Under the pieces are notes generated by a model. That model saw only the letters and a program-made list of their open reading frames with translations, was not told where the DNA came from and made no database searches. Shown here in pieces: positions 1-64,000 of a stretch of DNA of 64,000 nucleotides. How positions within the stretch are numbered: the stretch's first letter is position 1; every line of letters starts with the position of its first letter. The translations under genes and the position numbers were made by a program. Source of the DNA: Candidatus Poribacteria bacterium (GTDB lineage Bacteria; Poribacteria; WGA-4E; WGA-3G). The stretch is from contig CBDBFU010000027.1 of assembly GCA_965205025.1 (NCBI GenBank), forward strand, positions 70,294-134,293, in the 5' to 3' direction.

Positions 1-2
1 GT

Positions 3-1634
3 CGAAACACAGGTGAGAGTGTAACAACCTTACCAGACAGTGGTAAATTCGTCCTGATCCTACGTAGACCAGACAACCATGAAGGTCACAGGTCTGGTGC
101 TGATGGTGGCAAAGGTGTTGCTGAACGCGGTAAAGATGACGTTGATAAGATCGTTGATATCGCTGGATGGCACGATAACTTGAAGAAAACCGGTTTTGAC
201 AATGCGGTGTCTTCAACGGATTTATGGCCACTTCGAAGTTTCCGTGCACCTAATTTTAATCTGAATTCGTTCCAACCAGAGACGGTTCACTTCCGCCAAC
301 GCGGTGCCCATGGTCTTGGAGGCGTCAACGATGGTGCCAGTGGTGTTGGTGCGCATGAAAATAAGAATGAAGGTGGCAAAGCCGCGTTCCGTGATGAAGG
401 TTATTCCGGTATCGGTTACAAACGCCAAGCTTCCAAAACCAATTTCCACGGCGGAAGTCCTGGCTACCACGGTAACGTGAGCGGACGAGTTGATGCTACT
501 GCGAAAGTTGTTATCAGTGAAATTATGTTGTCTCAAGGCAACGGTCGTGTGAAACTGCCACAGTGGATTGAACTCTACAATCCTTCTAAGACGCATGCAG
601 TCAACCTCACGGATAATGCTGGCTGGAGACTCGTTATCGAAAATCCAAATCGTGCACCTATCAGAACTATCCACTTCAAGAGTGGTAAGCATGATGTGAA
701 AACGATCCTGCCGAATCAAACAGTGCTCATCGTTTCATCGGCGGCAAGGGATTATGGTAGTGATACCTTATCGAGAGGTACGGTATTTCCAAATACTCGT
801 GTCCTGAATGCATATACAGTCCTGAAGGGTGAAACTTTTGAGATGGCAAGCCGGACAGATGTGCTCCTTGATCCAAAGGCTTTCAACGTCAGATTGTTGG
901 ATGGTAAAACACACGACAATAAGCCTGGTGGACGCTATATTGGTGACGTATCAGACGAAGTTGGTAACCTTGACGGTAACCCGCGAACGAATGATGCGGC
1001 TGCATGGGAATTCCCAGACGGTGTGACTGAAGAGGGTGATCGCACTTCACTCATCCGTATCTTTGATGAAGGTATGGCTCGCAGTGGCACAGGCATGGTG
1101 AAACCGCTTGGTGGCACAGATGGTGTCGGTGTTGACGGAATGCCCGGTATTGATGCCAAGTATAGTTGGGTTCATGCCGCTGATACAGAAGACTTTGAGA
1201 AGCTCTTTGTCCGTCATACGTGGTATGGTGCTGAAACTGATTACGGCACACCCGCAGACCGTACAGGTCAAGTCTTACCTGTTCAATTATCACACTTCCG
1301 TCCGACGCTTGAAGATGGTAAAGTTACGATCCGTTGGACAACCGAATCCGAACTTAACAACGCTGGATTTAATATCCTTCGTAGTGAAACACGGTACGGT
1401 GAGTACAAGCAGGTAAATGCTGAACTGATTCAAGGTCACGGAACAACCGGTGAACGTCATACCTATAAATGGGTTGACGAATCCGCTAAACCGAATGTAG
1501 TTTACTACTATCAAATTGAAGACGTATCCTTCGCCGGCGAGCGTCAAACGCTTGCTCTAACCAAGTTGAAAGGACTTATCTCAGCCGTAGGTAAAGCCAC
1601 AACAACGTGGGGCGATATTAAAGAGGTACAATAG
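3..1634 (+). CDS. 3' part (open at window edge) of a large secreted lamin-tail-domain protein; same sequence as the C-terminal part of 11593..15948
   Basis: Nucleotides 1-1634 match 14315-15948. LTD motif VISEIM...QWIELYN, LPVQLSHF fn3-like domain, terminal KATTTWGDIK. Confidence 0.9.
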   Translation, partial: RNTGESVTTLPDSGKFVLILRRPDNHEGHRSGADGGKGVAERGKDDVDKIVDIAGWHDNLKKTGFDNAVSSTDLWPLRSFRAPNFNLNSFQPETVHFRQRGAHGLGGVNDGASGVGAHENKNEGGKAAFRDEGYSGIGYKRQASKTNFHGGSPGYHGNVSGRVDATAKVVISEIMLSQGNGRVKLPQWIELYNPSKTHAVNLTDNAGWRLVIENPNRAPIRTIHFKSGKHDVKTILPNQTVLIVSSAARDYGSDTLSRGTVFPNTRVLNAYTVLKGETFEMASRTDVLLDPKAFNVRLLDGKTHDNKPGGRYIGDVSDEVGNLDGNPRTNDAAAWEFPDGVTEEGDRTSLIRIFDEGMARSGTGMVKPLGGTDGVGVDGMPGIDAKYSWVHAADTEDFEKLFVRHTWYGAETDYGTPADRTGQVLPVQLSHFRPTLEDGKVTIRWTTESELNNAGFNILRSETRYGEYKQVNAELIQGHGTTGERHTYKWVDESAKPNVVYYYQIEDVSFAGERQTLALTKLKGLISAVGKATTTWGDIKEVQ

Positions 1635-1716
1635 GGTTAAATTTCAGGGATAATTTAACCGTTCTCCTCAACGCATGGACACTGCAGGGTCTCGATTGAG
1701 GAATCTATCTAAACAA

Positions 1717-1774
1717 TATTCTACAATAAGAGCCGGCTGTGATCTCAAAAATGCAGCACTCTTATTGTAGAATA
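1717..1774. repeat. Long 3'-UTR hairpin (16-bp perfect arms); copy at 16031..16088
   Basis: TATTCTACAATAAGAG ... CTCTTATTGTAGAATA. Confidence 0.8.
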
Positions 1775-1812
1775 CCTCACATACCCAATCCCAATGATCT
1801 TAAACAAGAAAC

Positions 1813-1850
1813 AGGGTCTCGTAGGCAACTACAAGACCCTATTTCTTTTT
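1813..1850 (+). terminator. Intrinsic terminator of the surface-protein gene
   Basis: AGGGTCTCGTAG-GCAA-CTACAAGACCCT followed by ATTTCTTTTT. Confidence 0.7.
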
Positions 1851-1902
1851 CCCACCCCTTGATAGGTTTTCTTTTTCCCACCCTTTGGTAGGTTCGGTTT
1901 CC

Positions 1903-1937
1903 CGGGGAATGCCTAATGGCATTCATACCGTTGATTC
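1903..1937. mobile_element. 35-bp hairpin mini-element (also 16217, 20957, 25218 partial, 25245, 30765, 52363)
   Basis: CGGGGAATGCY-N4-RGCATTCATACCGTTGATTC, each copy interrupting or adjoining a REP fragment. Confidence 0.7.
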
Positions 1938-2026
1938 CTTGATTCGAGGGGCGAAAGGTGTAATATATCTGAACAGCGGATTATACCATTTTCAAATGTC
2001 TATAGCAAAGATGGTGCTCCATGTTC

Positions 2027-2263
2027 TTGAGTTCCGTAGGAACGGAATGTCTATAGCAAAGATTGTTGTTCCATATTCTTGAGTTCCGTAGGAACGGAAT
2101 GTCTATAGCAAAGATTATTGCTCCATATTCTTGAGTTCCGTAGGAACGGAATGTCTATAGCAAAGATGGTGCTCCATGTTCTTGAGTCCCATAGGGACGG
2201 AATGTCTATAGCAAAGATTATTGCTCCATATTCTTGAGTCCCGTAGGGACGGAATGTCTATAG
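2027..2263 (+). repeat. Tandem REP array, 5 hairpins at 51-52 bp period, upstream of tnpA
   Basis: GAGTYCC-RTA-GGRAC-GGAATGTCTATAG units separated by near-identical linkers. Confidence 0.9.
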
Positions 2264-2325
2264 CACATTTCTCGTTGATTTGGTAAGGACAAAATGATAA
2301 AATACAAACCGTGAGGAGTAATACC

Positions 2326-2799
2326 ATGGCAAACACATATACACAATTATATATACATATTGTTTTTGCAGTTGAACATCGTCAAAACCTAATTCCGAAG
2401 GAACATAAAGAAGAACTTCACAAATTCATTACAGGTATAATCACCAATAATAAACATAAAATGATCCAAATCAATTCTATGCCAGACCATATACATATTT
2501 TTGTTGGTATAAACCCTTCAATGGCATTATCAGAATTGGTAAAAGATATTAAAGCAAATTCATCACGATTCATAAACAAGAAGCAATGGGTTTCCGGTCA
2601 ATTCAAATGGCAAGATGGTTATTCAGCCTTTACTTATGCACATTCACAATTAGAGAGTGTATCAAATTATATCCTTAATCAAGAAAAGCATCATAAGCAG
2701 AAGTCGTTTAGAGAAGAATATATTGAGTTGTTAAAACGATTTAATGTTGATTATGATGAAAGATATATTTTTCATCCAGTGTTAGAGAGCGATTCTTAG
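2326..2799 (+). CDS. tnpA: IS200/IS605-family Y1 HUH transposase, REP-associated (RAYT/TnpA-REP-like)
   Basis: HIVFAV, DHIH (HUH), WQDGY and YILNQ (catalytic Tyr) motifs; RBS GAGGAG; flanked by inverted REP sets. Confidence 0.9.
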   Translation: MANTYTQLYIHIVFAVEHRQNLIPKEHKEELHKFITGIITNNKHKMIQINSMPDHIHIFVGINPSMALSELVKDIKANSSRFINKKQWVSGQFKWQDGYSAFTYAHSQLESVSNYILNQEKHHKQKSFREEYIELLKRFNVDYDERYIFHPVLESDS

Positions 2800-2838
2800 A
2801 AGATCATACGTGTCTTGAGAACTCCACCTATATGTTGA

Positions 2839-2916
2839 TATAGACATTCCGTCCCTACGGGACTCAATTATGTGGGTATACACGTTTTCTATAGACATTC
2901 CGTCCCTACGGGACTC
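2839..2916 (-). repeat. Two REP copies in inverted orientation downstream of tnpA
   Basis: TATAGACATTCCGTCCCTACGGGACTC x2, the reverse complement of the upstream unit. Confidence 0.9.
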
Positions 2917-2917
2917 A

Positions 2918-3493
2918 ACACCCTTAATGAAACCACCTGAAGACTTGAACACGGAAGCATGGCTTCAAAAATGTGTTGAAACGACAGAATCCGCCCAGGT
3001 TGACTCACAGACGCGTGGCACACTACTGTTTGCCTTATCAACATTAGGTAGTTTAACCCATGACGCAAATCTTTTTCAAAAACTCATATCGGAGGAAATG
3101 ATGCAAGAATCTCCTTTTTACAAACTTATACCATTTCTAAAATATAATGTCTCATTGATTGTGGAGATTCTGCAGGAGCAATCTCCAAGTCGCGACCGGG
3201 AGGTCGCTCCTACAGAAGATAGTTTCCAATAATATTCAATTTCATAAAATTTATGTGATGGCATATTATTTATTAGAATTGGTATTATATATCAGCAAGT
3301 TTCACTTGCAAACTGTATCAAGAATATTCTATCTGTTCTCTCAAAACGTTTTCAGTTTGAGGATGTACAACCAATAAAAGAAGCATTGGAATCTATTGAG
3401 GATCTTGATCGTATGACAGAATTACATGACACCTCAATTGACATACCGAGTATTAAGGAATTCCTACAAGAAGTAAAAGCATCCGAAGAATAA
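2918..3493 (+). pseudogene. 5'-truncated Rpn-family gene; its C-terminal cassette (ATG 3098) is interrupted by a MITE
   Basis: Matches the intact Rpn from 19789 onward. Removing 3129-3287 restores an open frame MMQESPFYKLIYQQVSLANCIKNIL...KASEE*. Confidence 0.85.
3129..3284. mobile_element. MITE with TACCAWTTCT/AGAAWTGGTA ends and a TTA target duplication, carrying a REP doublet
   Basis: TTA|TACCATTTCTA...TAGAATTGGTA|TTA; excision restores the host reading frame. Confidence 0.85.
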
Positions 3494-3498
3494 AGGAA

Positions 3499-3747
3499 AT
3501 GATGCAAGAATCTCCTTTTATAGAACTCATAATGCAGCGCTATATAGAACAAGGTTCACGTGAAACGTATGTAAAAAATATTCTATCTGTTCTCTCAAAA
3601 CGTTTTCAGTTTGAGGATGTACAACCAATAAAAGAAGCATTGGAATCTATTGTGGATCTTGATCGTATGACAGAATTACATGACACCTCAATTGACATAC
3701 CGAGTATTAATGAATTCCTACAAGAAGTAAAAGCATCCGAAGAATAA
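3499..3747 (+). CDS. Stand-alone Rpn C-terminal cassette (RpnS-like putative antitoxin), 82 aa
   Basis: Begins MMQESPF like the internal start of Rpn; TAAAGGA Shine-Dalgarno formed with the upstream stop codon. Confidence 0.75.
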   Translation: MMQESPFIELIMQRYIEQGSRETYVKNILSVLSKRFQFEDVQPIKEALESIVDLDRMTELHDTSIDIPSINEFLQEVKASEE

Positions 3748-3794
3748 AAACTCCAGATTCACCCTTGTTGATATAGCATTCCCCGGGGCTAACC

Positions 3795-4345
3795 CCTTCT
3801 CCGCGCAATCCGCGATTCAGAATACGTTTCTACACACCTTTCGCCCCGCTGGGGCTTTTACTGGAAGGTTCAACGTTTTCTACACACCTTTCGCCCCGCT
3901 GGGGCTCAATTATGGGTGAACACGTTTTCTATAGACATTCCGTCCCTACGGGACTCAACACTCTTCTCCGTGTAATCTGCGTAATCCGTGTAATCTGCGA
4001 TTCAGACAAACAAAACCATCCACCCAAAACCCTCTTCTCCGCGCAATCCGTGTAATCTGCGATTCAGAAACCAAAACCCCTCTTCTCTGCGTAATCTGCG
4101 TAATCTGCGATTCAGAAACTAAAACCATCCGCACCAAACCCCTCTTCTCCGCGTAATCTGCGTAATCCGTGTAATCTGCGATTCAGACAAACAAAACCAT
4201 CCACCCAAAACCCTCTTCTCCGCGCAATCCGCGCAATCCGTGTAATCTGCGATTCAGAAAATCGCCTCTTTGTACCACAAACTTTTAGTTTGTGTTCTTA
4301 CTCCAACCCTCTCCACTGCGCAATCCGCATAATCCGCGATTCAGA
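3795..4345. repeat. Mixed repeat tract: CTCTTCTCC-(9-mer)n-GATTCAGA units plus three REP families
   Basis: Repeated GYAATCYGY 9-mers; TTTCGCCCCGCTGGGGCT x2; GTCCCTACGGGAC; CACAAACTTTTAGTTTGTG. Confidence 0.85.
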
Positions 4346-4403
4346 CAAATAACTGATAGCCGACAGCCAAGAGCCAATTAAGACAGCCAAGAGCCAATTA
4401 ATT

Positions 4404-4432
4404 TTGACAACCCTATATTAATATAGTATAAT
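4404..4432 (+). promoter_or_regulatory. Consensus sigma70 promoter of rplM-rpsI
   Basis: TTGACA-17 bp-TATAAT. Confidence 0.8.
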
Positions 4433-4495
4433 ACAGTCACACTTGTGAACATCATAAAGATGAGGAATATAACCTTATCCAAAAGGTCAAGAACA

Positions 4496-4933
4496 ATGGT
4501 ATTGAAAACGAAAACCAAATTCCCTAAATCCGACAAAGACATAAAATGGTACGTCGTAGATGCAGAAGGACAAATATTGGGACGCTTAGCAACACGCATC
4601 GCACATATACTCAGAGGAAAACACGACCCAAATTTTACGCCACATGCAGATTTAGGCTATCGAGTCGCAGTGATTAACGCCGAAAAAATCGTTGTCACTG
4701 GCAATAAAGCTGAACAGAAAACATACTTCCGACATAGTGGATACCCAGGTGGCGATAAATACAAAACATTTAATCAACAAATTGAACGCCAACCAGAATA
4801 CATCATCACATCCGCAGTCAAAGGAATGATCCCAAAAAATAGCCTCGGCGCAAAATTGATGACGGGATTAAAAGTATATACCGGTCCCAACCATCCCCAC
4901 CAAGCACAAGAACCAGAAGTATTAACATTCTAA
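4496..4933 (+). CDS. rplM: 50S ribosomal protein L13
   Basis: WYVVDAEGQILGRLA...LRGKH...FTPHAD...HSGYPGG...HPHQAQ; start moved to ATG 4496. Confidence 0.97.
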   Translation: MVLKTKTKFPKSDKDIKWYVVDAEGQILGRLATRIAHILRGKHDPNFTPHADLGYRVAVINAEKIVVTGNKAEQKTYFRHSGYPGGDKYKTFNQQIERQPEYIITSAVKGMIPKNSLGAKLMTGLKVYTGPNHPHQAQEPEVLTF

Positions 4934-4951
4934 TAAACAAAGGTGCTGACT

Positions 4952-5141
4952 TGTAGCATAAACTTCCAGTTTGTGCATCTTTAATTCTTGTAGCATAAAC
5001 TTCCAGTTTGTGTATCTTTGTTTGGTGAACTTAAAATCAATAGAACGGTAATCCAGTTTGTGCATCTTTGATTCTTGTAGCATAAACTTCCAGTTTGTGC
5101 ATCTTTGATTCTTGTAGCATAAACTTCCAGTTTGTGCATCT
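4952..5141 (+). repeat. REP-like tandem array (~37 bp period) between rplM and rpsI
   Basis: GTAGCATAAACTTCCAGTTTGTG: 4 full copies and 1 partial copy. Confidence 0.9.
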
Positions 5142-5177
5142 TTGTAAGGACGAAAGGTGTAAAGAAGAGGAATATAT

Positions 5178-5574
5178 ATGGCATTAGAACAATTTTGGGG
5201 AACAGGCAGACGGAAAACATCCGTCGCACGCGTTAGAATCATCCCCGGCAGTGAAGACGGTTTCATCGTAAATAAAAAAACCTATTGACGAATATTTCGA
5301 CCGGTCTGACCATGTACAGGAAGCAAAACAACCCATAGAGCATGCCGAACGAACAGGTGAATATGCTGTTCATGTAAATGTACGCGGCGGTGGAAATACA
5401 GGACAAGCAGGCGCAATTTCACACGGACTCGCACGCGCACTCGTAAAAGCAGACGAATCCTTGAAACCAACTCTCAAAAAAGCAGGATTTCTGACGCGCG
5501 ACCCACGAATGGTTGAAAGAAAGAAATACGGACAAAAAGGCGCACGCGCAAGATTCCAATTTTCAAAACGATAG
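5178..5574 (+). CDS. rpsI: 30S ribosomal protein S9; +1 frameshift in the A7 run at 5274-5280, probably a sequencing error
   Basis: [12 protein letters not shown] in frame 1, then [13 protein letters not shown]...[27 protein letters not shown] after removing one A. Missing from the ORF track. Confidence 0.95.
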
Positions 5575-5649
5575 AATGGTTTTCAGCAGTTGGCTATCGG
5601 CTATCAGGACAAATCCCAACAACTAAAAACTATTAACTAAAAATATTAA

Positions 5650-6947
<1,298 letters not shown>

Positions 6948-6948
<1 letters not shown>

Positions 6949-7122
6949 GCCCCAGCGGGGCGAAAGGTTTGTAGAAAAGGAAGTAAAAAACGAAGTTAGC
7001 CCCAGAGGGGCGAAAGGTGTGTAGAAAACGTGCTATCCTAAACACTAAGCCCCAGCGGGGCGAAAGGTGTGTAGAAACGCCATACCTCACCGAGGCCTAA
7101 GCCCCAGCGGGGCGAAAGGTGT
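6948..7122 (+). repeat. REP array, 4 copies at ~50 bp period
   Basis: AGCCCCAGMGGGGCGAAAGGTKTGTA. Confidence 0.9.
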
Positions 7123-7313
7123 ATTCTTAAATTGACACCTATGAGGTTTCGCTTCGCTCTACCCGACCTACAGTTTATTTTGATAATTTGTTAATTAGAA
7201 ATGGTATAATAATTAAAATATGATACAATATAACAAAGAATATAATAACATACCGAACCCACATTAACACCAAAACCAATATTCTTAATCTTCAGATATA
7301 TAACCAATATCCT

Positions 7314-10300
7314 ATGAATTCATTAAAAAATATTATTGAACGATGCCACCGACGGAGAGAAAAACCACTCCAACAGCGAAAAACAACTGTCGTCGCTGCA
7401 CCATATAAGGGAGGCCATCCATACGAACATACTGTCTATTACGCACACGGATACTCTGAAACACTCTATGCATTAGAAAAAGTGAATATCTCCTTTATGC
7501 CAATAGGACGCGCCCCAGGAAATGACCGCGGTCCAAGATCTTATGATGCACCTCATAGGTACGAAGAACGACAAGGATGGGAAAATTGGGCACTACGACG
7601 ATGGATAGATTCCTGGGGAATTCAAATATATACCGGGACACCCTCTCAACAACATGGCGCACAATGGCATGATGTCCTAATTAAATATGAAGCACTCTGT
7701 GAGGCACCAAAACTTGTTATAGATTGTATCACCGCACTCGCAGAAAGTGTCGTCAACCCACTTATAACATTGACAAAATCAGGAGACCTACGCTTTTCTT
7801 ATCGAATCACAAATTACCTACATCCACAATTCAAAGAAGACCAATCTTATATCTATAAAGAAACACAAAACCAACAAACTGTATACCTGCAAATCTTAGG
7901 TGAAAAAGGAGTTAGTTGTTGGGACGCACGCTACGAGATAATCATGGGGGACCTCTTAGATCCGCCTATCATTTCAAAAAATTCGCTCTTTGAACCTATT
8001 GATACCCTACGGAAGATTCTCCACCAACCTAAATCTTCCACTATAGTCGAAATCACTAATCAAAAAGAAAAAATCTATATTACTACACCACCCATATCCC
8101 TCGGATCACATAGACTTGACCTCGCAAAAGAAGCTTTTATAAGACGCGGTTTTACCTACCTACAAGAATACAACGGGTTTCACCAAATGACACCCATTCA
8201 CAATAAAGATCCAAATAGGCATGTCTCTTTATGGGAACGCGACAGAATCGTATGGGTTCGCGCATCTACAATTGACTTCGGTATACCCATTGAAACTACA
8301 CCAATCACAGACATCTGGGATGATACAGGCATTATTACAATACGATCTTCAAAAGCACAACACCATACCGGGATTTATCACAATGTTCGGACAACAAACC
8401 TTAGTCCTTTGACAATTAAGCGACCTGCCACCATACTAAAAAAACAGACAAATCCCACAGAAAAACAGAAACACTTTAATCAGCAGGATTGTCAAGACTT
8501 ATTAAACGGGGACACACGCATACTTGTCATACAGGCTGATACATTTCATCAACTTAATAACCTAATACAATCTATATTGTCTAATGGGACACCGATATGT
8601 CTAAATGTAGAACCGGATCATCTCGTAGAAAAGGTTGAGGAACACTTTAAAGATAAAAAAATAAACTTTACACGACTTAAACCCCGGATGCACCTATGGG
8701 AAAAGGTCAAGAATATTCACATTAACCAACGCATGCAAAATCCATTTAAACATGGGAACGTCTGTGAAGATGCTGAACGGTGCGATACCCTTGAGAGAAA
8801 AGGCGGAGATCCAAACATACATATCTGTCCACACTGTCCCGTCTACACCACATGCCAAGAAAAAGGGTATTTGTCTCAACCCCTTCAATTACAGCAAGCA
8901 CAAACACAACTATTAACAGATACTCAACTGTTTTTCAATTCTGATTCAATAAACTCAGATAGTCAACTCATGAAAAATGTTGACAATACCGACAGACTTT
9001 ATATCCTTCATCAACCGAATGTGACGAGTCAAACTACTATATGTGAACTCTTTATAGAGAGATTGCAGGAGTGGATCGTCAATTGGCGGGGAGAGGCACT
9101 CGGAAACTTCGCCAATTTCTTGATGAACGCTTTTGAACCCGATAAAATGTACTATAGCGATACCATTAAGCGAATACGATCAACGGTTCAAGCATTTGAA
9201 TGGCAGGAAGAAGAAATTGTCAGACAAATGCAACAGGTAAATGTTACATGTCAAGTTACAGAACCGGGGTATGTTGATCCTGACACGGGACAAGAATTAG
9301 CAAAATTCACGATAAAATTCAAAGGAGGGGCATCGGCGTATTTACCCTTAAACAGCGAGGCAAAAGAACTTTTGATAGCACGCAAAATTCCTGTCTTTAT
9401 CCTTAAATCCTTTGAACTTAATACTAACATGAAAATTCCGATGTCAATGTCAAAGGCTATTGAGTTAGGGATATTGAAAACAGATACTGTTGACCATATA
9501 GAAGATTTTCCCACTGTCTGTAAAAACTCAAACCAGACAATTTGGCATCAACTCAAACAGTTCTTCAACCATTACGCTCGTAATGAAGATGTACGCGTTC
9601 GATGGTATGAAGAAATGCTGTTATTCAGGTGGGCAAACACAATACATCCATCAATAAAACGACTTATTATCACAACCACTACCCTTAATCAAACACAGAT
9701 TCAAAGATTATTTCCTGATGAGACAATTGAAGTCCGAACCCTAAAACCTAAAAAGTGGAAGAAAGGAAACAGAGTTTTTCAGATACGCACGGGTTTGTAT
9801 CCAAGAGAAAGGATCTTAGACTATCGTGGGAACTGGGATGTCCTGGGGTTAACCAACATTGGGGGACGAATATTCTCACGAATCTTAGCAGAAATTGAAA
9901 AGGATCAGAACATTTTCCATACGATTATCACCTATGGGGGTGCTCTAAAACAAATAAAGGAATTGGTTAAGACAGAGAATGTCACTTTTTTTAAGAATAC
10001 TGACAAAAACTTCATATATCACCTTCTTGTCGAACAAAATTTTCAGCAAGCTATAGAAAAATCACAAGTCGTTTGGATCGTCGGGAGTCCAGAACCTTCA
10101 AAAGGAAATGTTTGGCGCCAAGTTCAAACACTCTACGGAAATGACAAGACCCCACTACACTATGAAAAAGATGCCGGTTCCGGACTCTATAAAGATGAAA
10201 GATTACAACATGTCTATCAACAGATGATCGTCAATTCTATTAAATTTATCATTGATTCTATAAAGTTAGATCAAATAGCAAATAAAACCATTGTCATCGT

Positions 10301-10736
10301 CAGCGGCGTAAACATTCCAAACATCACGAATAGACCAGAAACCGTACTTTTTGATTGGGAAGATTTTGAGGTAGCAAGTGAACTAAACACCCTTCCTGAA
10401 ACGATTGCTATACGCGAACGTTTTGAGGTAGAACGCGAAAAATTAAATGCCAATTCCAGCAGAGAAACTGTAGAACGGGTTTTAGGGTGTTCACGAAGAC
10501 AAGCAAACCGTAAATTACAAAAGTTTAGAGGCGGCACACCTTTGCGAGTTTCATTCCGTGATCAAATCTTGGAAATGCTTACTGATGGAGATAAGAAAAC
10601 CGCTGAATTGGTACAAGCCATTGACGGCAATCCAGAAGCCATTAAAAACGAACTCAAACGCCTCGTCGATAAAGGTGAAATCATCAGAGTCGAAAGAGGC
10701 ATCTATTCCGCACCTGCAACCTCAAACACCAAATAA
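7314..10736 (+). CDS. 1140-aa uncharacterised protein: degenerate Prim-Pol-like N-terminus, Cys cluster, C-terminal HTH + winged HTH; paralog of 42066..45443
   Basis: SWGIQIYTG, LTKSGDLRF, C-x5-C...CPHCPVYTTC, VERVLGCSRRQANR, LVDKGEIIRVERGIY; colinear with the paralog. The domain calls are inference. Confidence 0.6.
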   Translation: MNSLKNIIERCHRRREKPLQQRKTTVVAAPYKGGHPYEHTVYYAHGYSETLYALEKVNISFMPIGRAPGNDRGPRSYDAPHRYEERQGWENWALRRWIDSWGIQIYTGTPSQQHGAQWHDVLIKYEALCEAPKLVIDCITALAESVVNPLITLTKSGDLRFSYRITNYLHPQFKEDQSYIYKETQNQQTVYLQILGEKGVSCWDARYEIIMGDLLDPPIISKNSLFEPIDTLRKILHQPKSSTIVEITNQKEKIYITTPPISLGSHRLDLAKEAFIRRGFTYLQEYNGFHQMTPIHNKDPNRHVSLWERDRIVWVRASTIDFGIPIETTPITDIWDDTGIITIRSSKAQHHTGIYHNVRTTNLSPLTIKRPATILKKQTNPTEKQKHFNQQDCQDLLNGDTRILVIQADTFHQLNNLIQSILSNGTPICLNVEPDHLVEKVEEHFKDKKINFTRLKPRMHLWEKVKNIHINQRMQNPFKHGNVCEDAERCDTLERKGGDPNIHICPHCPVYTTCQEKGYLSQPLQLQQAQTQLLTDTQLFFNSDSINSDSQLMKNVDNTDRLYILHQPNVTSQTTICELFIERLQEWIVNWRGEALGNFANFLMNAFEPDKMYYSDTIKRIRSTVQAFEWQEEEIVRQMQQVNVTCQVTEPGYVDPDTGQELAKFTIKFKGGASAYLPLNSEAKELLIARKIPVFILKSFELNTNMKIPMSMSKAIELGILKTDTVDHIEDFPTVCKNSNQTIWHQLKQFFNHYARNEDVRVRWYEEMLLFRWANTIHPSIKRLIITTTTLNQTQIQRLFPDETIEVRTLKPKKWKKGNRVFQIRTGLYPRERILDYRGNWDVLGLTNIGGRIFSRILAEIEKDQNIFHTIITYGGALKQIKELVKTENVTFFKNTDKNFIYHLLVEQNFQQAIEKSQVVWIVGSPEPSKGNVWRQVQTLYGNDKTPLHYEKDAGSGLYKDERLQHVYQQMIVNSIKFIIDSIKLDQIANKTIVIVSGVNIPNITNRPETVLFDWEDFEVASELNTLPETIAIRERFEVEREKLNANSSRETVERVLGCSRRQANRKLQKFRGGTPLRVSFRDQILEMLTDGDKKTAELVQAIDGNPEAIKNELKRLVDKGEIIRVERGIYSAPATSNTK

Positions 10737-10795
10737 TACCATTTCTGGTAATTAAAGTCTCATTAATAGAATCTCTTTAATGTACCACAAACTTT

Positions 10796-10896
10796 ATGAG
10801 GATTAAGTAAATATTTCGGTAATCCAGTCCATAAACTTATCGTAGGGGCGGGGTTAACCCGCCCGTATATTACCGATTTAATAAATTAATCTTCAT
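10796..10896. mobile_element. MITE with ATGARGATTAA/TTAATCTTCAT ends, inserted in a REP loop
   Basis: CACAAACTTT|ATGAGGATTAA...CGGTAAT...ATTACCG...TTAATCTTCAT|TTAGTTTGTG; contains a GTAG REP. Confidence 0.85.
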
Positions 10897-11183
10897 TTAG
10901 TTTGTGATCTTCCACCCCTCTCTTTGTACCACAAACTTTTAGTTTGTGATCTTCCACTCTTCTGTATGAGGGAATTCCAATTCCCGACCCTTCCATCCTT
11001 TATGTCAGAATCGCGGATTACGCGGATTACACAGATTTCACGGAACGGTTTTTGCTTGTGGTAAATGTTCATGTGAATGAAAAAGTGTTTGTGTTGCTTA
11101 AAAAACAACATCATTTTTACCAAAACAACTCTTCTCCGCGTAATCCGAGAATCAAAAAACCCTCTCTTTGTACCACAAACTTT

Positions 11184-11298
11184 ATGAAGATTAAGAAAAT
11201 ATTTCGGTAATTCTAATTTCCCAAACCCGGTAGGTGCGGTTTCCTAACCGCACTGGATCTTATCTTTAAAATTACCGAATTTAAAAATTAATCTTCAT
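11184..11298. mobile_element. MITE of the same ATGA...TCAT family with a different REP cargo
   Basis: CACAAACTTT|ATGAAGATTAA...TTAATCTTCAT|TTAGTTTGTG. Confidence 0.85.
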
Positions 11299-11477
11299 TT
11301 AGTTTGTGATCTTCCACTCTTCTGTATGAAGGAACTCCCATTCCCGACCCTTCCAATATATAACTTCAAATATACATATAAATCATATTAAAGATACAAT
11401 AATCCCCTTTTGTCATGTTCAAGCCTGGTAGTCATAACACAGATAGACAAACAGGTTATCCCTGTCTGTAAACAAAG

Positions 11478-11499
11478 CAAATATCAATATTGATATTTG
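11478..11499. promoter_or_regulatory. Perfect 22-bp palindrome upstream of the surface-protein gene; candidate operator
   Basis: CAAATATCAATATTGATATTTG is its own reverse complement. Confidence 0.4.
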
Positions 11500-11592
11500 A
11501 GTATTTAGAAAGATTTAGATATAAGGATTTAAATTCCCTGAATCTTAACATGACTTGAATAACTTTTTTTAAAAATAAAAGGAGTTTATGAA

Positions 11593-14500
11593 ATGAATAT
11601 GTCAAATCGATTGACATTTAGTATTTTAAGTATATTTTTACTGCTTGCATTCGTGGCAGTGCCGGTGATGGCACACGCGCCAGATGACGACACGGTAGGA
11701 CCGCACACCACACATCCAGTGGAGGTAGCAGTTCCTGAAGTTACAGGAGATAACCGTGTACCAGCGGTGCCTGTACACGGTCCACATCCGATGGTAACGA
11801 GTATTGCCCTAAAACCCGCTGCTGGTAAGGTTCGGGACAATATGGTAGTGGTTGGTGTCGCACCTGCTACGCCAACTGATGGCATTGATGCAAATGAGTT
11901 TGTCCTAATCGTTACTTTTGACCGTCCTGTCGTTGGTGCAACAGGTTCTACAGATCAGGATACGGATGGTGATGGTGATAAAGATGCTGTTGATGCTGCA
12001 GCGATTCTTACTGCTTCAACTGGTAATGATAATGAGGTATTGTATTCTGTCCGAGATAAAATGCGTGTTGCACTTGCCACGCAAACTGATATTACCTTTA
12101 AAGATGTCAAATTTATGGGGACTACCTATGACAAATTTGAAGTCACAGTAGAGGTTGGCACAAGTGCTGTCCCTACAGGCACGGCAACTGATGCGACCGA
12201 AAAGGTGATCCTCATAGTGCAAATTGGGGCTGGTGCTGTGTTTAGTGCACAAACATCAATACCGGATCCTCAGGGTGGTGTAACAGATGTAATCGTTCCT
12301 GGTGGAGCGAATTTGGCGTCAAATGCAAGAAATTCAGAGTTTATGTTGGTCAAAGCGTTGCCAACAGTTACAGTCGCTGATACAACAAAACCGACACTGA
12401 CGATTACACATGCCCCCGCTGATAACATGCCCCTTCCCGATAGTGGTAATGTGACATTTACCTTTACTTTTAATGAGGAGCCTGGTGAAAATGATGCCGC
12501 TTTCACACTCGGTGATGTTACTATTGACGGTGGTAGGGCTGTTGACTTTGGTGGTAGTGGCATGGTGTATACGGTGGAAGTAACGCCTGATGATCCAATG
12601 ATGTCTGTGACAGTAACCGTTGCTGCGACCGCAGTATCGGATGCCGCTGGCAATAACCTTGCTGAAGGTCAAACAGAAACATATATGGCTGATGATACTG
12701 TAGCTCCAACAGTCGAAATTACTGCTAAAAAGATCGCAGATGGTGATAATGCAGGTAAAATTCTTTTCACATTAACATTTAGTGAACCGCTTGGAGCGGG
12801 TGAATCTGCCTTGTCAAGGAATGACCTTGCACTCAGCACTGGTGCTTCGGTGGCAAGAATTCCTATGAAGGATGATAATGATGATAAAGTATGGACGGTA
12901 ATTGTCACCCCATCTGCCTCAGGTCCGACAACACTAACAATCGAAGGTGGTTCGGTTAAGGACGTGCAAGAGAATGCATTGTTAGCAGATAAGTCACATA
13001 CGTATGTAGCACCTGATGCACCTGTGGTTGCTGCCAAGGATCCGACAACGGCAACCATCCCAAGCATATTTGGGTTCAGCATTCCAGCGAATTCTTACGT
13101 TGTTCTTACGAGAAACGCACTAGCCACGCCACGGCAAGATGGTCTGAACTTCCGAGACGTGCCTGATAGTAAGGTAGTCGTTTGGGAGAACATGCCTGAT
13201 TTATGGGAGCGCCTATTTGATAGAGGTTATGAAGGTGGTGGCGCACTTGTTTTGAGATCCTCTTACGGCGATGCCGCTGCAGATAGACCCAAAGTTGGTA
13301 CCGTTGGTATTAGCGAGATTATGTGGGCTATTGATGTAGGAAAATATGGTGATTTTAGAGGAACCGATCGCACAGATCCCCGCAATAAAACGTGGTTAGA
13401 TTCACAGTGGGTTGAAGTTCACAATCTCAATGCGAAAGCCGTGAAGGTCTTGATATATGCGCAAACAGGACGCGATCTTGTTGGCACTGGCAACGTTGTT
13501 GGCAATACGAAGGCTGGCGATACAATCCACGGCAACCCCGGTGGTATGGTCGTTGATGTCATGACAAACTTCTTTAACGGTGCAGACCGTGGAAGCGGTG
13601 GTTGGGATGTACCCGGCGCGAACGGTAATAGCAAAGCAGGTGTTGATTTCATCTCAATGGCACGGCAGCCGAAGCGTGGTTCATTTAACTTGACCCGTAG
13701 ACACGAGAATAAGGCTGATAAACCGTTGGATGGCTTATATGCCAAAACAGGCGGAAGTGAGCAGAGTTTAGATGGCAGAGCTTCCGGTAGTTGGGCAGCG
13801 GGCAGTGTGATTTATGAAAGGGAAGATACGGATATACCTTCTGGTACTACAGCTGCTCTCCCGTTAACTTATGAATATTTAGGTACACCGGGACATCCGA
13901 ATACAAGGGCACCTGCAAGTCATATCACCCGAAATGCTCGGACAAGTGTGCCAAGCAATACTGTTATCATCAACGAGGTTGCGAACCGTAATGATGTACA
14001 TAAAGCTTACGAATGGATTGAGCTTCGCAATGTTTCTACTGCTGAAATAAACCTGCGGAATTATCTCATTTCAATTGTACAGGCTGTGGACAGTGATAAA
14101 GTCTTGTATCAATTCCCAGCAAACGATAATGCCAAGATTGCTGTAGGCGGAGTGTTCCTCTTAGTCGCCTCTGATCCGAGTGGCAATCCGAGCCATCCCT
14201 TAGCAGCAGGATACAACGTTGATAAAAATGACGAAGATCAAGTGCCAGGTTCGCGCAAAAACCCTGTGCGATATAAGGTCGCTGATGTTGGTGGTGTCCC
14301 CGGTTTTGGTAATGGTCGAAACACAGGTGAGAGTGTAACAACCTTACCAGACAGTGGTAAATTCGTCCTGATCCTACGTAGACCAGACAACCATGAAGGT
14401 CACAGGTCTGGTGCTGATGGTGGCAAAGGTGTTGCTGAACGCGGTAAAGATGACGTTGATAAGATCGTTGATATCGCTGGATGGCACGATAACTTGAAGA

Positions 14501-15948
14501 AAACCGGTTTTGACAATGCGGTGTCTTCAACGGATTTATGGCCACTTCGAAGTTTCCGTGCACCTAATTTTAATCTGAATTCGTTCCAACCAGAGACGGT
14601 TCACTTCCGCCAACGCGGTGCCCATGGTCTTGGAGGCGTCAACGATGGTGCCAGTGGTGTTGGTGCGCATGAAAATAAGAATGAAGGTGGCAAAGCCGCG
14701 TTCCGTGATGAAGGTTATTCCGGTATCGGTTACAAACGCCAAGCTTCCAAAACCAATTTCCACGGCGGAAGTCCTGGCTACCACGGTAACGTGAGCGGAC
14801 GAGTTGATGCTACTGCGAAAGTTGTTATCAGTGAAATTATGTTGTCTCAAGGCAACGGTCGTGTGAAACTGCCACAGTGGATTGAACTCTACAATCCTTC
14901 TAAGACGCATGCAGTCAACCTCACGGATAATGCTGGCTGGAGACTCGTTATCGAAAATCCAAATCGTGCACCTATCAGAACTATCCACTTCAAGAGTGGT
15001 AAGCATGATGTGAAAACGATCCTGCCGAATCAAACAGTGCTCATCGTTTCATCGGCGGCAAGGGATTATGGTAGTGATACCTTATCGAGAGGTACGGTAT
15101 TTCCAAATACTCGTGTCCTGAATGCATATACAGTCCTGAAGGGTGAAACTTTTGAGATGGCAAGCCGGACAGATGTGCTCCTTGATCCAAAGGCTTTCAA
15201 CGTCAGATTGTTGGATGGTAAAACACACGACAATAAGCCTGGTGGACGCTATATTGGTGACGTATCAGACGAAGTTGGTAACCTTGACGGTAACCCGCGA
15301 ACGAATGATGCGGCTGCATGGGAATTCCCAGACGGTGTGACTGAAGAGGGTGATCGCACTTCACTCATCCGTATCTTTGATGAAGGTATGGCTCGCAGTG
15401 GCACAGGCATGGTGAAACCGCTTGGTGGCACAGATGGTGTCGGTGTTGACGGAATGCCCGGTATTGATGCCAAGTATAGTTGGGTTCATGCCGCTGATAC
15501 AGAAGACTTTGAGAAGCTCTTTGTCCGTCATACGTGGTATGGTGCTGAAACTGATTACGGCACACCCGCAGACCGTACAGGTCAAGTCTTACCTGTTCAA
15601 TTATCACACTTCCGTCCGACGCTTGAAGATGGTAAAGTTACGATCCGTTGGACAACCGAATCCGAACTTAACAACGCTGGATTTAATATCCTTCGTAGTG
15701 AAACACGGTACGGTGAGTACAAGCAGGTAAATGCTGAACTGATTCAAGGTCACGGAACAACCGGTGAACGTCATACCTATAAATGGGTTGACGAATCCGC
15801 TAAACCGAATGTAGTTTACTACTATCAAATTGAAGACGTATCCTTCGCCGGCGAGCGTCAAACGCTTGCTCTAACCAAGTTGAAAGGACTTATCTCAGCC
15901 GTAGGTAAAGCCACAACAACGTGGGGCGATATTAAAGAGGTACAATAG
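11593..15948 (+). CDS. 1451-aa secreted protein: signal peptide, Ig-like repeats, ~3 lamin-tail domains, fn3-like domain, C-terminal WGxxK tail
   Basis: RBS AAGGAG; hydrophobic leader ending VMA; DTTKPTLTIT/DTVAPTVEIT Ig starts; ISEIM/INEVA...EWIEL motifs. Confidence 0.85.
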   Translation: MNMSNRLTFSILSIFLLLAFVAVPVMAHAPDDDTVGPHTTHPVEVAVPEVTGDNRVPAVPVHGPHPMVTSIALKPAAGKVRDNMVVVGVAPATPTDGIDANEFVLIVTFDRPVVGATGSTDQDTDGDGDKDAVDAAAILTASTGNDNEVLYSVRDKMRVALATQTDITFKDVKFMGTTYDKFEVTVEVGTSAVPTGTATDATEKVILIVQIGAGAVFSAQTSIPDPQGGVTDVIVPGGANLASNARNSEFMLVKALPTVTVADTTKPTLTITHAPADNMPLPDSGNVTFTFTFNEEPGENDAAFTLGDVTIDGGRAVDFGGSGMVYTVEVTPDDPMMSVTVTVAATAVSDAAGNNLAEGQTETYMADDTVAPTVEITAKKIADGDNAGKILFTLTFSEPLGAGESALSRNDLALSTGASVARIPMKDDNDDKVWTVIVTPSASGPTTLTIEGGSVKDVQENALLADKSHTYVAPDAPVVAAKDPTTATIPSIFGFSIPANSYVVLTRNALATPRQDGLNFRDVPDSKVVVWENMPDLWERLFDRGYEGGGALVLRSSYGDAAADRPKVGTVGISEIMWAIDVGKYGDFRGTDRTDPRNKTWLDSQWVEVHNLNAKAVKVLIYAQTGRDLVGTGNVVGNTKAGDTIHGNPGGMVVDVMTNFFNGADRGSGGWDVPGANGNSKAGVDFISMARQPKRGSFNLTRRHENKADKPLDGLYAKTGGSEQSLDGRASGSWAAGSVIYEREDTDIPSGTTAALPLTYEYLGTPGHPNTRAPASHITRNARTSVPSNTVIINEVANRNDVHKAYEWIELRNVSTAEINLRNYLISIVQAVDSDKVLYQFPANDNAKIAVGGVFLLVASDPSGNPSHPLAAGYNVDKNDEDQVPGSRKNPVRYKVADVGGVPGFGNGRNTGESVTTLPDSGKFVLILRRPDNHEGHRSGADGGKGVAERGKDDVDKIVDIAGWHDNLKKTGFDNAVSSTDLWPLRSFRAPNFNLNSFQPETVHFRQRGAHGLGGVNDGASGVGAHENKNEGGKAAFRDEGYSGIGYKRQASKTNFHGGSPGYHGNVSGRVDATAKVVISEIMLSQGNGRVKLPQWIELYNPSKTHAVNLTDNAGWRLVIENPNRAPIRTIHFKSGKHDVKTILPNQTVLIVSSAARDYGSDTLSRGTVFPNTRVLNAYTVLKGETFEMASRTDVLLDPKAFNVRLLDGKTHDNKPGGRYIGDVSDEVGNLDGNPRTNDAAAWEFPDGVTEEGDRTSLIRIFDEGMARSGTGMVKPLGGTDGVGVDGMPGIDAKYSWVHAADTEDFEKLFVRHTWYGAETDYGTPADRTGQVLPVQLSHFRPTLEDGKVTIRWTTESELNNAGFNILRSETRYGEYKQVNAELIQGHGTTGERHTYKWVDESAKPNVVYYYQIEDVSFAGERQTLALTKLKGLISAVGKATTTWGDIKEVQ

Positions 15949-16126
15949 GGTTAAATTTCAGGGATAATTTAACCGTTCTCCTCAACGCATGGACACTGCA
16001 GGGTCTCGATTGAGGAATCTATCTAAACAATATTCTACAATAAGAGCCGGCTGTGATCTCAAAAATGCAGCACTCTTATTGTAGAATACCTCACATACCC
16101 AATCCCAATGATCTTAAACAAGAAAC

Positions 16127-16164
16127 AGGGTCTCGTAGGCAACTACAAGACCCTATTTCTTTTT
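16127..16164 (+). terminator. Intrinsic terminator (duplicate of 1813..1850)
   Basis: Same hairpin and T tract. Confidence 0.7.
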
Positions 16165-16340
16165 CCCACCCCTTGATAGGTTTTCTTTTTCCCACCCTTT
16201 GGTAGGTTCGGTTTCCCGGGGAATGCCTAATGGCATTCATACCGTTGATTCCTTGATTCGAGGGGCGAAAGGTGTAATATATCTGAACAGCGGATTATAC
16301 CATTTTCAAATGTCTATAGCAAAGATGGTGCTCCATGTTC

Positions 16341-16628
16341 TTGAGTTCCGTAGGAACGGAATGTCTATAGCAAAGATTGTTGTTCCATATTCTTGAGTTC
16401 CGTAGGAACGGAATGTCTATAGCAAAGATGGTGCTCCATGTTCTTGAGTCCCATAGGGACGGAATGTCTATAGCAAAGATTATTGCTCCATATTCTTGAG
16501 TTCCGTAGGAACGGAATGTCTATAGCAAAGATGGTGCTCCATGTTCTTGAGTCCCATAGGGACGGAATGTCTATAGCAAAGATTATTGCTCCATATTCTT
16601 GAGTCCCGTAGGGACGGAATGTCTATAG
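16341..16628 (+). repeat. Tandem REP array, 6 hairpins
   Basis: As 2027..2263 with one extra unit. Confidence 0.9.
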
Positions 16629-16690
16629 CACATTTCTCGTTGATTTGGTAAGGACAAAATGATAAAATACAAACCGTGAGGAGTAATACC

Positions 16691-17164
16691 ATGGCAAACA
16701 CATATACACAATTATATATACATATTGTTTTTGCAGTTGAACATCGTCAAAACCTAATTCCGAAGGAACATAAAGAAGAACTTCACAAATTCATTACAGG
16801 TATAATCACCAATAATAAACATAAAATGATCCAAATCAATTCTATGCCAGACCATATACATATTTTTGTTGGTATAAACCCTTCAATGGCATTATCAGAA
16901 TTGGTAAAAGATATTAAAGCAAATTCATCACGATTCATAAACAAGAAGCAATGGGTTTCCGGTCAATTCAAATGGCAAGATGGTTATTCAGCCTTTACTT
17001 ATGCACATTCACAATTAGAGAGTGTATCAAATTATATCCTTAATCAAGAAAAGCATCATAAGCAGAAGTCGTTTAGAGAAGAATATATTGAGTTGTTAAA
17101 ACGATTTAATGTTGATTATGATGAAAGATATATTTTTCATCCAGTGTTAGAGAGCGATTCTTAG
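16691..17164 (+). CDS. tnpA: IS200/IS605-family Y1 transposase, REP-associated (duplicate)
   Basis: Identical to 2326..2799. Confidence 0.9.
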   Translation: MANTYTQLYIHIVFAVEHRQNLIPKEHKEELHKFITGIITNNKHKMIQINSMPDHIHIFVGINPSMALSELVKDIKANSSRFINKKQWVSGQFKWQDGYSAFTYAHSQLESVSNYILNQEKHHKQKSFREEYIELLKRFNVDYDERYIFHPVLESDS

Positions 17165-17282
17165 AAGATCATACGTGTCTTGAGAACTCCACCTATATGT
17201 TGATATAGACATTCCGTCCCTACGGGACTCAATTATGTGGGTATACACGTTTTCTATAGACATTCCGTCCCTACGGGACTCA

Positions 17283-17758
17283 ACACCCTTAATGAAACCA
17301 CCTGAAGACTTGAACACGGAAGCATGGCTTCAAAATGTGTTGAAACGACAGAATCCGCACCCGTTGACACACAAACGCGTGGCACACTACTGTTTGCCTT
17401 ATCAACATTAGGTAGTTTAACCTATGACGCAAATCTTTTTCAAAAACTCATATCGGAGGAAATGATGCAAGAATCTCCTTTTATAGAACTCATAATGCAG
17501 CGTAGCAGAGAACAAGGTATAGAACAAGGCAGAGAACAAGGTAGAGAACAAGGCAGAGAACAAGGTTCACTTGAAATGTCTGTTAAACATATACTGTCAA
17601 TCCTTACTGAGCGTTTTCCGTTGAGTGATACGGAACCTGTAGCAGAAGTCCTTGAACCTATTCAAGACCTTGATCGCTTAACAAAACTGCTTCGCATAGC
17701 GGTTCGAACATCCAGCGTTGAAACATTTCTACAAGAAGTAGAAACATCCGAAGAATAA
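17283..17758 (+). pseudogene. 5'-truncated Rpn with an intact C-terminal cassette (17462..17758, expanded EQG repeats)
   Basis: Fused to a REP at ACACCCTTAATG; internal GGAGG-AA-ATGATG start. Confidence 0.85.
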
Positions 17759-17762
17759 GGAA

Positions 17763-18011
17763 ATGATGCAAGAATCTCCTTTTATAGAACTCATAATGCA
17801 GCGCTATATAGAACAAGGTTCACGTGAAATGTCTGTTAAAAATATACTGTCTATCCTTACTGAACGTTTTCCATTAGAGGATGTGCAACCTGTTTTAGAA
17901 GCACTTGAACCTATTCAAGACCTTGATCGTTTATCAAAACTGCTTCGCATAGCAGTTCGAACATCCAGCGTTGAAACATTTCTACAAGAAGTAGAAACAT
18001 CCGAAGAATAA
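17763..18011 (+). CDS. Stand-alone RpnS-like cassette, 82 aa
   Basis: MMQESPF start; TAAGGA Shine-Dalgarno. Confidence 0.75.
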   Translation: MMQESPFIELIMQRYIEQGSREMSVKNILSILTERFPLEDVQPVLEALEPIQDLDRLSKLLRIAVRTSSVETFLQEVETSEE

Positions 18012-18243
18012 AAACTCCAGATTCACCCTTGTTGATATTGCATTCATACCAGGGGCTAACCCTCTTCTCCGCGCAATCCGCGCAATCCGTGATTCAGACA
18101 ACCAAGAACGCTCTTCTCCGCGTAATCCGCGTAATCCGCGTAATCCGCGATTCAGACAACCAACAACAACATGCAGAGCACGCACTCCAGCGGAGTGCTA
18201 TATATCTCAAATCTCTTGATGTGGTGCAAGTTATTAATCCCAA

Positions 18244-18573
18244 CTACTTCTTCCATCCAAATTTAATACATAAAAAGAAGGTTATCATAATTATGATTAG
18301 AAAAACAATAACATGTATATTTAATTCAAAACCAAATAAGGATGTAAAACCAGTTCCAAATATTGTAGTTCCTCCTATGACCCATCGCCATTCCTTAACA
18401 AAATTAAGAATTTTTTTTTAAACTGAAGTGTCACTTTTAGGATCCGAATTATCATGAAAAATTATGGTTATTTCATTTGGAAAATCAATATTAATTTCAG
18501 ATATTCGATCTATTAGTTCTGGTTCGAGCTCAACCTCCCACGTATTTTGTGTTTTAGGATTTTTAATTCTCAT
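18244..18573 (-). pseudogene. Small membrane protein (~109 aa) with an in-frame TAA next to an A9 run (possible TTA miscall)
   Basis: MRIKNPK...DTSV* continues in frame as KKILNFVKEWRWVIGGTTIFGTGFTSLFGFELNIHVIVFLIIIMITFFLCIKFGWKK*. Confidence 0.5.
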
Positions 18574-18682
18574 AATTATATAAGGAAAATATAATAGTAA
18601 AAATGCTCTCAAAACTCATAATTATAGTTGAGTTAAGAGAGCATAATCATAATGAAGTTAGATATCTAATGATTCAGATCTG

Positions 18683-18913
18683 CTAACCATCCTTTAATAT
18701 AAAGTTAATTTTGCCGTTTTTTACGATATATTGCTTTAACTCACGATTATTCAAATCCAGTTTAAGCTCTTTATTTTTATCAATACGCTCAACAATAACA
18801 GGACCTTCTGAAGTCTCTGGCATACTAACTTTAATATTTTTAGATACATCCTTAAAAATAACTTTATTACCTTTAAGAATTTTATCTGTAAGTTTAGACA
18901 TATCAAACCCCAT
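18683..18913 (-). CDS. Small AT-rich hypothetical protein, 76 aa
   Basis: Open frame with protein-like composition in an AT-rich islet. Confidence 0.5.
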   Translation of the reverse strand: MGFDMSKLTDKILKGNKVIFKDVSKNIKVSMPETSEGPVIVERIDKNKELKLDLNNRELKQYIVKNGKINFILKDG

Positions 18914-19269
18914 AGATTATTAAAGTGACTTATTCGCCCGATACTGAATTAACATGTAAAATTGATTTTGCATAAAAAACCCCTAAATATCTAATAATCA
19001 TTATATCATGAATACATGGAATACACCAATATTTTTCACAATTATTAACTTTGTGAAATCTGCTTCTATTCCTCTTCTGTAGGAGGGAACTCCGATTCCC
19101 GACTCTTCCATCCTTCCGTGTAATCCGTGATTCAGAAAATAAAACAATCCGCACCAAAAAACCCTCTTCTCCGCGTAATCCGCGTAATCCGCGATTCAGA
19201 AACCAAAACCCCTCTTCTCCGCGCAATCCGTGTAATCCGTGTAATCCGCGATTCAGACACCTGATTAAC

Positions 19270-19299
19270 TTGACAACACACAACCCCAGAATATATAAT
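19270..19299 (+). promoter_or_regulatory. sigma70 promoter of rpn
   Basis: TTGACA-18 bp-TATAAT. Confidence 0.6.
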
Positions 19300-19335
19300 A
19301 AATAAAAAACTATCGGAAAAGGCAAAACACTTTAC

Positions 19336-20229
19336 ATGGCACAATACGATGAAATCGTGAAGCACTTGATGGACAGGTTCGCCGATGACTTTGCCATGTT
19401 ATCCTTTGCTACATCCGATGTCGAAGTTTTAGAGACACTTGACACGGAGCAACAAACCGTAAAAGTCCATCGTAACGACATGACATTTAAGGTACGATGG
19501 CACAATGAAATAGTACTACTTCATATAGAAGTACAAACCCAAGACAGTCGAGATAAACCGATGCCGTTGCGTGTTCTCGCGTATGCTGCTGAACTTCTAC
19601 TACGGTACGAACTTCCTGTCTATTCAGTCGTACTCTATTTAAGTGCAAACGCCGGACAAACGGATCCAGGTGGCTATAGTTATGGGGATGACACGTTCGG
19701 TTTGCAACATAAATATCAGGTAATTCGATTGGCAGAATTAGAAGGTGAATCATTTTTAGATGCAGCATCGGTTGGACTGTTACCGTTCACACCCTTAATG
19801 AAACCACCTGAAGACTTGAACACGGAAGCATGGCTTCAAAAATGCATCGAAAAGACAGAATCCGCCCATGTTGACACACAAACGCGTGGCACACTACTGT
19901 TTGCCTTATCAACATTAGGTAGTTTAACCCATGACGCAAATCTTTTTCAAAAACTCATATCGGAGGAAATGATGCAAGAATCTCCTTTTATAGAACTCAT
20001 AATGCAGCGTAGCAGAGAACAAGGTATAGAACAAGGTTCACTTGAAATGTCTGTTAAACATATACTGTCAATCCTTACTGAGCGTTTTCCGTTGAGTGAT
20101 ACGGAACCTGTATCAGAAGTCCTTGAACCTATTCAAGACCTTGATCGCTTAACAAAACTGCTTCGCATAGCGGTTCGAACATCCAGCGTTGAAACATTTC
20201 TACAAGAAGTAGAAACATCCGAAGAATAA
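19336..20229 (+). CDS. Rpn family (YhgA-like) PD-(D/E)xK nuclease, full length
   Basis: YDEIVK, RND, LLHIEVQ, MPLRVLAY, VVLYL, LLPFTPLM, MQESPF...EQG repeats. Confidence 0.85.
   Translation: MAQYDEIVKHLMDRFADDFAMLSFATSDVEVLETLDTEQQTVKVHRNDMTFKVRWHNEIVLLHIEVQTQDSRDKPMPLRVLAYAAELLLRYELPVYSVVLYLSANAGQTDPGGYSYGDDTFGLQHKYQVIRLAELEGESFLDAASVGLLPFTPLMKPPEDLNTEAWLQKCIEKTESAHVDTQTRGTLLFALSTLGSLTHDANLFQKLISEEMMQESPFIELIMQRSREQGIEQGSLEMSVKHILSILTERFPLSDTEPVSEVLEPIQDLDRLTKLLRIAVRTSSVETFLQEVETSEE
19969..20229 (+). CDS. Predicted internally initiated RpnS within rpn
   Basis: In-frame GGAGG (19962-19966) before ATGATG; the same point is the start of all stand-alone cassettes. Confidence 0.65.
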   Translation: MMQESPFIELIMQRSREQGIEQGSLEMSVKHILSILTERFPLSDTEPVSEVLEPIQDLDRLTKLLRIAVRTSSVETFLQEVETSEE

Positions 20230-20234
20230 AGGAA

Positions 20235-20483
20235 ATGATGCAAGAATCTCCTTTTATAGAACTCATAATGCAGCGCTATATAGAACAAGGTTCACGTGAA
20301 AACTGTATCAAGAATATTCTATCTGTTCTCTCAAAACGTTTTCCGTTGAGTGATACGGAACCTGTAGTAAAAGTCCTTGAACCTATTCAAGACCTTGATC
20401 GCTTAACAAAACTGCATCGCATAGCGGTTCGAACATCCAGCGTTGAAACATTTCTACAAGAAGTAGAAACATCCGAAGAATAA
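20235..20483 (+). CDS. Stand-alone RpnS-like cassette, 82 aa
   Basis: MMQESPF start; TAAAGGA Shine-Dalgarno. Confidence 0.75.
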   Translation: MMQESPFIELIMQRYIEQGSRENCIKNILSVLSKRFPLSDTEPVVKVLEPIQDLDRLTKLHRIAVRTSSVETFLQEVETSEE

Positions 20484-20532
20484 AAACTCCAGATTCACCC
20501 TTGTTGATATAGCATTCATACCAGGGGCTTAC

Positions 20533-20850
20533 CCTCTTCTCCGCGCAATCCGCGCAATCCGTGTAATCCGTGATTCAGAAAAATCGCCTCTTTGTACCAC
20601 AAACTTTTAGTTTGTGTTCTTACTCCAACCCTCTTCTCTGCGCAATCCGCGTAATCTGCGTAATCCGTGATTCAGAAAAACATCTCTTTGTACCACAAAC
20701 TTTTAGTTTGTGTTCTTACTCTAACCCCTCTTCTCCGCGCAATCTGCGTAATCCGTGATTCAGAAACCAAACCCCTCTTCTCCGCGCAATCTGCGTAATC
20801 TGCGATTCAGAAAAATCGCCTCTTTGTACCACAAACTGTTAGTTTGTGAT
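20533..20850. repeat. 9-mer/GATTCAGA and CACAAACT REP tract
   Basis: Closely similar to 4210-4345. Confidence 0.8.
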
Positions 20851-20895
20851 CTTCCACCCTCCCCAGATTGCACACCCAAACCATTCTGATAATAA

Positions 20896-21042
20896 TACCA
20901 TTTCTATTTAAATAGTTCACATTATGAGCACTCTTAGTAGTCCCCCTGATAAGGGGCGGGGAATGCCCTAAGGCATTCATACCGTTGATTCTTTAGGGGG
21001 TTTCTTCAATCAGTAATGAGCAATCATCATTTAGAAATGGTA
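20896..21042. mobile_element. TACC...GGTA MITE with a TAA duplication; contains a REP interrupted by the 35-bp element
   Basis: TAA|TACCATTTCTA...TAGAAATGGTA|TAA. Confidence 0.8.
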
Positions 21043-21146
21043 TAACTTTCCTTCAACCAAATTACAAAAATAGTGTCAAAAACAATACGCATAATTAGAC
21101 TTGCCTTGAAAATGCAAATATAAAAATTACCGAAAACGAATAGAGA

Positions 21147-22521
21147 ATGACGAAAAAACGAAATTATCAGAGATGGAATTTTGGATTTGCATTACTTCAA
21201 GGTACATTTATGCGCATCAACCTTGCCTTCGCAGATTCATCTACTGTCCTATCCGCATTTATCTATAAACTCACCCAATCAGACACAATGGTTGGTTTAT
21301 CTGGTTCATTGATGACAGCTGGCTGGATGTGGCCACAGTTGTTAGTCTCGAATCTACTCGAACACCGACCTCGCAAAATGCCGTACTACGCTCTGGGTAT
21401 GGCAATCCGTGTGTTTGCGTGGCTTGCTATCTCCTTTTGCACAATAAGGATAGGGGACAAAAAACCAATTTTACTCGTCGGCTGCTTTTTAGGGTTATAC
21501 TTCTTATCCTCATCAGCCATGGGAGTTTCAACACTTCCTTATATGGATATTGTCTCAAAATCAATTGCCCCAAACCGGCGGGCACGCTTTTTTAGTTTAC
21601 GCCAAATTTGTGGGGGTTTCTTCTCCATTTGGGTCGGATTTCTCGTCCACGCTGTACTCGGAAATGAAGCGGAATTCACAGGTGTACTCGGATTTATTAC
21701 GCATTCTTTCAAAACTCTAACCATGTATCTTATCAAGACAATTTTTCTACTTGAGACGAATCTTGGTTTTCCTGATAACTATGCATTTCTATTTATCTGT
21801 TCTGTAAGTGCTGCACTCCTCTCATTTATAAGTTTCCTGGCAGTACGCGAACCGATACATCCTGTCAACGCAAGCCGTCAACCAATCATGCAGCACCTAA
21901 AACAAGGTCCCACACTTTTTGCGTACAGATGTCAATTATCGACGATTCTTGTGGTTTCGTATCTGTTTACATATATCAGGTATGGCAACACCGTTCTATG
22001 CAAGATATGCATTGTATGAATTAGGTCTATCTGAAGGTACAATTGGTTTTTTTATTGTATGTTCAGCACTAAGTGGTGTCGTATCAAATGCAATGTGGGG
22101 GTATGTCGGAGAAAAATACGGTGTACGATGGGTATTGATTGTAACTGCCTGCTTAATGGTGTTCCCTCCAATTATAGCGTTCTTCTCAGGTATCCTACCG
22201 ATAAAGTACATTCAGCCTGCATACTTTCTAATTTTTGCAATTAGTGGTATCTTAACAAATGGTATGATGGTTGGCTTTATGGCATATATGTTGAATATTG
22301 CCCCACCCCGAAGTCGACCCAGTTATATCGGTTTTATGAATACACTCCTATTGCCATTCAGTTTCGCGCCAACTTTTGCTGGTTTCCTTGTTTCTATAAT
22401 TGGGTTTCAGAGTCTGTTTGGTATATGTTTTGGTATTTGCATTGTCGCAATCCGAATTGGAACTGGATTGCAAGAAATTATGCACGAGGATGAAACTGAA
22501 ATAGAATCCCTTGAGACATAA
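21147..22521 (+). CDS. MFS transporter, split by a one-base frameshift near 21908-21911
   Basis: Two overlapping hydrophobic ORFs (21147..22019 and 21919..22521) form the two MFS halves; WGYVGEKYGVR motif. Confidence 0.8.
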
Positions 22522-22597
22522 TAAAATCTGTAATCCAGTCCATAAACTTATCGTAGGGGCGGGATTTCCCGAGCCGAATTTCAGCATTGTCTGATTT

Positions 22598-23374
22598 CTA
22601 TTTTCCCATCTCCTTTAGTGCTTTTAAGCAACGTTCCACCGCTTCTAATGGTGGATAGGCATCACTTTCATATTCCACAATATACCACTGAGTACCACCT
22701 GTCGTTTCGCATATCTGGAATATCTCTGACCACGGCACACTATCTTCACCGATGATAGGACGGAATGCGTTGTGTCCATCATCTTCATTATCTGAGATCG
22801 TATAAGGTTTTAGGTGTACGGTTCCACCCCGACCGGGATACTTTTTAAGTATTTCAACAAGATCCGCACCACCAGACATAGCATTCCCCATGTCCAACTG
22901 CATTACAACACCTTCGTTTGTATTTCCAAAGAACGTATCCCACGGGATTTCTCCATCCAACGGAGTGAATTCAACGTGGTGGTTATGGTAACCTGTTACC
23001 ATACCGTGTGGAGCAAGTTTGTCAGCAAGATCATTAAAGAAATCTGCTAATTTCAACCAATCTGCCCGAGATTGACGAAGTTCACCTGGTATACCTGGGA
23101 TAATTATATACCGGTTTTCCAGAATTTTGTTGAATTCTATAGTATCCTCAAGAGCATCTTCTTGCACCATATTAAAGGGTGTATGCCACCCACAACAGAC
23201 TAAATCGAATTCGTCCAGATATCCTTTCAACTCTTCTGCTGAATGCTGCGGTGGACCCGCGAATTCCACTCCTTCATAACCCATTTCTGCAACAGCTTTT
23301 ATAGTGCCACGGGCATCTTCTGATAACTCATTGCGAACCGAAAATAACTCTAAACCAATTGGTACTCTTGCCAT
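22598..23374 (-). CDS. Sugar phosphate isomerase/epimerase (xylose-isomerase-like TIM barrel)
   Basis: GYEGVEFAG, YHNHHVEF, QLDMGN, HLK, WYIVEYE. Confidence 0.85.
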   Translation of the reverse strand: MARVPIGLELFSVRNELSEDARGTIKAVAEMGYEGVEFAGPPQHSAEELKGYLDEFDLVCCGWHTPFNMVQEDALEDTIEFNKILENRYIIIPGIPGELRQSRADWLKLADFFNDLADKLAPHGMVTGYHNHHVEFTPLDGEIPWDTFFGNTNEGVVMQLDMGNAMSGGADLVEILKKYPGRGGTVHLKPYTISDNEDDGHNAFRPIIGEDSVPWSEIFQICETTGGTQWYIVEYESDAYPPLEAVERCLKALKEMGK

Positions 23375-23442
23375 AATTCACCTTTCATTTTAATTTCTGA
23401 TAAAACCATTTCAATCAATTGCTTGTTAATATTGTTGAAAAC

Positions 23443-24876
23443 CTATCGTGCAGTGTAATTTGGTGGTAAAGGACAACTGTTTGAGGATGTTTTATACATT
23501 TCTACCAATGCAGCTCTTGCCAAACCGTGTATCAAGAATGCAGGACCAATTTGTGAATCATACCAGTCAATTCCTGATGCTCCATAAGGGAGGGTTTTGG
23601 GAAAATAGATATCCAATGCCGTTTGTGATAGTTTTGTTGCACCTTCTAACCATTTAGATTCATCGGTGATATCGTATAGATCAGTAAGGAGTTCAAGTGC
23701 TAATCCTATATCTGATGCAGGTATTTTAAATTCTTCTGCTTGAACACGAGCAACGGGAAAGTCCTCATCAAGATAGGTTTCACCAATCGCACGGGCAAAA
23801 TCCATGAATCTTTCATCCCGTGTTAATCGCCAGCCACCGAGACATAACACACCAGTACTGCATGAAGTTCCCGCACCATATACACTTCCCCAGACAGACA
23901 TGTTTTCCACCACACGGTCTGTTCCGCTTTGGCATAAACTAACGAAAACACGTTCTTCAAGGTCATGCGGGGCATTGAAAAAACCATCAATATAAACCGA
24001 ACCGTATTGGATCATCTTATCTGCTAAGTCTGGTAGGTATGATTCAATCAACTCAGCAGATTCCAATAAGCTTATTCCTAACGAGAGTGTTTGGGTAGGA
24101 GCATTGTTTTCATAGAAACGTTCATCCTCTGTAGGAGAACGACTTTCAATGAGGAGGAGTCCTTCTTCATCTCTTTTCTCCCACCAATATTCGAGGTAAT
24201 TCTCTATCTGTTGCAGTGTTTCAGAACGCTGGGCTTGTGCATAGGCAAACGATAGATCGAAGATATAAAATCCTGAATGGCGAGGAAAATCACATGAACG
24301 ACCACCACGTTCAAGTTGTGCATCAATCTCTATATTTGCATGACGGATATATTCAAATCCTTCACCGTCAGTCCAGTGATAATCCAGTCCATCTGCAAAA
24401 CTTTGGATACATGCTCGATTATATTGATATAACTTTAGCCATAACCAGTGTGGAACCTGTCGAAGATGGTCATGGATTGCTGTACCTCCATCCGGGTTTC
24501 GTGAACACCCGACCCGTTCTTCCACGACCTGCCAAAATGAGTGTTCTCCCCAAGGAAACAATCCTGTAGTCGTACTTGTACAATTTCTCGCAAAATGGTT
24601 TAAGTAACGATCAACTGCATAGGCGTATACCGGATTGGACTGGCTTTCAGCAAATGCGATCATCGTTTGGAGTAGGGGTTCATCGTGAATTAAATTACAC
24701 CCAAGATGAGCGCGATCACCATCTCTTTGACCCGGAATCTTCGGTGGTTTATCCATCAACATCTCACCCGTTTCAGGATCAAGAATAGATGGAAATAATC
24801 CTTTGTATTGTGTACTACGTTCGATCATGAGATCTATTGCATTGCAGATTTTTGTGATTATTACTTCCGGGTTCAT
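23443..24876 (-). CDS. Hypothetical protein, possibly a helical-barrel carbohydrate lyase-like fold
   Basis: Long ORF with RBS AAGGA; GLFPWGEH recalls PL2 GLxxWGGH (weak). Confidence 0.5.
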   Translation of the reverse strand: MNPEVIITKICNAIDLMIERSTQYKGLFPSILDPETGEMLMDKPPKIPGQRDGDRAHLGCNLIHDEPLLQTMIAFAESQSNPVYAYAVDRYLNHFARNCTSTTTGLFPWGEHSFWQVVEERVGCSRNPDGGTAIHDHLRQVPHWLWLKLYQYNRACIQSFADGLDYHWTDGEGFEYIRHANIEIDAQLERGGRSCDFPRHSGFYIFDLSFAYAQAQRSETLQQIENYLEYWWEKRDEEGLLLIESRSPTEDERFYENNAPTQTLSLGISLLESAELIESYLPDLADKMIQYGSVYIDGFFNAPHDLEERVFVSLCQSGTDRVVENMSVWGSVYGAGTSCSTGVLCLGGWRLTRDERFMDFARAIGETYLDEDFPVARVQAEEFKIPASDIGLALELLTDLYDITDESKWLEGATKLSQTALDIYFPKTLPYGASGIDWYDSQIGPAFLIHGLARAALVEMYKTSSNSCPLPPNYTAR

Positions 24877-25106
24877 CAACTGCTTCCTTAATAAACTGGT
24901 GATGTTAACAAGGTATCACAAGAACTATATTTGGTCAAGTCACACATAACAAAGGCAGGGATATTTAGTATTCGATATTTTTAGCTAAAATGTTCACATT
25001 CGTGAATAATCTTTGTAGGTCGGGTAGAGCGGAGCGAAATCAGACATCTTTGGTTCCTGTTATGTTTCGCAAAGTCAACCTAACTTACAAGACAAACTCT
25101 AAGTAA

Positions 25107-25953
25107 CACCATTTCTGGTAATTAAAGTCCCATTACAAAAATCTCTTTAATGTAGCACAAACTTCATAAAGATTAATTTTTTAAATCGGTAATTCTAATT
25201 CCCCCAAACCCGGTAGACGGGGAATGCTATATAGCATTCATACCCGGGGAATGCCATAAGGCATTCATACCGTTGATTCCTTGATTCCTTGAGTCCCATA
25301 TGAAGTTAAAAAAATAAAATAGGTAATTTGGACCCAGAGCTGGTAGGTGCGGTTTCCTAACCGCACTATTAGCGTCAATTTAGGGAAAAAATTGTTATAT
25401 CCCAGGCCGGTAGGTGCGGTTTCCCAACCGCACAATTAGCGTCAATTTTATGATATATTGCTATTGGTTTTGGAATATTGAGTCCAATAGGAACAGAATT
25501 TTCATAGAAGGTGTTATCACCAATATCTCAATCCCCAGCGGGGCGAAATGTGTGTAGTAAACGTACAACCCCCTAAACACTAAACCCCAGCGGGGTGAAA
25601 GGTGTTCCTAAATTGACGCCTATGGTGCGGTTTCCTAACCACACCGGATTCTACAAGAAACTGGAAATTACCCGAATAAATTCTTTAACTTCATTAGGGA
25701 CGGAATGTTTATAGAAAATGTGTGAATATCCTAAGCCCCAGCGGGGCGAAATGTGTGTAGAAAAACGTACTAAACCACTAAACCTAAGCCCCAGCGGGGC
25801 GAAATGTGTATCCTTAGCTTAAATTGACGCTTATGGGGCAGGGTTTCCCACCCGTATATTACCGAATTATTATTTTAATCCTCATCCAGTTTGTGTAGTA
25901 TTTCAAGATATAAATATCACCTAATCATGGGATAATCATTTATAGAAATGGTA
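25107..25953. mobile_element. Nested stack of non-autonomous elements and REPs
   Basis: Outer CACC...GGTA; ATAAAG...CTCAT 25166..25885; ATGAAG...CTTCAT 25300..25694; IS4-type ends at 25367/25434 and 25624. Confidence 0.8.
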
Positions 25954-26192
25954 TTATTCTTCACTACTATAATATTGACAATTCCATTTCAGAGGGTAAC
26001 TAAGAATCTAATGATAAGTCTATTTTTTGGAGTTTTCTATATCTAAAATACCGTACTCCAGCGGAGTACTATGTCTATAGAAAACAATATCGGAACAATC
26101 TGGCACTCCAGCGGAGTGCTATGTCCCAATACACTTCGTATGAAAAACATATAAGTACTTAATCCACACTTAAGTTAAAATATAATTAACGA

Positions 26193-26370
26193 ATGTGATT
26201 CACGGAGAAATGGTCTACTTTAAATTATAAACCCTTATAGAATAAGGCTTCGTAAAATTGCTCCGTGAAGGTTTCCGTGAAAGTGTAAACATTTCAAGAC
26301 GATAGATATTAACACTTTTTTACATTCACATTATCCATTCATCCAACACAATTAGGAGTTCGATCTCACT
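26193..26370 (+). repeat. Conserved ~177-bp non-coding element, copy 1 (copy 2 at 45581..45756)
   Basis: ATGTGATTCACGGAGA...TTTAAATTATAAACCCTTAYAGAATAAGG...CTCCGTGAAGGTTTCCGTGAAAGTG...ATCTCACT in both copies. Confidence 0.8.
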
Positions 26371-26380
26371 CCAAATACCA

Positions 26381-26409
26381 TTGACAAACACACTTCTAAA
26401 TTGTATAAT
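26381..26409 (+). promoter_or_regulatory. Consensus sigma70 promoter
   Basis: TTGACA-17 bp-TATAAT. Confidence 0.75.
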
Positions 26410-26449
26410 CAGTTTTAGGTCAGATTAAGGATTAGAGTCAAATCCCGGC

Positions 26450-26874
26450 ATGAACACAGTTATTGAAATATCGAGTTTACCACAGTATATAGATGAAATA
26501 GAACAGATTACTGATTCTGGTGTCAGTTATCTCTATCGTGGTCAAGAAAATGCAGATTGGCAAGTTACAAGCAGTGCATATCGTCGTTTGAAAAAGCAAT
26601 CTGATAGTGATTTAGGCCGGTTAGAAATTCAGTCTACTCCTGATACAAGTTTATTCGATATACAAACTGATGTTGGGGCAGGTTCATTGCAAAAACCCAC
26701 AGATGCCGAAACAGATATAGCTACAGATCTATTCCTTGCTTATTTAAAACAGATTTAGGAATTACAGAAAGAACACTTTTCTCTGATATACTCGGCTATT
26801 TTGAAAGAAACACACACGCACATCCATACAATCTTTCACTTGCCGTGTCTTACTATGGGGAAAACCAACAATGA
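26450..26874 (+). pseudogene. FRG-domain gene with an internal deletion and frameshift
   Basis: N-terminal YLYRGQ...SSAYRRL; the central LQHYG motif is absent; C-terminal LGITERTLFSDILG lies in another frame (26755..26874). Confidence 0.7.
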
Positions 26875-28130
26875 AAGACAGGCAGGCAAATACAGACAAA
26901 CGTTATTACAACTACTTTCAACGTGCGAATGTAAGGTTGGCTTCAAAAAAACACGACGAAGCCATTGAAGATTATAATAAATCCATTGAACTGAAGCCTG
27001 ATTATGCCAGATCCTATAAAAATCGAGGACTTGCATATTTCACTATTGGTGAGTTTGACTGTGCCATAGCAGATTTCAACAAGTCGTTAGAACTGGATGC
27101 CGACAATGCTCATGTTTATACAAATCGTGCAATTGTCTATACTCACAAAAAGGAATTTGCCAAAGCAATAGAGGATTTCAATAGGGCAATTGAGATAAAA
27201 CCGACTCTTTCGGATGCATTCAATGGTCGAGGGTTAACATACCGTATGATGGGAGAGAAAGAACTTGCAATAAAGGACTTTGATACCGCTATTGAGCTGA
27301 GACCCGATCATGCAATACCTTACAATAATCGTGCTATAGCATATCGAAATATAGGTGAAATTGATAAAGCACTTGAAGATATAACTAAAGCAATAGAACT
27401 TCATCCGAATTTCGCTGAAGCATACAATAATCGTGGAAACGCCTATGTTCAGAAGGGCATAACCAATCTTGCGATCAACGATTTTACTAAAGCTATCATC
27501 TTGAATCCTGACAGGGCAGAACCATATTGCAATCGTGGGGTAGTTTACGAAAGAATGGGTGATCATAATGACGCTATTAAGGATTATGAACATGCCATTG
27601 CACTTGATGACAGTTATGCTGAAGCGTATAATAATCTGGGAGTAGTTTATAATAGATTAGATGAATTTGATAAAGCTATTAATAACTTTACGACTGCAAT
27701 AACGTTAAAAGCAGATTTAGCAACGGCTTATGCAGGTCGAGGCTATGCATATTGGAAAAAAGATAATGAAAAGTTGGCGATGCAGGACTATGAAAAAGCA
27801 ATAGATATCAAACCAGATTTCGCTGAGGTTTTTTATAATCGAGGTATTGTTTACCTATTAAAGGCAGACACTAAAAATGCCATGTCTAATTTTAACAAAG
27901 CAATAGAATACAAACCTGATTTTGGCGAAGCCTATTATAACCGTGCATTCGTCTGGTCACACATGCAGGATTGGGAAAAGGCAAAATTAGACTTAAATGT
28001 AGCAAAGATTATTGGGAAAGACAACTTCACTTCTACAATAAATGCTGATAGATACATTGCAAATATTGAGCAAAAACATATCACCCTACCAGAAGACATC
28101 GCAGAAATGCTAACCTCACCACAGTTATAG
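26871..28130 (+). CDS. Tetratricopeptide repeat protein (~11 TPRs)
   Basis: Repeated AYNNRG...AI.DF.KAI.L.P at 34-aa period; ATGA overlap with the FRG stop. Confidence 0.92.
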   Translation: MKDRQANTDKRYYNYFQRANVRLASKKHDEAIEDYNKSIELKPDYARSYKNRGLAYFTIGEFDCAIADFNKSLELDADNAHVYTNRAIVYTHKKEFAKAIEDFNRAIEIKPTLSDAFNGRGLTYRMMGEKELAIKDFDTAIELRPDHAIPYNNRAIAYRNIGEIDKALEDITKAIELHPNFAEAYNNRGNAYVQKGITNLAINDFTKAIILNPDRAEPYCNRGVVYERMGDHNDAIKDYEHAIALDDSYAEAYNNLGVVYNRLDEFDKAINNFTTAITLKADLATAYAGRGYAYWKKDNEKLAMQDYEKAIDIKPDFAEVFYNRGIVYLLKADTKNAMSNFNKAIEYKPDFGEAYYNRAFVWSHMQDWEKAKLDLNVAKIIGKDNFTSTINADRYIANIEQKHITLPEDIAEMLTSPQL

Positions 28131-28365
28131 TGGACTAATGAGGAGTCAGGAACTACACTAAAATTGCCCCTAATTTTATCTCACACTGAATCATCACCAT
28201 CTTCTGAAACAACCTCCGCATCCTGCATATTTGGAATCTACAAGCAACTCAATATCCATATCTCTGAATTCTCTTGCAGTGTAAAGTCTTGTAGTCTATA
28301 ATCAAAATATCACCGAAGTACCATCAGATATATATCGTAATAAATGCATATTGTTAGGAGGACGC

Positions 28366-29170
28366 ATGCAAGTTGGTCTTATGGAGGGTACAATTCGACG
28401 CAAAACACTGGAGACTACGTTTGATGCTATTGCAAAACACGGGGTTCATCATTTACAGTATCATGTCTCTGCATCTGGACCATTACCTGCAGAAATTCGG
28501 AAACTGATCGATACCCGTGGGATACAGATCTCTGCACTTTCTGGTACATACAACATGATTGACCCTGATGTGCAAAAACGTCATCAAGGTTTGAAAATGT
28601 TGCGTTATGTTGCTGAACAGTGTGAACCTTTGGGAACATCTGTAATTACCTTATGCACCGGTTCACGTGACCCTAAAAGTATGTGGCGTACACACCCAGA
28701 TAACAACACTCCTGAAGCGTGGCAAGATATGGTGGAATCTATGGAGCAGGCACTTCAAGTTGCTGAGGAATATAATGTGACATTAGCATTTGAACCTGAA
28801 GTCTCAAATGTCGTTGATTCAGCTAAGAAAGCGCGTCGACTCCTTGATGAAATGCAGACTCCATATCTGAAAGTGGTGATGGATGCGGCAAATATATTCC
28901 ATAAAGGTGAACTTCCGAAGATGCGTGAAATACTGGATGAGGCGTTCGATTTGTTAGGTGAGGATATTGCACTGGCACACGCTAAGGATTTGGATCAGGA
29001 TGGACAAGGCTGGACACCTCGCTGCAGGGACAGGTTTGCTGGATTACGATCAATATATCGGTTTGTTACACAAATGTGGATATGAAGGAGCAGTCGTTCT
29101 ACATGGACTCTCTGAGGAGCAGGTGGGTTTTTGTTGTAATTTCTTACGGGAAAAAATAGATGCATTGTAG
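28366..29170 (+). CDS. Sugar phosphate isomerase/epimerase, split by a one-base frameshift near 29005
   Basis: RBS AGGAGG; AFEPE, VMDAAN, AHAKD, then GHLAAGTGLLDY...VVLHG in the second frame. Confidence 0.8.
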
Positions 29171-29255
29171 AAAATTGTATGCAAGGATACATTTAGGATG
29201 GTCTTTACATTTTACTAAGACACTCGTACTCAACATTCTTAAAGGAGAACACAAT

Positions 29256-30629
29256 ATGATAACATTAGCACAAACTGAAGATCGTATTAGACCTTTATAT
29301 ATTGACGGATATACAGATCAGTTGAGTTATGCCCCTGGTGAGGAAATTGCATTTAATGTTTCCACAAGCGCTGGAAGCTACTCTATTGAGATTGCAAGGA
29401 TTGGTGCGACGCGTGAGGTAGTACATACACAATCGGATATCCCCGGTGAAGCGCAACCCATTCCAATCAATGCGTCATCACACGGATGTGGATGGACACC
29501 AACCTTTACCCTTGAAGTGCCAGATACATGGGAAAGTGGTTTCTATGTGGGAACACTTCGAGCATCGGATGGTGGAGCTGATATCATATATAGAAATCAT
29601 CGTTCAGCAGAGAGTTCTTTGCACTTCATCGTACGTGCAGCCAATCCCGGCGCGAAGACACCTATCCTGCTTCAACTCTCTACCAACACCTATAACGCTT
29701 ATAACAATTGGGGAGGGTTTAGTCTGTATGGGTATCACGGACAGAATACGCTACAGGGAAATCGAGTTTCATTTAATAGACCCGGTGGTGGAATGTTCAC
29801 TACATGGGAATATCCTTTTGTTGTTTGGGCAGAGCAGAATGGGTATACACTTGATTACGCCGCAAATAGTGATTTAGAGTTTCATCCAGAGATATTAGAA
29901 CATTATAAGCTTGTTTTGAGTGTTGGTCATGATGAATATTGGTCTGCACCGATGCGGGACAATCTTGAGGCATATATTGCAAATGGTGGTAACGCTGCCT
30001 TCTTCAGTGGTAATTCAGTGTGTTGGCAGGTGCGTTCAGAAGACGAAGGACGCGCACTTGTTTGTTGGAAACAAAGCTTCAACTTGGATCCAGTTTACAA
30101 AACCGATGACTATAGCACATTGAGTACTTTATGGAGTCATCATTTGGTAAAACGTCCAGAAAACGAATTGACGGGTGTCGGTTTCCTACAAGGTGGTTAT
30201 CACCTGAGTCACGGACAGTTTATGGATGGAGATGGAGCCTATACTGCACATCGTCCAGATCACTGGATATTTGAAGGGACAGATTTATCAAGAGATGAGA
30301 AATTCGGTGGACAGAATACTATCGTTGGGTATGAATGTGATGGATGTGAATTTACACTTGAAGATGGCTTACCTGTTCCGACCTATCAAGATGGAACACC
30401 TGATGGATTCACAATTCTTGCAACTGCCCCTGTCCGTTGGCATCCAGATGATTGCGAATGGTATGAGCATTGGGAACAGGGATATACCGGTGCTGCAACG
30501 ATGGGTATTTATACAAAAGGTGGAACTGTATTTACTGCTGCTACCACGGACTGGTCGCACGGTTTAGCGGGTGGGGATGCTGTCGTTGAACAGATCACAC
30601 ATAATATCTTGAAACGGCTAACACAGTAA
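29256..30629 (+). CDS. N,N-dimethylformamidase beta-subunit-family domain protein
   Basis: NTYNAYNNWGG.SLY, VSFNRP, SVGHDEYWS, FFSGN, GYECD, VFTAATTDW; RBS AAGGAG. Confidence 0.8.
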   Translation: MITLAQTEDRIRPLYIDGYTDQLSYAPGEEIAFNVSTSAGSYSIEIARIGATREVVHTQSDIPGEAQPIPINASSHGCGWTPTFTLEVPDTWESGFYVGTLRASDGGADIIYRNHRSAESSLHFIVRAANPGAKTPILLQLSTNTYNAYNNWGGFSLYGYHGQNTLQGNRVSFNRPGGGMFTTWEYPFVVWAEQNGYTLDYAANSDLEFHPEILEHYKLVLSVGHDEYWSAPMRDNLEAYIANGGNAAFFSGNSVCWQVRSEDEGRALVCWKQSFNLDPVYKTDDYSTLSTLWSHHLVKRPENELTGVGFLQGGYHLSHGQFMDGDGAYTAHRPDHWIFEGTDLSRDEKFGGQNTIVGYECDGCEFTLEDGLPVPTYQDGTPDGFTILATAPVRWHPDDCEWYEHWEQGYTGAATMGIYTKGGTVFTAATTDWSHGLAGGDAVVEQITHNILKRLTQ

Positions 30630-30930
30630 TCCTTCATTGTAAATATCTATGGTAATAAATTGAATTATCTGAATCATGGCTCGCACAGATTACACTAAGA
30701 ATGAGGGTATTGTAAACTACAATAGGCGTCAATACAGTACCTCGTAATGGTAGCTTCGGTTTCCCGGGGAATGCCTTATGGCATTCATACCGTTGATTCA
30801 CCGAAGCGAATTATAAGCTAAGGCTTTCAATCAATAGGATTTGCACAAATCTGGTGCGGTTGGGAAACCACACCATAGGCGTCAATTTAGTGGTTTTCCC
30901 AGGCCGGTAGGTGCGATTTCCTAATCGCAC

Positions 30931-32385
30931 CATAGGCGTCAATTTAGCGGTTTTTTGTAGCATTTTCAAGATATTCCAATGTTGTTTTTCTATTAGCTCT
31001 TCTTTCAATGTAGCACCCGTTTTCGAATACTTGTTTTATCTCATCAAATGTCTCTCTAAGATGTCTCTTTGACTTGCGAAAGCTTATTGTGATTGTGCGT
31101 GTGTAGGACGTAATAAGCTCTACTGTTTTCGATAAACTATGCCGTAAACATCGCCATCCTATGACCAACATCACCCAATGCCGAATGATTGCAGCGATCA
31201 GTTTAGCATATATTTCACATAGAATACGATACGGTTTTTTACTTCGTGATGTGTCTACTTTTCCAAGGCTTTTAAAGCACTTAAATATCAACTCGATCTG
31301 CCATCGAATCCGCGCAATGACACATATCTGTTCAGCGGTGAGTTGATCCGTTCCAATATTTGTAATGTAGATATTCCAACCTGCGAGTTGGAGTCGTGCC
31401 TGTGATGCTTGTGTATGCTTTCGTTTAGCACGATAGTTGATATCTCGTCGTCGTTTTTCGGTTTCTTCTTCGGAGAGTCTCTGAGCTACTAATCTTACTT
31501 TCATCCGCTTTTTTGAACCTATGAAAATATCTGTTTCGATAATGTTTTCGGTCTGAAACTTGAGCCATTTATGTAAACAAAGAGGCTTTCCTGTATTGTC
31601 AAAAACCGAACACCTAACTTTATACCGTGAAATCCAAAAGACCCCTTCGTCCGTAAGTTCTTGAAGGGTTTGTAGCGAAAAATAACCGAGATCCGCAAGG
31701 CGTAAACTCCCTTGGGGGAGCCGGTCAATCTGTTTTTCTACAGTGCTATCAGCGGTGATGCCGTTGGTGAGTTGAAAGTGTTCGAATGTCCCTGTAGCAA
31801 CATCGAAGCGTAGATGGAGTTTCAGTTCGGATTTGTTCGGATAATCCTTTTTACTGGCACCTTCCCAAATATCGTGAAGCGTATCAGGGAGTGTTATCCA
31901 GGAACTATCTTGTATATAGATACCGTTGAACTGTTCAAGGAGTGGGAGAACTTGTGGATCCGCAGAAATCACTTCGGACGCAGCCGCGTCAAGGATTGCT
32001 TTGAGGGTTTGTGCAGCTTCAGCAGTAAATCGTTGTTCAATCGCTTGTCGTGAGATTGGAGTACCGAGAGAAGCAGCAGTATGTGTAAGTTGAGTATAGG
32101 TGGCATCAGGATTTTCTAACCAACTATAAATAAGTGTCTGAGCAAAATGACTCCCCGCAAGTTTTCGATTTCTTTTGCAAAATCCTGTTTCAAGGGCTGC
32201 TTCATCAGCAATGGTTGTTAGAATCTGTTGCATTTTTTCAGGAACCTGTGATAATGTATTCATTGGAAACACCTCTTGTATAAAGTAAAAGGTAATATTT
32301 TTATACATTATATAGGAGGTGTTTTCACTTAACAATAATTATTATTGAAAAATCAGACATCCTTTTTCTAAAATTGACGCCTATA
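30931..32385 (-). mobile_element. IS4-family insertion sequence (IS231-like ends)
   Basis: CATAGGCGTCAATTT ... AAATTGACGCCTAT(A) around the transposase; REP stems on both flanks. Confidence 0.85.
30944..32263 (-). CDS. IS4-family DDE transposase
   Basis: ETGFCKRNRK, IQDSS, LADLGYF, WNIYITN, RWQIELIFK; RBS GAGGTG before ATG 32263. Confidence 0.92.
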   Translation of the reverse strand: MNTLSQVPEKMQQILTTIADEAALETGFCKRNRKLAGSHFAQTLIYSWLENPDATYTQLTHTAASLGTPISRQAIEQRFTAEAAQTLKAILDAAASEVISADPQVLPLLEQFNGIYIQDSSWITLPDTLHDIWEGASKKDYPNKSELKLHLRFDVATGTFEHFQLTNGITADSTVEKQIDRLPQGSLRLADLGYFSLQTLQELTDEGVFWISRYKVRCSVFDNTGKPLCLHKWLKFQTENIIETDIFIGSKKRMKVRLVAQRLSEEETEKRRRDINYRAKRKHTQASQARLQLAGWNIYITNIGTDQLTAEQICVIARIRWQIELIFKCFKSLGKVDTSRSKKPYRILCEIYAKLIAAIIRHWVMLVIGWRCLRHSLSKTVELITSYTRTITISFRKSKRHLRETFDEIKQVFENGCYIERRANRKTTLEYLENATKNR

Positions 32386-32425
32386 GCGCGGTTACAAAAC
32401 GCACCTACCAAGGTGTGTTTACCTG

Positions 32426-42065: not shown

Positions 42066-45000
42066 ATGAATTCCTGGCAAGATATAATAGAACGTTGCCA
42101 CCGACGACACAAGAAAAGACTAAGACAACGCAAAACAGTTGTAACTCCTGCATTATATAAGCGAAATTTTTATCATTTTAAGGTTTACTGCTCTCGCCAA
42201 AACCACGTAATGCTTGATGAACTTGAACGTGCGAACATCTCATTCATGCCAATCGGGCACGCTCCGGAGAACGACAGCGGTCCGAAGGACTTAGGTGGTG
42301 ATCGTTTCTTGGAACGTCAACGTACACGAAGCTGGCGGGAGAGCAACTGGTTCACATCATGGGGAATTCAGATATACACCGGGATACCCTCAGAATTTGA
42401 TAGTGCGCGTTGGCACGACTTTGAATTCACATATCAGGCACTCTGTGCTGCTCCAGATGTAGTGATAACGTGTATTGAGGCACTCGCCAAGATAACTGCG
42501 AACCCATTATTGGTATTGACAAAATCGGCCGGACTCCGTTTTTCCTGTAGGGTCCCAGACTATCTCCATTCAGACAACCCAGCAGCGAAGTTATACATCT
42601 ACAAACATGCACCGACACCCGATAATCCACACCACCGAGATGTCTACCTTGAAATCCGTGGGAAAAATAGGTACAGTCGGTGGGATGCACGCTACGAGAT
42701 CCTCTGTGGGAATTTGTTAGCCCCACCTGTTATCGCCAAAGAGCTTCTTTTTGAACCTATAAATACGCTGCGGGATGTGCTTCACGCACCGGAACCATCG
42801 GGAGAAACACCCACTGAACCCATGCTCTCTATCCCAGACTCCCTCGGTTCAGACGACCTTGATCTCGCAAAAGAAGCGTTTCTAAAGCGCGGTTTTAACT
42901 ATCTCAAACAGGATATGGATTTTCACCACTGGGTTTTTCACGGGAACGAAGGTCAAACCGTATACGCCTGGTTATGGGAAGAACAAGGCATTATATCGGT
43001 TCGCTCTTCAACTCCTATCAACGGATTGATGATGAGAGGCGTGCCGATAACACGTATCTGGGACGACACCGGCATCGTGACACCTGCAATATCTGGTATG
43101 CCAATAACTGATGAAAAACTCGCTGTACGGGAAGGAAAACTAAGTCCCTTAGCTATAAAACGACCCAAACTTGTGTCTTCAGCCAAAGAACCCGGTAAAA
43201 AGGTTGATGCAGCAGAAAAGGAGAATACGGACTGGATACGACGTGTAGTCGATATGGACACACGTGTTATCGGAATCAATACGGATACAAATCCAGACAC
43301 AAATAACGAAGTAGAATCCTATCTCCGCAACGGTGGTGCACTATGCTTAAATATACCAAACCGCCGTTTAGCAGCAGCAGTAGAACGACGGTATGAATCA
43401 CTCAAACTCCCCTCTTATGCCCGTTGGAAAGCCCGGATGTATCAATGGGAGGAGGTGAAGGATATACCGATTAACGAGCGTATAGCAACCCCATTTGAAC
43501 GTGGGAACGTTTGTGAGGATGCTGATCGGTGCCGAATCTATGGACTAAAAGGGGGAGAGCCGTACGAAGGTATCTGCCCGAAGTGTCCCGTTTACACAGA
43601 ATGCCAACAGCGCGGGTATCTATCGCAAATCCGCTTATTACAAGATGCCAAGGTACAAATATCACCGACTCATCAACTGTTTCTCGACCCGCAACACGCA
43701 AAAGCATTGGAACAAATCCTTGACACCTCAGATGAAACAGAACGAATTTGTATGATTGATTACAGGAAAATAGATATAGGAGACCTATTTCTCAGATGTG
43801 AATTCTCAAAAAAGGTATTAGAGCAGTGGGCAGCAAACTGGCGAGGCATGGCATTAGGCAACTTTACGGATGCCCTACTGAAGGTGCTTGAACCTGAAGG
43901 TTACCCTAATGAAAACCCTACCGACCGTGTTCGAGAAACAGTCTACGCATTTCAAATGCATGAAGAAGAGATCGTCCGACAGATGTGCCAGATAAATGTC
44001 CGAGGGAAGGTCATAGAATACACGACTGTTGATCCAAAAACAGGAAGCGAATTAGCACGCCTACGCATAACGTTTGAAGGTGGTGCTTCTGCCGACATTC
44101 CTGTGGATGCTGATGCGGAAGATATACTCAGAGCAAACGAAATGCCATGTTTTTCATTCAAGCCGTTTGCCTTAAACGAGGATATCCAAATTCCAATGTC
44201 GATGGAGACAGCAGTTGCGTTAGAGGTTTTGGATACAGGCACTGTAGAGAAGATTCTGGAATTTCCAACTGTTTGTCGGCACCCGAACTGGACGTTATGG
44301 CATCAGCTAAAACGTTTCTTTACACATTACAAGCGAAGTATTGATGCCCCGATGTGGTGGGACGGCGAAAAACTGTCGTTCCGCGTTCCACCAGTGCTGC
44401 ATCCGAGCGTTAAACGCCTGCTGTTAATATCACCCTCCCTCTACGAAAACTATCTTCGAAGGATATTCCCAGATGACAAGGTTGAATTCATCTCCACAAA
44501 AGCGACACCGTGGGTTAAAGGCAACCGCGTCTTCCAACTACGCACTGACCACACAATCTTAAACGATGATAACAATTGGGACGTGCCAAGCCTGTCTAAA
44601 ACAGGAGAACGCCTCTTTACTGGAATCTGCGCAGAAATTGAACAAGACCCAAGTGTTCAACATACAATTGTCGTCAATACACCGATTTCCAAATTTTTGG
44701 TGGATATCGCCGAAAAGGAGAACGTCTGTTTCGTGAAAGATTTCAAAATGTTGCACGAAGAGGATACTGAATTTGAAGCAGCGCAGGTTGTGTGGATGGT
44801 CGGCACACCGTTCTGGCCACAAAGCACTGTTTGGCGACAGGCACAGATGTTATTTGGAAATGATGAAAAGCCACTTCTTTATGAGCAAACATCAGAGTCC
44901 GTTCACTATAAAGACGAACGCGTACAAGAGGTATACCAACAAAATATTGTCAGTTTACTCACACGCATTATAGGTCAGATAGGGATGAACCGTCTGCCCG

Positions 45001-45443
45001 ACAAGAAGATCGTGTTAATGACGAGTTTGGCACTGCCTAACATCACCGACAGACCGGAAACGCTACTTTTCGACTGGGAAGACTTTGAGGTCGCAGGTGG
45101 GTTGAATAAATTGCCTGAAGTTATCGCAACACGCGAACGTTTTGAAACAGAGGCTTCCAATTTAACTGCAAATTCCAGTAGAGAAAAAGTTGAACAGGTC
45201 TTAGGATGCTCAGCACGGCAAGCTAACCGGATGCTACAAAAACTAAGAGGCGGGAAACCGCTACGTGTTCCCTACCGAGAACAGATATTCTCTCTCCTTG
45301 CTAAAGGTGAAAAAAGGACTTCCGAACTTTTGGCAGCTATTGATGGACCTCCAAAATGCATAGACAATGAACTCAGAAACCTTATAGAAAAAGGTGAAAT
45401 TATGAGAGTGCAGCGAGGGGTCTATTCACTACCTAAGGCGTAA
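42066..45443 (+). CDS. 1125-aa paralog of 7314..10736 (Prim-Pol-like / Cys cluster / HTH)
   Basis: SWGIQIYTG, WHDFEF, LTKSAGLRF, LEIRG, CEDADRC...CPKCPVYTEC, LIEKGEIMRVQRGVY. Confidence 0.6.
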   Translation: MNSWQDIIERCHRRHKKRLRQRKTVVTPALYKRNFYHFKVYCSRQNHVMLDELERANISFMPIGHAPENDSGPKDLGGDRFLERQRTRSWRESNWFTSWGIQIYTGIPSEFDSARWHDFEFTYQALCAAPDVVITCIEALAKITANPLLVLTKSAGLRFSCRVPDYLHSDNPAAKLYIYKHAPTPDNPHHRDVYLEIRGKNRYSRWDARYEILCGNLLAPPVIAKELLFEPINTLRDVLHAPEPSGETPTEPMLSIPDSLGSDDLDLAKEAFLKRGFNYLKQDMDFHHWVFHGNEGQTVYAWLWEEQGIISVRSSTPINGLMMRGVPITRIWDDTGIVTPAISGMPITDEKLAVREGKLSPLAIKRPKLVSSAKEPGKKVDAAEKENTDWIRRVVDMDTRVIGINTDTNPDTNNEVESYLRNGGALCLNIPNRRLAAAVERRYESLKLPSYARWKARMYQWEEVKDIPINERIATPFERGNVCEDADRCRIYGLKGGEPYEGICPKCPVYTECQQRGYLSQIRLLQDAKVQISPTHQLFLDPQHAKALEQILDTSDETERICMIDYRKIDIGDLFLRCEFSKKVLEQWAANWRGMALGNFTDALLKVLEPEGYPNENPTDRVRETVYAFQMHEEEIVRQMCQINVRGKVIEYTTVDPKTGSELARLRITFEGGASADIPVDADAEDILRANEMPCFSFKPFALNEDIQIPMSMETAVALEVLDTGTVEKILEFPTVCRHPNWTLWHQLKRFFTHYKRSIDAPMWWDGEKLSFRVPPVLHPSVKRLLLISPSLYENYLRRIFPDDKVEFISTKATPWVKGNRVFQLRTDHTILNDDNNWDVPSLSKTGERLFTGICAEIEQDPSVQHTIVVNTPISKFLVDIAEKENVCFVKDFKMLHEEDTEFEAAQVVWMVGTPFWPQSTVWRQAQMLFGNDEKPLLYEQTSESVHYKDERVQEVYQQNIVSLLTRIIGQIGMNRLPDKKIVLMTSLALPNITDRPETLLFDWEDFEVAGGLNKLPEVIATRERFETEASNLTANSSREKVEQVLGCSARQANRMLQKLRGGKPLRVPYREQIFSLLAKGEKRTSELLAAIDGPPKCIDNELRNLIEKGEIMRVQRGVYSLPKA

Positions 45444-45580
45444 CATAGAAAATATAAAACACCCCCTAACAGCATTTACTCTGCAACAGCTAAAAACCAA
45501 TAATTGAAAACTATATGATTCCGTGATATTCATGTCAAATACTTTACACACCAATACTTCAGTTGTATAATTATTAACAT

Positions 45581-45756
45581 ATGTGATTCACGGAGAATGA
45601 GCACGTTTTAAATTATAAACCCTTACAGAATAAGGGTTCGTAAAATTGCTCCGTGAAGGTTTCCGTGAAAGTGAGATCATTTTAGAGCAATAAATATTAA
45701 CACTTTTCCATTCACATTATCCATACATCTAATATAATTAGGTCTTTTATCTCACT
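45581..45756 (+). repeat. Conserved ~177-bp non-coding element, copy 2
   Basis: See 26193..26370. Confidence 0.8.
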
Positions 45757-45956
45757 TTGAAAGTATAAGTAGCGTTTGTGATATTCTGATACAATTGCAG
45801 CGTAATGTTTAGTGACATAAACTCTACATACTCCTAACAATTAACTTACTTGACAAAAACTGTTATAACCTATTTAATAAAATGAATCTTACATTAATAA
45901 TGTCATGTATATGAGATCTTATGTATACGAGTGAATTTAGGAGATAAAAATATAGT

Positions 45957-46418
45957 ATGAAAATAGAAAAACGACTTGAAGAATTAGGTATAGAATTGCC
46001 GGAACCCGCGACACCCGTTGCGAATTATGTTACAACTGTGCAAACAGGAAATCTCATCTTTACATCAGGACACGGACCAGGTACAGGTGAGGGTAAAATC
46101 TATAAAAGCCAACTGGGTACAGATGCTACCATAGAGGAAGGATATGAATCTGCACGACAGGTTGCTATCGGTCTAATTAGTACGCTGAAACATGCCTTAG
46201 GGGATCTTGATAGAATCAAACGAGTTGTCAAGGTTGTTGGATTTGTTAACTCCTCGGCTGATTTTACGGACCAACCTGCTGTTGTGAATGGTGCCTCTGA
46301 TTTCTTTGTAGAAGTATTTGGAGATAAAGGTAAACATGCGCGATCCGCTGTAGGTATGGTGCAGTTACCGGGTGGTATTCCAGTTGAAGTTGAAATGGTA
46401 GTAGAAATAGAAGACTAA
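45957..46418 (+). CDS. RidA/YjgF-family protein
   Basis: PVANYV, FTDQPAVVNGASD, GKHARSAVG..LP..IPVEVE. Confidence 0.9.
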   Translation: MKIEKRLEELGIELPEPATPVANYVTTVQTGNLIFTSGHGPGTGEGKIYKSQLGTDATIEEGYESARQVAIGLISTLKHALGDLDRIKRVVKVVGFVNSSADFTDQPAVVNGASDFFVEVFGDKGKHARSAVGMVQLPGGIPVEVEMVVEIED

Positions 46419-46440
46419 TCACCTTACCTCGGAAGGAATT

Positions 46441-47634
46441 ATGGCAGTTCAAATTGTTGAATCACGCATACGCGGTTTTATCTGTACAAATGCTCACCCT
46501 GCCGGTTGTTCGGTAAATGTTCAGAATCAGATAGCCTTAATTAAGGAGAAAACCCAACAGAAAGCTGAAGGAATAAATGCTCTTGTTGTTGGGGCATCTA
46601 CAGGATACGGACTTGCTTCACGCATTGCATTGACGTGGGGATATGGAGCTAAAACCTTGGGTCTCCTTTACGAACGACCCGCAGATAGCAGGAGAACAGC
46701 CACTGCAGGTTATTACAATACATACGCTTTCCATCAACATGCAGAGGATGACGGTTTTCAGGCAGATAGTCTAAATGGAGATGCATTTTCTGATGAGATG
46801 AAACAGGAAGCGCTTACAAAACTAAAATCCAATTTCGGGAAAGTAGATGTCCTTGTTTATAGTATTGCTGCCCCTCGTCGTATCCATCCCCATACAGGAG
46901 AATCTCATAAATCGGAATTAAAACCTATTGGTAATTCCTATACTGGAAAAACTATTGATTTAAATAATGAGACTGTTGTGCCTGTAACGATTGAATCGGC
47001 AAATGACCAAGAAATTACGGATACAATCGCTGTGATGGGTGGAGAAGATCTGGAGATGTGGGTGGATATGCTAATAGATGAAGATCTCCTTGCATCAGAG
47101 GTTACAGTTGTAGCATATACCTATATCGGGAGTGAATTAACCTGGCCTATTTACCGAGATGGCACAATCGGAAAGGCAAAGGATGATTTGAAGGTTCGTG
47201 TAGATGCACTTGATGGAAAACTTGCAAACCTATATGGTGGTAATGCATATATTTCGGTTAACAAAGCTGTAGTCACACAAGCCTCTGCTGCAATACCTGT
47301 TGTCCCTCTCTACATTAGTATTCTCTACGATATTATGAATGAAAAAGGGATCAATGAAGCCCCTATAGGTCAAATGCAACGACTTTTCTCAGAACATCTC
47401 GGTCCGGGTTTACAACCACAACTTGATAATGAAAGATATATTCGGTTGGATGATAGAGAATTGCGACAGGATGTGACAGACATTGTCACGGATCGTTGGG
47501 ATAAGATTAATACTGACAATTTCTATGAACTTTCAGATTATGCAGGTTACAGAAAACGTTTTCGTAACCTATTCGGTTTTGAAGTTGAGGGTGTTGATTA
47601 TAATGAAGCAGTCGAAACAGAATTGATATTTTAA
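46441..47634 (+). CDS. fabV: Trans-2-enoyl-CoA/ACP reductase FabV
   Basis: [59 protein letters not shown]. Confidence 0.93.
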
Positions 47635-47644
47635 GGAGAAACTT

Positions 47645-48367
47645 ATGGCAGGACCTTTAGTTACAGTTTGGAATGAATTTAGACATGAAAAAACTAATGA
47701 AACTATCAAGAAAATATATCCAAAAGGTATCCACTCGGTAATCGCAGATGGATTGAGTGAACACGGTATTGAAACGTTGACCGCTACATTAGATGAACCG
47801 GAACACGGTTTAACTGATGCTGTGTTGGAAAAGACGGATGTATTAATATGGTGGGGACACGCTGCTCACGGTGCTGTAGAAGATGAAATCGCAGATAAAG
47901 TAAAAGCACGAGTATTACAAGGAATGGGATTGATAGTCCTACATTCAGGACACTATTCTAAACCCTTTGTACGATTAATGGGAACATCATGTAGTCTCAA
48001 ATGGCGTGAAGCAGCAGAGAAGGAACGTATTTGGGTTATTGAACATGGACACCCGATTGTTGATGGTCTTGGTGAATACTTTGAAATTGAACATGCAGAA
48101 ATGTATGGTGAACCGTTCGATATTCCAGAACCAGATACACTTGTTTTTATTAGCTGGTTTCCTGGTGGAGAAGTTTTCCGAAGTGGATGCTGTTATTATC
48201 GTGGTAGAGGAAAGATATTTTACTTCCGTCCGGGTCATGAAACCTATCCGATATATTATGACAAGAATGTTCGGCATGTCATCGCAAATGCAGCCAAATG
48301 GGCGGCACTTGGGGATGCACCTAAACCTGTATTCGGAAATGCCAAACCGTTAGAACCGCTTAGTTAA
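47645..48367 (+). CDS. ThuA-domain (trehalose utilisation-like) protein
   Basis: [38 protein letters not shown]. Confidence 0.9.
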
Positions 48368-48440
48368 GATACCCCAACTTCTAACTAACAAGAATCAAGT
48401 TGGTTAGGTATTGTACCTAATCAACTTGATTAATTTAACA

Positions 48441-49925
48441 ATGAAGAACAACGATACGCAGAATATAGAAAAGATTGATATTCCACCTGTGACCGGAGCA
48501 TTTTCTGAACCGTGGTCATTAAAGAAGATATTTGCCTTGGCATCTGTCTTTGGTCCCGCAGCAATTGTAGCATCTGTGAGTATTGGGGCGGGAGAGACGA
48601 TAGTAGTTGTTCGTGCTGGTGCCTGGGCAGGTTACGATTTACTGTGGCTTGTGCTCCTCAGTTGCGTTGTTAAGGGTGTGTTTGTAACTTATCTTCTTGG
48701 TCGGTATACAGCGGTCAGTGGAGAATATATCGGTAATCGTCTTGCGAAATTACCTGGACCACGGGGTTGGTTATTAATTGCAATTGTTATATTTGAGATG
48801 GTTGGTGCCCCATTAGCTTGGGTTCCCATTGCCAAACCGTGCGGTGCGTTGCTCCATTTTCTCCTGGAGAGCAGACTACCCTCATCAGTTTCGGTGACAG
48901 TCTGGCAAAACCTTCTTACCTCCTGCTTTATTACATTAGCTTTACTTTTCGGTTTACGTCTTTCCTTTGAAAAGTTAGAAAAACAGCAACTGATCATCTG
49001 TGGAATACTTGTCGCTGGAACTGTTATAGGGACACTCATGGTTCGACCTGATATTGGTAAAGCCATTATTGGAAGTCTTAGTATTGGACATATACCCGAA
49101 TTTCCAGAATGGACACCACAGGATGCAGTGAAAAATCCATTATTAACTATGGCGACAACATTCGGTTATGTTGGTGGTTCTGTGATGGGGTATATTGTCT
49201 ATGCAAACTGGGTAAGTATACATAAATGGGGGATGACAGCACATAAGAACATAATTGGTATCCGAAACCTTGCTGGAACTCGGGATAGAATCGATTACCT
49301 ACCTGAAAGTCGTGATCAAGTAAGTCAATTACGCAAAATTCTCTCTCCATTGCGATGGGATATAGGCATGGGTGCTGTTGTATTGTTCATCGTAACCGGT
49401 GCTTTTATGCTGTCTGGTGCGGCAGTATTGTATGATCTTAGAAGTTCTTTTGACGGATGGAGTTTACTTACAGATCAAGCGAGTGTATGGAAAAATATCC
49501 ATTCCTCACTTGTATGGGTTTACTATATCTGTATTGTAGTTGCCCTATGGGGTACGTTACAAGCACTTCCTGAAATATACGCACGTGTAATCCAAGAATT
49601 CTTTCAAGCTATATGGCAAGATCGGGAATGGAACTATGATAAGATACGTCGGTGGATTTGTCTATATATATTCATTACAACTATGGTTATTATTTGGTTA
49701 AATATACCATTTGATATCTTGACACAGATTGCAGGTTTTATATTGGCAAATTTCTCAATTGCTTTGATGATGCTTGCTGCGATTTATCTGAATTTCAAAC
49801 TTCCCCGTGTTTATCGCACCGGTCCATTGATGTTTATTGGTTCACTTGTTTCCGCAGTTGTGCTCATTCTGTTTGCTGGAATTAGCGGATGGGGGTTGTT
49901 TGCTAAACTTTTTACGGGAAGTTAG
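48441..49925 (+). CDS. Nramp-like (APC superfamily) transporter
   Basis: FGPAAIVASVSIGAGE, GYDLLW, GRYTAVSGE; multiple TM segments. Confidence 0.75.
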   Translation: MKNNDTQNIEKIDIPPVTGAFSEPWSLKKIFALASVFGPAAIVASVSIGAGETIVVVRAGAWAGYDLLWLVLLSCVVKGVFVTYLLGRYTAVSGEYIGNRLAKLPGPRGWLLIAIVIFEMVGAPLAWVPIAKPCGALLHFLLESRLPSSVSVTVWQNLLTSCFITLALLFGLRLSFEKLEKQQLIICGILVAGTVIGTLMVRPDIGKAIIGSLSIGHIPEFPEWTPQDAVKNPLLTMATTFGYVGGSVMGYIVYANWVSIHKWGMTAHKNIIGIRNLAGTRDRIDYLPESRDQVSQLRKILSPLRWDIGMGAVVLFIVTGAFMLSGAAVLYDLRSSFDGWSLLTDQASVWKNIHSSLVWVYYICIVVALWGTLQALPEIYARVIQEFFQAIWQDREWNYDKIRRWICLYIFITTMVIIWLNIPFDILTQIAGFILANFSIALMMLAAIYLNFKLPRVYRTGPLMFIGSLVSAVVLILFAGISGWGLFAKLFTGS

Positions 49926-50028
49926 ATTAGTTAGAGACCCGTTTTTGGTATTGATACAAATATGTTGACACCATAATAGTTAAAAATGTAGAATTTACCA
50001 CAACACTGATGTACTAAGGAGATGACCC

Positions 50029-50751
50029 ATGGGAGATAATAAGACGAACGTTGAACAATTACTACAGAATGGATACTATCTAATTGAAGGCGCATTGTCT
50101 TCTGAAGAGACCGAACATATTAGACAACGCGTGAATTATGCACGCGAACAGGGATGGGAAGAAGGGTTAAATGCTGTAGGAAATATGTGGTTTGATTCCC
50201 TACTTGATCGTGAACCTGATACATATCAACCGCTTGTAGGACATCCGAGTGTGCGACCCTATCTTGAAGGTTTGATGGGTAAACAATGTCAACTACGAAG
50301 TCTTCGCGCACATATCAATCCCGGTCCATATCTACAAGAATGGCACATGGATTTTTATGGTTACTGGCATGAGAAACGGTATGTAGAAGAACATCCTTTT
50401 GCCATGGCACCGGCTGGTATCAACACAACTTACTACTTTCAGGATAATGATCCGGGTGAAGGACATCTTAAATTCGTAAAAGATGGACATATAAATGAAC
50501 CACCCCATCTATATCCTTTAGACCGTCCTAAATTTGAAGAATGGTGCGAGTCACAAGAGCATGTTATTCTATACCCAAAAGCAGGGGATTGTGTTGTTTT
50601 TATCAACCATATGCCACACCAAGGTGCGAAAGAGCGAGATGACATGGAGCGGAGTAATGTCGTATGCCACTACCAAGTTACACCAATGTATGATGGGGTT
50701 TGGCATGTCTCTCGACCTCGCGGATATCAAGGGACCTTCCCATTTGCATAG
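50029..50751 (+). CDS. Phytanoyl-CoA dioxygenase family (Fe/2OG) protein
   Basis: GYYLIEGALS, WHMD, KAGDCVVF..HMPH.G, terminal Arg; upstream TTGACA-18 bp-TAGAAT. Confidence 0.85.
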   Translation: MGDNKTNVEQLLQNGYYLIEGALSSEETEHIRQRVNYAREQGWEEGLNAVGNMWFDSLLDREPDTYQPLVGHPSVRPYLEGLMGKQCQLRSLRAHINPGPYLQEWHMDFYGYWHEKRYVEEHPFAMAPAGINTTYYFQDNDPGEGHLKFVKDGHINEPPHLYPLDRPKFEEWCESQEHVILYPKAGDCVVFINHMPHQGAKERDDMERSNVVCHYQVTPMYDGVWHVSRPRGYQGTFPFA

Positions 50752-50847
50752 AAAAAATAGATTATAGGATTGTTGTACTCTCTCTATCTGTTCTAACTGT
50801 TCTGATCAAATACAGTTATCTCTCAGATTGTCTTACCTCTGATATCT

Positions 50848-50885
50848 TGATATATATTATGTCTGTTCAGACATAATATATATCA
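50848..50885. repeat. Perfect inverted repeat with 18-bp arms
   Basis: TGATATATATTATGTCTG-TT-CAGACATAATATATATCA. Confidence 0.85.
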
Positions 50886-51170
50886 TATTGTATTGTATCT
50901 TGAGTTAGCACTAATTGATATTTCGTTTTTGGGTATCCTCTTTATTATAGGATGGATCCCAATGCCAACTCTTAGACCATCCTATGATGTCTTAGATAAA
51001 AAATATAGAATTCATCTAATCATATTTGTTGTTAATATCCTACCCAGCAATATAAAAGTTCAATCATTGGTCCAGTGTAGCAATATGTCTGTAGAAAAGT
51101 CAAAACATGGTTTATAAATGGAGCAATTAAACATATCCTAATGAACAAATTTTCACAGTTTTAGATTTTA

Positions 51171-51334
51171 TACCAATTCTAATTGATTAGTTTACATTAT
51201 TAGCATTCGGAAAAGTTAATTTACTTGAATAGGTATTGTATAGACATTCCGTCCCTACGGGACTCCAATTTTTATAGTAAATTAGTCCTATTTAGATGAG
51301 AATCGTAATGTAGATAGTTCAATTAAAAACGGTA
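51171..51334. mobile_element. TACC...GGTA MITE with a TTA duplication, carrying a tnpA-type REP
   Basis: TTA|TACCAATTCT...AAAAACGGTA|TTA; GTCCCTACGGGAC inside. Confidence 0.65.
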
Positions 51335-51354
51335 TTACTATAAAGGAAAACAAG

Positions 51355-52137
51355 ATGCAGAAATATATGATTCTCTTAATTGCCTTAGTCTATTTGATAG
51401 GGTTGTGTCAATCATTCTGTGTTGCCCAAGAATTAGAAGGATTAGTCGTCTATTTTGCATTTGAAGATGGTAGTGGGAAAACCGTTACAGATCTTTCAGG
51501 TAATGGAAACGATGGTACATTAGAAGGTGATACTGGTTGGGGAGATGGGAAATATGGCAAAGGACTCAATTTTGGTGGAAAGAATGGGATAGTTCGTGTT
51601 AAGCATTCTCATCACTTTGAATTCACAGACGGAATTACCATCTGTGCATGGGTTCGTCCTACGTTAGAAGTCGGTGCTGGTACGTGGCAACTGATTGCTG
51701 CTAAAGGACCAGATGTAGATGAATTCTTCGAAATCTTACTTCATCCAGATGGATTTATTTGGATGGGATGGAGGTTGACAGGTGGACGCGTTGTGCCAGC
51801 ACAGAGTCCCAGAAATGTCGTTAAAGATAAATGGCAACATGTCGCCGTTTCCTTTAAGACAAAGGATTGGTGGACAGTCTATCTTGATGGTAAGGTGTTA
51901 ATTAACCACCCGAAACAGAATGAGAAATTATTTCCTGTTGAATCCCCTCTGCTCCTGGGTACTGAAGAACCCCTCAATTTAAATCGATACTACAATGGTG
52001 AAATGGATGAGTTTGCTATTTTTAACCGTGGACTTACTGATAAAGAAATTGGAATGGTTCAAGATGGTATTCAAGATCTCCTACCCGTGGAACCAACAGA
52101 GAAACTACCAATTATTTGGGGTTTGCTGAAAAAGTAA
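51355..52137 (+). CDS. Secreted LamG (concanavalin A-like) domain protein with a WGxxK tail
   Basis: Signal peptide; DLSGNGNDG, WQHVA, YLDG, GEMDEFAIFNRGLT; ends VEPTEKLPIIWGLLKK. Confidence 0.9.
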   Translation: MQKYMILLIALVYLIGLCQSFCVAQELEGLVVYFAFEDGSGKTVTDLSGNGNDGTLEGDTGWGDGKYGKGLNFGGKNGIVRVKHSHHFEFTDGITICAWVRPTLEVGAGTWQLIAAKGPDVDEFFEILLHPDGFIWMGWRLTGGRVVPAQSPRNVVKDKWQHVAVSFKTKDWWTVYLDGKVLINHPKQNEKLFPVESPLLLGTEEPLNLNRYYNGEMDEFAIFNRGLTDKEIGMVQDGIQDLLPVEPTEKLPIIWGLLKK

Positions 52138-52153
52138 ACTTAATACTAATGTA

Positions 52154-52265
52154 TGCCAAATTGGCAGACAACATGAAATTTAAACGCTTAGTATAACTGC
52201 CAAATTGACTTGTAGAGAAATGATAACCTACTATATCAGCATGTAAGGTTGGCACAGATATTGCT
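52154..52265 (+). promoter_or_regulatory. sigma54 -24/-12 promoter of dnaK with upstream palindromic boxes
   Basis: TTGGCAC-AGATA-TTGCT (52249-52265); TGCCAAATTGGCA (52154) and TGCCAAATTGAC (52198). Confidence 0.7.
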
Positions 52266-52294
52266 ATTACTATATCAGTTTATCAGTTGTTTTC

Positions 52295-52438
52295 ATGAGG
52301 ATTAAGTTTTAAATTCGGTAATTCCCATTTTCCCAAACTTGGTAGGTTCGGTTTCCTAACCACGGGGAATGCTAAATAGCATTCATACCGTTGATTCGAA
52401 TTTCTAACACATTACCGAATTATTATTTTAATCTTCAT
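52295..52438. mobile_element. ATGA...TCAT MITE in the dnaK leader
   Basis: GTTGTTTTC|ATGAGGATTAA...TTAATCTTCAT|CTAAACAAC. Confidence 0.85.
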
Positions 52439-52473
52439 CTAAACAACAATAATATAATAATTGGAGAGATAAA

Positions 52474-54405
52474 ATGGGAAAAGTAATAGGAATTGATTTA
52501 GGGACAACAAACTCGTGCGTTGCGATTTTAGAAAGTGGTGAACCTAAGGTAATTGAAAATGCTGAAGGAAACCGAACGACGCCTTCTGTAGTCGGTTTTA
52601 CCAAAGAAGGGGAACGTCCAGTCGGACAGGTTGCAAAAAGACAAGCTATCACCAACCCTGAAAATACAATATTCTCAATCAAACGATTTATGGGTAGAAA
52701 GTTCAGCGAAATTGGTGATGAATCTTCCCGTGTGCCTTATGAATTAAAAAGTGATAAAGATGGTGACATTGTTGTTAATATAGAGGGTAAAGACTATACC
52801 CCACCTGAACTTTCAGCAATGGTTCTACGAAAAATGAAAGAAACAGCAGAGGCGTATCTCAGTGAAGAGGTCACACAAGCCGTTATCACTGTACCTGCAT
52901 ATTTTAATGATTCACAACGACAATCAACCGCTGATGCAGGTAAAATTGCGGGGTTAGAGGTATTACGGATTATCAACGAACCTACCGCTGCATCTCTTGC
53001 TTATGGATTACAAAATGAAGGTGATAAGAAGATTGCTGTTTATGACCTTGGGGGTGGAACGTTTGATATCTCAATTTTGGAAATCGGTGATGGTGTCTTT
53101 GAGGTAAAAAGCACTAATGGAGATACACACCTTGGTGGTGATGACTTTGACCAAGCGGTTATTGATTGGATGGCACAAGAATTCTTGAGTAGTCAAGGAA
53201 TTGATTTACGAAATGACCAGATGGCTCTCCAACGTTTGAAAGAGTCGGCAGAAACCGCGAAGTGTGAACTTTCCAGTACGCTTCAGACGGATATAAACCT
53301 ACCGTTCATTAGTGTTGATGCCAGCGGACCGAAACACCTAAACCTAACACTTACACGGGCGAAATTAGAACAGATTACAGACGATTTAGTGAATAGATCG
53401 TTGGAACCGTGTCGACAAGCACTCAGTGATGCCGAGATGCAACCTTCAGAAATTGATGAAGTTATTCTGGTTGGTGGTCAAACTCGGATGCCGAAGGTGC
53501 AGGATGCAGTTCAAGACCTATTTGGTAAAGAACCGCATAAAGGTGTCAATCCCGATGAAGTTGTCGCAGTTGGTGCAGCAATTCAAGGGGGTGTTCTTGC
53601 TGGTGATGAGGAAGTGAAGGATATTCTATTATTAGATGTTACCCCACTTTCACTCGGTATTGAAACGCTTGGAGGTATGTTTACACGGTTAATCGAAAAG
53701 AACACAACTATTCCAACGAAAAAATCTGAGAAGTTTACAACCGCAGAGGATAACCAAACTGCCGTAGATGTTCATGTCCTTCAAGGTGAACGGGAACAAG
53801 CAGTTTACAATAAAACCATCGGTAGATTTAGACTTGATGAAATCCCCGCTGCTCGTAGAGGCATGCCACAAATTGAAGTAACATTCGATATTGATGCAAA
53901 CGGTATCCTTAACGTATCAGCAAAGGATACAGGAACAGGGAAAGAGCAAAAAATAACAATTACTGCATCCTCTGGTCTGAGTGAGGAAGAAATCGAACAG
54001 ATGGTGAAAGATGCTGAAACACATGCTGAAGAAGATAAACAGAAGCGTGAGGAAGTTGAAACGCGCAACCAAGCAGATTCATTGATCTATGAGACTGAGA
54101 AGAATCTCAATGAATTCGGTGACAAGATTGATGATGCAACTAAAGAAAAGGTTAATGCTGCTGTTGAACGCGTAAAACAAGCATTGGAAGCAAACAACAA
54201 TGCCGAAATAAAAGCTGCATCTGATGACCTTATGAAGATCTGGCATGAAGCTTCAGCTGAGATTTATCAACAAGCTGCGGGTGCCGAACCTGGTGCAGCC
54301 CCAGAGGGAGATCCTTCTGCTGAATCTGCTGCAGAAGAGGATGTAGTTGACGCGGAATACGAAGTTGTTGATGAGGATGAGAATGAGAATAAGGATGAGA
54401 AGTAG
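52474..54405 (+). CDS. dnaK: Chaperone DnaK (Hsp70)
   Basis: [46 protein letters not shown]. Confidence 0.99.
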
Positions 54406-54445
54406 GTAACCCACTCACCGCCTACTTCTTACAACAGGTGTTATT

Positions 54446-55051
54446 ATGGCTTATAGTGAGTTTACCTTAGAATCGGTAATCCCAACATTTCAACTTCAAA
54501 AAATAGACACTGCGGGCCTCTTTGCTGATGCGGAAACTGTTACACCAAGTGCGTATCTCACCACAGGATTGGAGAGAAAGGCATCATTGGCTACCGCTAT
54601 CGGCACCGAAAAAGCCCGGTCTGAACTGATTGTCGCTGATGTACTTGTTGAACTCCTTGAGCACTTTGATCGCCGCATCAGTCTATTCTCTGGGATTGAC
54701 TTCAACGTTGATGTTGAAGAGGGTTTGATGGGTGTGTGCGATTTTTTAGTGAGTCTGTCACCAAACCAATTTTATTTGGAAGCACCTATCGTTATTCTTG
54801 TTGAGGCAAAAAATGCTGATATAAAACTTGGCCTTGGGCAGTGTATCGCAGAGATGCTTGCTGCCCAACGTTTTAATGCCGATAAGGGCAATGACATCCC
54901 TTGCATTTACGGTGCCGCCACAACAGGAATAGATTGGCAATTCCTCAAATTGGAGGGAAAGTGTTTGCATCTTGATATGTCAACCTACACGATTGAACGG
55001 TGTGATAGAATTCTCGGCATCCTCTCCAGTATGGTAGCACAAAAGGTGTGA
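54446..55051 (+). CDS. Conserved hypothetical protein, likely PD-(D/E)xK fold
   Basis: TEKARSE, G.CDF, VEAK, GQCIAEM.AAQ.FN, TTG..WQF. Confidence 0.7.
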   Translation: MAYSEFTLESVIPTFQLQKIDTAGLFADAETVTPSAYLTTGLERKASLATAIGTEKARSELIVADVLVELLEHFDRRISLFSGIDFNVDVEEGLMGVCDFLVSLSPNQFYLEAPIVILVEAKNADIKLGLGQCIAEMLAAQRFNADKGNDIPCIYGAATTGIDWQFLKLEGKCLHLDMSTYTIERCDRILGILSSMVAQKV

Positions 55052-55145
55052 TGTAGCGTTTGACAACGTTTCTAATATCCTAATAATGAAATCCCTTCAC
55101 GATACGTCTGTGCAGATGTCTGCAAAGCACCCAAAACTCATCGTC

Positions 55146-55373
55146 TCAATCTGCTACCTCAGTATCTGCAGATTCCAAGAGTTTTGGCTTTTCACTCGGC
55201 AAGTTAGCGAATTTATATTTGCCAGACTGCCGCATTTTTTTCTGTAACTCTTGGTAATGCGCGACCAGTCGACTGACATCATGGTCAAACCGTGCAGAGA
55301 TTTTGTGCCGGACTTCGCGAACTTCCTTAACTATTTCACATTCGGTATTTTCTATGATTTCTCTGTCTCTCAT
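55146..55373 (-). CDS. Small protein, probable partner/antitoxin of the adjacent PIN gene
   Basis: EIVKEVREVRHKI; starts 1 bp after the PIN stop. Confidence 0.65.
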   Translation of the reverse strand: MRDREIIENTECEIVKEVREVRHKISARFDHDVSRLVAHYQELQKKMRQSGKYKFANLPSEKPKLLESADTEVAD

Positions 55374-55374
55374 T

Positions 55375-55863
55375 TTAAGTATTACCTCCGAAATAATCCA
55401 ATGGTGTTATTAATTCTGGTGTTGCTAAACCTATGTCTTGATTAATCTGCTGAATAAGAGAAAATTTGCTAGCATTGGCAATATGTGATTGATTCCAGGT
55501 AAGGAGTTCATCCATTTTGTGAAAAGAGGCAATTGCTAAGTGCAGTGCATCACCAGAGGGCTCTTGAGGCATTATCAATCTGTCAATATAAATTTGCGTG
55601 ATTTGAAGTATGTCAGCAGTGATCGGCAATATCTCAAGATGTGCAATTAAGGAAATCCGGTCCCGCGTTTTTTCACTTATTCCGTCACTAAGTTCCTCAA
55701 TAACGGTAGGACTTGTTGTGAGGATAAATAAATCTGCATATTTGTTCCACCATAACCGAGTTACTCTCTGTCGCGCGAGAGATCCTTCGTCGGTCCGCAA
55801 TGTATAATAGGTGCTAGGAATTGACGTATCAATGTAGATGCGTTTTCGTGTTTCCCTATGCAA
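55375..55863 (-). CDS. PIN-domain (VapC-like) protein
   Basis: IYIDTS, EEL, DALHLAIA, LLTWN..HIAN. Confidence 0.85.
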   Translation of the reverse strand: MHRETRKRIYIDTSIPSTYYTLRTDEGSLARQRVTRLWWNKYADLFILTTSPTVIEELSDGISEKTRDRISLIAHLEILPITADILQITQIYIDRLIMPQEPSGDALHLAIASFHKMDELLTWNQSHIANASKFSLIQQINQDIGLATPELITPLDYFGGNT

Positions 55864-55915
55864 TAATTATACTCTCCATTAAGGTTAAATGCAATACAAC
55901 AAGATGCAAACTGTT

Positions 55916-56842
55916 TTAATACCCTAACAGAGCGATCCCTTCACGATAAGTATTGGCGGATGTCTGCAGAGCATTTAGTTCTTCATCTGTCAGTTCAATC
56001 TCAATAATCTCTTCAATTCCGTTCGCACCCAGTTTAATTGGCACACCAATATAGAGATCATCAATTCCGTATTGTCCTGTGAGGTGTGCAGAACATGGGA
56101 GTAGACGTTTCTTATCTAAGATGATAGCTTCTGCCATCTGTGCCAATGATGCGCCAGCTGCATAATACCCACTGGTCTTGAGAAGGTTTACAACCTCAGC
56201 ACCACCATCACGGGTACGTTGTGCCATCTCTTCAATCCGCTCATTAGAAATCAATTGGGGTATAGGGATACCATTGACAGTCGTATAACGCGGAAGGGGT
56301 ACCATTGTATCCCCGTGTCCACCAAGAACGAGAGCATGGATATCTTCTACTGAAACACCCAGTTCAAGTGAAATAAAATAACGAAACCGAGCAGAATCCA
56401 AAACACCGGCTTGTCCAACAACACGTTGTGAGGGAAATCCTGAAACTTTCCATGCATGGTAAGTCATGATATCCAGTGGGTTGGTAAGCATCATAATAAT
56501 AGTATCAGGTGAATGTTTCACCACATTTTCCGTGACACTTCCAACGATGTTAGCATTCGTTTGCAATAGGTCTTCACGCGTCATCCCGGGTTTTCGTGGA
56601 GAACCGGAAGTAATAATCACTAAATCGGAATCTGCTGTTGCGGAATAATCAAGATCACCACTAATTGCAGCATCAAACAATTCTACCGGTCCCATCTCTG
56701 CCATATCCAGTGCCTTACCTTGTGGTACACCATCCACAATGTCTATCATCACGACATCACCAAGCTGCTTCTGTGCGATTAGGAATGCTGCTGTCGCACC
56801 GACATTACCGGCACCGATTACACTAATTTTCTTTCTTGCCAC
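55916..56842 (-). CDS. mdh: Malate dehydrogenase (LDH-like)
   Basis: GAGNVG, PRKPGMTREDL, TNPLD, LDSARF, GGHGD; GTG start with GGAGG. Confidence 0.97.
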   Translation of the reverse strand: MARKKISVIGAGNVGATAAFLIAQKQLGDVVMIDIVDGVPQGKALDMAEMGPVELFDAAISGDLDYSATADSDLVIITSGSPRKPGMTREDLLQTNANIVGSVTENVVKHSPDTIIMMLTNPLDIMTYHAWKVSGFPSQRVVGQAGVLDSARFRYFISLELGVSVEDIHALVLGGHGDTMVPLPRYTTVNGIPIPQLISNERIEEMAQRTRDGGAEVVNLLKTSGYYAAGASLAQMAEAIILDKKRLLPCSAHLTGQYGIDDLYIGVPIKLGANGIEEIIEIELTDEELNALQTSANTYREGIALLGY

Positions 56843-56941
56843 TTCTTCCTCCGTTTGAATAGATTACTATAAAAATCTGTTCTAATGAATTCTACGTATT
56901 TCAATTCTAACTAATCAATGCTGCTGTTAGATTCGTGTCTG

Positions 56942-57415
56942 TTAATTTTCGACATTCCTTAGTTTATCAAGGAACGTCATAGGATCTAAGATTTCAATCC
57001 CGTATTCAAAAAGATTTCGTTTGAGTTTAGGGTCATCCAGGAGATCTTTGTCATAAGATACCAAAAATTGGACTTTTTCCTGAATAGCACAATCAACTAA
57101 GGGGTTATCGCTGACATCCCGACAGAACTCAAATGAGAATTTAATTTCAACAATACTTGCTTTTTGATTAATCTCGTCTATTAGACCTGCCGCTTTCCTT
57201 AGCTGAAATCGATATCTCCGTATGAAGGATCTGCGTGAAACCACGTCCTGAAGTTCTTCAACAACCATCTTCGGTAGCACAAGTATGAAATTTTTGTTAC
57301 GCCAAAGTTTGATTAACTCATTAGCGAGATTATCTGCCTGAATTATTGCTCGGACAAAAATATTGGTGTCAATTGTCGCATGGTAAATCTGCAGCCGCTG
57401 TTCTGGCTCGTTCAC
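56942..57415 (-). CDS. PIN-family putative toxin
   Basis: IDTNIFV, EEL, CRD..DN...CA, LVSYDKDLL. Confidence 0.85.
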   Translation of the reverse strand: MNEPEQRLQIYHATIDTNIFVRAIIQADNLANELIKLWRNKNFILVLPKMVVEELQDVVSRRSFIRRYRFQLRKAAGLIDEINQKASIVEIKFSFEFCRDVSDNPLVDCAIQEKVQFLVSYDKDLLDDPKLKRNLFEYGIEILDPMTFLDKLRNVEN

Positions 57416-58526
57416 GTCTTACCTCTTTAACTGTGTCAACGATCTCTTGAATTAATTCCTTTTCCTCCTGTGAACTTGCGAATGCTTTATGGAAATCTGA
57501 CAAAATATCCTCCCACTCTATTTGAGATTTTTCTCGCTTTGTTCGGGGAGGCATATATTTCTCCCACAATTGCAGCGTAATTGAATCCGATAGCACTAGT
57601 GGATAATATGCGTATTTCTCCTGATATTCCTTACGTTCTGCCTCTGAAATCGATTGCCAATAAGCATAAATATTGTTTAGGTCTTGTTTCAACTCGGTAC
57701 TATCCACAAAGTCTTGCTGTTCTCTGATGTCCCCCAGGAAAAGTGGTACGAATTGCTTGTGGAACGGGTCATCTGAACAAAAAACTTGACAAAATGGAAG
57801 ATAGAACAGATATTCCAGAGACACGCGACTTGTTTGGGTTCCGATTAAACCGTTTGCGATTGCAGTATAAAACGCAGTGAAAACTGTAAGACAGTAGTAT
57901 GCATAAGGCGCGAATTCCTTCAAAGGAGGCATGCCACATTCAAACCATCTGTCACGAATTGGTTCCGAAAGACCTGAAAGCTCCGCCTCATCTAATAAGA
58001 ATTCAAAGTTTTCTACTTGTTGCTGAAGGTCATCGGTATCACAAAATGCCAATGTAGCGGATTTAAGCTCCGCAAATGAAGTCACAGAAGGAAAATTATA
58101 ACCATTCCGTAATTTGTCTAAATCAATTGTTCGAGTTGAAGAACGCCATCTCTCTGATAATACTTGTTTAGTTGTGGAGACTTCACCCACATTCCAACAC
58201 CGTAAAGCCTCTTTTTCAGGATGAACTCCAAATGGTAGACTTTCCTGATCAGTGAGTATGGCATCAATACGAGAGGGGAGTCTATCAGGATGGCTTCTAT
58301 CTAATAGGTTATGCGCAACGGAAATTCGATAGTGCATTGTAAAGCACTGATCCGTTGGCTGAATTTTGGTCGCAATTTCTGTTATCCCATCTTCCTTTTT
58401 CTGTAGAAGAATATCAATAAATTGAACCGGTGCGTAAACAACCAAATAGTAACGGTTGAGACACCAAATTTCCTCCTCAGAAAGAGATTGTAAGACGGAT
58501 TTATCAAGAAAAAATTGAGGACCCAT
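57369..58526 (-). CDS. 385-aa hypothetical protein; possible PIN-like fold with an antitoxin-like C-terminal tail
   Basis: FLDKS near the N-terminus, YLPFCQVFCSDD, C-terminal EIVDTVKEVRRE overlapping the next PIN gene. Confidence 0.55.
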   Translation of the reverse strand: MGPQFFLDKSVLQSLSEEEIWCLNRYYLVVYAPVQFIDILLQKKEDGITEIATKIQPTDQCFTMHYRISVAHNLLDRSHPDRLPSRIDAILTDQESLPFGVHPEKEALRCWNVGEVSTTKQVLSERWRSSTRTIDLDKLRNGYNFPSVTSFAELKSATLAFCDTDDLQQQVENFEFLLDEAELSGLSEPIRDRWFECGMPPLKEFAPYAYYCLTVFTAFYTAIANGLIGTQTSRVSLEYLFYLPFCQVFCSDDPFHKQFVPLFLGDIREQQDFVDSTELKQDLNNIYAYWQSISEAERKEYQEKYAYYPLVLSDSITLQLWEKYMPPRTKREKSQIEWEDILSDFHKAFASSQEEKELIQEIVDTVKEVRRERARTAAADLPCDN

Positions 58527-58530
58527 TTTC

Positions 58531-58668
58531 CTACCTCTCTCCCTGCTTGCGAATTGCTACCAATTCTTCCAAGATACGTTTATGAAGACGATATAACTCA
58601 ACCCCTATCCCAAAACCAATACCAACTAACAGACCAATTCCAAGGGCAAGTTTTGTTTTTATAGTCAT
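58531..58668 (-). CDS. 45-aa single-TM small protein (below the ORF-track cutoff)
   Basis: MTIKTKLALGIGLLVGIGFGIGVELYRLHKRILEELVAIRKQGER*; fills the icd-to-58526 gap. Confidence 0.6.
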   Translation of the reverse strand: MTIKTKLALGIGLLVGIGFGIGVELYRLHKRILEELVAIRKQGER

Positions 58669-58700
58669 GTGCCTATTCCTTGTTATATGTAACGGTATTT

Positions 58701-59969
58701 TTACAAAAAGTTCTCAATAATTGCTTCACCAAATTCGGATGTGCGAACCTTTGTAGCACCTTCCATTAGACGTTCCAAATCGTATGTAACACGTTTCTGA
58801 AGGATAGTCTTTTCAAGTCCATTGATAATCAAATCAGCTGCCTCTTGCCAACCAATATGCTCTAACATCATTACAGCGGAGAGGATAAGTGAACTTGGAT
58901 TGACAACATCCTGATCAGTATATTTGGGGGCAGTTCCGTGTGTGGCTTCAAAGAGAGCTACCTCATCGTTGAGATTACCACCTGGTGCCATACCAATTCC
59001 ACCAACTTGAGCTGCTGCCGCATCAGAGAGATAGTCCCCATTCAAATTCGGTGTGACAATTACGTCGTACTCATCTGTCCGAGTTAATATCTGTTGAAGC
59101 ATACTATCAGCAATTCTGTCATTAACGACTATTTTTCCATCAGGAACATTCCCGTCATATTCATCATACAGTTCGGATTCAGTAATCGTTTCATTAGGAA
59201 ATTCTTCTTTTGCCAGTTCATAACCCCAAGCACAGAATGCCCCTTCAGTAAATTTCATGATATTACCTTTATGTACAAAGGTAACACTTTTTCTATCGTG
59301 TTCAATTGCATATTGAATTGCCATCCGTGCTAAACGTTTTGTGCCAAAAATACTAATAGGCTTAATTCCAACCCCCGAATCTTCACGGATCTCCACCCCC
59401 ATCTCAGTTTTCAGCAGATCAATAACTTTCTTTACCTCAGGAGTTCCTTGTTCCCATTCTATACCGGCGTAAACATCTTCCGTGTTTTCACGGAAGATGA
59501 CGACATCCATCTTTTCAGGATGTGTAACGGGAGCGGGGACACCTTGAAAATATCGAACAGGTCGAACACATGCATATAGTTCGAGAACCTGTCGTAAAGT
59601 TACATTTAAACTCCGAAAACCACCACCAACAGGAGTCGTTAATGGTCCTTTTAATGCAACACGAAAATGCTCAATGGCATTAAATGTATCCTGTGGCAAC
59701 CATTCGTTATACTTTTCCATTGCGTTTTCACCGGCATAGACATCAAACCATACAATCTGCTTATTGCCACCATAAGCATTCTCGACAGCAGCATCAACAA
59801 CACGACGAGTTGTTTTCATGATGTCTCGTCCAATACCGTCCCCTTCAATTACAGGGATAATAGGTTTATTAGGGATAACACTCTGTCCATTGACAGAGTG
59901 TATTGTCTCACCATCGGATGGAGGCGTCAATTGGTCAAAATCAATCACTGGTATTCCTCTCTGATTCAC
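58701..59969 (-). CDS. icd: NADP-dependent isocitrate dehydrogenase
   Basis: [54 protein letters not shown]. Confidence 0.97.
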
Positions 59970-60021
59970 AGAAAATCTATACTATTTACTATTAATGAGG
60001 GAGTATGACAGAAACTTTCAA

Positions 60022-61575
60022 TTATTCAAAAATATTTGTACCCGCCATCATGTTGTGTAAAGATACAACCTCGTTTGGTACCGTCATATCATCAGATGGG
60101 GTAGGAATAATATCTGGATCTGGGGGAATGACAGGTCGGATAATTTTCATCTGAAGTTGTTCACGCGCATCCATTATCCAACCAAATCCTCGGAAGATAT
60201 AGGTCAGGAATGTTCTATCACTTTCATATATATCCAAACCTTCCTGAACAGCCCAACCACCGAAGTCTGTATTAGGTGTTAAACGGAGAGGTGGTTCGTT
60301 CTCTCGTCCTGGACGTACCATCCCTTCAATGAAGGCGATTTGATATATACGTTGTATAATTGCTAAACGTTTTCTCTGTTTATCTGTGAGTTGGATTTCA
60401 CCTTTGTTAACAGCATCTAAGAAAGGATTGAAATAGATTGCGGGTCTCGGATCTTGTTGGATTTCATCTGTTCGACCAGCGGCAGCAATTTCGGGATGTC
60501 CAAAGGTAGGAAGAGCAATAGTCATTCTCTCACGAATAGCGGTTTCTCTTGCAGCATCATCAAGTGGCTCAATCTGATTAATAAAAGATGTCATATCATG
60601 AATAGCACCAAAATGTCGATCACCGTCTAATGTCATCTGTGCGGCTACAAAGAAATCTGACACGGCACCAGCATATAAGGTTGCAAGGTATCGAGCAACG
60701 ACGTTTGAACCAGCAGATCCATGATGTGTTTGAATGATCCCCATACGTTCTAATATATTCGATTCAACAGAACTGGCTTCTCTCCCTAAAAGTAGACTAT
60801 AACATGTTTGGAAGGCTGTTTTTCCGTTTTTCTTGTGTTCTTCAATAAGATCATTTGCACGCATCGCCAACACTTGCGGGTGTAATGCATTACTGTTTCT
60901 AAGCTGATGGCGCATATACACAGATAATGTTCCCAATGCAACATTTTCCATATGTGTAGTAATTAACTCAATAAGAAGTGCCCCAGGTTTTCTTGTGCCT
61001 TTAATACCTTTTTGATTTGGATGGCTTAATTTACGATGAGTGGAAAAATGTTGAATGACTGCCTCAGGTCCAGCATCAGGGAAGGCTTTTACAAATTCGG
61101 CTACCTGATTGATGAGGCGATGTTTACCAGTAAGTCCTTCTTGACGAAGGTTTATACACCGATAAAATTTCTTGTCTATTAATTCTGAAAGTATAGCTTC
61201 TTCATCTAAGTCATCAGATTGCCCAGGTTTTCTGCCAAAAAGTCCAGCAAAGATAACAAAAGCGGGGGAAAGTTGGTTGGCTATTATTTCGCTTTCAGTT
61301 ACAACTCCTCGAATTCCAAAACTTCTGATATTGAGTGTTATTTGTGTATCTCCACAGTTTACGCCAGTCTTGTGTAAAACAGGATTAGCGAATACATTTG
61401 TGGATTGCGGCATTGAACTAAAATTTTTTAAAGCTGATACTATTCCATCCTCCCCTAATTCTGTTGCCCGATCAATTGATTCTGTTACAGGGGAATAATC
61501 GGAGGCAGCGGGAACTTCAGACAGGATTTTTTTTACACCCGCTACCTGTTTCGCCTCCATTTTCTTATCCAACAT
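60022..61575 (-). CDS. Highly divergent citrate synthase-family protein
   Basis: THHGSAGS, GDRHFGA, PTFGH, DPR, PNTDF in the citrate synthase order; next to icd; RBS AAGGAG before ATG 61575. Confidence 0.65.
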   Translation of the reverse strand: MLDKKMEAKQVAGVKKILSEVPAASDYSPVTESIDRATELGEDGIVSALKNFSSMPQSTNVFANPVLHKTGVNCGDTQITLNIRSFGIRGVVTESEIIANQLSPAFVIFAGLFGRKPGQSDDLDEEAILSELIDKKFYRCINLRQEGLTGKHRLINQVAEFVKAFPDAGPEAVIQHFSTHRKLSHPNQKGIKGTRKPGALLIELITTHMENVALGTLSVYMRHQLRNSNALHPQVLAMRANDLIEEHKKNGKTAFQTCYSLLLGREASSVESNILERMGIIQTHHGSAGSNVVARYLATLYAGAVSDFFVAAQMTLDGDRHFGAIHDMTSFINQIEPLDDAARETAIRERMTIALPTFGHPEIAAAGRTDEIQQDPRPAIYFNPFLDAVNKGEIQLTDKQRKRLAIIQRIYQIAFIEGMVRPGRENEPPLRLTPNTDFGGWAVQEGLDIYESDRTFLTYIFRGFGWIMDAREQLQMKIIRPVIPPDPDIIPTPSDDMTVPNEVVSLHNMMAGTNIFE

Positions 61576-61731
61576 GTAGTCTCCTTCGTTCAGAATCTGA
61601 ACCGTCCAAGGGTATATTATTTTCAATCACAACTGGAAATCCAACACGAAAAGTCGTATTTAGGATGAAGTGTTTTCAGATTCTATTAATTAAGAAAGTT
61701 TGTTGACTGATTGTTATTTAGTCTACAAGAT

Positions 61732-61760
61732 ATTTTATCAAATATCCTATTATAAGTCAA
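61732..61760 (-). promoter_or_regulatory. sigma70 promoter (extended -10) of the TCA cluster
   Basis: Minus strand TTGACT-17 bp-TAAAAT with TG upstream of the -10. Confidence 0.55.
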
Positions 61761-62134
61761 GATTAAGTTGAATTAGCTAAGCTATTCCTATCCATATTTG
61801 TATTAGTTTAAAATCATAGTTATTACTTGAAATTTGATTTGCAGAAAACACGCATTTATAGTATCATATAAACAAGGTCGTAATGATTAAAGGACTGCAT
61901 TTTTATTATCACCTTACAAGTAATGTGAGTTTGAAAAGACACATTGTAACCCGATGTATAAACTAACACCAGAGTGCACAAACTGGAAAGTTTGTGCTAC
62001 AAAGGCTATCCTCAGGACAAAATACTGTTTATAGAACTGACATTTCTTATTTATCAAGCTGGCGTTACAAGTATTATTGAGGATTATCAGTCCGTCGTAT
62101 TTTACAAATATAGAACAGATAAGGAGCATATGAT

Positions 62135-62428
62135 ATGAGCAATGAAGCATTAGGAATGGTTGAAACTCGAGGATTAGTTGGTGCTGTTGAAGCAGCTGAC
62201 ACAATGGTAAAAGCCGCGAATGTGAAATTGATTGGAAAAGAACAGGTCGGTGGTGGTTTTGTCACTGTCATGGTTCGCGGTGATGTAGGTGCTGTACAGG
62301 CAGCAACAGATGCCGGTGCTGAAGCAGCTAAAGCGGTTGGTGAATTGGTATCGGTACATGTTATTCCTCGTCCACATTCCGATGTCGAAGCAATTCTTGG
62401 TGCAGCTTCCGATGATTCGGATGCCTAA
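62135..62428 (+). CDS. Bacterial microcompartment hexamer shell protein (EutM/PduA-like)
   Basis: [40 protein letters not shown]. Confidence 0.95.
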
Positions 62429-62697
62429 TCCGTTGTTTGCGTTAGAATCAGTGTAACTTGTAAAACCGTTTAACAACGAGTATAACAAAGTCAACGAGTA
62501 TAACAAAGTTAGTAGGATTCATCTGCATCACAAAATATCTATTTTATTGAATCCTTCGAAACTATTTATAATGAACCGATTCGAATACAGTAATCTCTTA
62601 TTGAATTCCTATATAGAATCGGTGTGACTCTTACAAGGTTTACTGGTTTCTTCGTTTTCAGTTTATATCTACCTGATTTGAAGTATTGGAGGACTGA

Positions 62698-64000
62698 ATG
62701 GCGCAAATTGATGAGAAACAAATTGAACAAATTGTTTCCCAAGTCCTAACTACACTGCAACAAAACAAAACTGTCACTACACCTTCTCCAGCAATTCCAA
62801 CTGCATCATCTCGTTCAGGGGTTTTCAGTACTGTTGAGGAGGCAATTGCAGCTGCCAAGACCGCACAAAACGATCTCATAAAACTCGGATTTGCCAAACG
62901 ACGCGAAATAATTGATGCGATAAAAAATGCCTCACTTGAAAATGCAAAGAGGCTGGCAGATTTAGCTGTTCAAGAAACAAAAATGGGAAATTCTGAGCAT
63001 AAAGTGATGAAAAATGAAGGCGCGGTTAATCTATCACCTGGTATGGAAGATCTCATTTCAGAGTCTATCTCCGGTGACAATGGTACACTCTTGATTGAAT
63101 ATGTTCCTTTTGGAATTATAAATTCGATTACCCCCACAACAAACCCTACATCAACCGTAATAAATCATGCGATAATTATGATTGCTGCTGGCAATGCAGT
63201 AATATTTAGTCCTCACCCAAACGCACGGGAATGTACTGAAGAGACAATGCACGTAATAAATGAAGCAATTGTGAAAGTTGGTGGTCCTGCTAATCTACTT
63301 ACATCCGTTGCAAATGCTACATTAAGGACAGCCAAAGAGATTATGGATCATGATGACATTGCTATGGTTGTAGCAACTGGTGGTAAGAGCGTTGTAAAAG
63401 CCGCTTTATCAAGTGGTAAAAAAGCAATCGCAGCTGGACCAGGTAATCCTCCCGCAATTATTGATGAGACTGCTGATATTCCAAAGGCAGCAAGACATGT
63501 TATTTCTGGAACAAGCTTCGACAATAACTTATTGTGTATAGGTGAAAAAGCGCTTTTTGTTGTTGAATCAGTTGCGAATGATACAATCCGAGCATTAACA
63601 CAAAATGGTGGACACCTTCTTGATGCAAGTCAACGAGAAGCACTTGAAACTGTAGTCACAGAAAATGGTGAATCAAATAAAGAATACATTGGTAAAGACG
63701 CAAAGACCATATTAGAGGCAGCAGGCATTACAGCACCAGCTAATACTGTTGCAATTGTTGTTGAAGTCCCGGCAGACCATGGATTTGTAATCAATGAATA
63801 CCTTATGCCAATTCTACCAGTAGTTCGTGTTAATGATTTTGATGAAGCCCTTAAAGGTGCTGTTACAGCCGACGGTGGAAGAGGACATACTGCAATGATT
63901 CATACTAATAATACAGCACGAATCACACAATACACTAAAGCTATGAAGTGTAGTGTTGTAGTTGTGAATGCACCTTCGTATGCATCTTGTGGATTAGAAG
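62698..64000 (+). CDS. CoA-acylating aldehyde dehydrogenase (EutE/PduP-like) with an N-terminal encapsulation peptide; runs off the window
   Basis: Translated by hand: MAQIDEKQIEQIVSQVL...GVFSTVEEAI...PTTNP...ATGG...GPGNPP...FDNNLLCIGEK; RBS GGAGG. Confidence 0.92.
   Translation, partial: MAQIDEKQIEQIVSQVLTTLQQNKTVTTPSPAIPTASSRSGVFSTVEEAIAAAKTAQNDLIKLGFAKRREIIDAIKNASLENAKRLADLAVQETKMGNSEHKVMKNEGAVNLSPGMEDLISESISGDNGTLLIEYVPFGIINSITPTTNPTSTVINHAIIMIAAGNAVIFSPHPNARECTEETMHVINEAIVKVGGPANLLTSVANATLRTAKEIMDHDDIAMVVATGGKSVVKAALSSGKKAIAAGPGNPPAIIDETADIPKAARHVISGTSFDNNLLCIGEKALFVVESVANDTIRALTQNGGHLLDASQREALETVVTENGESNKEYIGKDAKTILEAAGITAPANTVAIVVEVPADHGFVINEYLMPILPVVRVNDFDEALKGAVTADGGRGHTAMIHTNNTARITQYTKAMKCSVVVVNAPSYASCGLE

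Follow-up and report, generated by a model that had tools for sequence, protein, structure and literature searches.

Results

Organization of the three loci

The window analysed here is a stretch of 64,000 nt from a metagenome-assembled genome (MAG) of a Candidatus Poribacteria bacterium, a Poribacteria-like sponge symbiont; the assembly comprises 33 contigs with 4.3% contamination. The window contains six copies of a short cassette with ATG codons at 3098, 3499, 17462, 17763, 19969 and 20235, exactly where the initial annotation had placed them. They belong to three loci, and the single layout proposed for these recurs in each: an rpn gene or its remnant, in which GGAGG and a double ATG precede an internal cassette, a spacer of 4-5 nt, a free copy of 82 codons and a common tail. 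The features are:

2311..2799, + strand: IS200-like Y1 (RAYT-like) transposase gene; duplicate at 16676..17164
2918..3097, + strand: rpn remnant of locus 1, truncated at the 5' side; breakpoint shared with locus 2; 2918-3118 is 96.5% identical to 19789-19989
3098..3493, + strand: cassette c1 of locus 1, broken; 21 nt of cassette, a MITE-like insertion, then the 3' two thirds (3296-3493), 94% identical to c2
3499..3747, + strand: cassette c2, free copy with a divergent tail type (TELHDTSIDIPSI); called as protein P0326
17285..17461, + strand: 5'-truncated rpn remnant of locus 2, beginning at the equivalent of about residue 151, directly 3' of a REP-like hairpin; 1-nt deletion near 17331
17462..17758, + strand: cassette c3, internal cassette of the locus 2 remnant; 5 EQG units; upstream GGAGG retained
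17763..18011, + strand: cassette c4, free copy, 4 nt past the c3 stop; called as protein P0306
19270..19299, + strand: promoter-like site TTGACA-18-TATAAT (consensus scan, 12/12 matches), 37 nt 5' of the rpn start
19336..20229, + strand: intact rpn-like gene of locus 3, 297 aa; N-terminal part PD-(D/E)XK-like (D48, E65, Q67), middle part helical, C-terminal residues 212-297 RpnS-like
19962..19974, + strand: internal GGAGG (19962-19966), then ATG-ATG (19969, 19972), the second ATG 5 nt past GGAGG
19969..20229, + strand: cassette c5, internal cassette of locus 3; 2 EQG units (SREQGIEQGSLE)
20235..20483, + strand: cassette c6, free copy of 82 codons (81 from the second ATG), 5 nt past the rpn stop; 1 EQG unit; called as the 81-aa protein P0298
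20484..20545, + strand: downstream tail common to c2, c4 and c6, continuing into short CGCGYAATC-type repeats

In all three loci the sequence ahead of the internal cassette reads CGGAGGAA-ATGATG. The spacer between the TAA stop and the free cassette is AGGAA (5 nt) at 3494-3498 and 20230-20234, and GGAA (4 nt) at 17759-17762 in locus 2. The tail 3' of c2, c4 and c6 (AAACTCCAGATTCACCCTTGTTGATAT.GCATTC..GGGGCT.ACCC; alignment A1) extends over ~55-60 nt, where ~45 bp had been annotated. Cassette c6 is 85% identical to c5. The neighbouring genes are housekeeping genes (rplM, purA, an MFS transporter), and no defence island is evident around the locus.

Loci 1 and 2 do not count as separate occurrences, since both lie at the end of one segmental duplication of 4.4 kb (window positions -1279..3118 and 13035..17482; 98-99% identity). 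REP-like hairpins at 2835-2864 and 2886-2915 abut the rpn remnant of locus 1, and in locus 2 the 1-nt deletion shifts the frame of the remnant. Cassette c1 is interrupted after its first 21 nt by a dispersed MITE-like repeat of ~165-175 nt (~3121-3290), which has at least 11 near-full copies in the genome at 87-94% identity. The picture of a cassette library around one intact Rpn is not supported: at two of the three loci rpn is a truncated remnant, carried in a segmental duplication beside RAYT/REP elements, and c1 is broken. These remnants of the module may have been created at the RAYT/REP cluster and later copied in the duplication.

The cassettes differ in the number of (I/R)EQG units of four residues, which begin at about residue 15: c3 has five and c5 two, while c2, c4 and c6 have one each. 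Of the 0-5 repeats annotated earlier, we thus recover 1, 2 and 5; c1 is not a variant with zero repeats but a cassette broken by the dispersed repeat. Relatives and paralogues contain 1-4 units, including IEQG x4 and VQQG x4.

The 297-residue protein and its C-terminal domain

No Pfam model matched the 297-aa protein, even at E <= 10, and neither did any of the PADLOC models; TIGR01784 reached 17.8 bits, with a cut-off of 52.1, over residues 209-253 only. A phmmer search with the full-length protein returned 1351 cluster representatives at E <= 1e-3. Its relatives at E ~1e-16 to 1e-19 include P0251, P0269, P0218, P0261 and P0229, among which P0251 carries both PF04754 (33.2 bits) and DUF4351 (43.2 bits) and P0261 carries DUF4351 (79 bits, residues 218-276). 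In an alignment of 50 sequences, 49 of them relatives (alignment A2), four match PF04754 and four match DUF4351; D48 does not vary, and conservation at E65 and Q67 is at least 90%. Two relatives, the full-length P0004 (87% identical) and the 176-aa P0137, bear the JGI name "predicted transposase YdaD".

The structure model of the full-length protein has a pLDDT of 93.9. Its residues 1-135/149 align to PD-(D/E)XK nucleases with middling Z scores of 5.6-7.6, all below 8. The matches of this type are NucS (2vld; Z 7.6, 102 aligned), VC1899 (7.1), Can2 (7.0 and 6.1), SdaI (6.7), AF1548 (5.8), Card1 (5.6) and R.BspD6I (5.6); Foldseek returned nothing at E <= 1e-3. By transitive homology and modelled fold, the protein is a distant nuclease of the Rpn/YhgA type (COG5464; PF04754 plus PF14261) with predicted acidic catalytic residues (D ... 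E-x-Q/K). The Rpn/YhgA label of the initial annotation therefore stands on these grounds, but not on a direct match to a curated model.

The cassettes were compared with this family by hhalign. The cassette profile aligned to P0261 with 94.8% and E 4.8e-8 over P0261 residues 196-263, which overlap the DUF4351 match; the match to P0251, which also carries DUF4351, was weak at 6%, and PF14261 (DUF4351) matched none of 47 cassettes. The model of c6 (pLDDT 89.7) has a first helix of 30 residues and three short helices. Helix 1 covers residues 217-250 of the full model and residues 6-35 of the c6 model, a difference of four residues or one repeat. In the RpnS structure (PDB 7TH0) the helices form a compact bundle whose long first helix dimerises; the matches listed for c6 did not include this structure and were all generic helical bundles, with Z values of at most 7.7. 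The correspondence of the cassettes to the C-terminal domain of the 297-aa protein is supported.

Conservation of the internal start

Upstream of the internal ATG, GGAGG is retained in 34/34 intact ORFs, 32 from other Poribacteria genomes and two from this genome, which are related and hence not independent observations. In all 34 the codon that precedes GAG has G as its third base, even though the encoded residue varies (TCG 26, ACG 6, TTG 2); TCG makes up 13% of the Ser codons elsewhere in these rpn-like genes. The Glu codon at the Shine-Dalgarno (SD) position is always GAG, as against 32% of Glu codons elsewhere. Of the two starts annotated at 19969 and 19972, the first is not kept in all relatives (ATC in 6/34), whereas the second is ATG in 34/34. 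This conserved internal SD-ATG fits a putative RpnS-type product; in all likelihood the tail domain of the Rpn-like protein is additionally produced on its own, as a small antitoxin.

Free copies in this and other genomes

A free copy was found in 6/32 intact Poribacteria loci, and two copies in two of these six; the relatives L031 and L051 have two free copies in a row. The junctions in relatives vary, with spacers of 27-105 nt; because the junctions differ, the free copies must have arisen more than once. In this genome the arrangement of rpn plus free copy is also present on contig 7, and the module thus occurs twice, on different contigs. Small called proteins that match the cassette profile number 886. 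Damaged copies occur as well: L032 has a truncated cassette, and on contig 20 an rpn has decayed.

All 13 true free copies, four from this genome and nine from others, are open ORFs of 78-86 aa. The dN/dS ratio was 0.13-0.67 between cassettes of one locus, 0.33-0.55 among this genome's four true free copies and 0.25-0.35 in pairs with the C20 cassette, values below 1 that could also be imported via gene conversion from a selected internal copy.

It had also been proposed that the upstream TAA supplies the SD of the free copy. As the copy starts 4-5 nt after the stop, the stop region does supply a junction SD; in this genome it is partial, consisting only of AGGA or AAGGA.

Mosaic structure of the cassettes

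The alternative blocks described earlier exist at the nucleotide level. In nine cassettes of this genome, with 74 informative sites, 39% of the site pairs failed the four-gamete test; the observed clustering of compatible sites was reached in 0/5000 shuffles of the site order at each of three neighbourhood sizes. The cassettes are true recombinant mosaics, beyond what chance would give.

The blocks are evident in individual comparisons. Cassettes c5 and c6 differ at 17/45 sites in one block and at 1/93 in the tail. In its head block the free c6 matches the internal cassette on contig 7 at every site, and the free copy on that contig has a head close to that of the internal c5 (1/21 sites differ). 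These crossed identities indicate that internal and free positions have exchanged. The ends are identical over 45 nt at the 5' side and ~33 nt at the 3' side.

Discussion

We consider it reasonably probable, at roughly two in three, that locus 3 encodes a divergent Poribacteria-type Rpn nuclease with an internal RpnS-type antitoxin, and that the free copies are tandem duplicates similar to RpnSs. The full-length RpnL-like protein would combine a nuclease domain of the PD-(D/E)XK type at its N-terminus with a helical domain at its C-terminus, and the same frame would also give a small protein of ~85 aa from the internal GGAGG and an ATG, most likely that at 19972. The number of (I/R)EQG repeats in the first helix may set the pairing. 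The free 82-codon genes would be duplicates of the module from the SD core to the stop and counterparts of the E. coli RpnSs (ypaA); they may serve as extra antitoxin copies or as ones with altered specificity, and their translation may be coupled to the upstream stop. The mosaics would be the product of gene conversion, a homologous recombination that involved cassettes of all three kinds (internal, free and remnant) on at least four contigs and also shifted head blocks between the internal and free positions. Anatomy, homology, the conserved internal SD-ATG, the mosaics and dN/dS below 1 are seen in the sequence; that the small proteins are translated, that the long one is toxic and is neutralised by them, and that the pair acts against phages is presumed. 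Against this reading weigh the missing direct family and PADLOC matches, the middling fold scores, the generic matches of the cassette model, the weak P0251 alignment, the partial junction SD and the housekeeping neighbourhood.

The initial annotation had ranked the locus among the best candidates for a system not yet described. This rating is not supported, because the layout of rpn with free-standing antitoxin copies is already described in E. coli by Zhong et al. 2023 (PMC10400941), and the Poribacteria locus is a further instance. That work reports separate downstream RpnS copies (ypaA = rpnE-Ss; rpnC-Ss), which are DUF4351 genes, tandem rpn arrays that arise by direct duplication, loss of rpnSs through fusion with the rpn N-terminal part (rpn-rpnSs fusions) and a specificity that is set by repeat number; one repeat added to RpnC-S, or to RpnC-LS alone, abolished neutralisation (PMC10400941). 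In our locus c6 has one repeat fewer than the adjacent RpnL-like protein, which speaks against the RpnL/RpnS reading. The head block of c6, c4 and c2 has one repeat, as in the contig-7 RpnL, and differs from the two-repeat head of the RpnL-like protein beside them.

Further likenesses to E. coli RpnA-E and RpnP2 are a PD-(D/E)XK-type N-domain with a variable helical C-domain, an intragenic SD and ATG where the C-domain begins, four-residue repeats of variable number (one hydrophobic plus charged residues or Gly) 8-20 residues past the Met, and multiple paralogues per genome (PMC10400941). The window protein differs in being too distant for direct PF04754, TIGR01784 or DUF4351 scores, and in coming from an uncultured sponge-symbiont phylum and a locus with no evident defence island. 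The free copies, like the RpnSs, lie immediately 3' of rpn on the same strand, represent its C-terminal domain, derive from the adjacent gene, originated independently in different lineages and can re-fuse with the rpn N-terminal part. They differ in beginning just 4-5 nt past the stop, in standing up to two in a row in relatives and persisting beside truncated rpn remnants, and in the exchange of segments between internal and free copies that is documented here at the nucleotide level.

A different role for the free and remnant cassettes is conceivable, though we think it unlikely. They may be kept as donors for conversion or as orphan immunity genes, that is, as trans-acting antitoxins matched to, and protecting against, other paralogous RpnL toxins and as a store from which the RpnL-RpnS pairing helix and its repeat number are re-keyed. 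If true, the repertoire would be a system for switching antitoxin specificity, comparable to silent-cassette variation or to arrays of orphan immunity genes. Silent-cassette gene conversion occurs at Neisseria pilE/pilS and Borrelia vlsE, and orphan immunity genes in CDI/Rhs/bacteriocin loci; there, too, partial or promoterless copies lie near one expressed gene, with conserved ends, variable centres and mosaic alleles. The sharp borders of the mosaic blocks, the exchanged head blocks, the repeated origin of free copies and identical ends that could act as homology arms speak for such a role, as does the influence of repeat number in E. coli. However, ordinary homologous recombination between repeats within a genome yields the same pattern, and constraint on protein and SD also explains the conserved ends. 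Our search found no recombinase, specific site or asymmetry between silent and expressed copies, and no sign of a dedicated mechanism, unidirectional transfer or phase-variable expression. The array is also small and partly accounted for by segmental duplication, two of its three loci have the look of debris (5' ends lost at REP elements, a frameshift, a MITE insertion), and any free copy is present in just six of the 32 related loci. Contigs from public runs are too fragmented to reveal population variants.

The debris-like features fit another explanation to which we give a comparably small chance, namely that free copies and remnants are young, non-expressed and non-selected products of tandem duplication and REP/RAYT rearrangement, with frames open through youth and conversion. 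The broken c1, the remnants devoid of promoter and nuclease domain, one of them frameshifted, the damaged copies in L032 and on contig 20, the weak junction SD and the low dS of several pairs (0.08-0.23) are what this explanation would predict. It accounts less well for open frames in every true free copy, including those in pairs at dS 0.4-0.7 (L051, L055), for the dN/dS among the four copies here and for independent origins with differing junctions; the E. coli counterpart of the free copy, YpaA, is moreover made as a protein (PMC10400941).

That mosaics and tandem copies are chimeric products of assembly, in which strain variants were collapsed or wrongly joined in this fragmented and partly contaminated MAG, is very improbable even though short public-run contigs over the region are fragmented and polymorphic, given that complete Poribacteria chromosomes (e.g. 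those behind L031, L051 and L032) show the same arrangement, including arrays of rpn and remnants and one or two free copies, and that the module occurs on two contigs of this genome. A 258-nt contig, X3, spans the c5/c6 junction without a difference; as it may derive from the source sample, it is not independent support.

A divergent Rpn-like gene invisible to current family models

The intact gene of the region and the cassette pairs (numbered c1 to c6 by position) are as follows.

19336..20229, + strand: intact rpn-like ORF of 297 codons, found by ORF reading
20235..20483: c6, a free ORF of 82 codons that repeats the c5 domain, 5 nt after the rpn stop
17462/17763: c3/c4, the same internal-free pair
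3098/3499: c1/c2, the same internal-free pair

A consensus scan revealed a perfect promoter-like match, TTGACA-18-TATAAT, 37 nt upstream of the rpn-like ORF. The window (contig 27, positions 70294-134293) comes from a MAG of 33 contigs, and all its relatives bear the label Candidatus Poribacteria.

Neither the 297-aa protein nor the 82-aa proteins gave a usable match in Pfam (E ≤ 0.01 and E ≤ 10) or NCBIfam (E ≤ 0.01), and PADLOC (E ≤ 0.01) returned no match for them. Model TIGR01784 scored the 297-aa protein at 17.8 bits, with a cut-off of 52.1. An exhaustive homology search with this protein collected 1351 cluster representatives at E ≤ 1e-3. In the family alignment (the protein and 49 relatives) PF04754 (YhgA-like) was found in 4 of the 50 sequences and DUF4351 also in 4, one sequence having both. 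The alignment also shows a D...ExQ motif: D48 never varies, and E65 and Q67 (HIEVQ) hardly do.

The AlphaFold model of the 297-aa protein has a pLDDT of 93.9. The structural neighbours of its N-domain are all PD-(D/E)XK nucleases, with Z scores of 5.6-7.6 that are middling but consistent. Foldseek found no match in the PDB at E ≤ 1e-3 for the 297-aa or the cassette model, and a search of solved structures by sequence, with the protein and with the family profile, gave nothing relevant and did not find RpnA-S. In hhalign the cassette profile aligned with the DUF4351-bearing tail of one relative, P0261 (94.8%, E 4.8e-8), and weakly with another, P0251. A wide structure search with the cassette model gave generic helical bundles; the absence of 7TH0 among the 50 matches listed is no proof of different folds. 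Because of the homology, the D...ExQ motif, the N-domain model and the alignment with the P0261 tail, we place the 297-aa protein in the wider Rpn kind; judged from sequence and model, it is a member of a clade beyond the reach of current models. Since Pfam and NCBIfam do not see this clade, such genes are annotated as 'hypothetical'.

Conservation of a putative internal start

Within the rpn-like ORF, GGAGG-AA-ATG-ATG is found at 19962-19974, and the same frame then encodes an 86-residue helical domain (c5, starting at 19969). We surveyed this site in 34 intact genes, namely those of 32 loci of other genomes, of the window and of contig 7. The internal GGAGG is present in all 34; the genes are related, so neither this count nor those for GAG and ATG are independent. 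The codon that gives the first G encodes Ser, Thr or Leu, yet its third base is always G. The following codon is GAG in 34/34 genes, while GAG makes up 32% of the Glu codons elsewhere in the same genes. The residue changes while the base stays, which points to selection on an RNA signal at the internal start. The first internal ATG is replaced by ATC in six of the genes and the second is lost in none; GGAGG lies only 2 nt from the first and 5 nt, a good spacing, from the second. Gene callers also place the starts of the window's free cassettes at the second ATG, so that the proteins have 81 aa. The conserved GGAGG-ATG thus offers comparative support for a selected internal start, independent of the experiments in E. 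coli, and the kept second ATG narrows its position.

Cassette layout and EQG repeats

The initial annotation had located six cassettes composed of alternative blocks. Starts, pairs and blocks were re-read in the sequence, and both the coordinates and the blocks are correct. About 55-60 nt are common to the sequence after each free copy (c2, c4 and c6). REQG/IEQG units start approximately 15 residues after the Met; there are five in c3, two in c5 and one in the free copies, and paralogues carry IEQG or VQQG four times. A comparison of models shows helix 1 longer by 4 residues in the two-repeat form. These units match the 4-residue repeats of RpnS, the internally started C-terminal domain of Rpn in E. 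coli, which sit in its dimerising first helix (Zhong et al. 2023, PMC10400941). In that system neutralisation was lost when RpnC-S, or RpnC-LS by itself, was given one extra repeat (Zhong et al. 2023, PMC10400941).

Copies elsewhere in the genome and in relatives

Contig 7 carries the module in full, from promoter through rpn and free copy to tail, with 93% identity over 1396 nt, and contig 2 an rpn 83% identical, without a free copy. Three rpn paralogues (35-43%) are present on contigs 10, 26 and 3, a decayed rpn copy on contig 20, a frameshifted one on contig 9, and two lone small genes on contigs 13 and 24. The cassette on contig 20 has the full GGAGGAA and is preceded by decayed rpn; it is therefore the internal cassette of a remnant and not a free copy.

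On contig 9 (L010:1444-2431) the split paralogue consists of a 240-aa N-terminal ORF and, overlapping it in a different frame, a 99-aa ORF that opens with the cassette head and contains IEQG four times. From its sequence this could be a pseudogene with a frameshift, or a toxin and antitoxin that are naturally separate. The lone gene on contig 13 (L021:1513-1761) encodes an 82-aa RpnS-like protein, 38% identical to c6, with no rpn nearby; it lies directly 3' of a MazE/AbrB-type antitoxin gene (L021:1026-1376; PF04014, 2e-10). In a complete chromosome (OY282386.1, locus L032) rpn alternates with truncated rpn plus cassette, twice within 3.3 kb, an array that resembles the remnant-plus-intact pair at 17285-20483. 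Other metagenomes contain ten proteins of 159-165 aa (P0333, P0336, P0339, P0346, P0350, P0352, P0354, P0356, P0358 and P0368) that align with the full length of the cassette profile (E 1e-27 to 1e-30, ~33-36% identity). Because they also match PF26450 or PF08753, they may fuse an RpnS-like domain with another domain.

Exchange of blocks between cassettes

The cassettes had been described initially as patchworks, and a recombination check on nine aligned cassettes of this genome (74 informative sites) gave a mosaic signal. Incompatible site pairs amounted to 39%, and compatible sites were clustered to a degree reached by 0 of 5000 shuffles. Between c5 and c6, 17 of 45 sites differ in the MSVKHILSILTE / NCIKNILSVLSK block and 1 of 93 in the tail. 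An EDVQP block stands in c4, an otherwise c3-like cassette, and c2 and the contig-20 cassette have a common tail that differs from the other cassettes at ~30-33 of 93 sites. Moreover, the free c6 and the internal cassette on contig 7 have identical head blocks, and the free copy on contig 7 has a head almost the same as that of the internal c5; from these matches we infer that segments were transferred between internal and free copies. Uniform mutation is excluded as the source of the block pattern, which homologous recombination among paralogous cassettes can produce. Block exchange between internal and downstream copies, traced at nucleotide level, gives a concrete picture of how the pairing surface of RpnL (the full-length toxin) and RpnS, and the repeat number, may be reshuffled.

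Loci 1 and 2 are remnants of one duplication

The pairs c1/c2 (locus 1) and c3/c4 (locus 2) have no nuclease domain; what is left of rpn in them begins with the counterpart of residue ~151. The remnants directly follow REP-like hairpins (ATAGACATTCCGTCCCTACGGGAC), which are themselves 3' of an IS200-like/RAYT-like Y1 transposase gene, and one hairpin abuts the truncation point.

2311..2799 and 16676..17164: IS200-like Y1 transposase gene (Pfam Y1_Tnp, 1.4e-28; weak match to the REP-associated tyrosine transposase model)
2835-2864, 2886-2915, 3827-3856, 3877-3906 and 3926-3955: REP-like hairpins of two kinds (GTCCCTACGGGAC, GCCCCGCTGGGGC) flanking the Y1 gene

Both loci lie at the right end of a segmental duplication of ~4.4 kb with 98-99% identity (window -1279..3118 and 13035..17482, in the extended locus L077), which begins 1279 nt before the window start. 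It contains the C-terminal part of a 1451-aa Lamin-tail/Big-domain protein, 52-nt tandem repeats, the Y1 gene and the rpn remnant. The full copy of this surface-type protein is at 11593..15948, and the tandem-repeat arrays differ in copy number (~1995-2265 versus 16309-16630). The genes between the loci are rplM, purA, an 1140-aa ORF and the 1451-aa surface-type protein. The locus 2 remnant has an additional 1-nt deletion. In locus 1, an element of ~165-175 nt with a palindromic core (~3121-3290) breaks c1 behind its first 21 nt; we consider the element a MITE-like repeat, since the genome has at least 11 near-full copies (87-94% identity) among 73 matches in total, dozens of them core-only. 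As read from sequence, loci 1 and 2 go back to one common truncation event. The "library" of cassettes proposed initially is therefore one intact module with a remnant 1.3 kb upstream of it, plus a duplicate of this remnant at a distance of 14 kb.

The idea that rpn is itself a transposon was rejected, as the surroundings of the module showed no terminal inverted repeats and the ends of the duplicated unit vary; Zhong et al. (2023, PMC10400941) also argue against transposition of rpn.

Arrays of a 9-nt CGCG(T/C)AATC-type repeat with 'GATTCAGA' spacers occur at 3960-4270, 18060-18165, 19115-19260 and 20530-20810, including downstream of each cassette pair. The repeat is probably abundant in the genome or the community, because contigs from public runs are very deep there. 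In the four runs compared, the contigs across the repeats are broken into pieces of 70-980 nt, and the joints between them have sides of just 21-38 nt.

Are the free copies under selection?

All 13 true free copies (four in this genome, nine in other genomes) are open. Values of dN/dS are 0.13-0.67 between cassettes of one locus and 0.33-0.55 among the four true free copies of this genome, although gene conversion from a selected internal copy can mimic such constraint. Free copies occur at 6 of 32 related intact loci, two of which have two copies; the junctions there differ (27-105 nt, with the full GGAGGAA). Small called proteins that match the cassette profile number 886. Against selection on the free copies speak the Shine-Dalgarno sequence at the junctions of this genome, which is only AGGA, and the decay seen in c1 and the remnants.

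In an alternative reading, free and remnant cassettes would form a repertoire of trans-acting antitoxins or conversion donors. We consider this unlikely. If spare cassettes do act in trans, one window supplies six natural alleles with which to test the idea.

Relation to known Rpn systems

The following background is taken from Zhong et al. (2023, PMC10400941), on which there is also a commentary (PMC10400984). RpnL/RpnS is a gene-within-gene toxin-antitoxin system. Separate downstream copies, RpnSs (ypaA, rpnC-Ss), are annotated as DUF4351; they have independent origins and can be lost when they fuse to the N-terminal portion of rpn. Also described are tandem rpn arrays and specificity by repeat number. 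The authors suggest that RpnL itself may start recombination events, and they leave open the expansion and contraction of repeats and the origin of the downstream copies.

Hence the initial interpretation, a candidate for an undescribed system, stands in part: the Rpn kind, the conserved internal start and the recombinant mosaics hold, but the design was already known (Zhong et al. 2023, PMC10400941). Our favored reading, to which we assign a probability of roughly two in three, is a divergent Rpn with a putative internal RpnS-like antitoxin, free copies that correspond to RpnSs, and recombining cassettes. What this analysis adds is a new phylum and a clade silent to family models, comparative evidence for the internal start, very tight junctions of 4-5 nt, cassette pairs that persist next to truncated genes, and a trace, readable at nucleotide level, of segment swaps between internal and free cassettes. 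We found no paper linking Rpn and Poribacteria; Dataset S1 and Figs S1, S3 and S6 of Zhong et al. may list similar arrays. The favored reading would extend the gene-within-gene toxin-antitoxin design of Rpn to an uncultured phylum of sponge symbionts.

Other genes in the window

The sole family signal in the 1140-aa ORF (7314..10736, + strand) is an AbiEi-like winged helix at its extreme C-terminus (residues ~1098-1138; PADLOC 1.9e-6; Pfam 2.6e-4, below the cut-off). Two overlapping ORFs on the + strand, 21147..22019 and 21919..22521, resemble a single MFS transporter gene that a frameshift has broken in two; the latter ORF matches MFS_1 (4.4e-19).

Follow-up and report, generated by a model that had tools for sequence, protein, structure and literature searches.

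Paralogous primase-helicase family proteins with degenerate ATPase motifs in Candidatus Poribacteria

RESULTS

Two genes in a 64,000-nucleotide stretch of Candidatus Poribacteria DNA, here referred to as the window, encode proteins that are very probably ATPase-inactivated paralogs of one primase-helicase family. Both open reading frames, at 7314..10736 (+; P0001, 1140 amino acids [aa]) and 42066..45443 (+; P0002, 1125 aa), were verified, and their products are colinear, as the original prediction had stated, with 46% identity from end to end (BLASTP). They have the same architecture, with a Prim-Pol-like domain, an XPD-like Fe-S helicase body, and a C-terminal HTH and winged HTH.

The predicted degenerate primase-helicase could be narrowed by fold search: the middle of both proteins is supported by modeling as an SF2 helicase body of the XPD/DinG-like type. 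In P0002, the XPD/Rad3/DinG-like body spans residues ~381 to 1020 (43206..45125, +; AF2 pLDDT of 89, pTM of 0.81) and is predicted to consist of two RecA-like domains that bear Fe-S and Arch-type insertions, its ATP site being degenerate. Foldseek matched it to XPD (2vsf) with an E value of 1.1e-10, and there were 63 matches with E values of ≤1e-3; VIA aligned 472 residues with XPD chain 4a15_A (Z of 15.0). The aligned length was 450 to 500 residues for XPD/DinG chains compared with ~290 for RecQ-type chains. Motif alignment revealed neither Walker A nor Walker B in either protein, in line with the earlier claim, whereas GxGK and D[ED] (Walker A and B) are kept by all 33 distant relatives examined. 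The motif VI Arg is likewise degenerate in both. Since Walker A and B are lost, both window proteins appear to be ATPase dead.

A cluster of cysteines is flanked in the alignment by the columns of Walker A and Walker B and lies between helicase motifs Ia and II. In P0001, it comprises C484, C490, C505, C508, and C514 (own numbering; 8763..8855, +), as placed by the alignment with P0002, and in P0002, conservation points to a putative 4Fe-4S site formed by C483, C504, C507, and C513, with C489 as a fifth Cys (43512..43604, +). The 4Fe-4S cluster of XPD sits where this family has its four Cys residues. These four are conserved in 78/78 alignment rows, 220/221 core members, and 33/33 distant relatives. 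Although all five cysteines described as conserved are indeed present, only four are invariant; C489 is found in 208/221 core members but in just 10/33 distant relatives.

At the N terminus, the original prediction had read a Prim-Pol motif order, and structure prediction and fold search, as proposed with it, recovered the fold. Residues ~25 to 248 of P0002 (42138..42809, +; AF2 pLDDT of 85) are shown by the predicted model to fold as an archaeo-eukaryotic Prim-Pol (AEP). Foldseek ranks 1 to 9 were all Prim-Pols. With VIA, 177 residues aligned with 1ro2_A (Z of 12.4, rmsd of 3.5), and just three chains reached a Z of ≥8, all of them Prim-Pols (pRN1 ORF904, 12.4 and 12.0; phage NrS-1, 8.6), the next unrelated chain being at 6.2. 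Neither window protein matched the Pfam Prim-Pol profile at an E value of ≤1, and the assignment of D118, R158, and E196 to AEP motifs I to III is based on motif order, secondary structure, and an hhalign profile match that was weak (E value of 0.046, probability of 1%) rather than on residue-by-residue superposition. A small alpha/beta domain follows (P0002 residues ~261 to 341; 42846..43088, +), whose closest matches are KA1-type with Z values of 5 to 6, a range that VIA calls common.

The motifs quoted in the original prediction are all present in the translations: SFMPI, WGIQIYTG, and LTKSxxLRF are common to both proteins, with WHDFEF and LEIRG in P0002 and WHDVLI and LQILG in P0001. P0002 has a complete acidic triad (D118, E120, and E196) and R158 at motif II. 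In P0001, which has the same motif II Arg, the triad reads D, L, Q, with two of the three acidic residues gone: L occupies the second acidic position (L120 in P0002 numbering), as predicted, and Q occupies motif III. Judged from these residues, only P0001 looks primase dead, so that the proposed loss of catalysis holds for the ATPase of both proteins and for the primase of P0001 but not for the primase of P0002. Nor is the replacement of the motif II His by Arg a mark of a dead primase. It is found in 221/221 aligned core members and in the distant relative P0147, which has intact Walker A and B motifs and whose N terminus aligns as SGGLRF, and excerpts of PMC5862659 report Arg or Lys at this position in the DR0530-like AEP family. 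Being invariant across the family and a known AEP variant, the Arg is no sign of decay. Furthermore, D207 and R209 are both retained in 219/221 core members.

The HTH and winged HTH described at the C terminus correspond to 10455..10733 (+) in P0001 and 45174..45440 (+) in P0002. They are backed by AbiEi_4 matches that fall short of Pfam's cutoff (E values of 2.6e-4 for P0001 residues 1114 to 1132 and 1.3e-4 for P0002), by PADLOC AbiEi models (best E value of 1.9e-6 with the P0001 C terminus), by MarR/ArsR-type (MarR/ZitR) PDB chains that match the P0002 C terminus (E value of 4e-4), and by the AF2 model of the latter, to which P0001 was aligned and which has helices and a beta-hairpin as expected. 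Along with the four Cys, this C-terminal HTH/winged HTH is an invariant feature.

The family is most likely restricted to Poribacteria, multicopy, and descended from a one-polypeptide primase-helicase. It was found in two genera only, both Candidatus Poribacteria, with each genome carrying from 4 to about 13 copies. More than 1000 members in the database have full-length open frames. Paralogs within a genome are merely ~50% identical, some copies contain an in-frame stop, and architecture variants of ~790, ~980, and ~1000 aa as well as tandem arrays occur. Among 221 core members, Walker A is present in 38, Walker B in 106, and both in 32 (~14%); by these motifs, inactivation does not extend to every member of the family. 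The acidic triad is intact in 101 and incomplete in 120, including P0001, and 115 have both the ATPase site and the triad broken. Walker A is missing from all four copies that the window's own genome carries, and in two genomes of genus g2 (G054 and G078), GAGK is kept by 5/24 copies, four of them in tandem pairs within four-gene arrays. The distant relatives share 27 to 35% identity over residues ~351 to 1072; a domain scan of 30 of the 150 listed identified BT4734-like_N and PriCT_2 primase domains with weak DEAD/ResIII matches, and 17 of these 30 matched no family.

Ortholog comparisons showed, at the level of codon substitutions, that purifying selection acts on P0001, on P0002, and on every domain. 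The dN/dS ratio of P0002 and its G026 ortholog was 0.166 overall, with values of 0.107 for the Prim-Pol domain, 0.175 for the XPD-like body, and 0.091, the lowest, for the HTH part. P0001 evolves faster (0.307 and 0.241 with the G009 and G043 orthologs, respectively), and the comparison gene purA gave 0.041; the family ratios of 0.17 to 0.31 were obtained at dS values of 0.4 to 0.6. Synteny of the loci was seen when G054 was compared with G078 and when the window was compared with G009, G043, and G026, and P0001 lies directly 3' of rplM and purA in three species. The description of the genes as domesticated fits these data, since they lie on the chromosome at syntenic positions and experience purifying selection. 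The claim that no integrase or phage genes are nearby is true, but two mutually identical IS200-type Y1 transposase ORFs (2311-2799 and 16676-17164) and a DDE transposase ORF (30944-32335) lie in the interval. The 106 neighboring ORFs at 18 loci included none for an integrase, a relaxase, or a partition protein and none from phages, and transposase ORFs (TnpB or IS3) were found at only 3/18. IMG/VR contained no relatives of the helicase part, and the upstream regions of three copies showed no conservation. Three apparently identical copies in G100 turned out to be a contig-end overlap, 100% identical over at least 14 kb.

The LTD, cadherin, and WD40 genes described next to the two paralogs were found by Pfam annotation. 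Downstream of P0001 lies a gene for a 1451-aa LTD/Big_12 protein (11593..15948, +). Divergent from P0002 are two paralogous cadherin/LTD/dockerin/Por_Secre_tail genes (36106..41674, -), identified by Pfam domains and repeats, and a WD40 gene is located at 32426-35839 (-). Recent duplication or conversion, as proposed, is evident at both loci: window positions 1 to 2000 are 100% identical to 14315-16314, covering the 3' part of the LTD/Big_12 gene and downstream DNA, and the common segments of the two cadherin/LTD genes are 73 to 92% identical. The LTD gene beside P0001 is a recent duplicate with no counterpart downstream of the orthologs of P0001 in two other species (G009 and G043). At the P0002 locus, G026 has an 86% identical cadherin/LTD ortholog, likewise divergent from its P0002 ortholog. 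The AT-rich spacer between the divergent genes (41675..42065) is conserved there, with 251/279 aligned intergenic columns identical (90%) at a flanking gene dS of 0.42, and it contains 12 promoter-like sites compared with 2.9 in shuffles.

Across the family, surface- or repeat-domain genes made up 29/106 neighbors compared with 4/108 in random loci (7/108 by a liberal count), although the category list was made after the neighbors had been seen, and 13/17 loci were divergent from the upstream gene compared with 30/135 genes in random control loci; the P values of such neighborhood comparisons are overstated, as orthologous loci of kin genomes are not independent. An LTD gene lay within 10 kb at 7/44 loci in five other genomes (1.5 expected) and within 6 kb of three of the four copies in the window's own genome. 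Thus, the enrichment beside secreted-protein genes was observed, yet adjacency is true of a minority of copies, and the pairing of each copy with LTD genes does not extend to a family rule. Other neighbors at some loci are a PLD-like nuclease, SNF2+VWA, MazF, and TnpB, and no partner gene recurs across the 18 loci.

DISCUSSION

The reading that we favor, and consider somewhat probable, is that of a domesticated primase-helicase acting as an ATP-independent DNA-binding protein. In the ancestor, an XPD/DinG-type Fe-S SF2 helicase would have stood between an AEP Prim-Pol domain and an HTH/winged HTH. P0001 and P0002 would have lost ATP-driven translocation on DNA, with the HTH/winged HTH providing sequence recognition and the Fe-S helicase body holding DNA statically, like a clamp or scaffold in which the cluster has a structural role. 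The Prim-Pol site of P0002 (D118, E120, R158, E196, and R209) might bind nucleotides or make short primers; that of P0001 is lost.

The original prediction went further and proposed a regulator or diversifier of surface-protein loci. Nothing supports a diversifier, and that the proteins locally regulate transcription of surface-protein genes adjacent to or divergent from them is a tentative suggestion that we hold to be somewhat doubtful. It is plausible from genomic context, on which it rests: the frequent divergence from the upstream gene, the conserved spacer, and the enrichment of surface, repeat, and LTD genes nearby fit a local DNA-binding role. However, the 10 kb around 37/44 loci contain no LTD gene. 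At 1130 aa, the proteins are also very large for a regulator, which counts against a regulatory role.

It is conceivable, if unlikely, that P0002-type members are working primase-polymerases in which an inert XPD-like body and HTH only bring the Prim-Pol domain to particular DNA sites or structures. Their task would then be to reprime, or to synthesize DNA locally or during repair, and not to regulate. The intact triad in P0002 and 101/221 members, the near-invariant R158, D207, and R209, and a Prim-Pol dN/dS among the lowest are in keeping with this, as are the motif II Arg/Lys and "motif IV" Arg of active or presumed-active AEP families in excerpts of PMC5862659. However, the Pfam match is missing, and catalysis cannot be the common function because the 120/221 triad-incomplete members, P0001 included, remain under purifying selection. 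Against the favored reading, the strong active-site constraint and the intact triads argue that many members, including P0002, still do chemistry beyond binding. The retention of both ATPase motifs by 32/221 members also counts against it, and the inactive copies might serve the active ones. Somewhat less likely than working primase-polymerases is that the inactive copies are noncatalytic partners, sensors, or decoys that act with intact paralogs or within an unrecognized defense or DNA surveillance system, by analogy with inactive paralogs in other ATPase assemblies. The coexistence of intact and degenerate copies in genus g2, the tandem arrays and architecture variants, structural matches to the defense XPD-like helicases DdmD and CasDinG, and neighbors such as the PLD-like nuclease, SNF2+VWA, MazF, and TnpB would suit such a role. 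Against it, Walker A is intact in 0/4 copies of the window's own genome, which therefore has no active family partner, PADLOC models hit the AbiEi-like winged HTH only, and the 18 loci share no partner gene.

We consider it very improbable that the proteins are replication proteins, or relics thereof, of integrated mobile elements found by chance in surface-gene-rich variable islands. Primase-helicase-winged HTH fusions typify replication proteins of plasmids and integrated elements according to excerpts of PMC5862659, pRN1 ORF904 is among the structural matches, and transposases occur in the window and at 3/18 loci. Yet both Walker motifs are gone, element genes are missing from the 106 neighboring ORFs, same-genome paralogs are only ~50% identical, the upstream regions of three copies show no conservation, the G100 triplicate is an overlap, IMG/VR holds no helicase-part relatives, and synteny, including the position after rplM and purA, extends across species. 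Slow decay of functionless pseudogenes, for which the loss of catalytic motifs from most copies, the faster evolution of P0001, and the occasional in-frame stop could be cited, has the least to recommend it in view of the >1000 full-length frames, the low dN/dS ratios, and the retention of R158 (221/221) and the four Cys (220/221).

Among known systems, AbiEi antitoxins and MarR-type winged HTH proteins resemble only the last ~30 to 60 residues, through matches under Pfam's cutoff in the case of AbiEi; the remaining protein is unrelated, and Pfam annotation of neighbors revealed no AbiEii-type toxin gene beside the window copies. The resemblance to DR0530-like AEPs, based on excerpts of PMC5862659, is confined to the positive residue replacing the motif II His and does not imply membership. 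The metagenome proteins P0198 and P0249 (BT4734-like_N, PriCT_2, SF2 helicase, and AbiEi_4), for which one query gave no match in GTDB species genomes, are true homologs over residues ~440 to 1120 (phmmer E values of 1e-58 and 1e-40). They share the four Cys and the C-terminal winged HTH with the window proteins but have a primase of another AEP family followed by PriCT_2 and keep Walker A and B. XPD/Rad3/DinG helicases, including CasDinG and DdmD, share the fold of the whole body, with both RecA-like domains and insertions, and the four Cys between motifs Ia and II. The body is ~10% identical in sequence to chains of the XPD family, and P0001 and P0002 differ in their degenerate Walker A, Walker B, and motif VI Arg and in their fusion with an N-terminal AEP and C-terminal HTH/winged HTH. 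pRN1 ORF904 is the best structural match to the N-terminal Prim-Pol fold (Z of 12.4) and likewise has primase, helicase, and DNA-binding modules on one polypeptide. The helicase of ORF904 belongs to SF3, whereas the window proteins have an SF2 helicase body of the XPD/DinG-like type that includes a putative Fe-S site. The window proteins also differ from ORF904 in having lost the ATPase motifs and in having no sequence-level match to Pfam Prim-Pol, and the genes are chromosomal, multicopy, and syntenic, outside a plasmid or element context.

Results

Two paralogous genes recognized by sequence libraries only at their C termini. P0001 (window 7314-10736, plus strand, 1140 aa) and P0002 (window 42066-45443, plus strand, 1125 aa) are 46% identical in an end-to-end BLASTP alignment. 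The motifs, the five cysteines, and the terminal GEIxRVxRGxY sequence quoted in the original prediction were confirmed in the translations, and annotation of the window ORFs agreed with its list of neighboring genes; in addition, the interval carries three transposase ORFs, two of IS200 type that are identical to each other and one of DDE type. Pfam, NCBIfam, PADLOC, and PHROGs recognized solely a terminal AbiEi-type winged HTH in the two proteins, and a PDB-chain sequence-profile search returned winged-HTH matches and, besides these, nonsignificant DEAH-helicase (E = 0.025 to 0.1) and WhiB (E = 0.6 to 1.1) rows. According to Pfam, the PDB profile search, and the structural model, proteins of this type end in an HTH and then a winged HTH. 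An identity as AbiEi antitoxins was rejected: the winged-HTH match covers the last 20 to 35 residues or so at scores under the curated cutoffs, and the neighbors are LTD (lamin-tail domain), cadherin, and purA genes, with no adjacent AbiEii toxin.

Predicted Prim-Pol domain and XPD-like helicase body. P0002 was folded in two parts (residues 1 to 380 and 381 to 1125), each with a family alignment, and both the primase-polymerase (Prim-Pol) fold and the SF2 helicase body expected from the original prediction were found, the latter being XPD/DinG-like. For residues 1 to 380 (pLDDT 85), primase-polymerases, among them pRN1 ORF904 and phage NrS-1, filled ranks 1 to 9 in Foldseek. The VIA all-against-all aligner gave Z scores of 12.4 to 1ro2_A (pRN1 ORF904; rmsd 3.5, 177 residues aligned over model positions 25 to 248), 12.0 to 3m1m_A (pRN1 ORF904), and 8.6 to 6a9w_A (NrS-1); Z scores of at least 8 were reached by three chains only, and the next unrelated chain after the Prim-Pols stood at 6.2. 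[quoted passage not shown] Pfam Prim-Pol (PF09250) gave no match at an E value of ≤1 in either protein, and an hhalign comparison of the family with five PF09250 domains taken from this phylum (E = 0.046, probability 1%, 49 columns) is too weak for residue equivalences. The small α/β domain at residues 261 to 341 was left unassigned, KA1-type matches at Z scores of 5 to 6 being the best.

The model of residues 381 to 1125 (pLDDT 89, pTM 0.81) matched XPD, Rad3, DinG, CasDinG, and DdmD in Foldseek (2vsf at E = 1.1e-10; 63 matches at E ≤ 1e-3). With VIA, 4a15_A aligned at a Z score of 15.0 (472 residues over model positions 1 to 639), and XPD-type chains generally gave Z scores of ~15 with 450 to 500 residues aligned, compared with only ~290 for RecQ-type helicases; the XPD-defining insertions are therefore part of the match. 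In the model, the body of P0002 consists of two RecA-like domains, the first of which carries the Fe-S and Arch insertions. Four cysteines (C483, C504, C507, and C513; P0002 numbering throughout) are invariant in 78/78 aligned proteins and present in 220/221 core members, the aligned full-length family proteins, and in all 33 distant relatives. In the alignment, the four fall between the columns of Walker A and Walker B, and between motifs Ia and II, the position of the 4Fe-4S cluster in XPD-family helicases. By location, they are putative 4Fe-4S ligands.

The nucleotide-binding motifs of such helicases are absent from both proteins: the Walker A (GxGKT) positions read TDTNPDTNN in P0002 and ADTFHQLNN in P0001, and the Walker B (DEAH) positions read MIDYR and ILHQ, respectively. 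All 33 distant relatives in the alignment keep Walker A (GxGK) and Walker B (D[ED]) along with the four cysteines. The motif states predict no ATP-dependent 5'-3' unwinding by P0001 or P0002.

Motif states across the family. Motifs were scored in the 221 core members, a sample biased toward relatives of the P0001 and P0002 queries. The positional equivalence of motif I is based on motif order, a β-strand in the model, and the weak hhalign match; the candidate motif comprises D118 and E120 in P0002 and D and L in P0001, with D118 in 221/221 core members and D or E at position 120 in 110/221. The candidate acidic residue of motif III is E196 in P0002 and in 201/221 core members (D in 2 more) and is replaced by Q in P0001. 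On this assignment, the triad is intact in P0002 (D118, E120, E196) and reads D, L, Q in P0001. D207 and R209 occur together in 219/221 core members, and R209 may be the counterpart of the further conserved Arg, "motif IV," that contributes to nucleotide binding according to passages of Kazlauskas et al. (2018; PMC5862659).

At motif II, SGGLR stands in place of sxH, and the original prediction had taken this His-to-Arg change as the mark of a dead primase. Two observations speak against that reading: R158 is found in 221/221 core members, and the distant relative P0147, whose Walker A and B motifs are intact, has SGGLRF at the aligned position. The Arg is thus a lineage trait and not decay. 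The same passages of PMC5862659 describe the motif II His as family specific and the DR0530-like AEP family as having Arg or Lys at this position, like R158 here. An inactive primase site is indicated only where acidic residues are missing, which is the case in P0001.

Walker A is intact in 38/221 core members, Walker B in 106, and both in 32; the acidic triad is complete in 101. Both sites are intact in 27 core members, the triad only in 74, the ATPase site only in 5, and neither in 115. P0002 has the triad and neither Walker motif, and P0001 has neither site. None of the four family copies in the window's genome has an intact Walker A, which is kept in 5/24 copies in G054 and G078 (genus g2), 4 of these 5 being in tandem pairs. 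G054 and G078 also have syntenic four-gene tandem arrays of the family (G054:C1:904720-919045 and G078:C1:2558660-2571633; loci L016/L017 and L039/L040), each with two ~790-aa forms lacking the Fe-S region and two full-length forms with intact Walker A. The arrays have TnpB, a PLD-like nuclease gene, and FGE-sulfatase/BNR genes as neighbors.

Family size and ancestry. A word-indexed search returned 1,324 proteins at E ≤ 1e-3 for P0002 (among 8,000 candidates scored) and 1,103 at E ≤ 1e-100 for P0001 (among 4,327 candidates). Nearly all are ~1130 aa long, and the few named entries, from Candidatus Poribacteria, are annotated as "hypothetical" or "HTH domain-containing"; cluster look-up added nothing more informative than "hypothetical protein [Candidatus Poribacteria bacterium]." Of the four copies in the window's genome, two lie in the window itself and one on contig 7; the fourth, on contig 15, is shorter. 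In a 101-genome sample of the phylum, 57 genomes matched. The matches comprised 28/30 genomes of genus g1, 26/32 of g2, and, weakly, two of g9; the 14 remaining genera had none. Five complete g2 genomes have 8 to 13 copies each (gene sized or partial, after we merged matched pieces); some are of shorter architecture (~790, ~980, and ~1000 aa), and as many as four stand in tandem. The family has expanded to between 4 and about 13 copies per genome in two Poribacteria genera, at fixed chromosomal sites.

An exhaustive phmmer search gave 431 representatives at E ≤ 1e-3, including distant proteins of 1000 to 1450 aa that match residues ~351 to 1072 at 27 to 35% identity. A Pfam scan of 30 of the 150 listed phmmer proteins found BT4734-like_N in four (two of them also with PriCT_2), weak DEAD/ResIII matches in three, DUF3987 in one, which has the N-terminal domain in common, and no family in 17. 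A search with a 5-sequence alignment found no relative in GTDB species genomes; in IMG/VR, P0147 had no match, and the PriCT_2 part of P0198, another distant relative, was the sole matching part (6 loci). As leads only, the ESM Atlas has clusters of ~1000 aa in Planctomycetota and Pseudomonadota that combine ResIII/DEAD with Prim-Pol, RepB_primase, or BT4734-like_N. Passages of PMC5862659 describe all3500-family proteins as having C-terminal domains remotely similar to SF2 helicases.

Selection and synteny. P0002 and its ortholog in the close relative G026 (87% identical, dS 0.42) gave a dN/dS of 0.166 overall, 0.107 for the Prim-Pol domain, 0.175 for the XPD-like body, and 0.091 for the HTH. 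P0001 gave 0.307 and 0.241 against its orthologs in two other species, G009 and G043, respectively, and the adjacent purA gave 0.041. These ratios mark P0001 and P0002 as working genes, with looser constraint on P0001, and a reading of the copies as pseudogenes is disfavored by the range of 0.166 to 0.307. Judged by motifs and substitution rates, the ATP site has been lost in most copies under purifying selection throughout.

Seven g1 orthologs (L015 [G028:C11, ~3517] and L027 to L032 [G029, G075, G065, G021, G031, and G014]) carry one in-frame TGA at the identical codon, replacing conserved Trp454 (W in 192/221). Both halves are under purifying selection (dN/dS ~0.07 to 0.18, dS up to ~1.9 between species), and the nine codons 3' of the TGA are still conserved. 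Either the gene is stably split, or the TGA is a site of read-through or recoding.

Family neighborhoods. In the window's genome, LTD genes lie within 6 kb of 3/4 copies. The contig-15 copy (G000:C15:455860-458730), a ~950-aa form without the Cys cluster, is divergent from a ~29-kb cluster of genes for large multi-LTD proteins (G000:C15:423445-452039). In five other genomes, an LTD locus lies ≤10 kb from 7/44 family loci, compared with 1.5 expected (~5/5000 permutations reach 7), and ≤20 kb from 10/44, compared with 2.6 expected. Three ORFs per side at 18 family loci (106 ORFs) were compared with 18 random loci from the same genomes (108 ORFs). Surface/repeat domains, a category list fixed after the neighbors had been inspected, occur in 29/106 neighbor ORFs versus 4/108 control ORFs (7/108 on a liberal count; Fisher P = 9e-7 and 4e-5, respectively, with orthologous loci of kin genomes counted separately). 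They include Laminin_G_3 (7), LRR (4), WD40 (3), and LTD (2 by Pfam, a third by coordinates); BNR, FG-GAP, VWA, DUF5916, and C25/FlgD_ig domains were also found, and FGE-sulfatase genes numbered 7 near the family and 0 in controls. The LTD pairing proposed in the original prediction thus stands as an enrichment near LTD and surface genes but not as a rule, since 37/44 loci in the five other genomes have no LTD gene within 10 kb.

Family genes are transcribed divergently from the upstream neighbor at 13/17 loci, compared with 30/135 genes in control loci. The arrangement of P0002 with its divergent cadherin/LTD gene is also kept in G026, and the two spacers are 90% identical over 279 aligned columns. 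The upstream regions of three family copies have no conserved sequence in common.

The P0001-LTD pairing is recent. Its downstream 1451-aa LTD gene has a 100% identical 2-kb segment in common with the LTD gene at the window start, and in G009 and G043 the P0001 orthologs are followed by other genes. The duplication (window 1-2000 = 14315-16314) covers the 3' part of the LTD gene and downstream DNA and is followed by a ~51-nt indel and near-identical IS200 copies (ORFs 2311-2799 and 16676-17164); the rplM-purA-P0001 block is bracketed by the two LTD genes with their IS200 copies. Dispersed or tandem repeats with a ~254-nt unit (window 2918-3849, 17282-18056, and 19789-20528; 70 to 94% identical) lie 3' of each IS200 copy, with a further stretch near 20 kb. 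The sequence upstream of P0001 carries four copies, at a 50- to 52-nt period, of a 32-nt repeat containing the hairpin GCCCC-AGC-GGGGC (window 6946-7129). Its 20-nt core is found 115 times in the window's genome, 59 times in forward and 56 times in reverse orientation (reversed control, 0), mostly in mini-arrays of 2 to 5. The repeat is REP/BIME-like and possibly tied to IS200-type Y1 transposases; this genome-wide abundance rules out a P0001-specific operator.

Discussion

The models indicate a primase-helicase-HTH fusion with a new domain combination, AEP plus XPD-like. P0001- and P0002-type proteins would most likely act as ATP-independent DNA-binding proteins, in which the HTH and winged HTH could recognize sequence and the Fe-S helicase body could hold DNA without moving along it. 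The divergent transcription, the conservation of the spacer, and the enrichment among the neighbors would all be consistent with a local regulatory role, which we put forward tentatively, at less than an even chance. It is doubtful, though conceivable, that this Fe-S pseudo-helicase/pseudo-primase family was recruited as large site-specific DNA-binding factors controlling Poribacteria surface and eukaryote-like repeat-gene islands, which could be those of LTD, cadherin, laminin-G, LRR, and WD40 genes. Through the putative 4Fe-4S cluster that they retain, such factors could respond to redox state or iron, and the Prim-Pol site of triad-intact members could be a nucleotide-sensing or short-primer-making module.

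Triad-intact members such as P0002 might instead be still-working Prim-Pols, which we think unlikely. That inactive copies serve as partners or sensors in an unrecognized system seems more improbable still, as the window's genome has no ATPase-intact copy to serve. A replication module of an integrated mobile element was rejected: no integrase, relaxase, partition, or phage genes occur among the 106 ORFs flanking 18 loci, where mobile-type ORFs are TnpB or IS3 only, at three loci; within-genome paralogs are ~50% identical; and loci are syntenic between G054 and G078, with P0001 found 3' of rplM and purA in each of three species. In G100, three copies with equal scores (C2:1-14517, C3:1-14862, and C3:4191220-4205867), which mimic a three-copy repeat in genome-wide searches, are contig-end overlaps, 100% identical over at least 14 kb.

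In a full-text literature search, we found no AEP-XPD-like helicase fusion and no such Poribacteria family, and the supplements of PMC5862659 may list similar architectures. With its multiplied copies, loss of the ATP site and triad, and purifying selection at fixed sites, the family is a clear natural example of a DNA replication enzyme turned into a pseudoenzyme family. At ~1130 aa apiece, the copies account for a noticeable part of what these genomes encode, and databases list them only as "hypothetical" or "HTH domain-containing." If control of surface-gene islands is true, they would offer a handle on how Poribacteria manage their cell-surface repertoire.

Known primase-helicase fusions serve the replication of plasmids, viruses, and integrated elements. 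The family described here differs in its predicted XPD/DinG-type Fe-S helicase partner and in its multicopy presence in two genera of an uncultured phylum. In contrast to the known fusions, most of its copies lack the ATP site and often the triad, yet they remain constrained at fixed sites.

Follow-up and report, generated by a model that had tools for sequence, protein, structure and literature searches.

The target choice of DDE transposases is usually attributed to short motifs or to accessory proteins. In the IS630 family, in which MITE derivatives are common, the hallmark is insertion at TA with duplication of the TA. Inverted repeats serve as targets for other elements, among them IS1272, which we take to belong to the IS1182 family. 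In Staphylococcus aureus, IS1272 uses inverted-repeat targets and inserts without target duplication, in which it resembles the element described here; its authors propose a mode in which the inverted repeat is replaced, and the abstract does not refer to axis precision or loop dependence (PMC5678879). ISPsy8, ISRm22, ISPa11 and ISPpu9/10 insert inside palindromic repeats, ISPsy8 and ISRm22 at the symmetry axis as seen here, but each keeps to a single position in a single repeat. These elements are members of other IS families and have direct repeats of 3, 6, 2 or 0 bp; the paper describing them makes no mention of IS630 (PMC1525189, Tobes and Pareja 2006). A preference of a DDE transposase for hairpin or cruciform tips is likewise documented for RAG1/2, where 84% of events in vitro fell in the last four bases at the tips of cruciforms and the tip sequence altered efficiency more than 100-fold (PMC1618415, Posey et al. 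2006). In the open literature, subscription journals, ISfinder and TnPedia lying outside the search, no account was found of an IS630-type element that sits on hairpin axes, and the open papers searched make no mention of a 1-bp target site duplication, TSD or direct repeat.

The element described here is a natural bacterial one with hundreds of genomic insertions, known from sequence, whereas RAG1/2 is eukaryotic, belongs to another superfamily and was studied in the test tube. Unlike the REP-targeting ISs, it uses many unrelated stems with a loop-dependent outcome, so that the position on the axis is fixed and the sequence is not. The window (the whole 64,000-nucleotide stretch of DNA that was analysed) contains five MITEs with ends ATGARG(A)TTAA..GGTAAT / ATTACC..TTAA(T)CYTCAT, all five at the positions given by an earlier sequence-only reading. 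A Hamming scan finds exactly 10 such ends in the window, all from these five elements, and none had therefore been overlooked; an end match with 2 mismatches at 5025-5052 was deemed spurious by eye. The elements and their targets are as follows.

10786..10795, + strand: left half of a split host hairpin, arm CACAAACT followed by loop TT
10796..10896, no strand assigned: MITE that folds into a long hairpin, the base of which is still closed by the paired host arms
10897..10906, + strand: host hairpin split by this MITE, right half, loop TT followed by arm AGTTTGTG
10930..10948, + strand: unoccupied intact hairpin CACAAACT-TTT-AGTTTGTG, that is CACAAACTTTTAGTTTGTG
11184..11298, no strand assigned: MITE of the 115-bp class in another copy of CACAAACT-TTT-AGTTTGTG, flanks 11174-11183 and 11299-11308
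25166..25885, no strand assigned: outer MITE of 720 bp, nested copy included, in CACAAACT-TCC-AGTTTGTG, flanks 25156-25165 and 25886-25895
25300..25694, no strand assigned: nested MITE, of the subfamily with ATGAAGTTAAA ends, in a GTCCC-ATA-GGGAC hairpin within the outer MITE, flanks 25293-25299 and 25695-25701
52295..52438, no strand assigned: MITE of the 144-bp class in the unique hairpin GTTGTTT-TCT-AAACAAC, flanks 52286-52294 and 52439-52447

With a slash marking the place of the element, the flanks read CACAAACTTT / TTAGTTTGTG at two of the MITEs and CACAAACTTC / CCAGTTTGTG, GTCCCAT / TAGGGAC and GTTGTTTTC / CTAAACAAC at the others, and every MITE in the window carries a GTAG-tagged hairpin. 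Intact versions of the first four sites had been noted elsewhere in the window. One is the hairpin at 10930-10948, which as ssDNA has a predicted stem of 8 bp and a loop of 3 bases (-6.4 kcal/mol, z -4.7), and paralogous empty sites occur across the genome. For the hairpin split at 10796..10896 there are 19 exact empty sites if 1 bp is duplicated and 0 if none is; the TCC-loop site of the outer MITE has 31 (1-bp model) and the GTCCC-ATA-GGGAC site of the nested MITE has 23. No paralogous empty site of GTTGTTT-TCT-AAACAAC occurs genome-wide.

When the genome (5.66 Mb, 95.5% complete) was scanned for element ends by Hamming distance with at most 2 mismatches, 366 were found; a shuffled genome gave 12. 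From the 366 ends 147 convergent pairs can be formed, of which only the pair 25300..25694 within 25166..25885 is nested. The MITEs are small, non-coding and multi-copy, with IS-matching ends, and fall into size classes of about 101, 113, 115 and 144 bp, within which identity reaches 100% (class medians 80-95%). Copies within one genome, and across related genomes, are not independent events. In 127 of the 147 pairs the last base of the left flank equals the first base of the right flank, and all four bases are found in this flanking position. A perfect stem, 5 bp or longer, has its centre at the insertion point in 110 of the 147 pairs, compared with 628 of 200,000 random positions; when the pairs are classed by the loop bases they retain, 115 lie on the axis of such a stem. 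Measured from the insertion point, the axis of the best stem has offset 0 in 109 pairs, is half a step off in 12 and lies elsewhere in 3, with 23 stemless. The axis insertion described for all five window copies thus holds there and extends to the 147 genomic pairs and to full-length ISs in other genomes. The stems were also correctly said to be unrelated, as the pairs comprise 43 distinct arm-plus-loop combinations, which by eye include at least 15 unrelated stems as well as single-copy hairpins.

The loop bases are divided with similar regularity. Two bases are kept on each side (2/2) in 101 of the 147 pairs, 96 with identical and 5 with different central bases, compared with 22 of 20,000 random positions. 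A further 14 pairs are symmetric in another way, 12 are off by one, 1 is 1/3 and 19 have no perfect stem. The off-by-one pairs, nine 2/3 and three 1/2, are exceptions to the rule of two bases from each arm; three of the 2/3 pairs read GG/GAA, which is a 1-bp duplication placed off-centre in a 4-base loop. Many of the 19 pairs lacking a perfect stem (5 bp or more) are, by eye, imperfect stems or chimeric pairs.

The size of the duplication follows the loop. Exact paralogous empty sites for the 147 sites number 75 under a 1-bp model, 18 under a 0-bp model, 1 under a 2-bp model and 0 under a 3-bp model. The proposed 1-bp duplication is therefore the majority outcome, seen with 3-base loops, but it is not constant: some 4-base loops or even palindromes give 0 bp, and one family with 5-base loops apparently loses the central base. 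Longer duplications are not the rule (a 2-bp empty site at 1 of 147 and a 3-bp one at 0 of 147), and most sites in this genome-wide check are palindromic. In the 5-base family, built on the GAATG[AT]C repeat, all 22 empty copies have a 5-base loop (ATTTA, ATTAA or CTAAT), 19 of 21 filled sites have two bases left on either side, and the filled variants AT/TA, AT/AA and CT/AT match the empty loops one to one. A loss of 1 bp therefore appears to accompany insertion, as far as a comparison of paralogous copies rather than before-and-after alleles can indicate; the alternative is that all copies of this repeat with 3- or 4-base loops are already filled. Excision footprints are an unlikely source of the 5-base loops: the elements insert in either orientation, and yet the central base of all 22 empty copies, read in one orientation of the repeat, is T. 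Spacers of 3 bases are strongly preferred genome-wide (90 filled and 901 empty, versus 12 filled and 801 empty for 4 bases), and this holds in one stem family on its own, where 3-base loops are 53 filled and 84 empty and 4-base loops 3 filled and 58 empty. In one stem family the elements show no bias in orientation with respect to the loop strand (33 versus 22). Loops are used unevenly, GAA, ATA and GGA often and AGC, GTA and CCA rarely, and some effect of sequence or context must therefore exist.

The transposase had been placed outside the window, and an IS630-family match is indeed found nowhere on contig C27. A search for the same TIRs around an open reading frame, which had been suggested, showed that the MITEs are not orphans: their ends match over 28 bp those of a 1,241-bp IS630-family IS, present in eight intact copies of 99.5-100% identity, none of them in the window. 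Internally deleted derivatives of this IS exist as well. Each intact copy has a single open frame of 384 residues without internal stops, and its product scores 181.7 bits against the NCBIfam IS630 model NF033545 (cut-off 100) and matches DDE_3 in Pfam (E 1.4e-22) together with HTH_32, HTH_29 and HTH_23. The catalytic D, D, E triad is D191, D273 and E334, invariant in an 18-sequence alignment of relatives. All 7 complete IS copies lie on hairpin axes, with the flank pattern of the MITEs.

In its DDE transposase with an N-terminal helix-turn-helix, its one frame, its TIRs of ~28 bp and its size of ~1.2 kb, the IS is like IS630 / Tc1-mariner elements such as ISY100 (PMC2170065). Its TIRs enclose a single transposase gene within the about 1.1-1.3 kb of the IS630 layout. 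It differs from canonical IS630 in its target: there TA is duplicated, and here the hairpin axis is used with any central base and a change of 1 bp, 0 bp or apparently -1 bp. The TA duplication is absent from the hairpin-axis element and present in two canonical IS630-family ISs of the same genome, which have TA..TA flanks at 13 of 14 copies and no palindrome at 13 of 14. Since these residents duplicate TA and avoid palindromes, the hairpin-axis lineage must have changed its target rule, and the element is filed as a divergent relative of the IS630 family, not as a typical member. The spacing from the second D to E is 61 residues, versus 35 in the resident canonical copies. The extra segment of ~27 residues was considered as a cause of hairpin targeting and rejected, as relatives without it, including Acidobacteriota ISs of 1,125-1,151 bp, also lie on palindrome axes.

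The non-autonomous MITEs are probably moved in trans by the resident 1,241-bp IS630-type IS, with a short inverted repeat as the target and joining at the hairpin tip. IS630-family enzymes cut and paste, and the same is presumed for this IS. Its transposase, an IS630-family DDE enzyme of the Tc1/mariner type, would bind the shared 28-bp TIRs, as their sequence identity suggests; it would require a short inverted repeat in place of a TA target. The element ends would be joined at the tip of the potential hairpin of the repeat, symmetrically on both strands, at points that apparently lie some two bases from either stem arm and are not fixed by their distance from one another. Such a spacing would give +1 bp in a 3-base loop, 0 in a 4-base loop or even palindrome, and loss of the central base in a 5-base loop. 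Joining measured from the arms is what one would expect of an enzyme that captures its target in the form of an extruded cruciform or a transient hairpin and not of ordinary duplex; we infer such a capture from the loop-dependent stagger and the 3-base preference, both of which fit it. After insertion the host arms still pair at the base of the element, so that the hairpin is lengthened and not destroyed.

The main competitor is that the palindromes are recognised as ordinary duplex by a two-fold symmetric transpososome that prefers symmetric, easily bent sites, with no hairpin formed. Symmetric target preferences are known for many DDE transposons, of which this would be an extreme form, and unbiased orientation and symmetric insertion would equally result if such a complex acted on duplex. 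Left to themselves, moreover, stems of 5-9 bp that carry 3-base loops extrude poorly, which counts against hairpin capture, and the T/A centres common in distant relatives recall an ancestral TA target. We nevertheless regard duplex recognition as unlikely, as the stems, at least 15 by eye, share no bases, leaving only arm complementarity to be read, which cannot be sensed from duplex. A rigid complex on duplex should also give one stagger, whereas the stagger varies with loop length, and for one and the same stem, insertions occupy 3-base loops much more often than 4-base loops.

Selection could imitate targeting if elements inserted at random or at TA and were then lost except from the hairpin loops of intergenic repeats. 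The target repeats and hairpins are assumed to be mostly intergenic, where insertions are harmless, and an intergenic enrichment could arise in this way; single-base precision on the axis (offset 0 in 109 of 124 stem-bearing sites) could not, resident canonical IS630-family ISs survive at non-palindromic TA, and the difference between 3- and 4-base loops in one stem family would go unexplained, so that this account is very improbable. A comparably small chance attaches to mobilisation of the MITEs by another enzyme, for instance a tyrosine transposase acting on GTAG-tagged hairpins, with the IS merely sharing its ends. Each MITE does contain such a hairpin, and repeats with GTAG-tagged hairpins are often associated with tyrosine transposases (PMC3733652), but the full-length IS, by eye without an internal GTAG repeat, inserts alike here and in other genomes, and the MITE and IS ends agree over all 28 bp. 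Even less credible is that the palindromic arms are longer terminal repeats of the element itself, travelling along with it. An automated terminal-repeat search does extend into the flanks, because the flanks themselves are inverted repeats, yet copies with the same end sequences bear unrelated arms, uninterrupted arms occur in tens of copies as independent repeats, and near-identical IS copies (99.5-100%) have different arms.

Insertion at the hairpin tip by the IS-encoded enzyme, the preferred reading, may also explain how ~150 MITE copies are tolerated with little harm, as they land in hairpins whose host arms can still pair. A broader claim, to which we give slightly less than an even chance, is that a branch of IS630/Tc1-mariner in several phyla has lost recognition of a target sequence and reads cruciform tips with a two-base ruler, the loop setting the outcome at +1, 0 or -1. 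If this structural rule is true, the branch would provide a natural model for the sensing of non-B DNA by a transposase, an in-vivo counterpart to the hairpin-tip targeting of RAG in vitro, and a testable route to integration directed by the shape of DNA. MITE finders that require a duplication of at least 2 bp will miss such families.

Other genomes extend the pattern. Among 58 full-length relatives of 70-84% identity, 47 have the base repeat and an on-axis stem and 7 more have an even axis. In the genome of one relative, the main target has 71 empty copies, and of the 50 that were listed 49 have 3-base loops. Distant relatives are on axis at 59 of 88 loci by an automated boundary call, and relatives down to ~40% protein identity lie on palindrome axes in genomes labelled Poribacteria, Chloroflexota, Acidobacteriota and Cyanobacteria; T/A centres are common among the distant ones. 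The photosystem reaction-centre family PF00124 was not found in the genome containing the window (95.5% complete) or in the genomes of three relatives, and a cyanobacterial host was rejected on this ground.

A true empty allele was obtained from neither of two related genomes, G004 and G005. The former can be aligned with window positions 9800-12300 over the first 936 bases only, and in the latter the upstream region differs at the dnaK site; in two public read runs the region is represented only by contig fragments ending at repeats. This dnaK site is that of the MITE at 52295..52438, after which a gene starts at about 52465 that is putatively dnaK, judging from 14 N-terminal protein letters. 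In G004, the closest relative, a different subfamily member occupies the identical point of the GTTGTTT-TCT-AAACAAC hairpin.

The MITEs of the window, short non-autonomous elements with 28-bp terminal inverted repeats, all start with ATGARG(A)TTAA, about 11 further bases and GGTAAT, the far end being the reverse complement.

MITEs in the window, from reading of the window sequence
10796-10896, MITE
11184-11298, MITE
25166-25885, MITE, outer element
25300-25694, MITE nested in the 25166-25885 element
52295-52438, MITE

Each of the five lies between the halves of a short inverted repeat, with the same single base abutting both ends, so that the sequence-only reading was accurate as to coordinates, ends, split hairpins and shared base. 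A Hamming scan of the window for the 28-bp end recovered exactly ten ends, all from these five elements; a match with two mismatches at 5025-5052 was spurious by eye. The hairpin of the first MITE also exists as an uninterrupted copy at 10930-10948. The CACAAACT hairpin itself lies within a longer unit (..gatcttccactcttctgtatgagggaattcc.attcccgacccttcca..) that is repeated beside both copies, at 10907-10990 and 11309-11355.

Eight unpaired ends with a common inner sequence, followed by BLAST, led to a partner insertion sequence (IS) of 1,241 bp. The genome has eight copies of it that are 99.5-100% identical, one of which lies at the end of a contig. The window spans C27:70294-134293, and none of the eight lies in it, as had been anticipated for the transposase, or elsewhere on contig C27. 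The IS carries the 28-bp ends of the MITEs around a single 384-residue frame, free of internal stops in all eight copies, and thereby supplies the open reading frame within the same terminal repeats that the earlier reading had proposed to look for. The encoded transposase scores 181.7 bits against the NCBIfam IS630 model (cut-off 100) and also has hits to DDE_3 and helix-turn-helix domains in Pfam. The IS is connected to the MITEs by two derivatives with internal deletions, and all seven complete copies sit on hairpin axes. This shows the MITEs to belong to an IS630-type IS. A repeat family with GAATGNC arms is a main target of the full-length IS (6/7 complete copies; outside the window at C2:58651 and C18:10508, among other places, with related units at window 25215-25270), while the MITEs are mostly found in the CACAAACT hairpin. 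The transposase has a conserved Pro/Lys-rich segment of about 27 residues with an invariant P..W (residues ~288-317) in the stretch that runs from the second catalytic D to the E; some relatives have this segment and others lack it, with no correlation with palindrome targeting.

The whole genome (5.66 Mb, 33 contigs) was scanned for ends with up to 2 mismatches to the 28-bp end, which gave 366 ends compared with 12 in a shuffled genome; they resolve into 147 convergent pairs and 72 unpaired ends. In 110/147 pairs the insertion point is the centre of a perfect stem of 5 bp or more, as opposed to 628 of 200,000 random positions, which bears out the hairpin-axis insertion claimed from the window. 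The axis of the best stem passes through the insertion point itself in 109 pairs and one half-step away from it in 12; in 3 pairs it is somewhere else, and 23 pairs have no stem. The predominant class retains two loop bases on each side, a class found at 22 of 20,000 random positions.

Host loop bases retained left|right of the insertion, 147 pairs
2|2: 101 pairs (central bases identical in 96, different in 5)
0|0, 1|1, 3|3 or 4|4 (other symmetric): 14 pairs
2|3 or 1|2 (off by one): 12 pairs
1|3: 1 pair
Without a perfect stem of 5 bp or more: 19 pairs

By eye, at least 15 unrelated stems occur among the 43 arm-plus-loop combinations, extending the observation of unrelated stems in the window, and all four bases occur as the duplicated one. 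The hairpin-axis feature is real: insertion takes place on dyad axes whatever the stem sequence, and TA is not required.

IS630 members usually duplicate TA. The same genome also has two canonical members of the IS630 family, ISs about 905 bp long in 9 and 5 copies (outside the window, e.g. C28:30935-31390 and C15:189578-190072). TA flanks both sides in 13/14 of these copies, and in 13/14 the site has no palindrome of 5 bp or longer. The same method therefore recovers the usual behaviour of the family, and the hairpin rule is a property of one lineage. The transposase of these canonical ISs is apparently split into two frames.

The arms belong to the target and not to the element, because they occur uninterrupted as independent repeats and because copies with the same ends carry different arms. 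Within one MITE size class identity reaches 100% (class medians 80-95%), and different arms flank MITE copies having identical end sequences. When 9 + 9 flanking bases were joined and an exact match was sought elsewhere in the genome, removal of one shared base gave 75/147 matches, removal of none 18, of two 1 and of three 0. The commonest stem, ACAAACT, has empty loops GGAA (55), GGA (31), GAA (25), AAA (20) and AAC (5), and filled sites GA|AA (24), GG|GA (12), AA|AA (10), AA|AC (6) and GG|GAA (3).

The 1-bp duplication stands as a shared base in 127/147 pairs, but it is not constant and varies with the loop.

Spacer length in filled and empty hairpins with perfect stems of 7 bp or more, counted under the 0-bp and 1-bp models alone
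Spacer 0: filled 2, empty 395
Spacer 1: filled 4, empty 592
Spacer 2: filled 2, empty 518
Spacer 3: filled 90, empty 901
Spacer 4: filled 12, empty 801
Spacer 5: filled 0, empty 564 (0-bp and 1-bp models only)
Spacer 6: filled 0, empty 435 (0-bp and 1-bp models only)

Some loops, such as AGC and GTA, are rarely used among these stems. For the ACAAACT family the filled and empty counts are 53 versus 84 for 3-base loops and 3 versus 58 for 4-base loops. Where the two abutting bases differ, the insertion is nonetheless on the axis, as at GT|AA, GT|AT or, in an even palindrome, GAATGCTAT|ATAGCATTC; such sites are 0-bp events. The clearest case is the repeat family tcaacggtat-GAATG[AT]C-loop-G[AT]CATTC, which has 5-base loops in 22/22 empty copies (ATTTA, ATTAA, CTAAT and complements), and its 21 filled sites retain two bases on each side in 19 cases, with one 3|2 site and one chimera. 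As the filled variants AT|TA, AT|AA and CT|AT pair one to one with the empty loops, the simplest reading is that the central loop base would be lost on insertion. Insertion outcome thus depends on loop length: judging from the compared sites, loops of 3, 4 and 5 bases would yield +1, 0 and -1 bp, each joint keeping two bases from its own stem arm, with exceptions (GG|GAA three times, ATT|TA and A|GA).

Among 58 close full-length relatives from Candidatus Poribacteria records (70-84% protein identity, same ends), 47 show the repeated flank base together with a stem of 5 bp or more on the axis, 7 have an even axis and 4 are off axis; relatives of 61-79% identity behave in the same way. The most copy-rich relative genome has 3-base loops in 49 of the 50 listed empty copies of its main target (71 in all), in keeping with its commonest filled class, TG|GG. 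For distant relatives, a search of 1.84 billion representative proteins returned 2,306 at E ≤0.001. Two sets of 32-47% identity were traced to genomes: an Ardenticatenaceae IS lies on the axis of one repeat in 9/9 copies by eye, and Acidobacteriota ISs lie inside CCCAGCACT-K|M-AGTGCTGGG and two unrelated palindromes. With automatically called boundaries, the 88 distant loci, a few of which are in both sets and whose same-genome copies are not independent, gave 59 on axis, 1 off by one, 20 with no axis and 8 with no ends. The ATG...CAT termini are conserved throughout, and in the distant clades the two bases at the centre usually differ (T|A, G|C, T|C, G|A), which means no duplication. One distant locus, L214, is apparently canonical, with TA on both sides and no palindrome. 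Palindrome-axis behaviour extends across a clade.

In the ACAAACT family the elements show no orientation bias with respect to the loop strand (33 versus 22), which fits a two-fold symmetric event. As single-stranded DNA, an empty site is predicted to form a 3-base loop on an 8-bp stem (-6.4 kcal/mol, z -4.7). For filled sites a long hairpin is predicted (-28 and -29.4 kcal/mol, z about -7.9), with the host arms still paired at its base. The structure-guided transposition proposed earlier is supported, now with an identified partner IS, a variable duplication and a clade-wide range; the target would be captured as an extruded hairpin or cruciform, with each strand transfer positioned relative to its own stem. 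Such a structure could be a cruciform in duplex DNA or a transient hairpin at replication.

Other IS families are known to insert into palindromic repeats, with a single target sequence in each case and direct repeats of 0, 2, 3 or 6 bp (PMC1525189). IS1272 targets inverted repeats, without duplication (PMC5678879), and the RAG transposase prefers hairpin tips in vitro (PMC1618415). A term search of a 2024 review on MITEs (PMC10969869) found no mention of IS630 or of hairpins as targets. Full-text searches of open papers turned up neither an IS630-type element with a hairpin-axis rule nor a transposon described as making a 1-bp duplication; an earlier description, for instance in subscription journals, ISfinder or TnPedia, is possible.

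The genome lacks the photosystem reaction-centre family PF00124 at 95.5% completeness and is rich in GTAG-tagged palindromic repeats. The nested MITE at 25300-25694 has ends (ATGAAGTTAAA...) closer to those of a relative's IS (loci L091, L092 and L137, 77-79% protein identity) than to those of the resident IS, and its own partner IS may be absent from this genome. In the closest relative genome (locus L005, minus strand, ~2075-1965) an unrelated insert of about 110 bp adjoins the MITE in the hairpin upstream of dnaK; with a 5-bp direct repeat, CTAAA, on both sides and a G/C-rich hairpin inside, it seems to be a further small mobile element, one whose duplication is of the ordinary kind.
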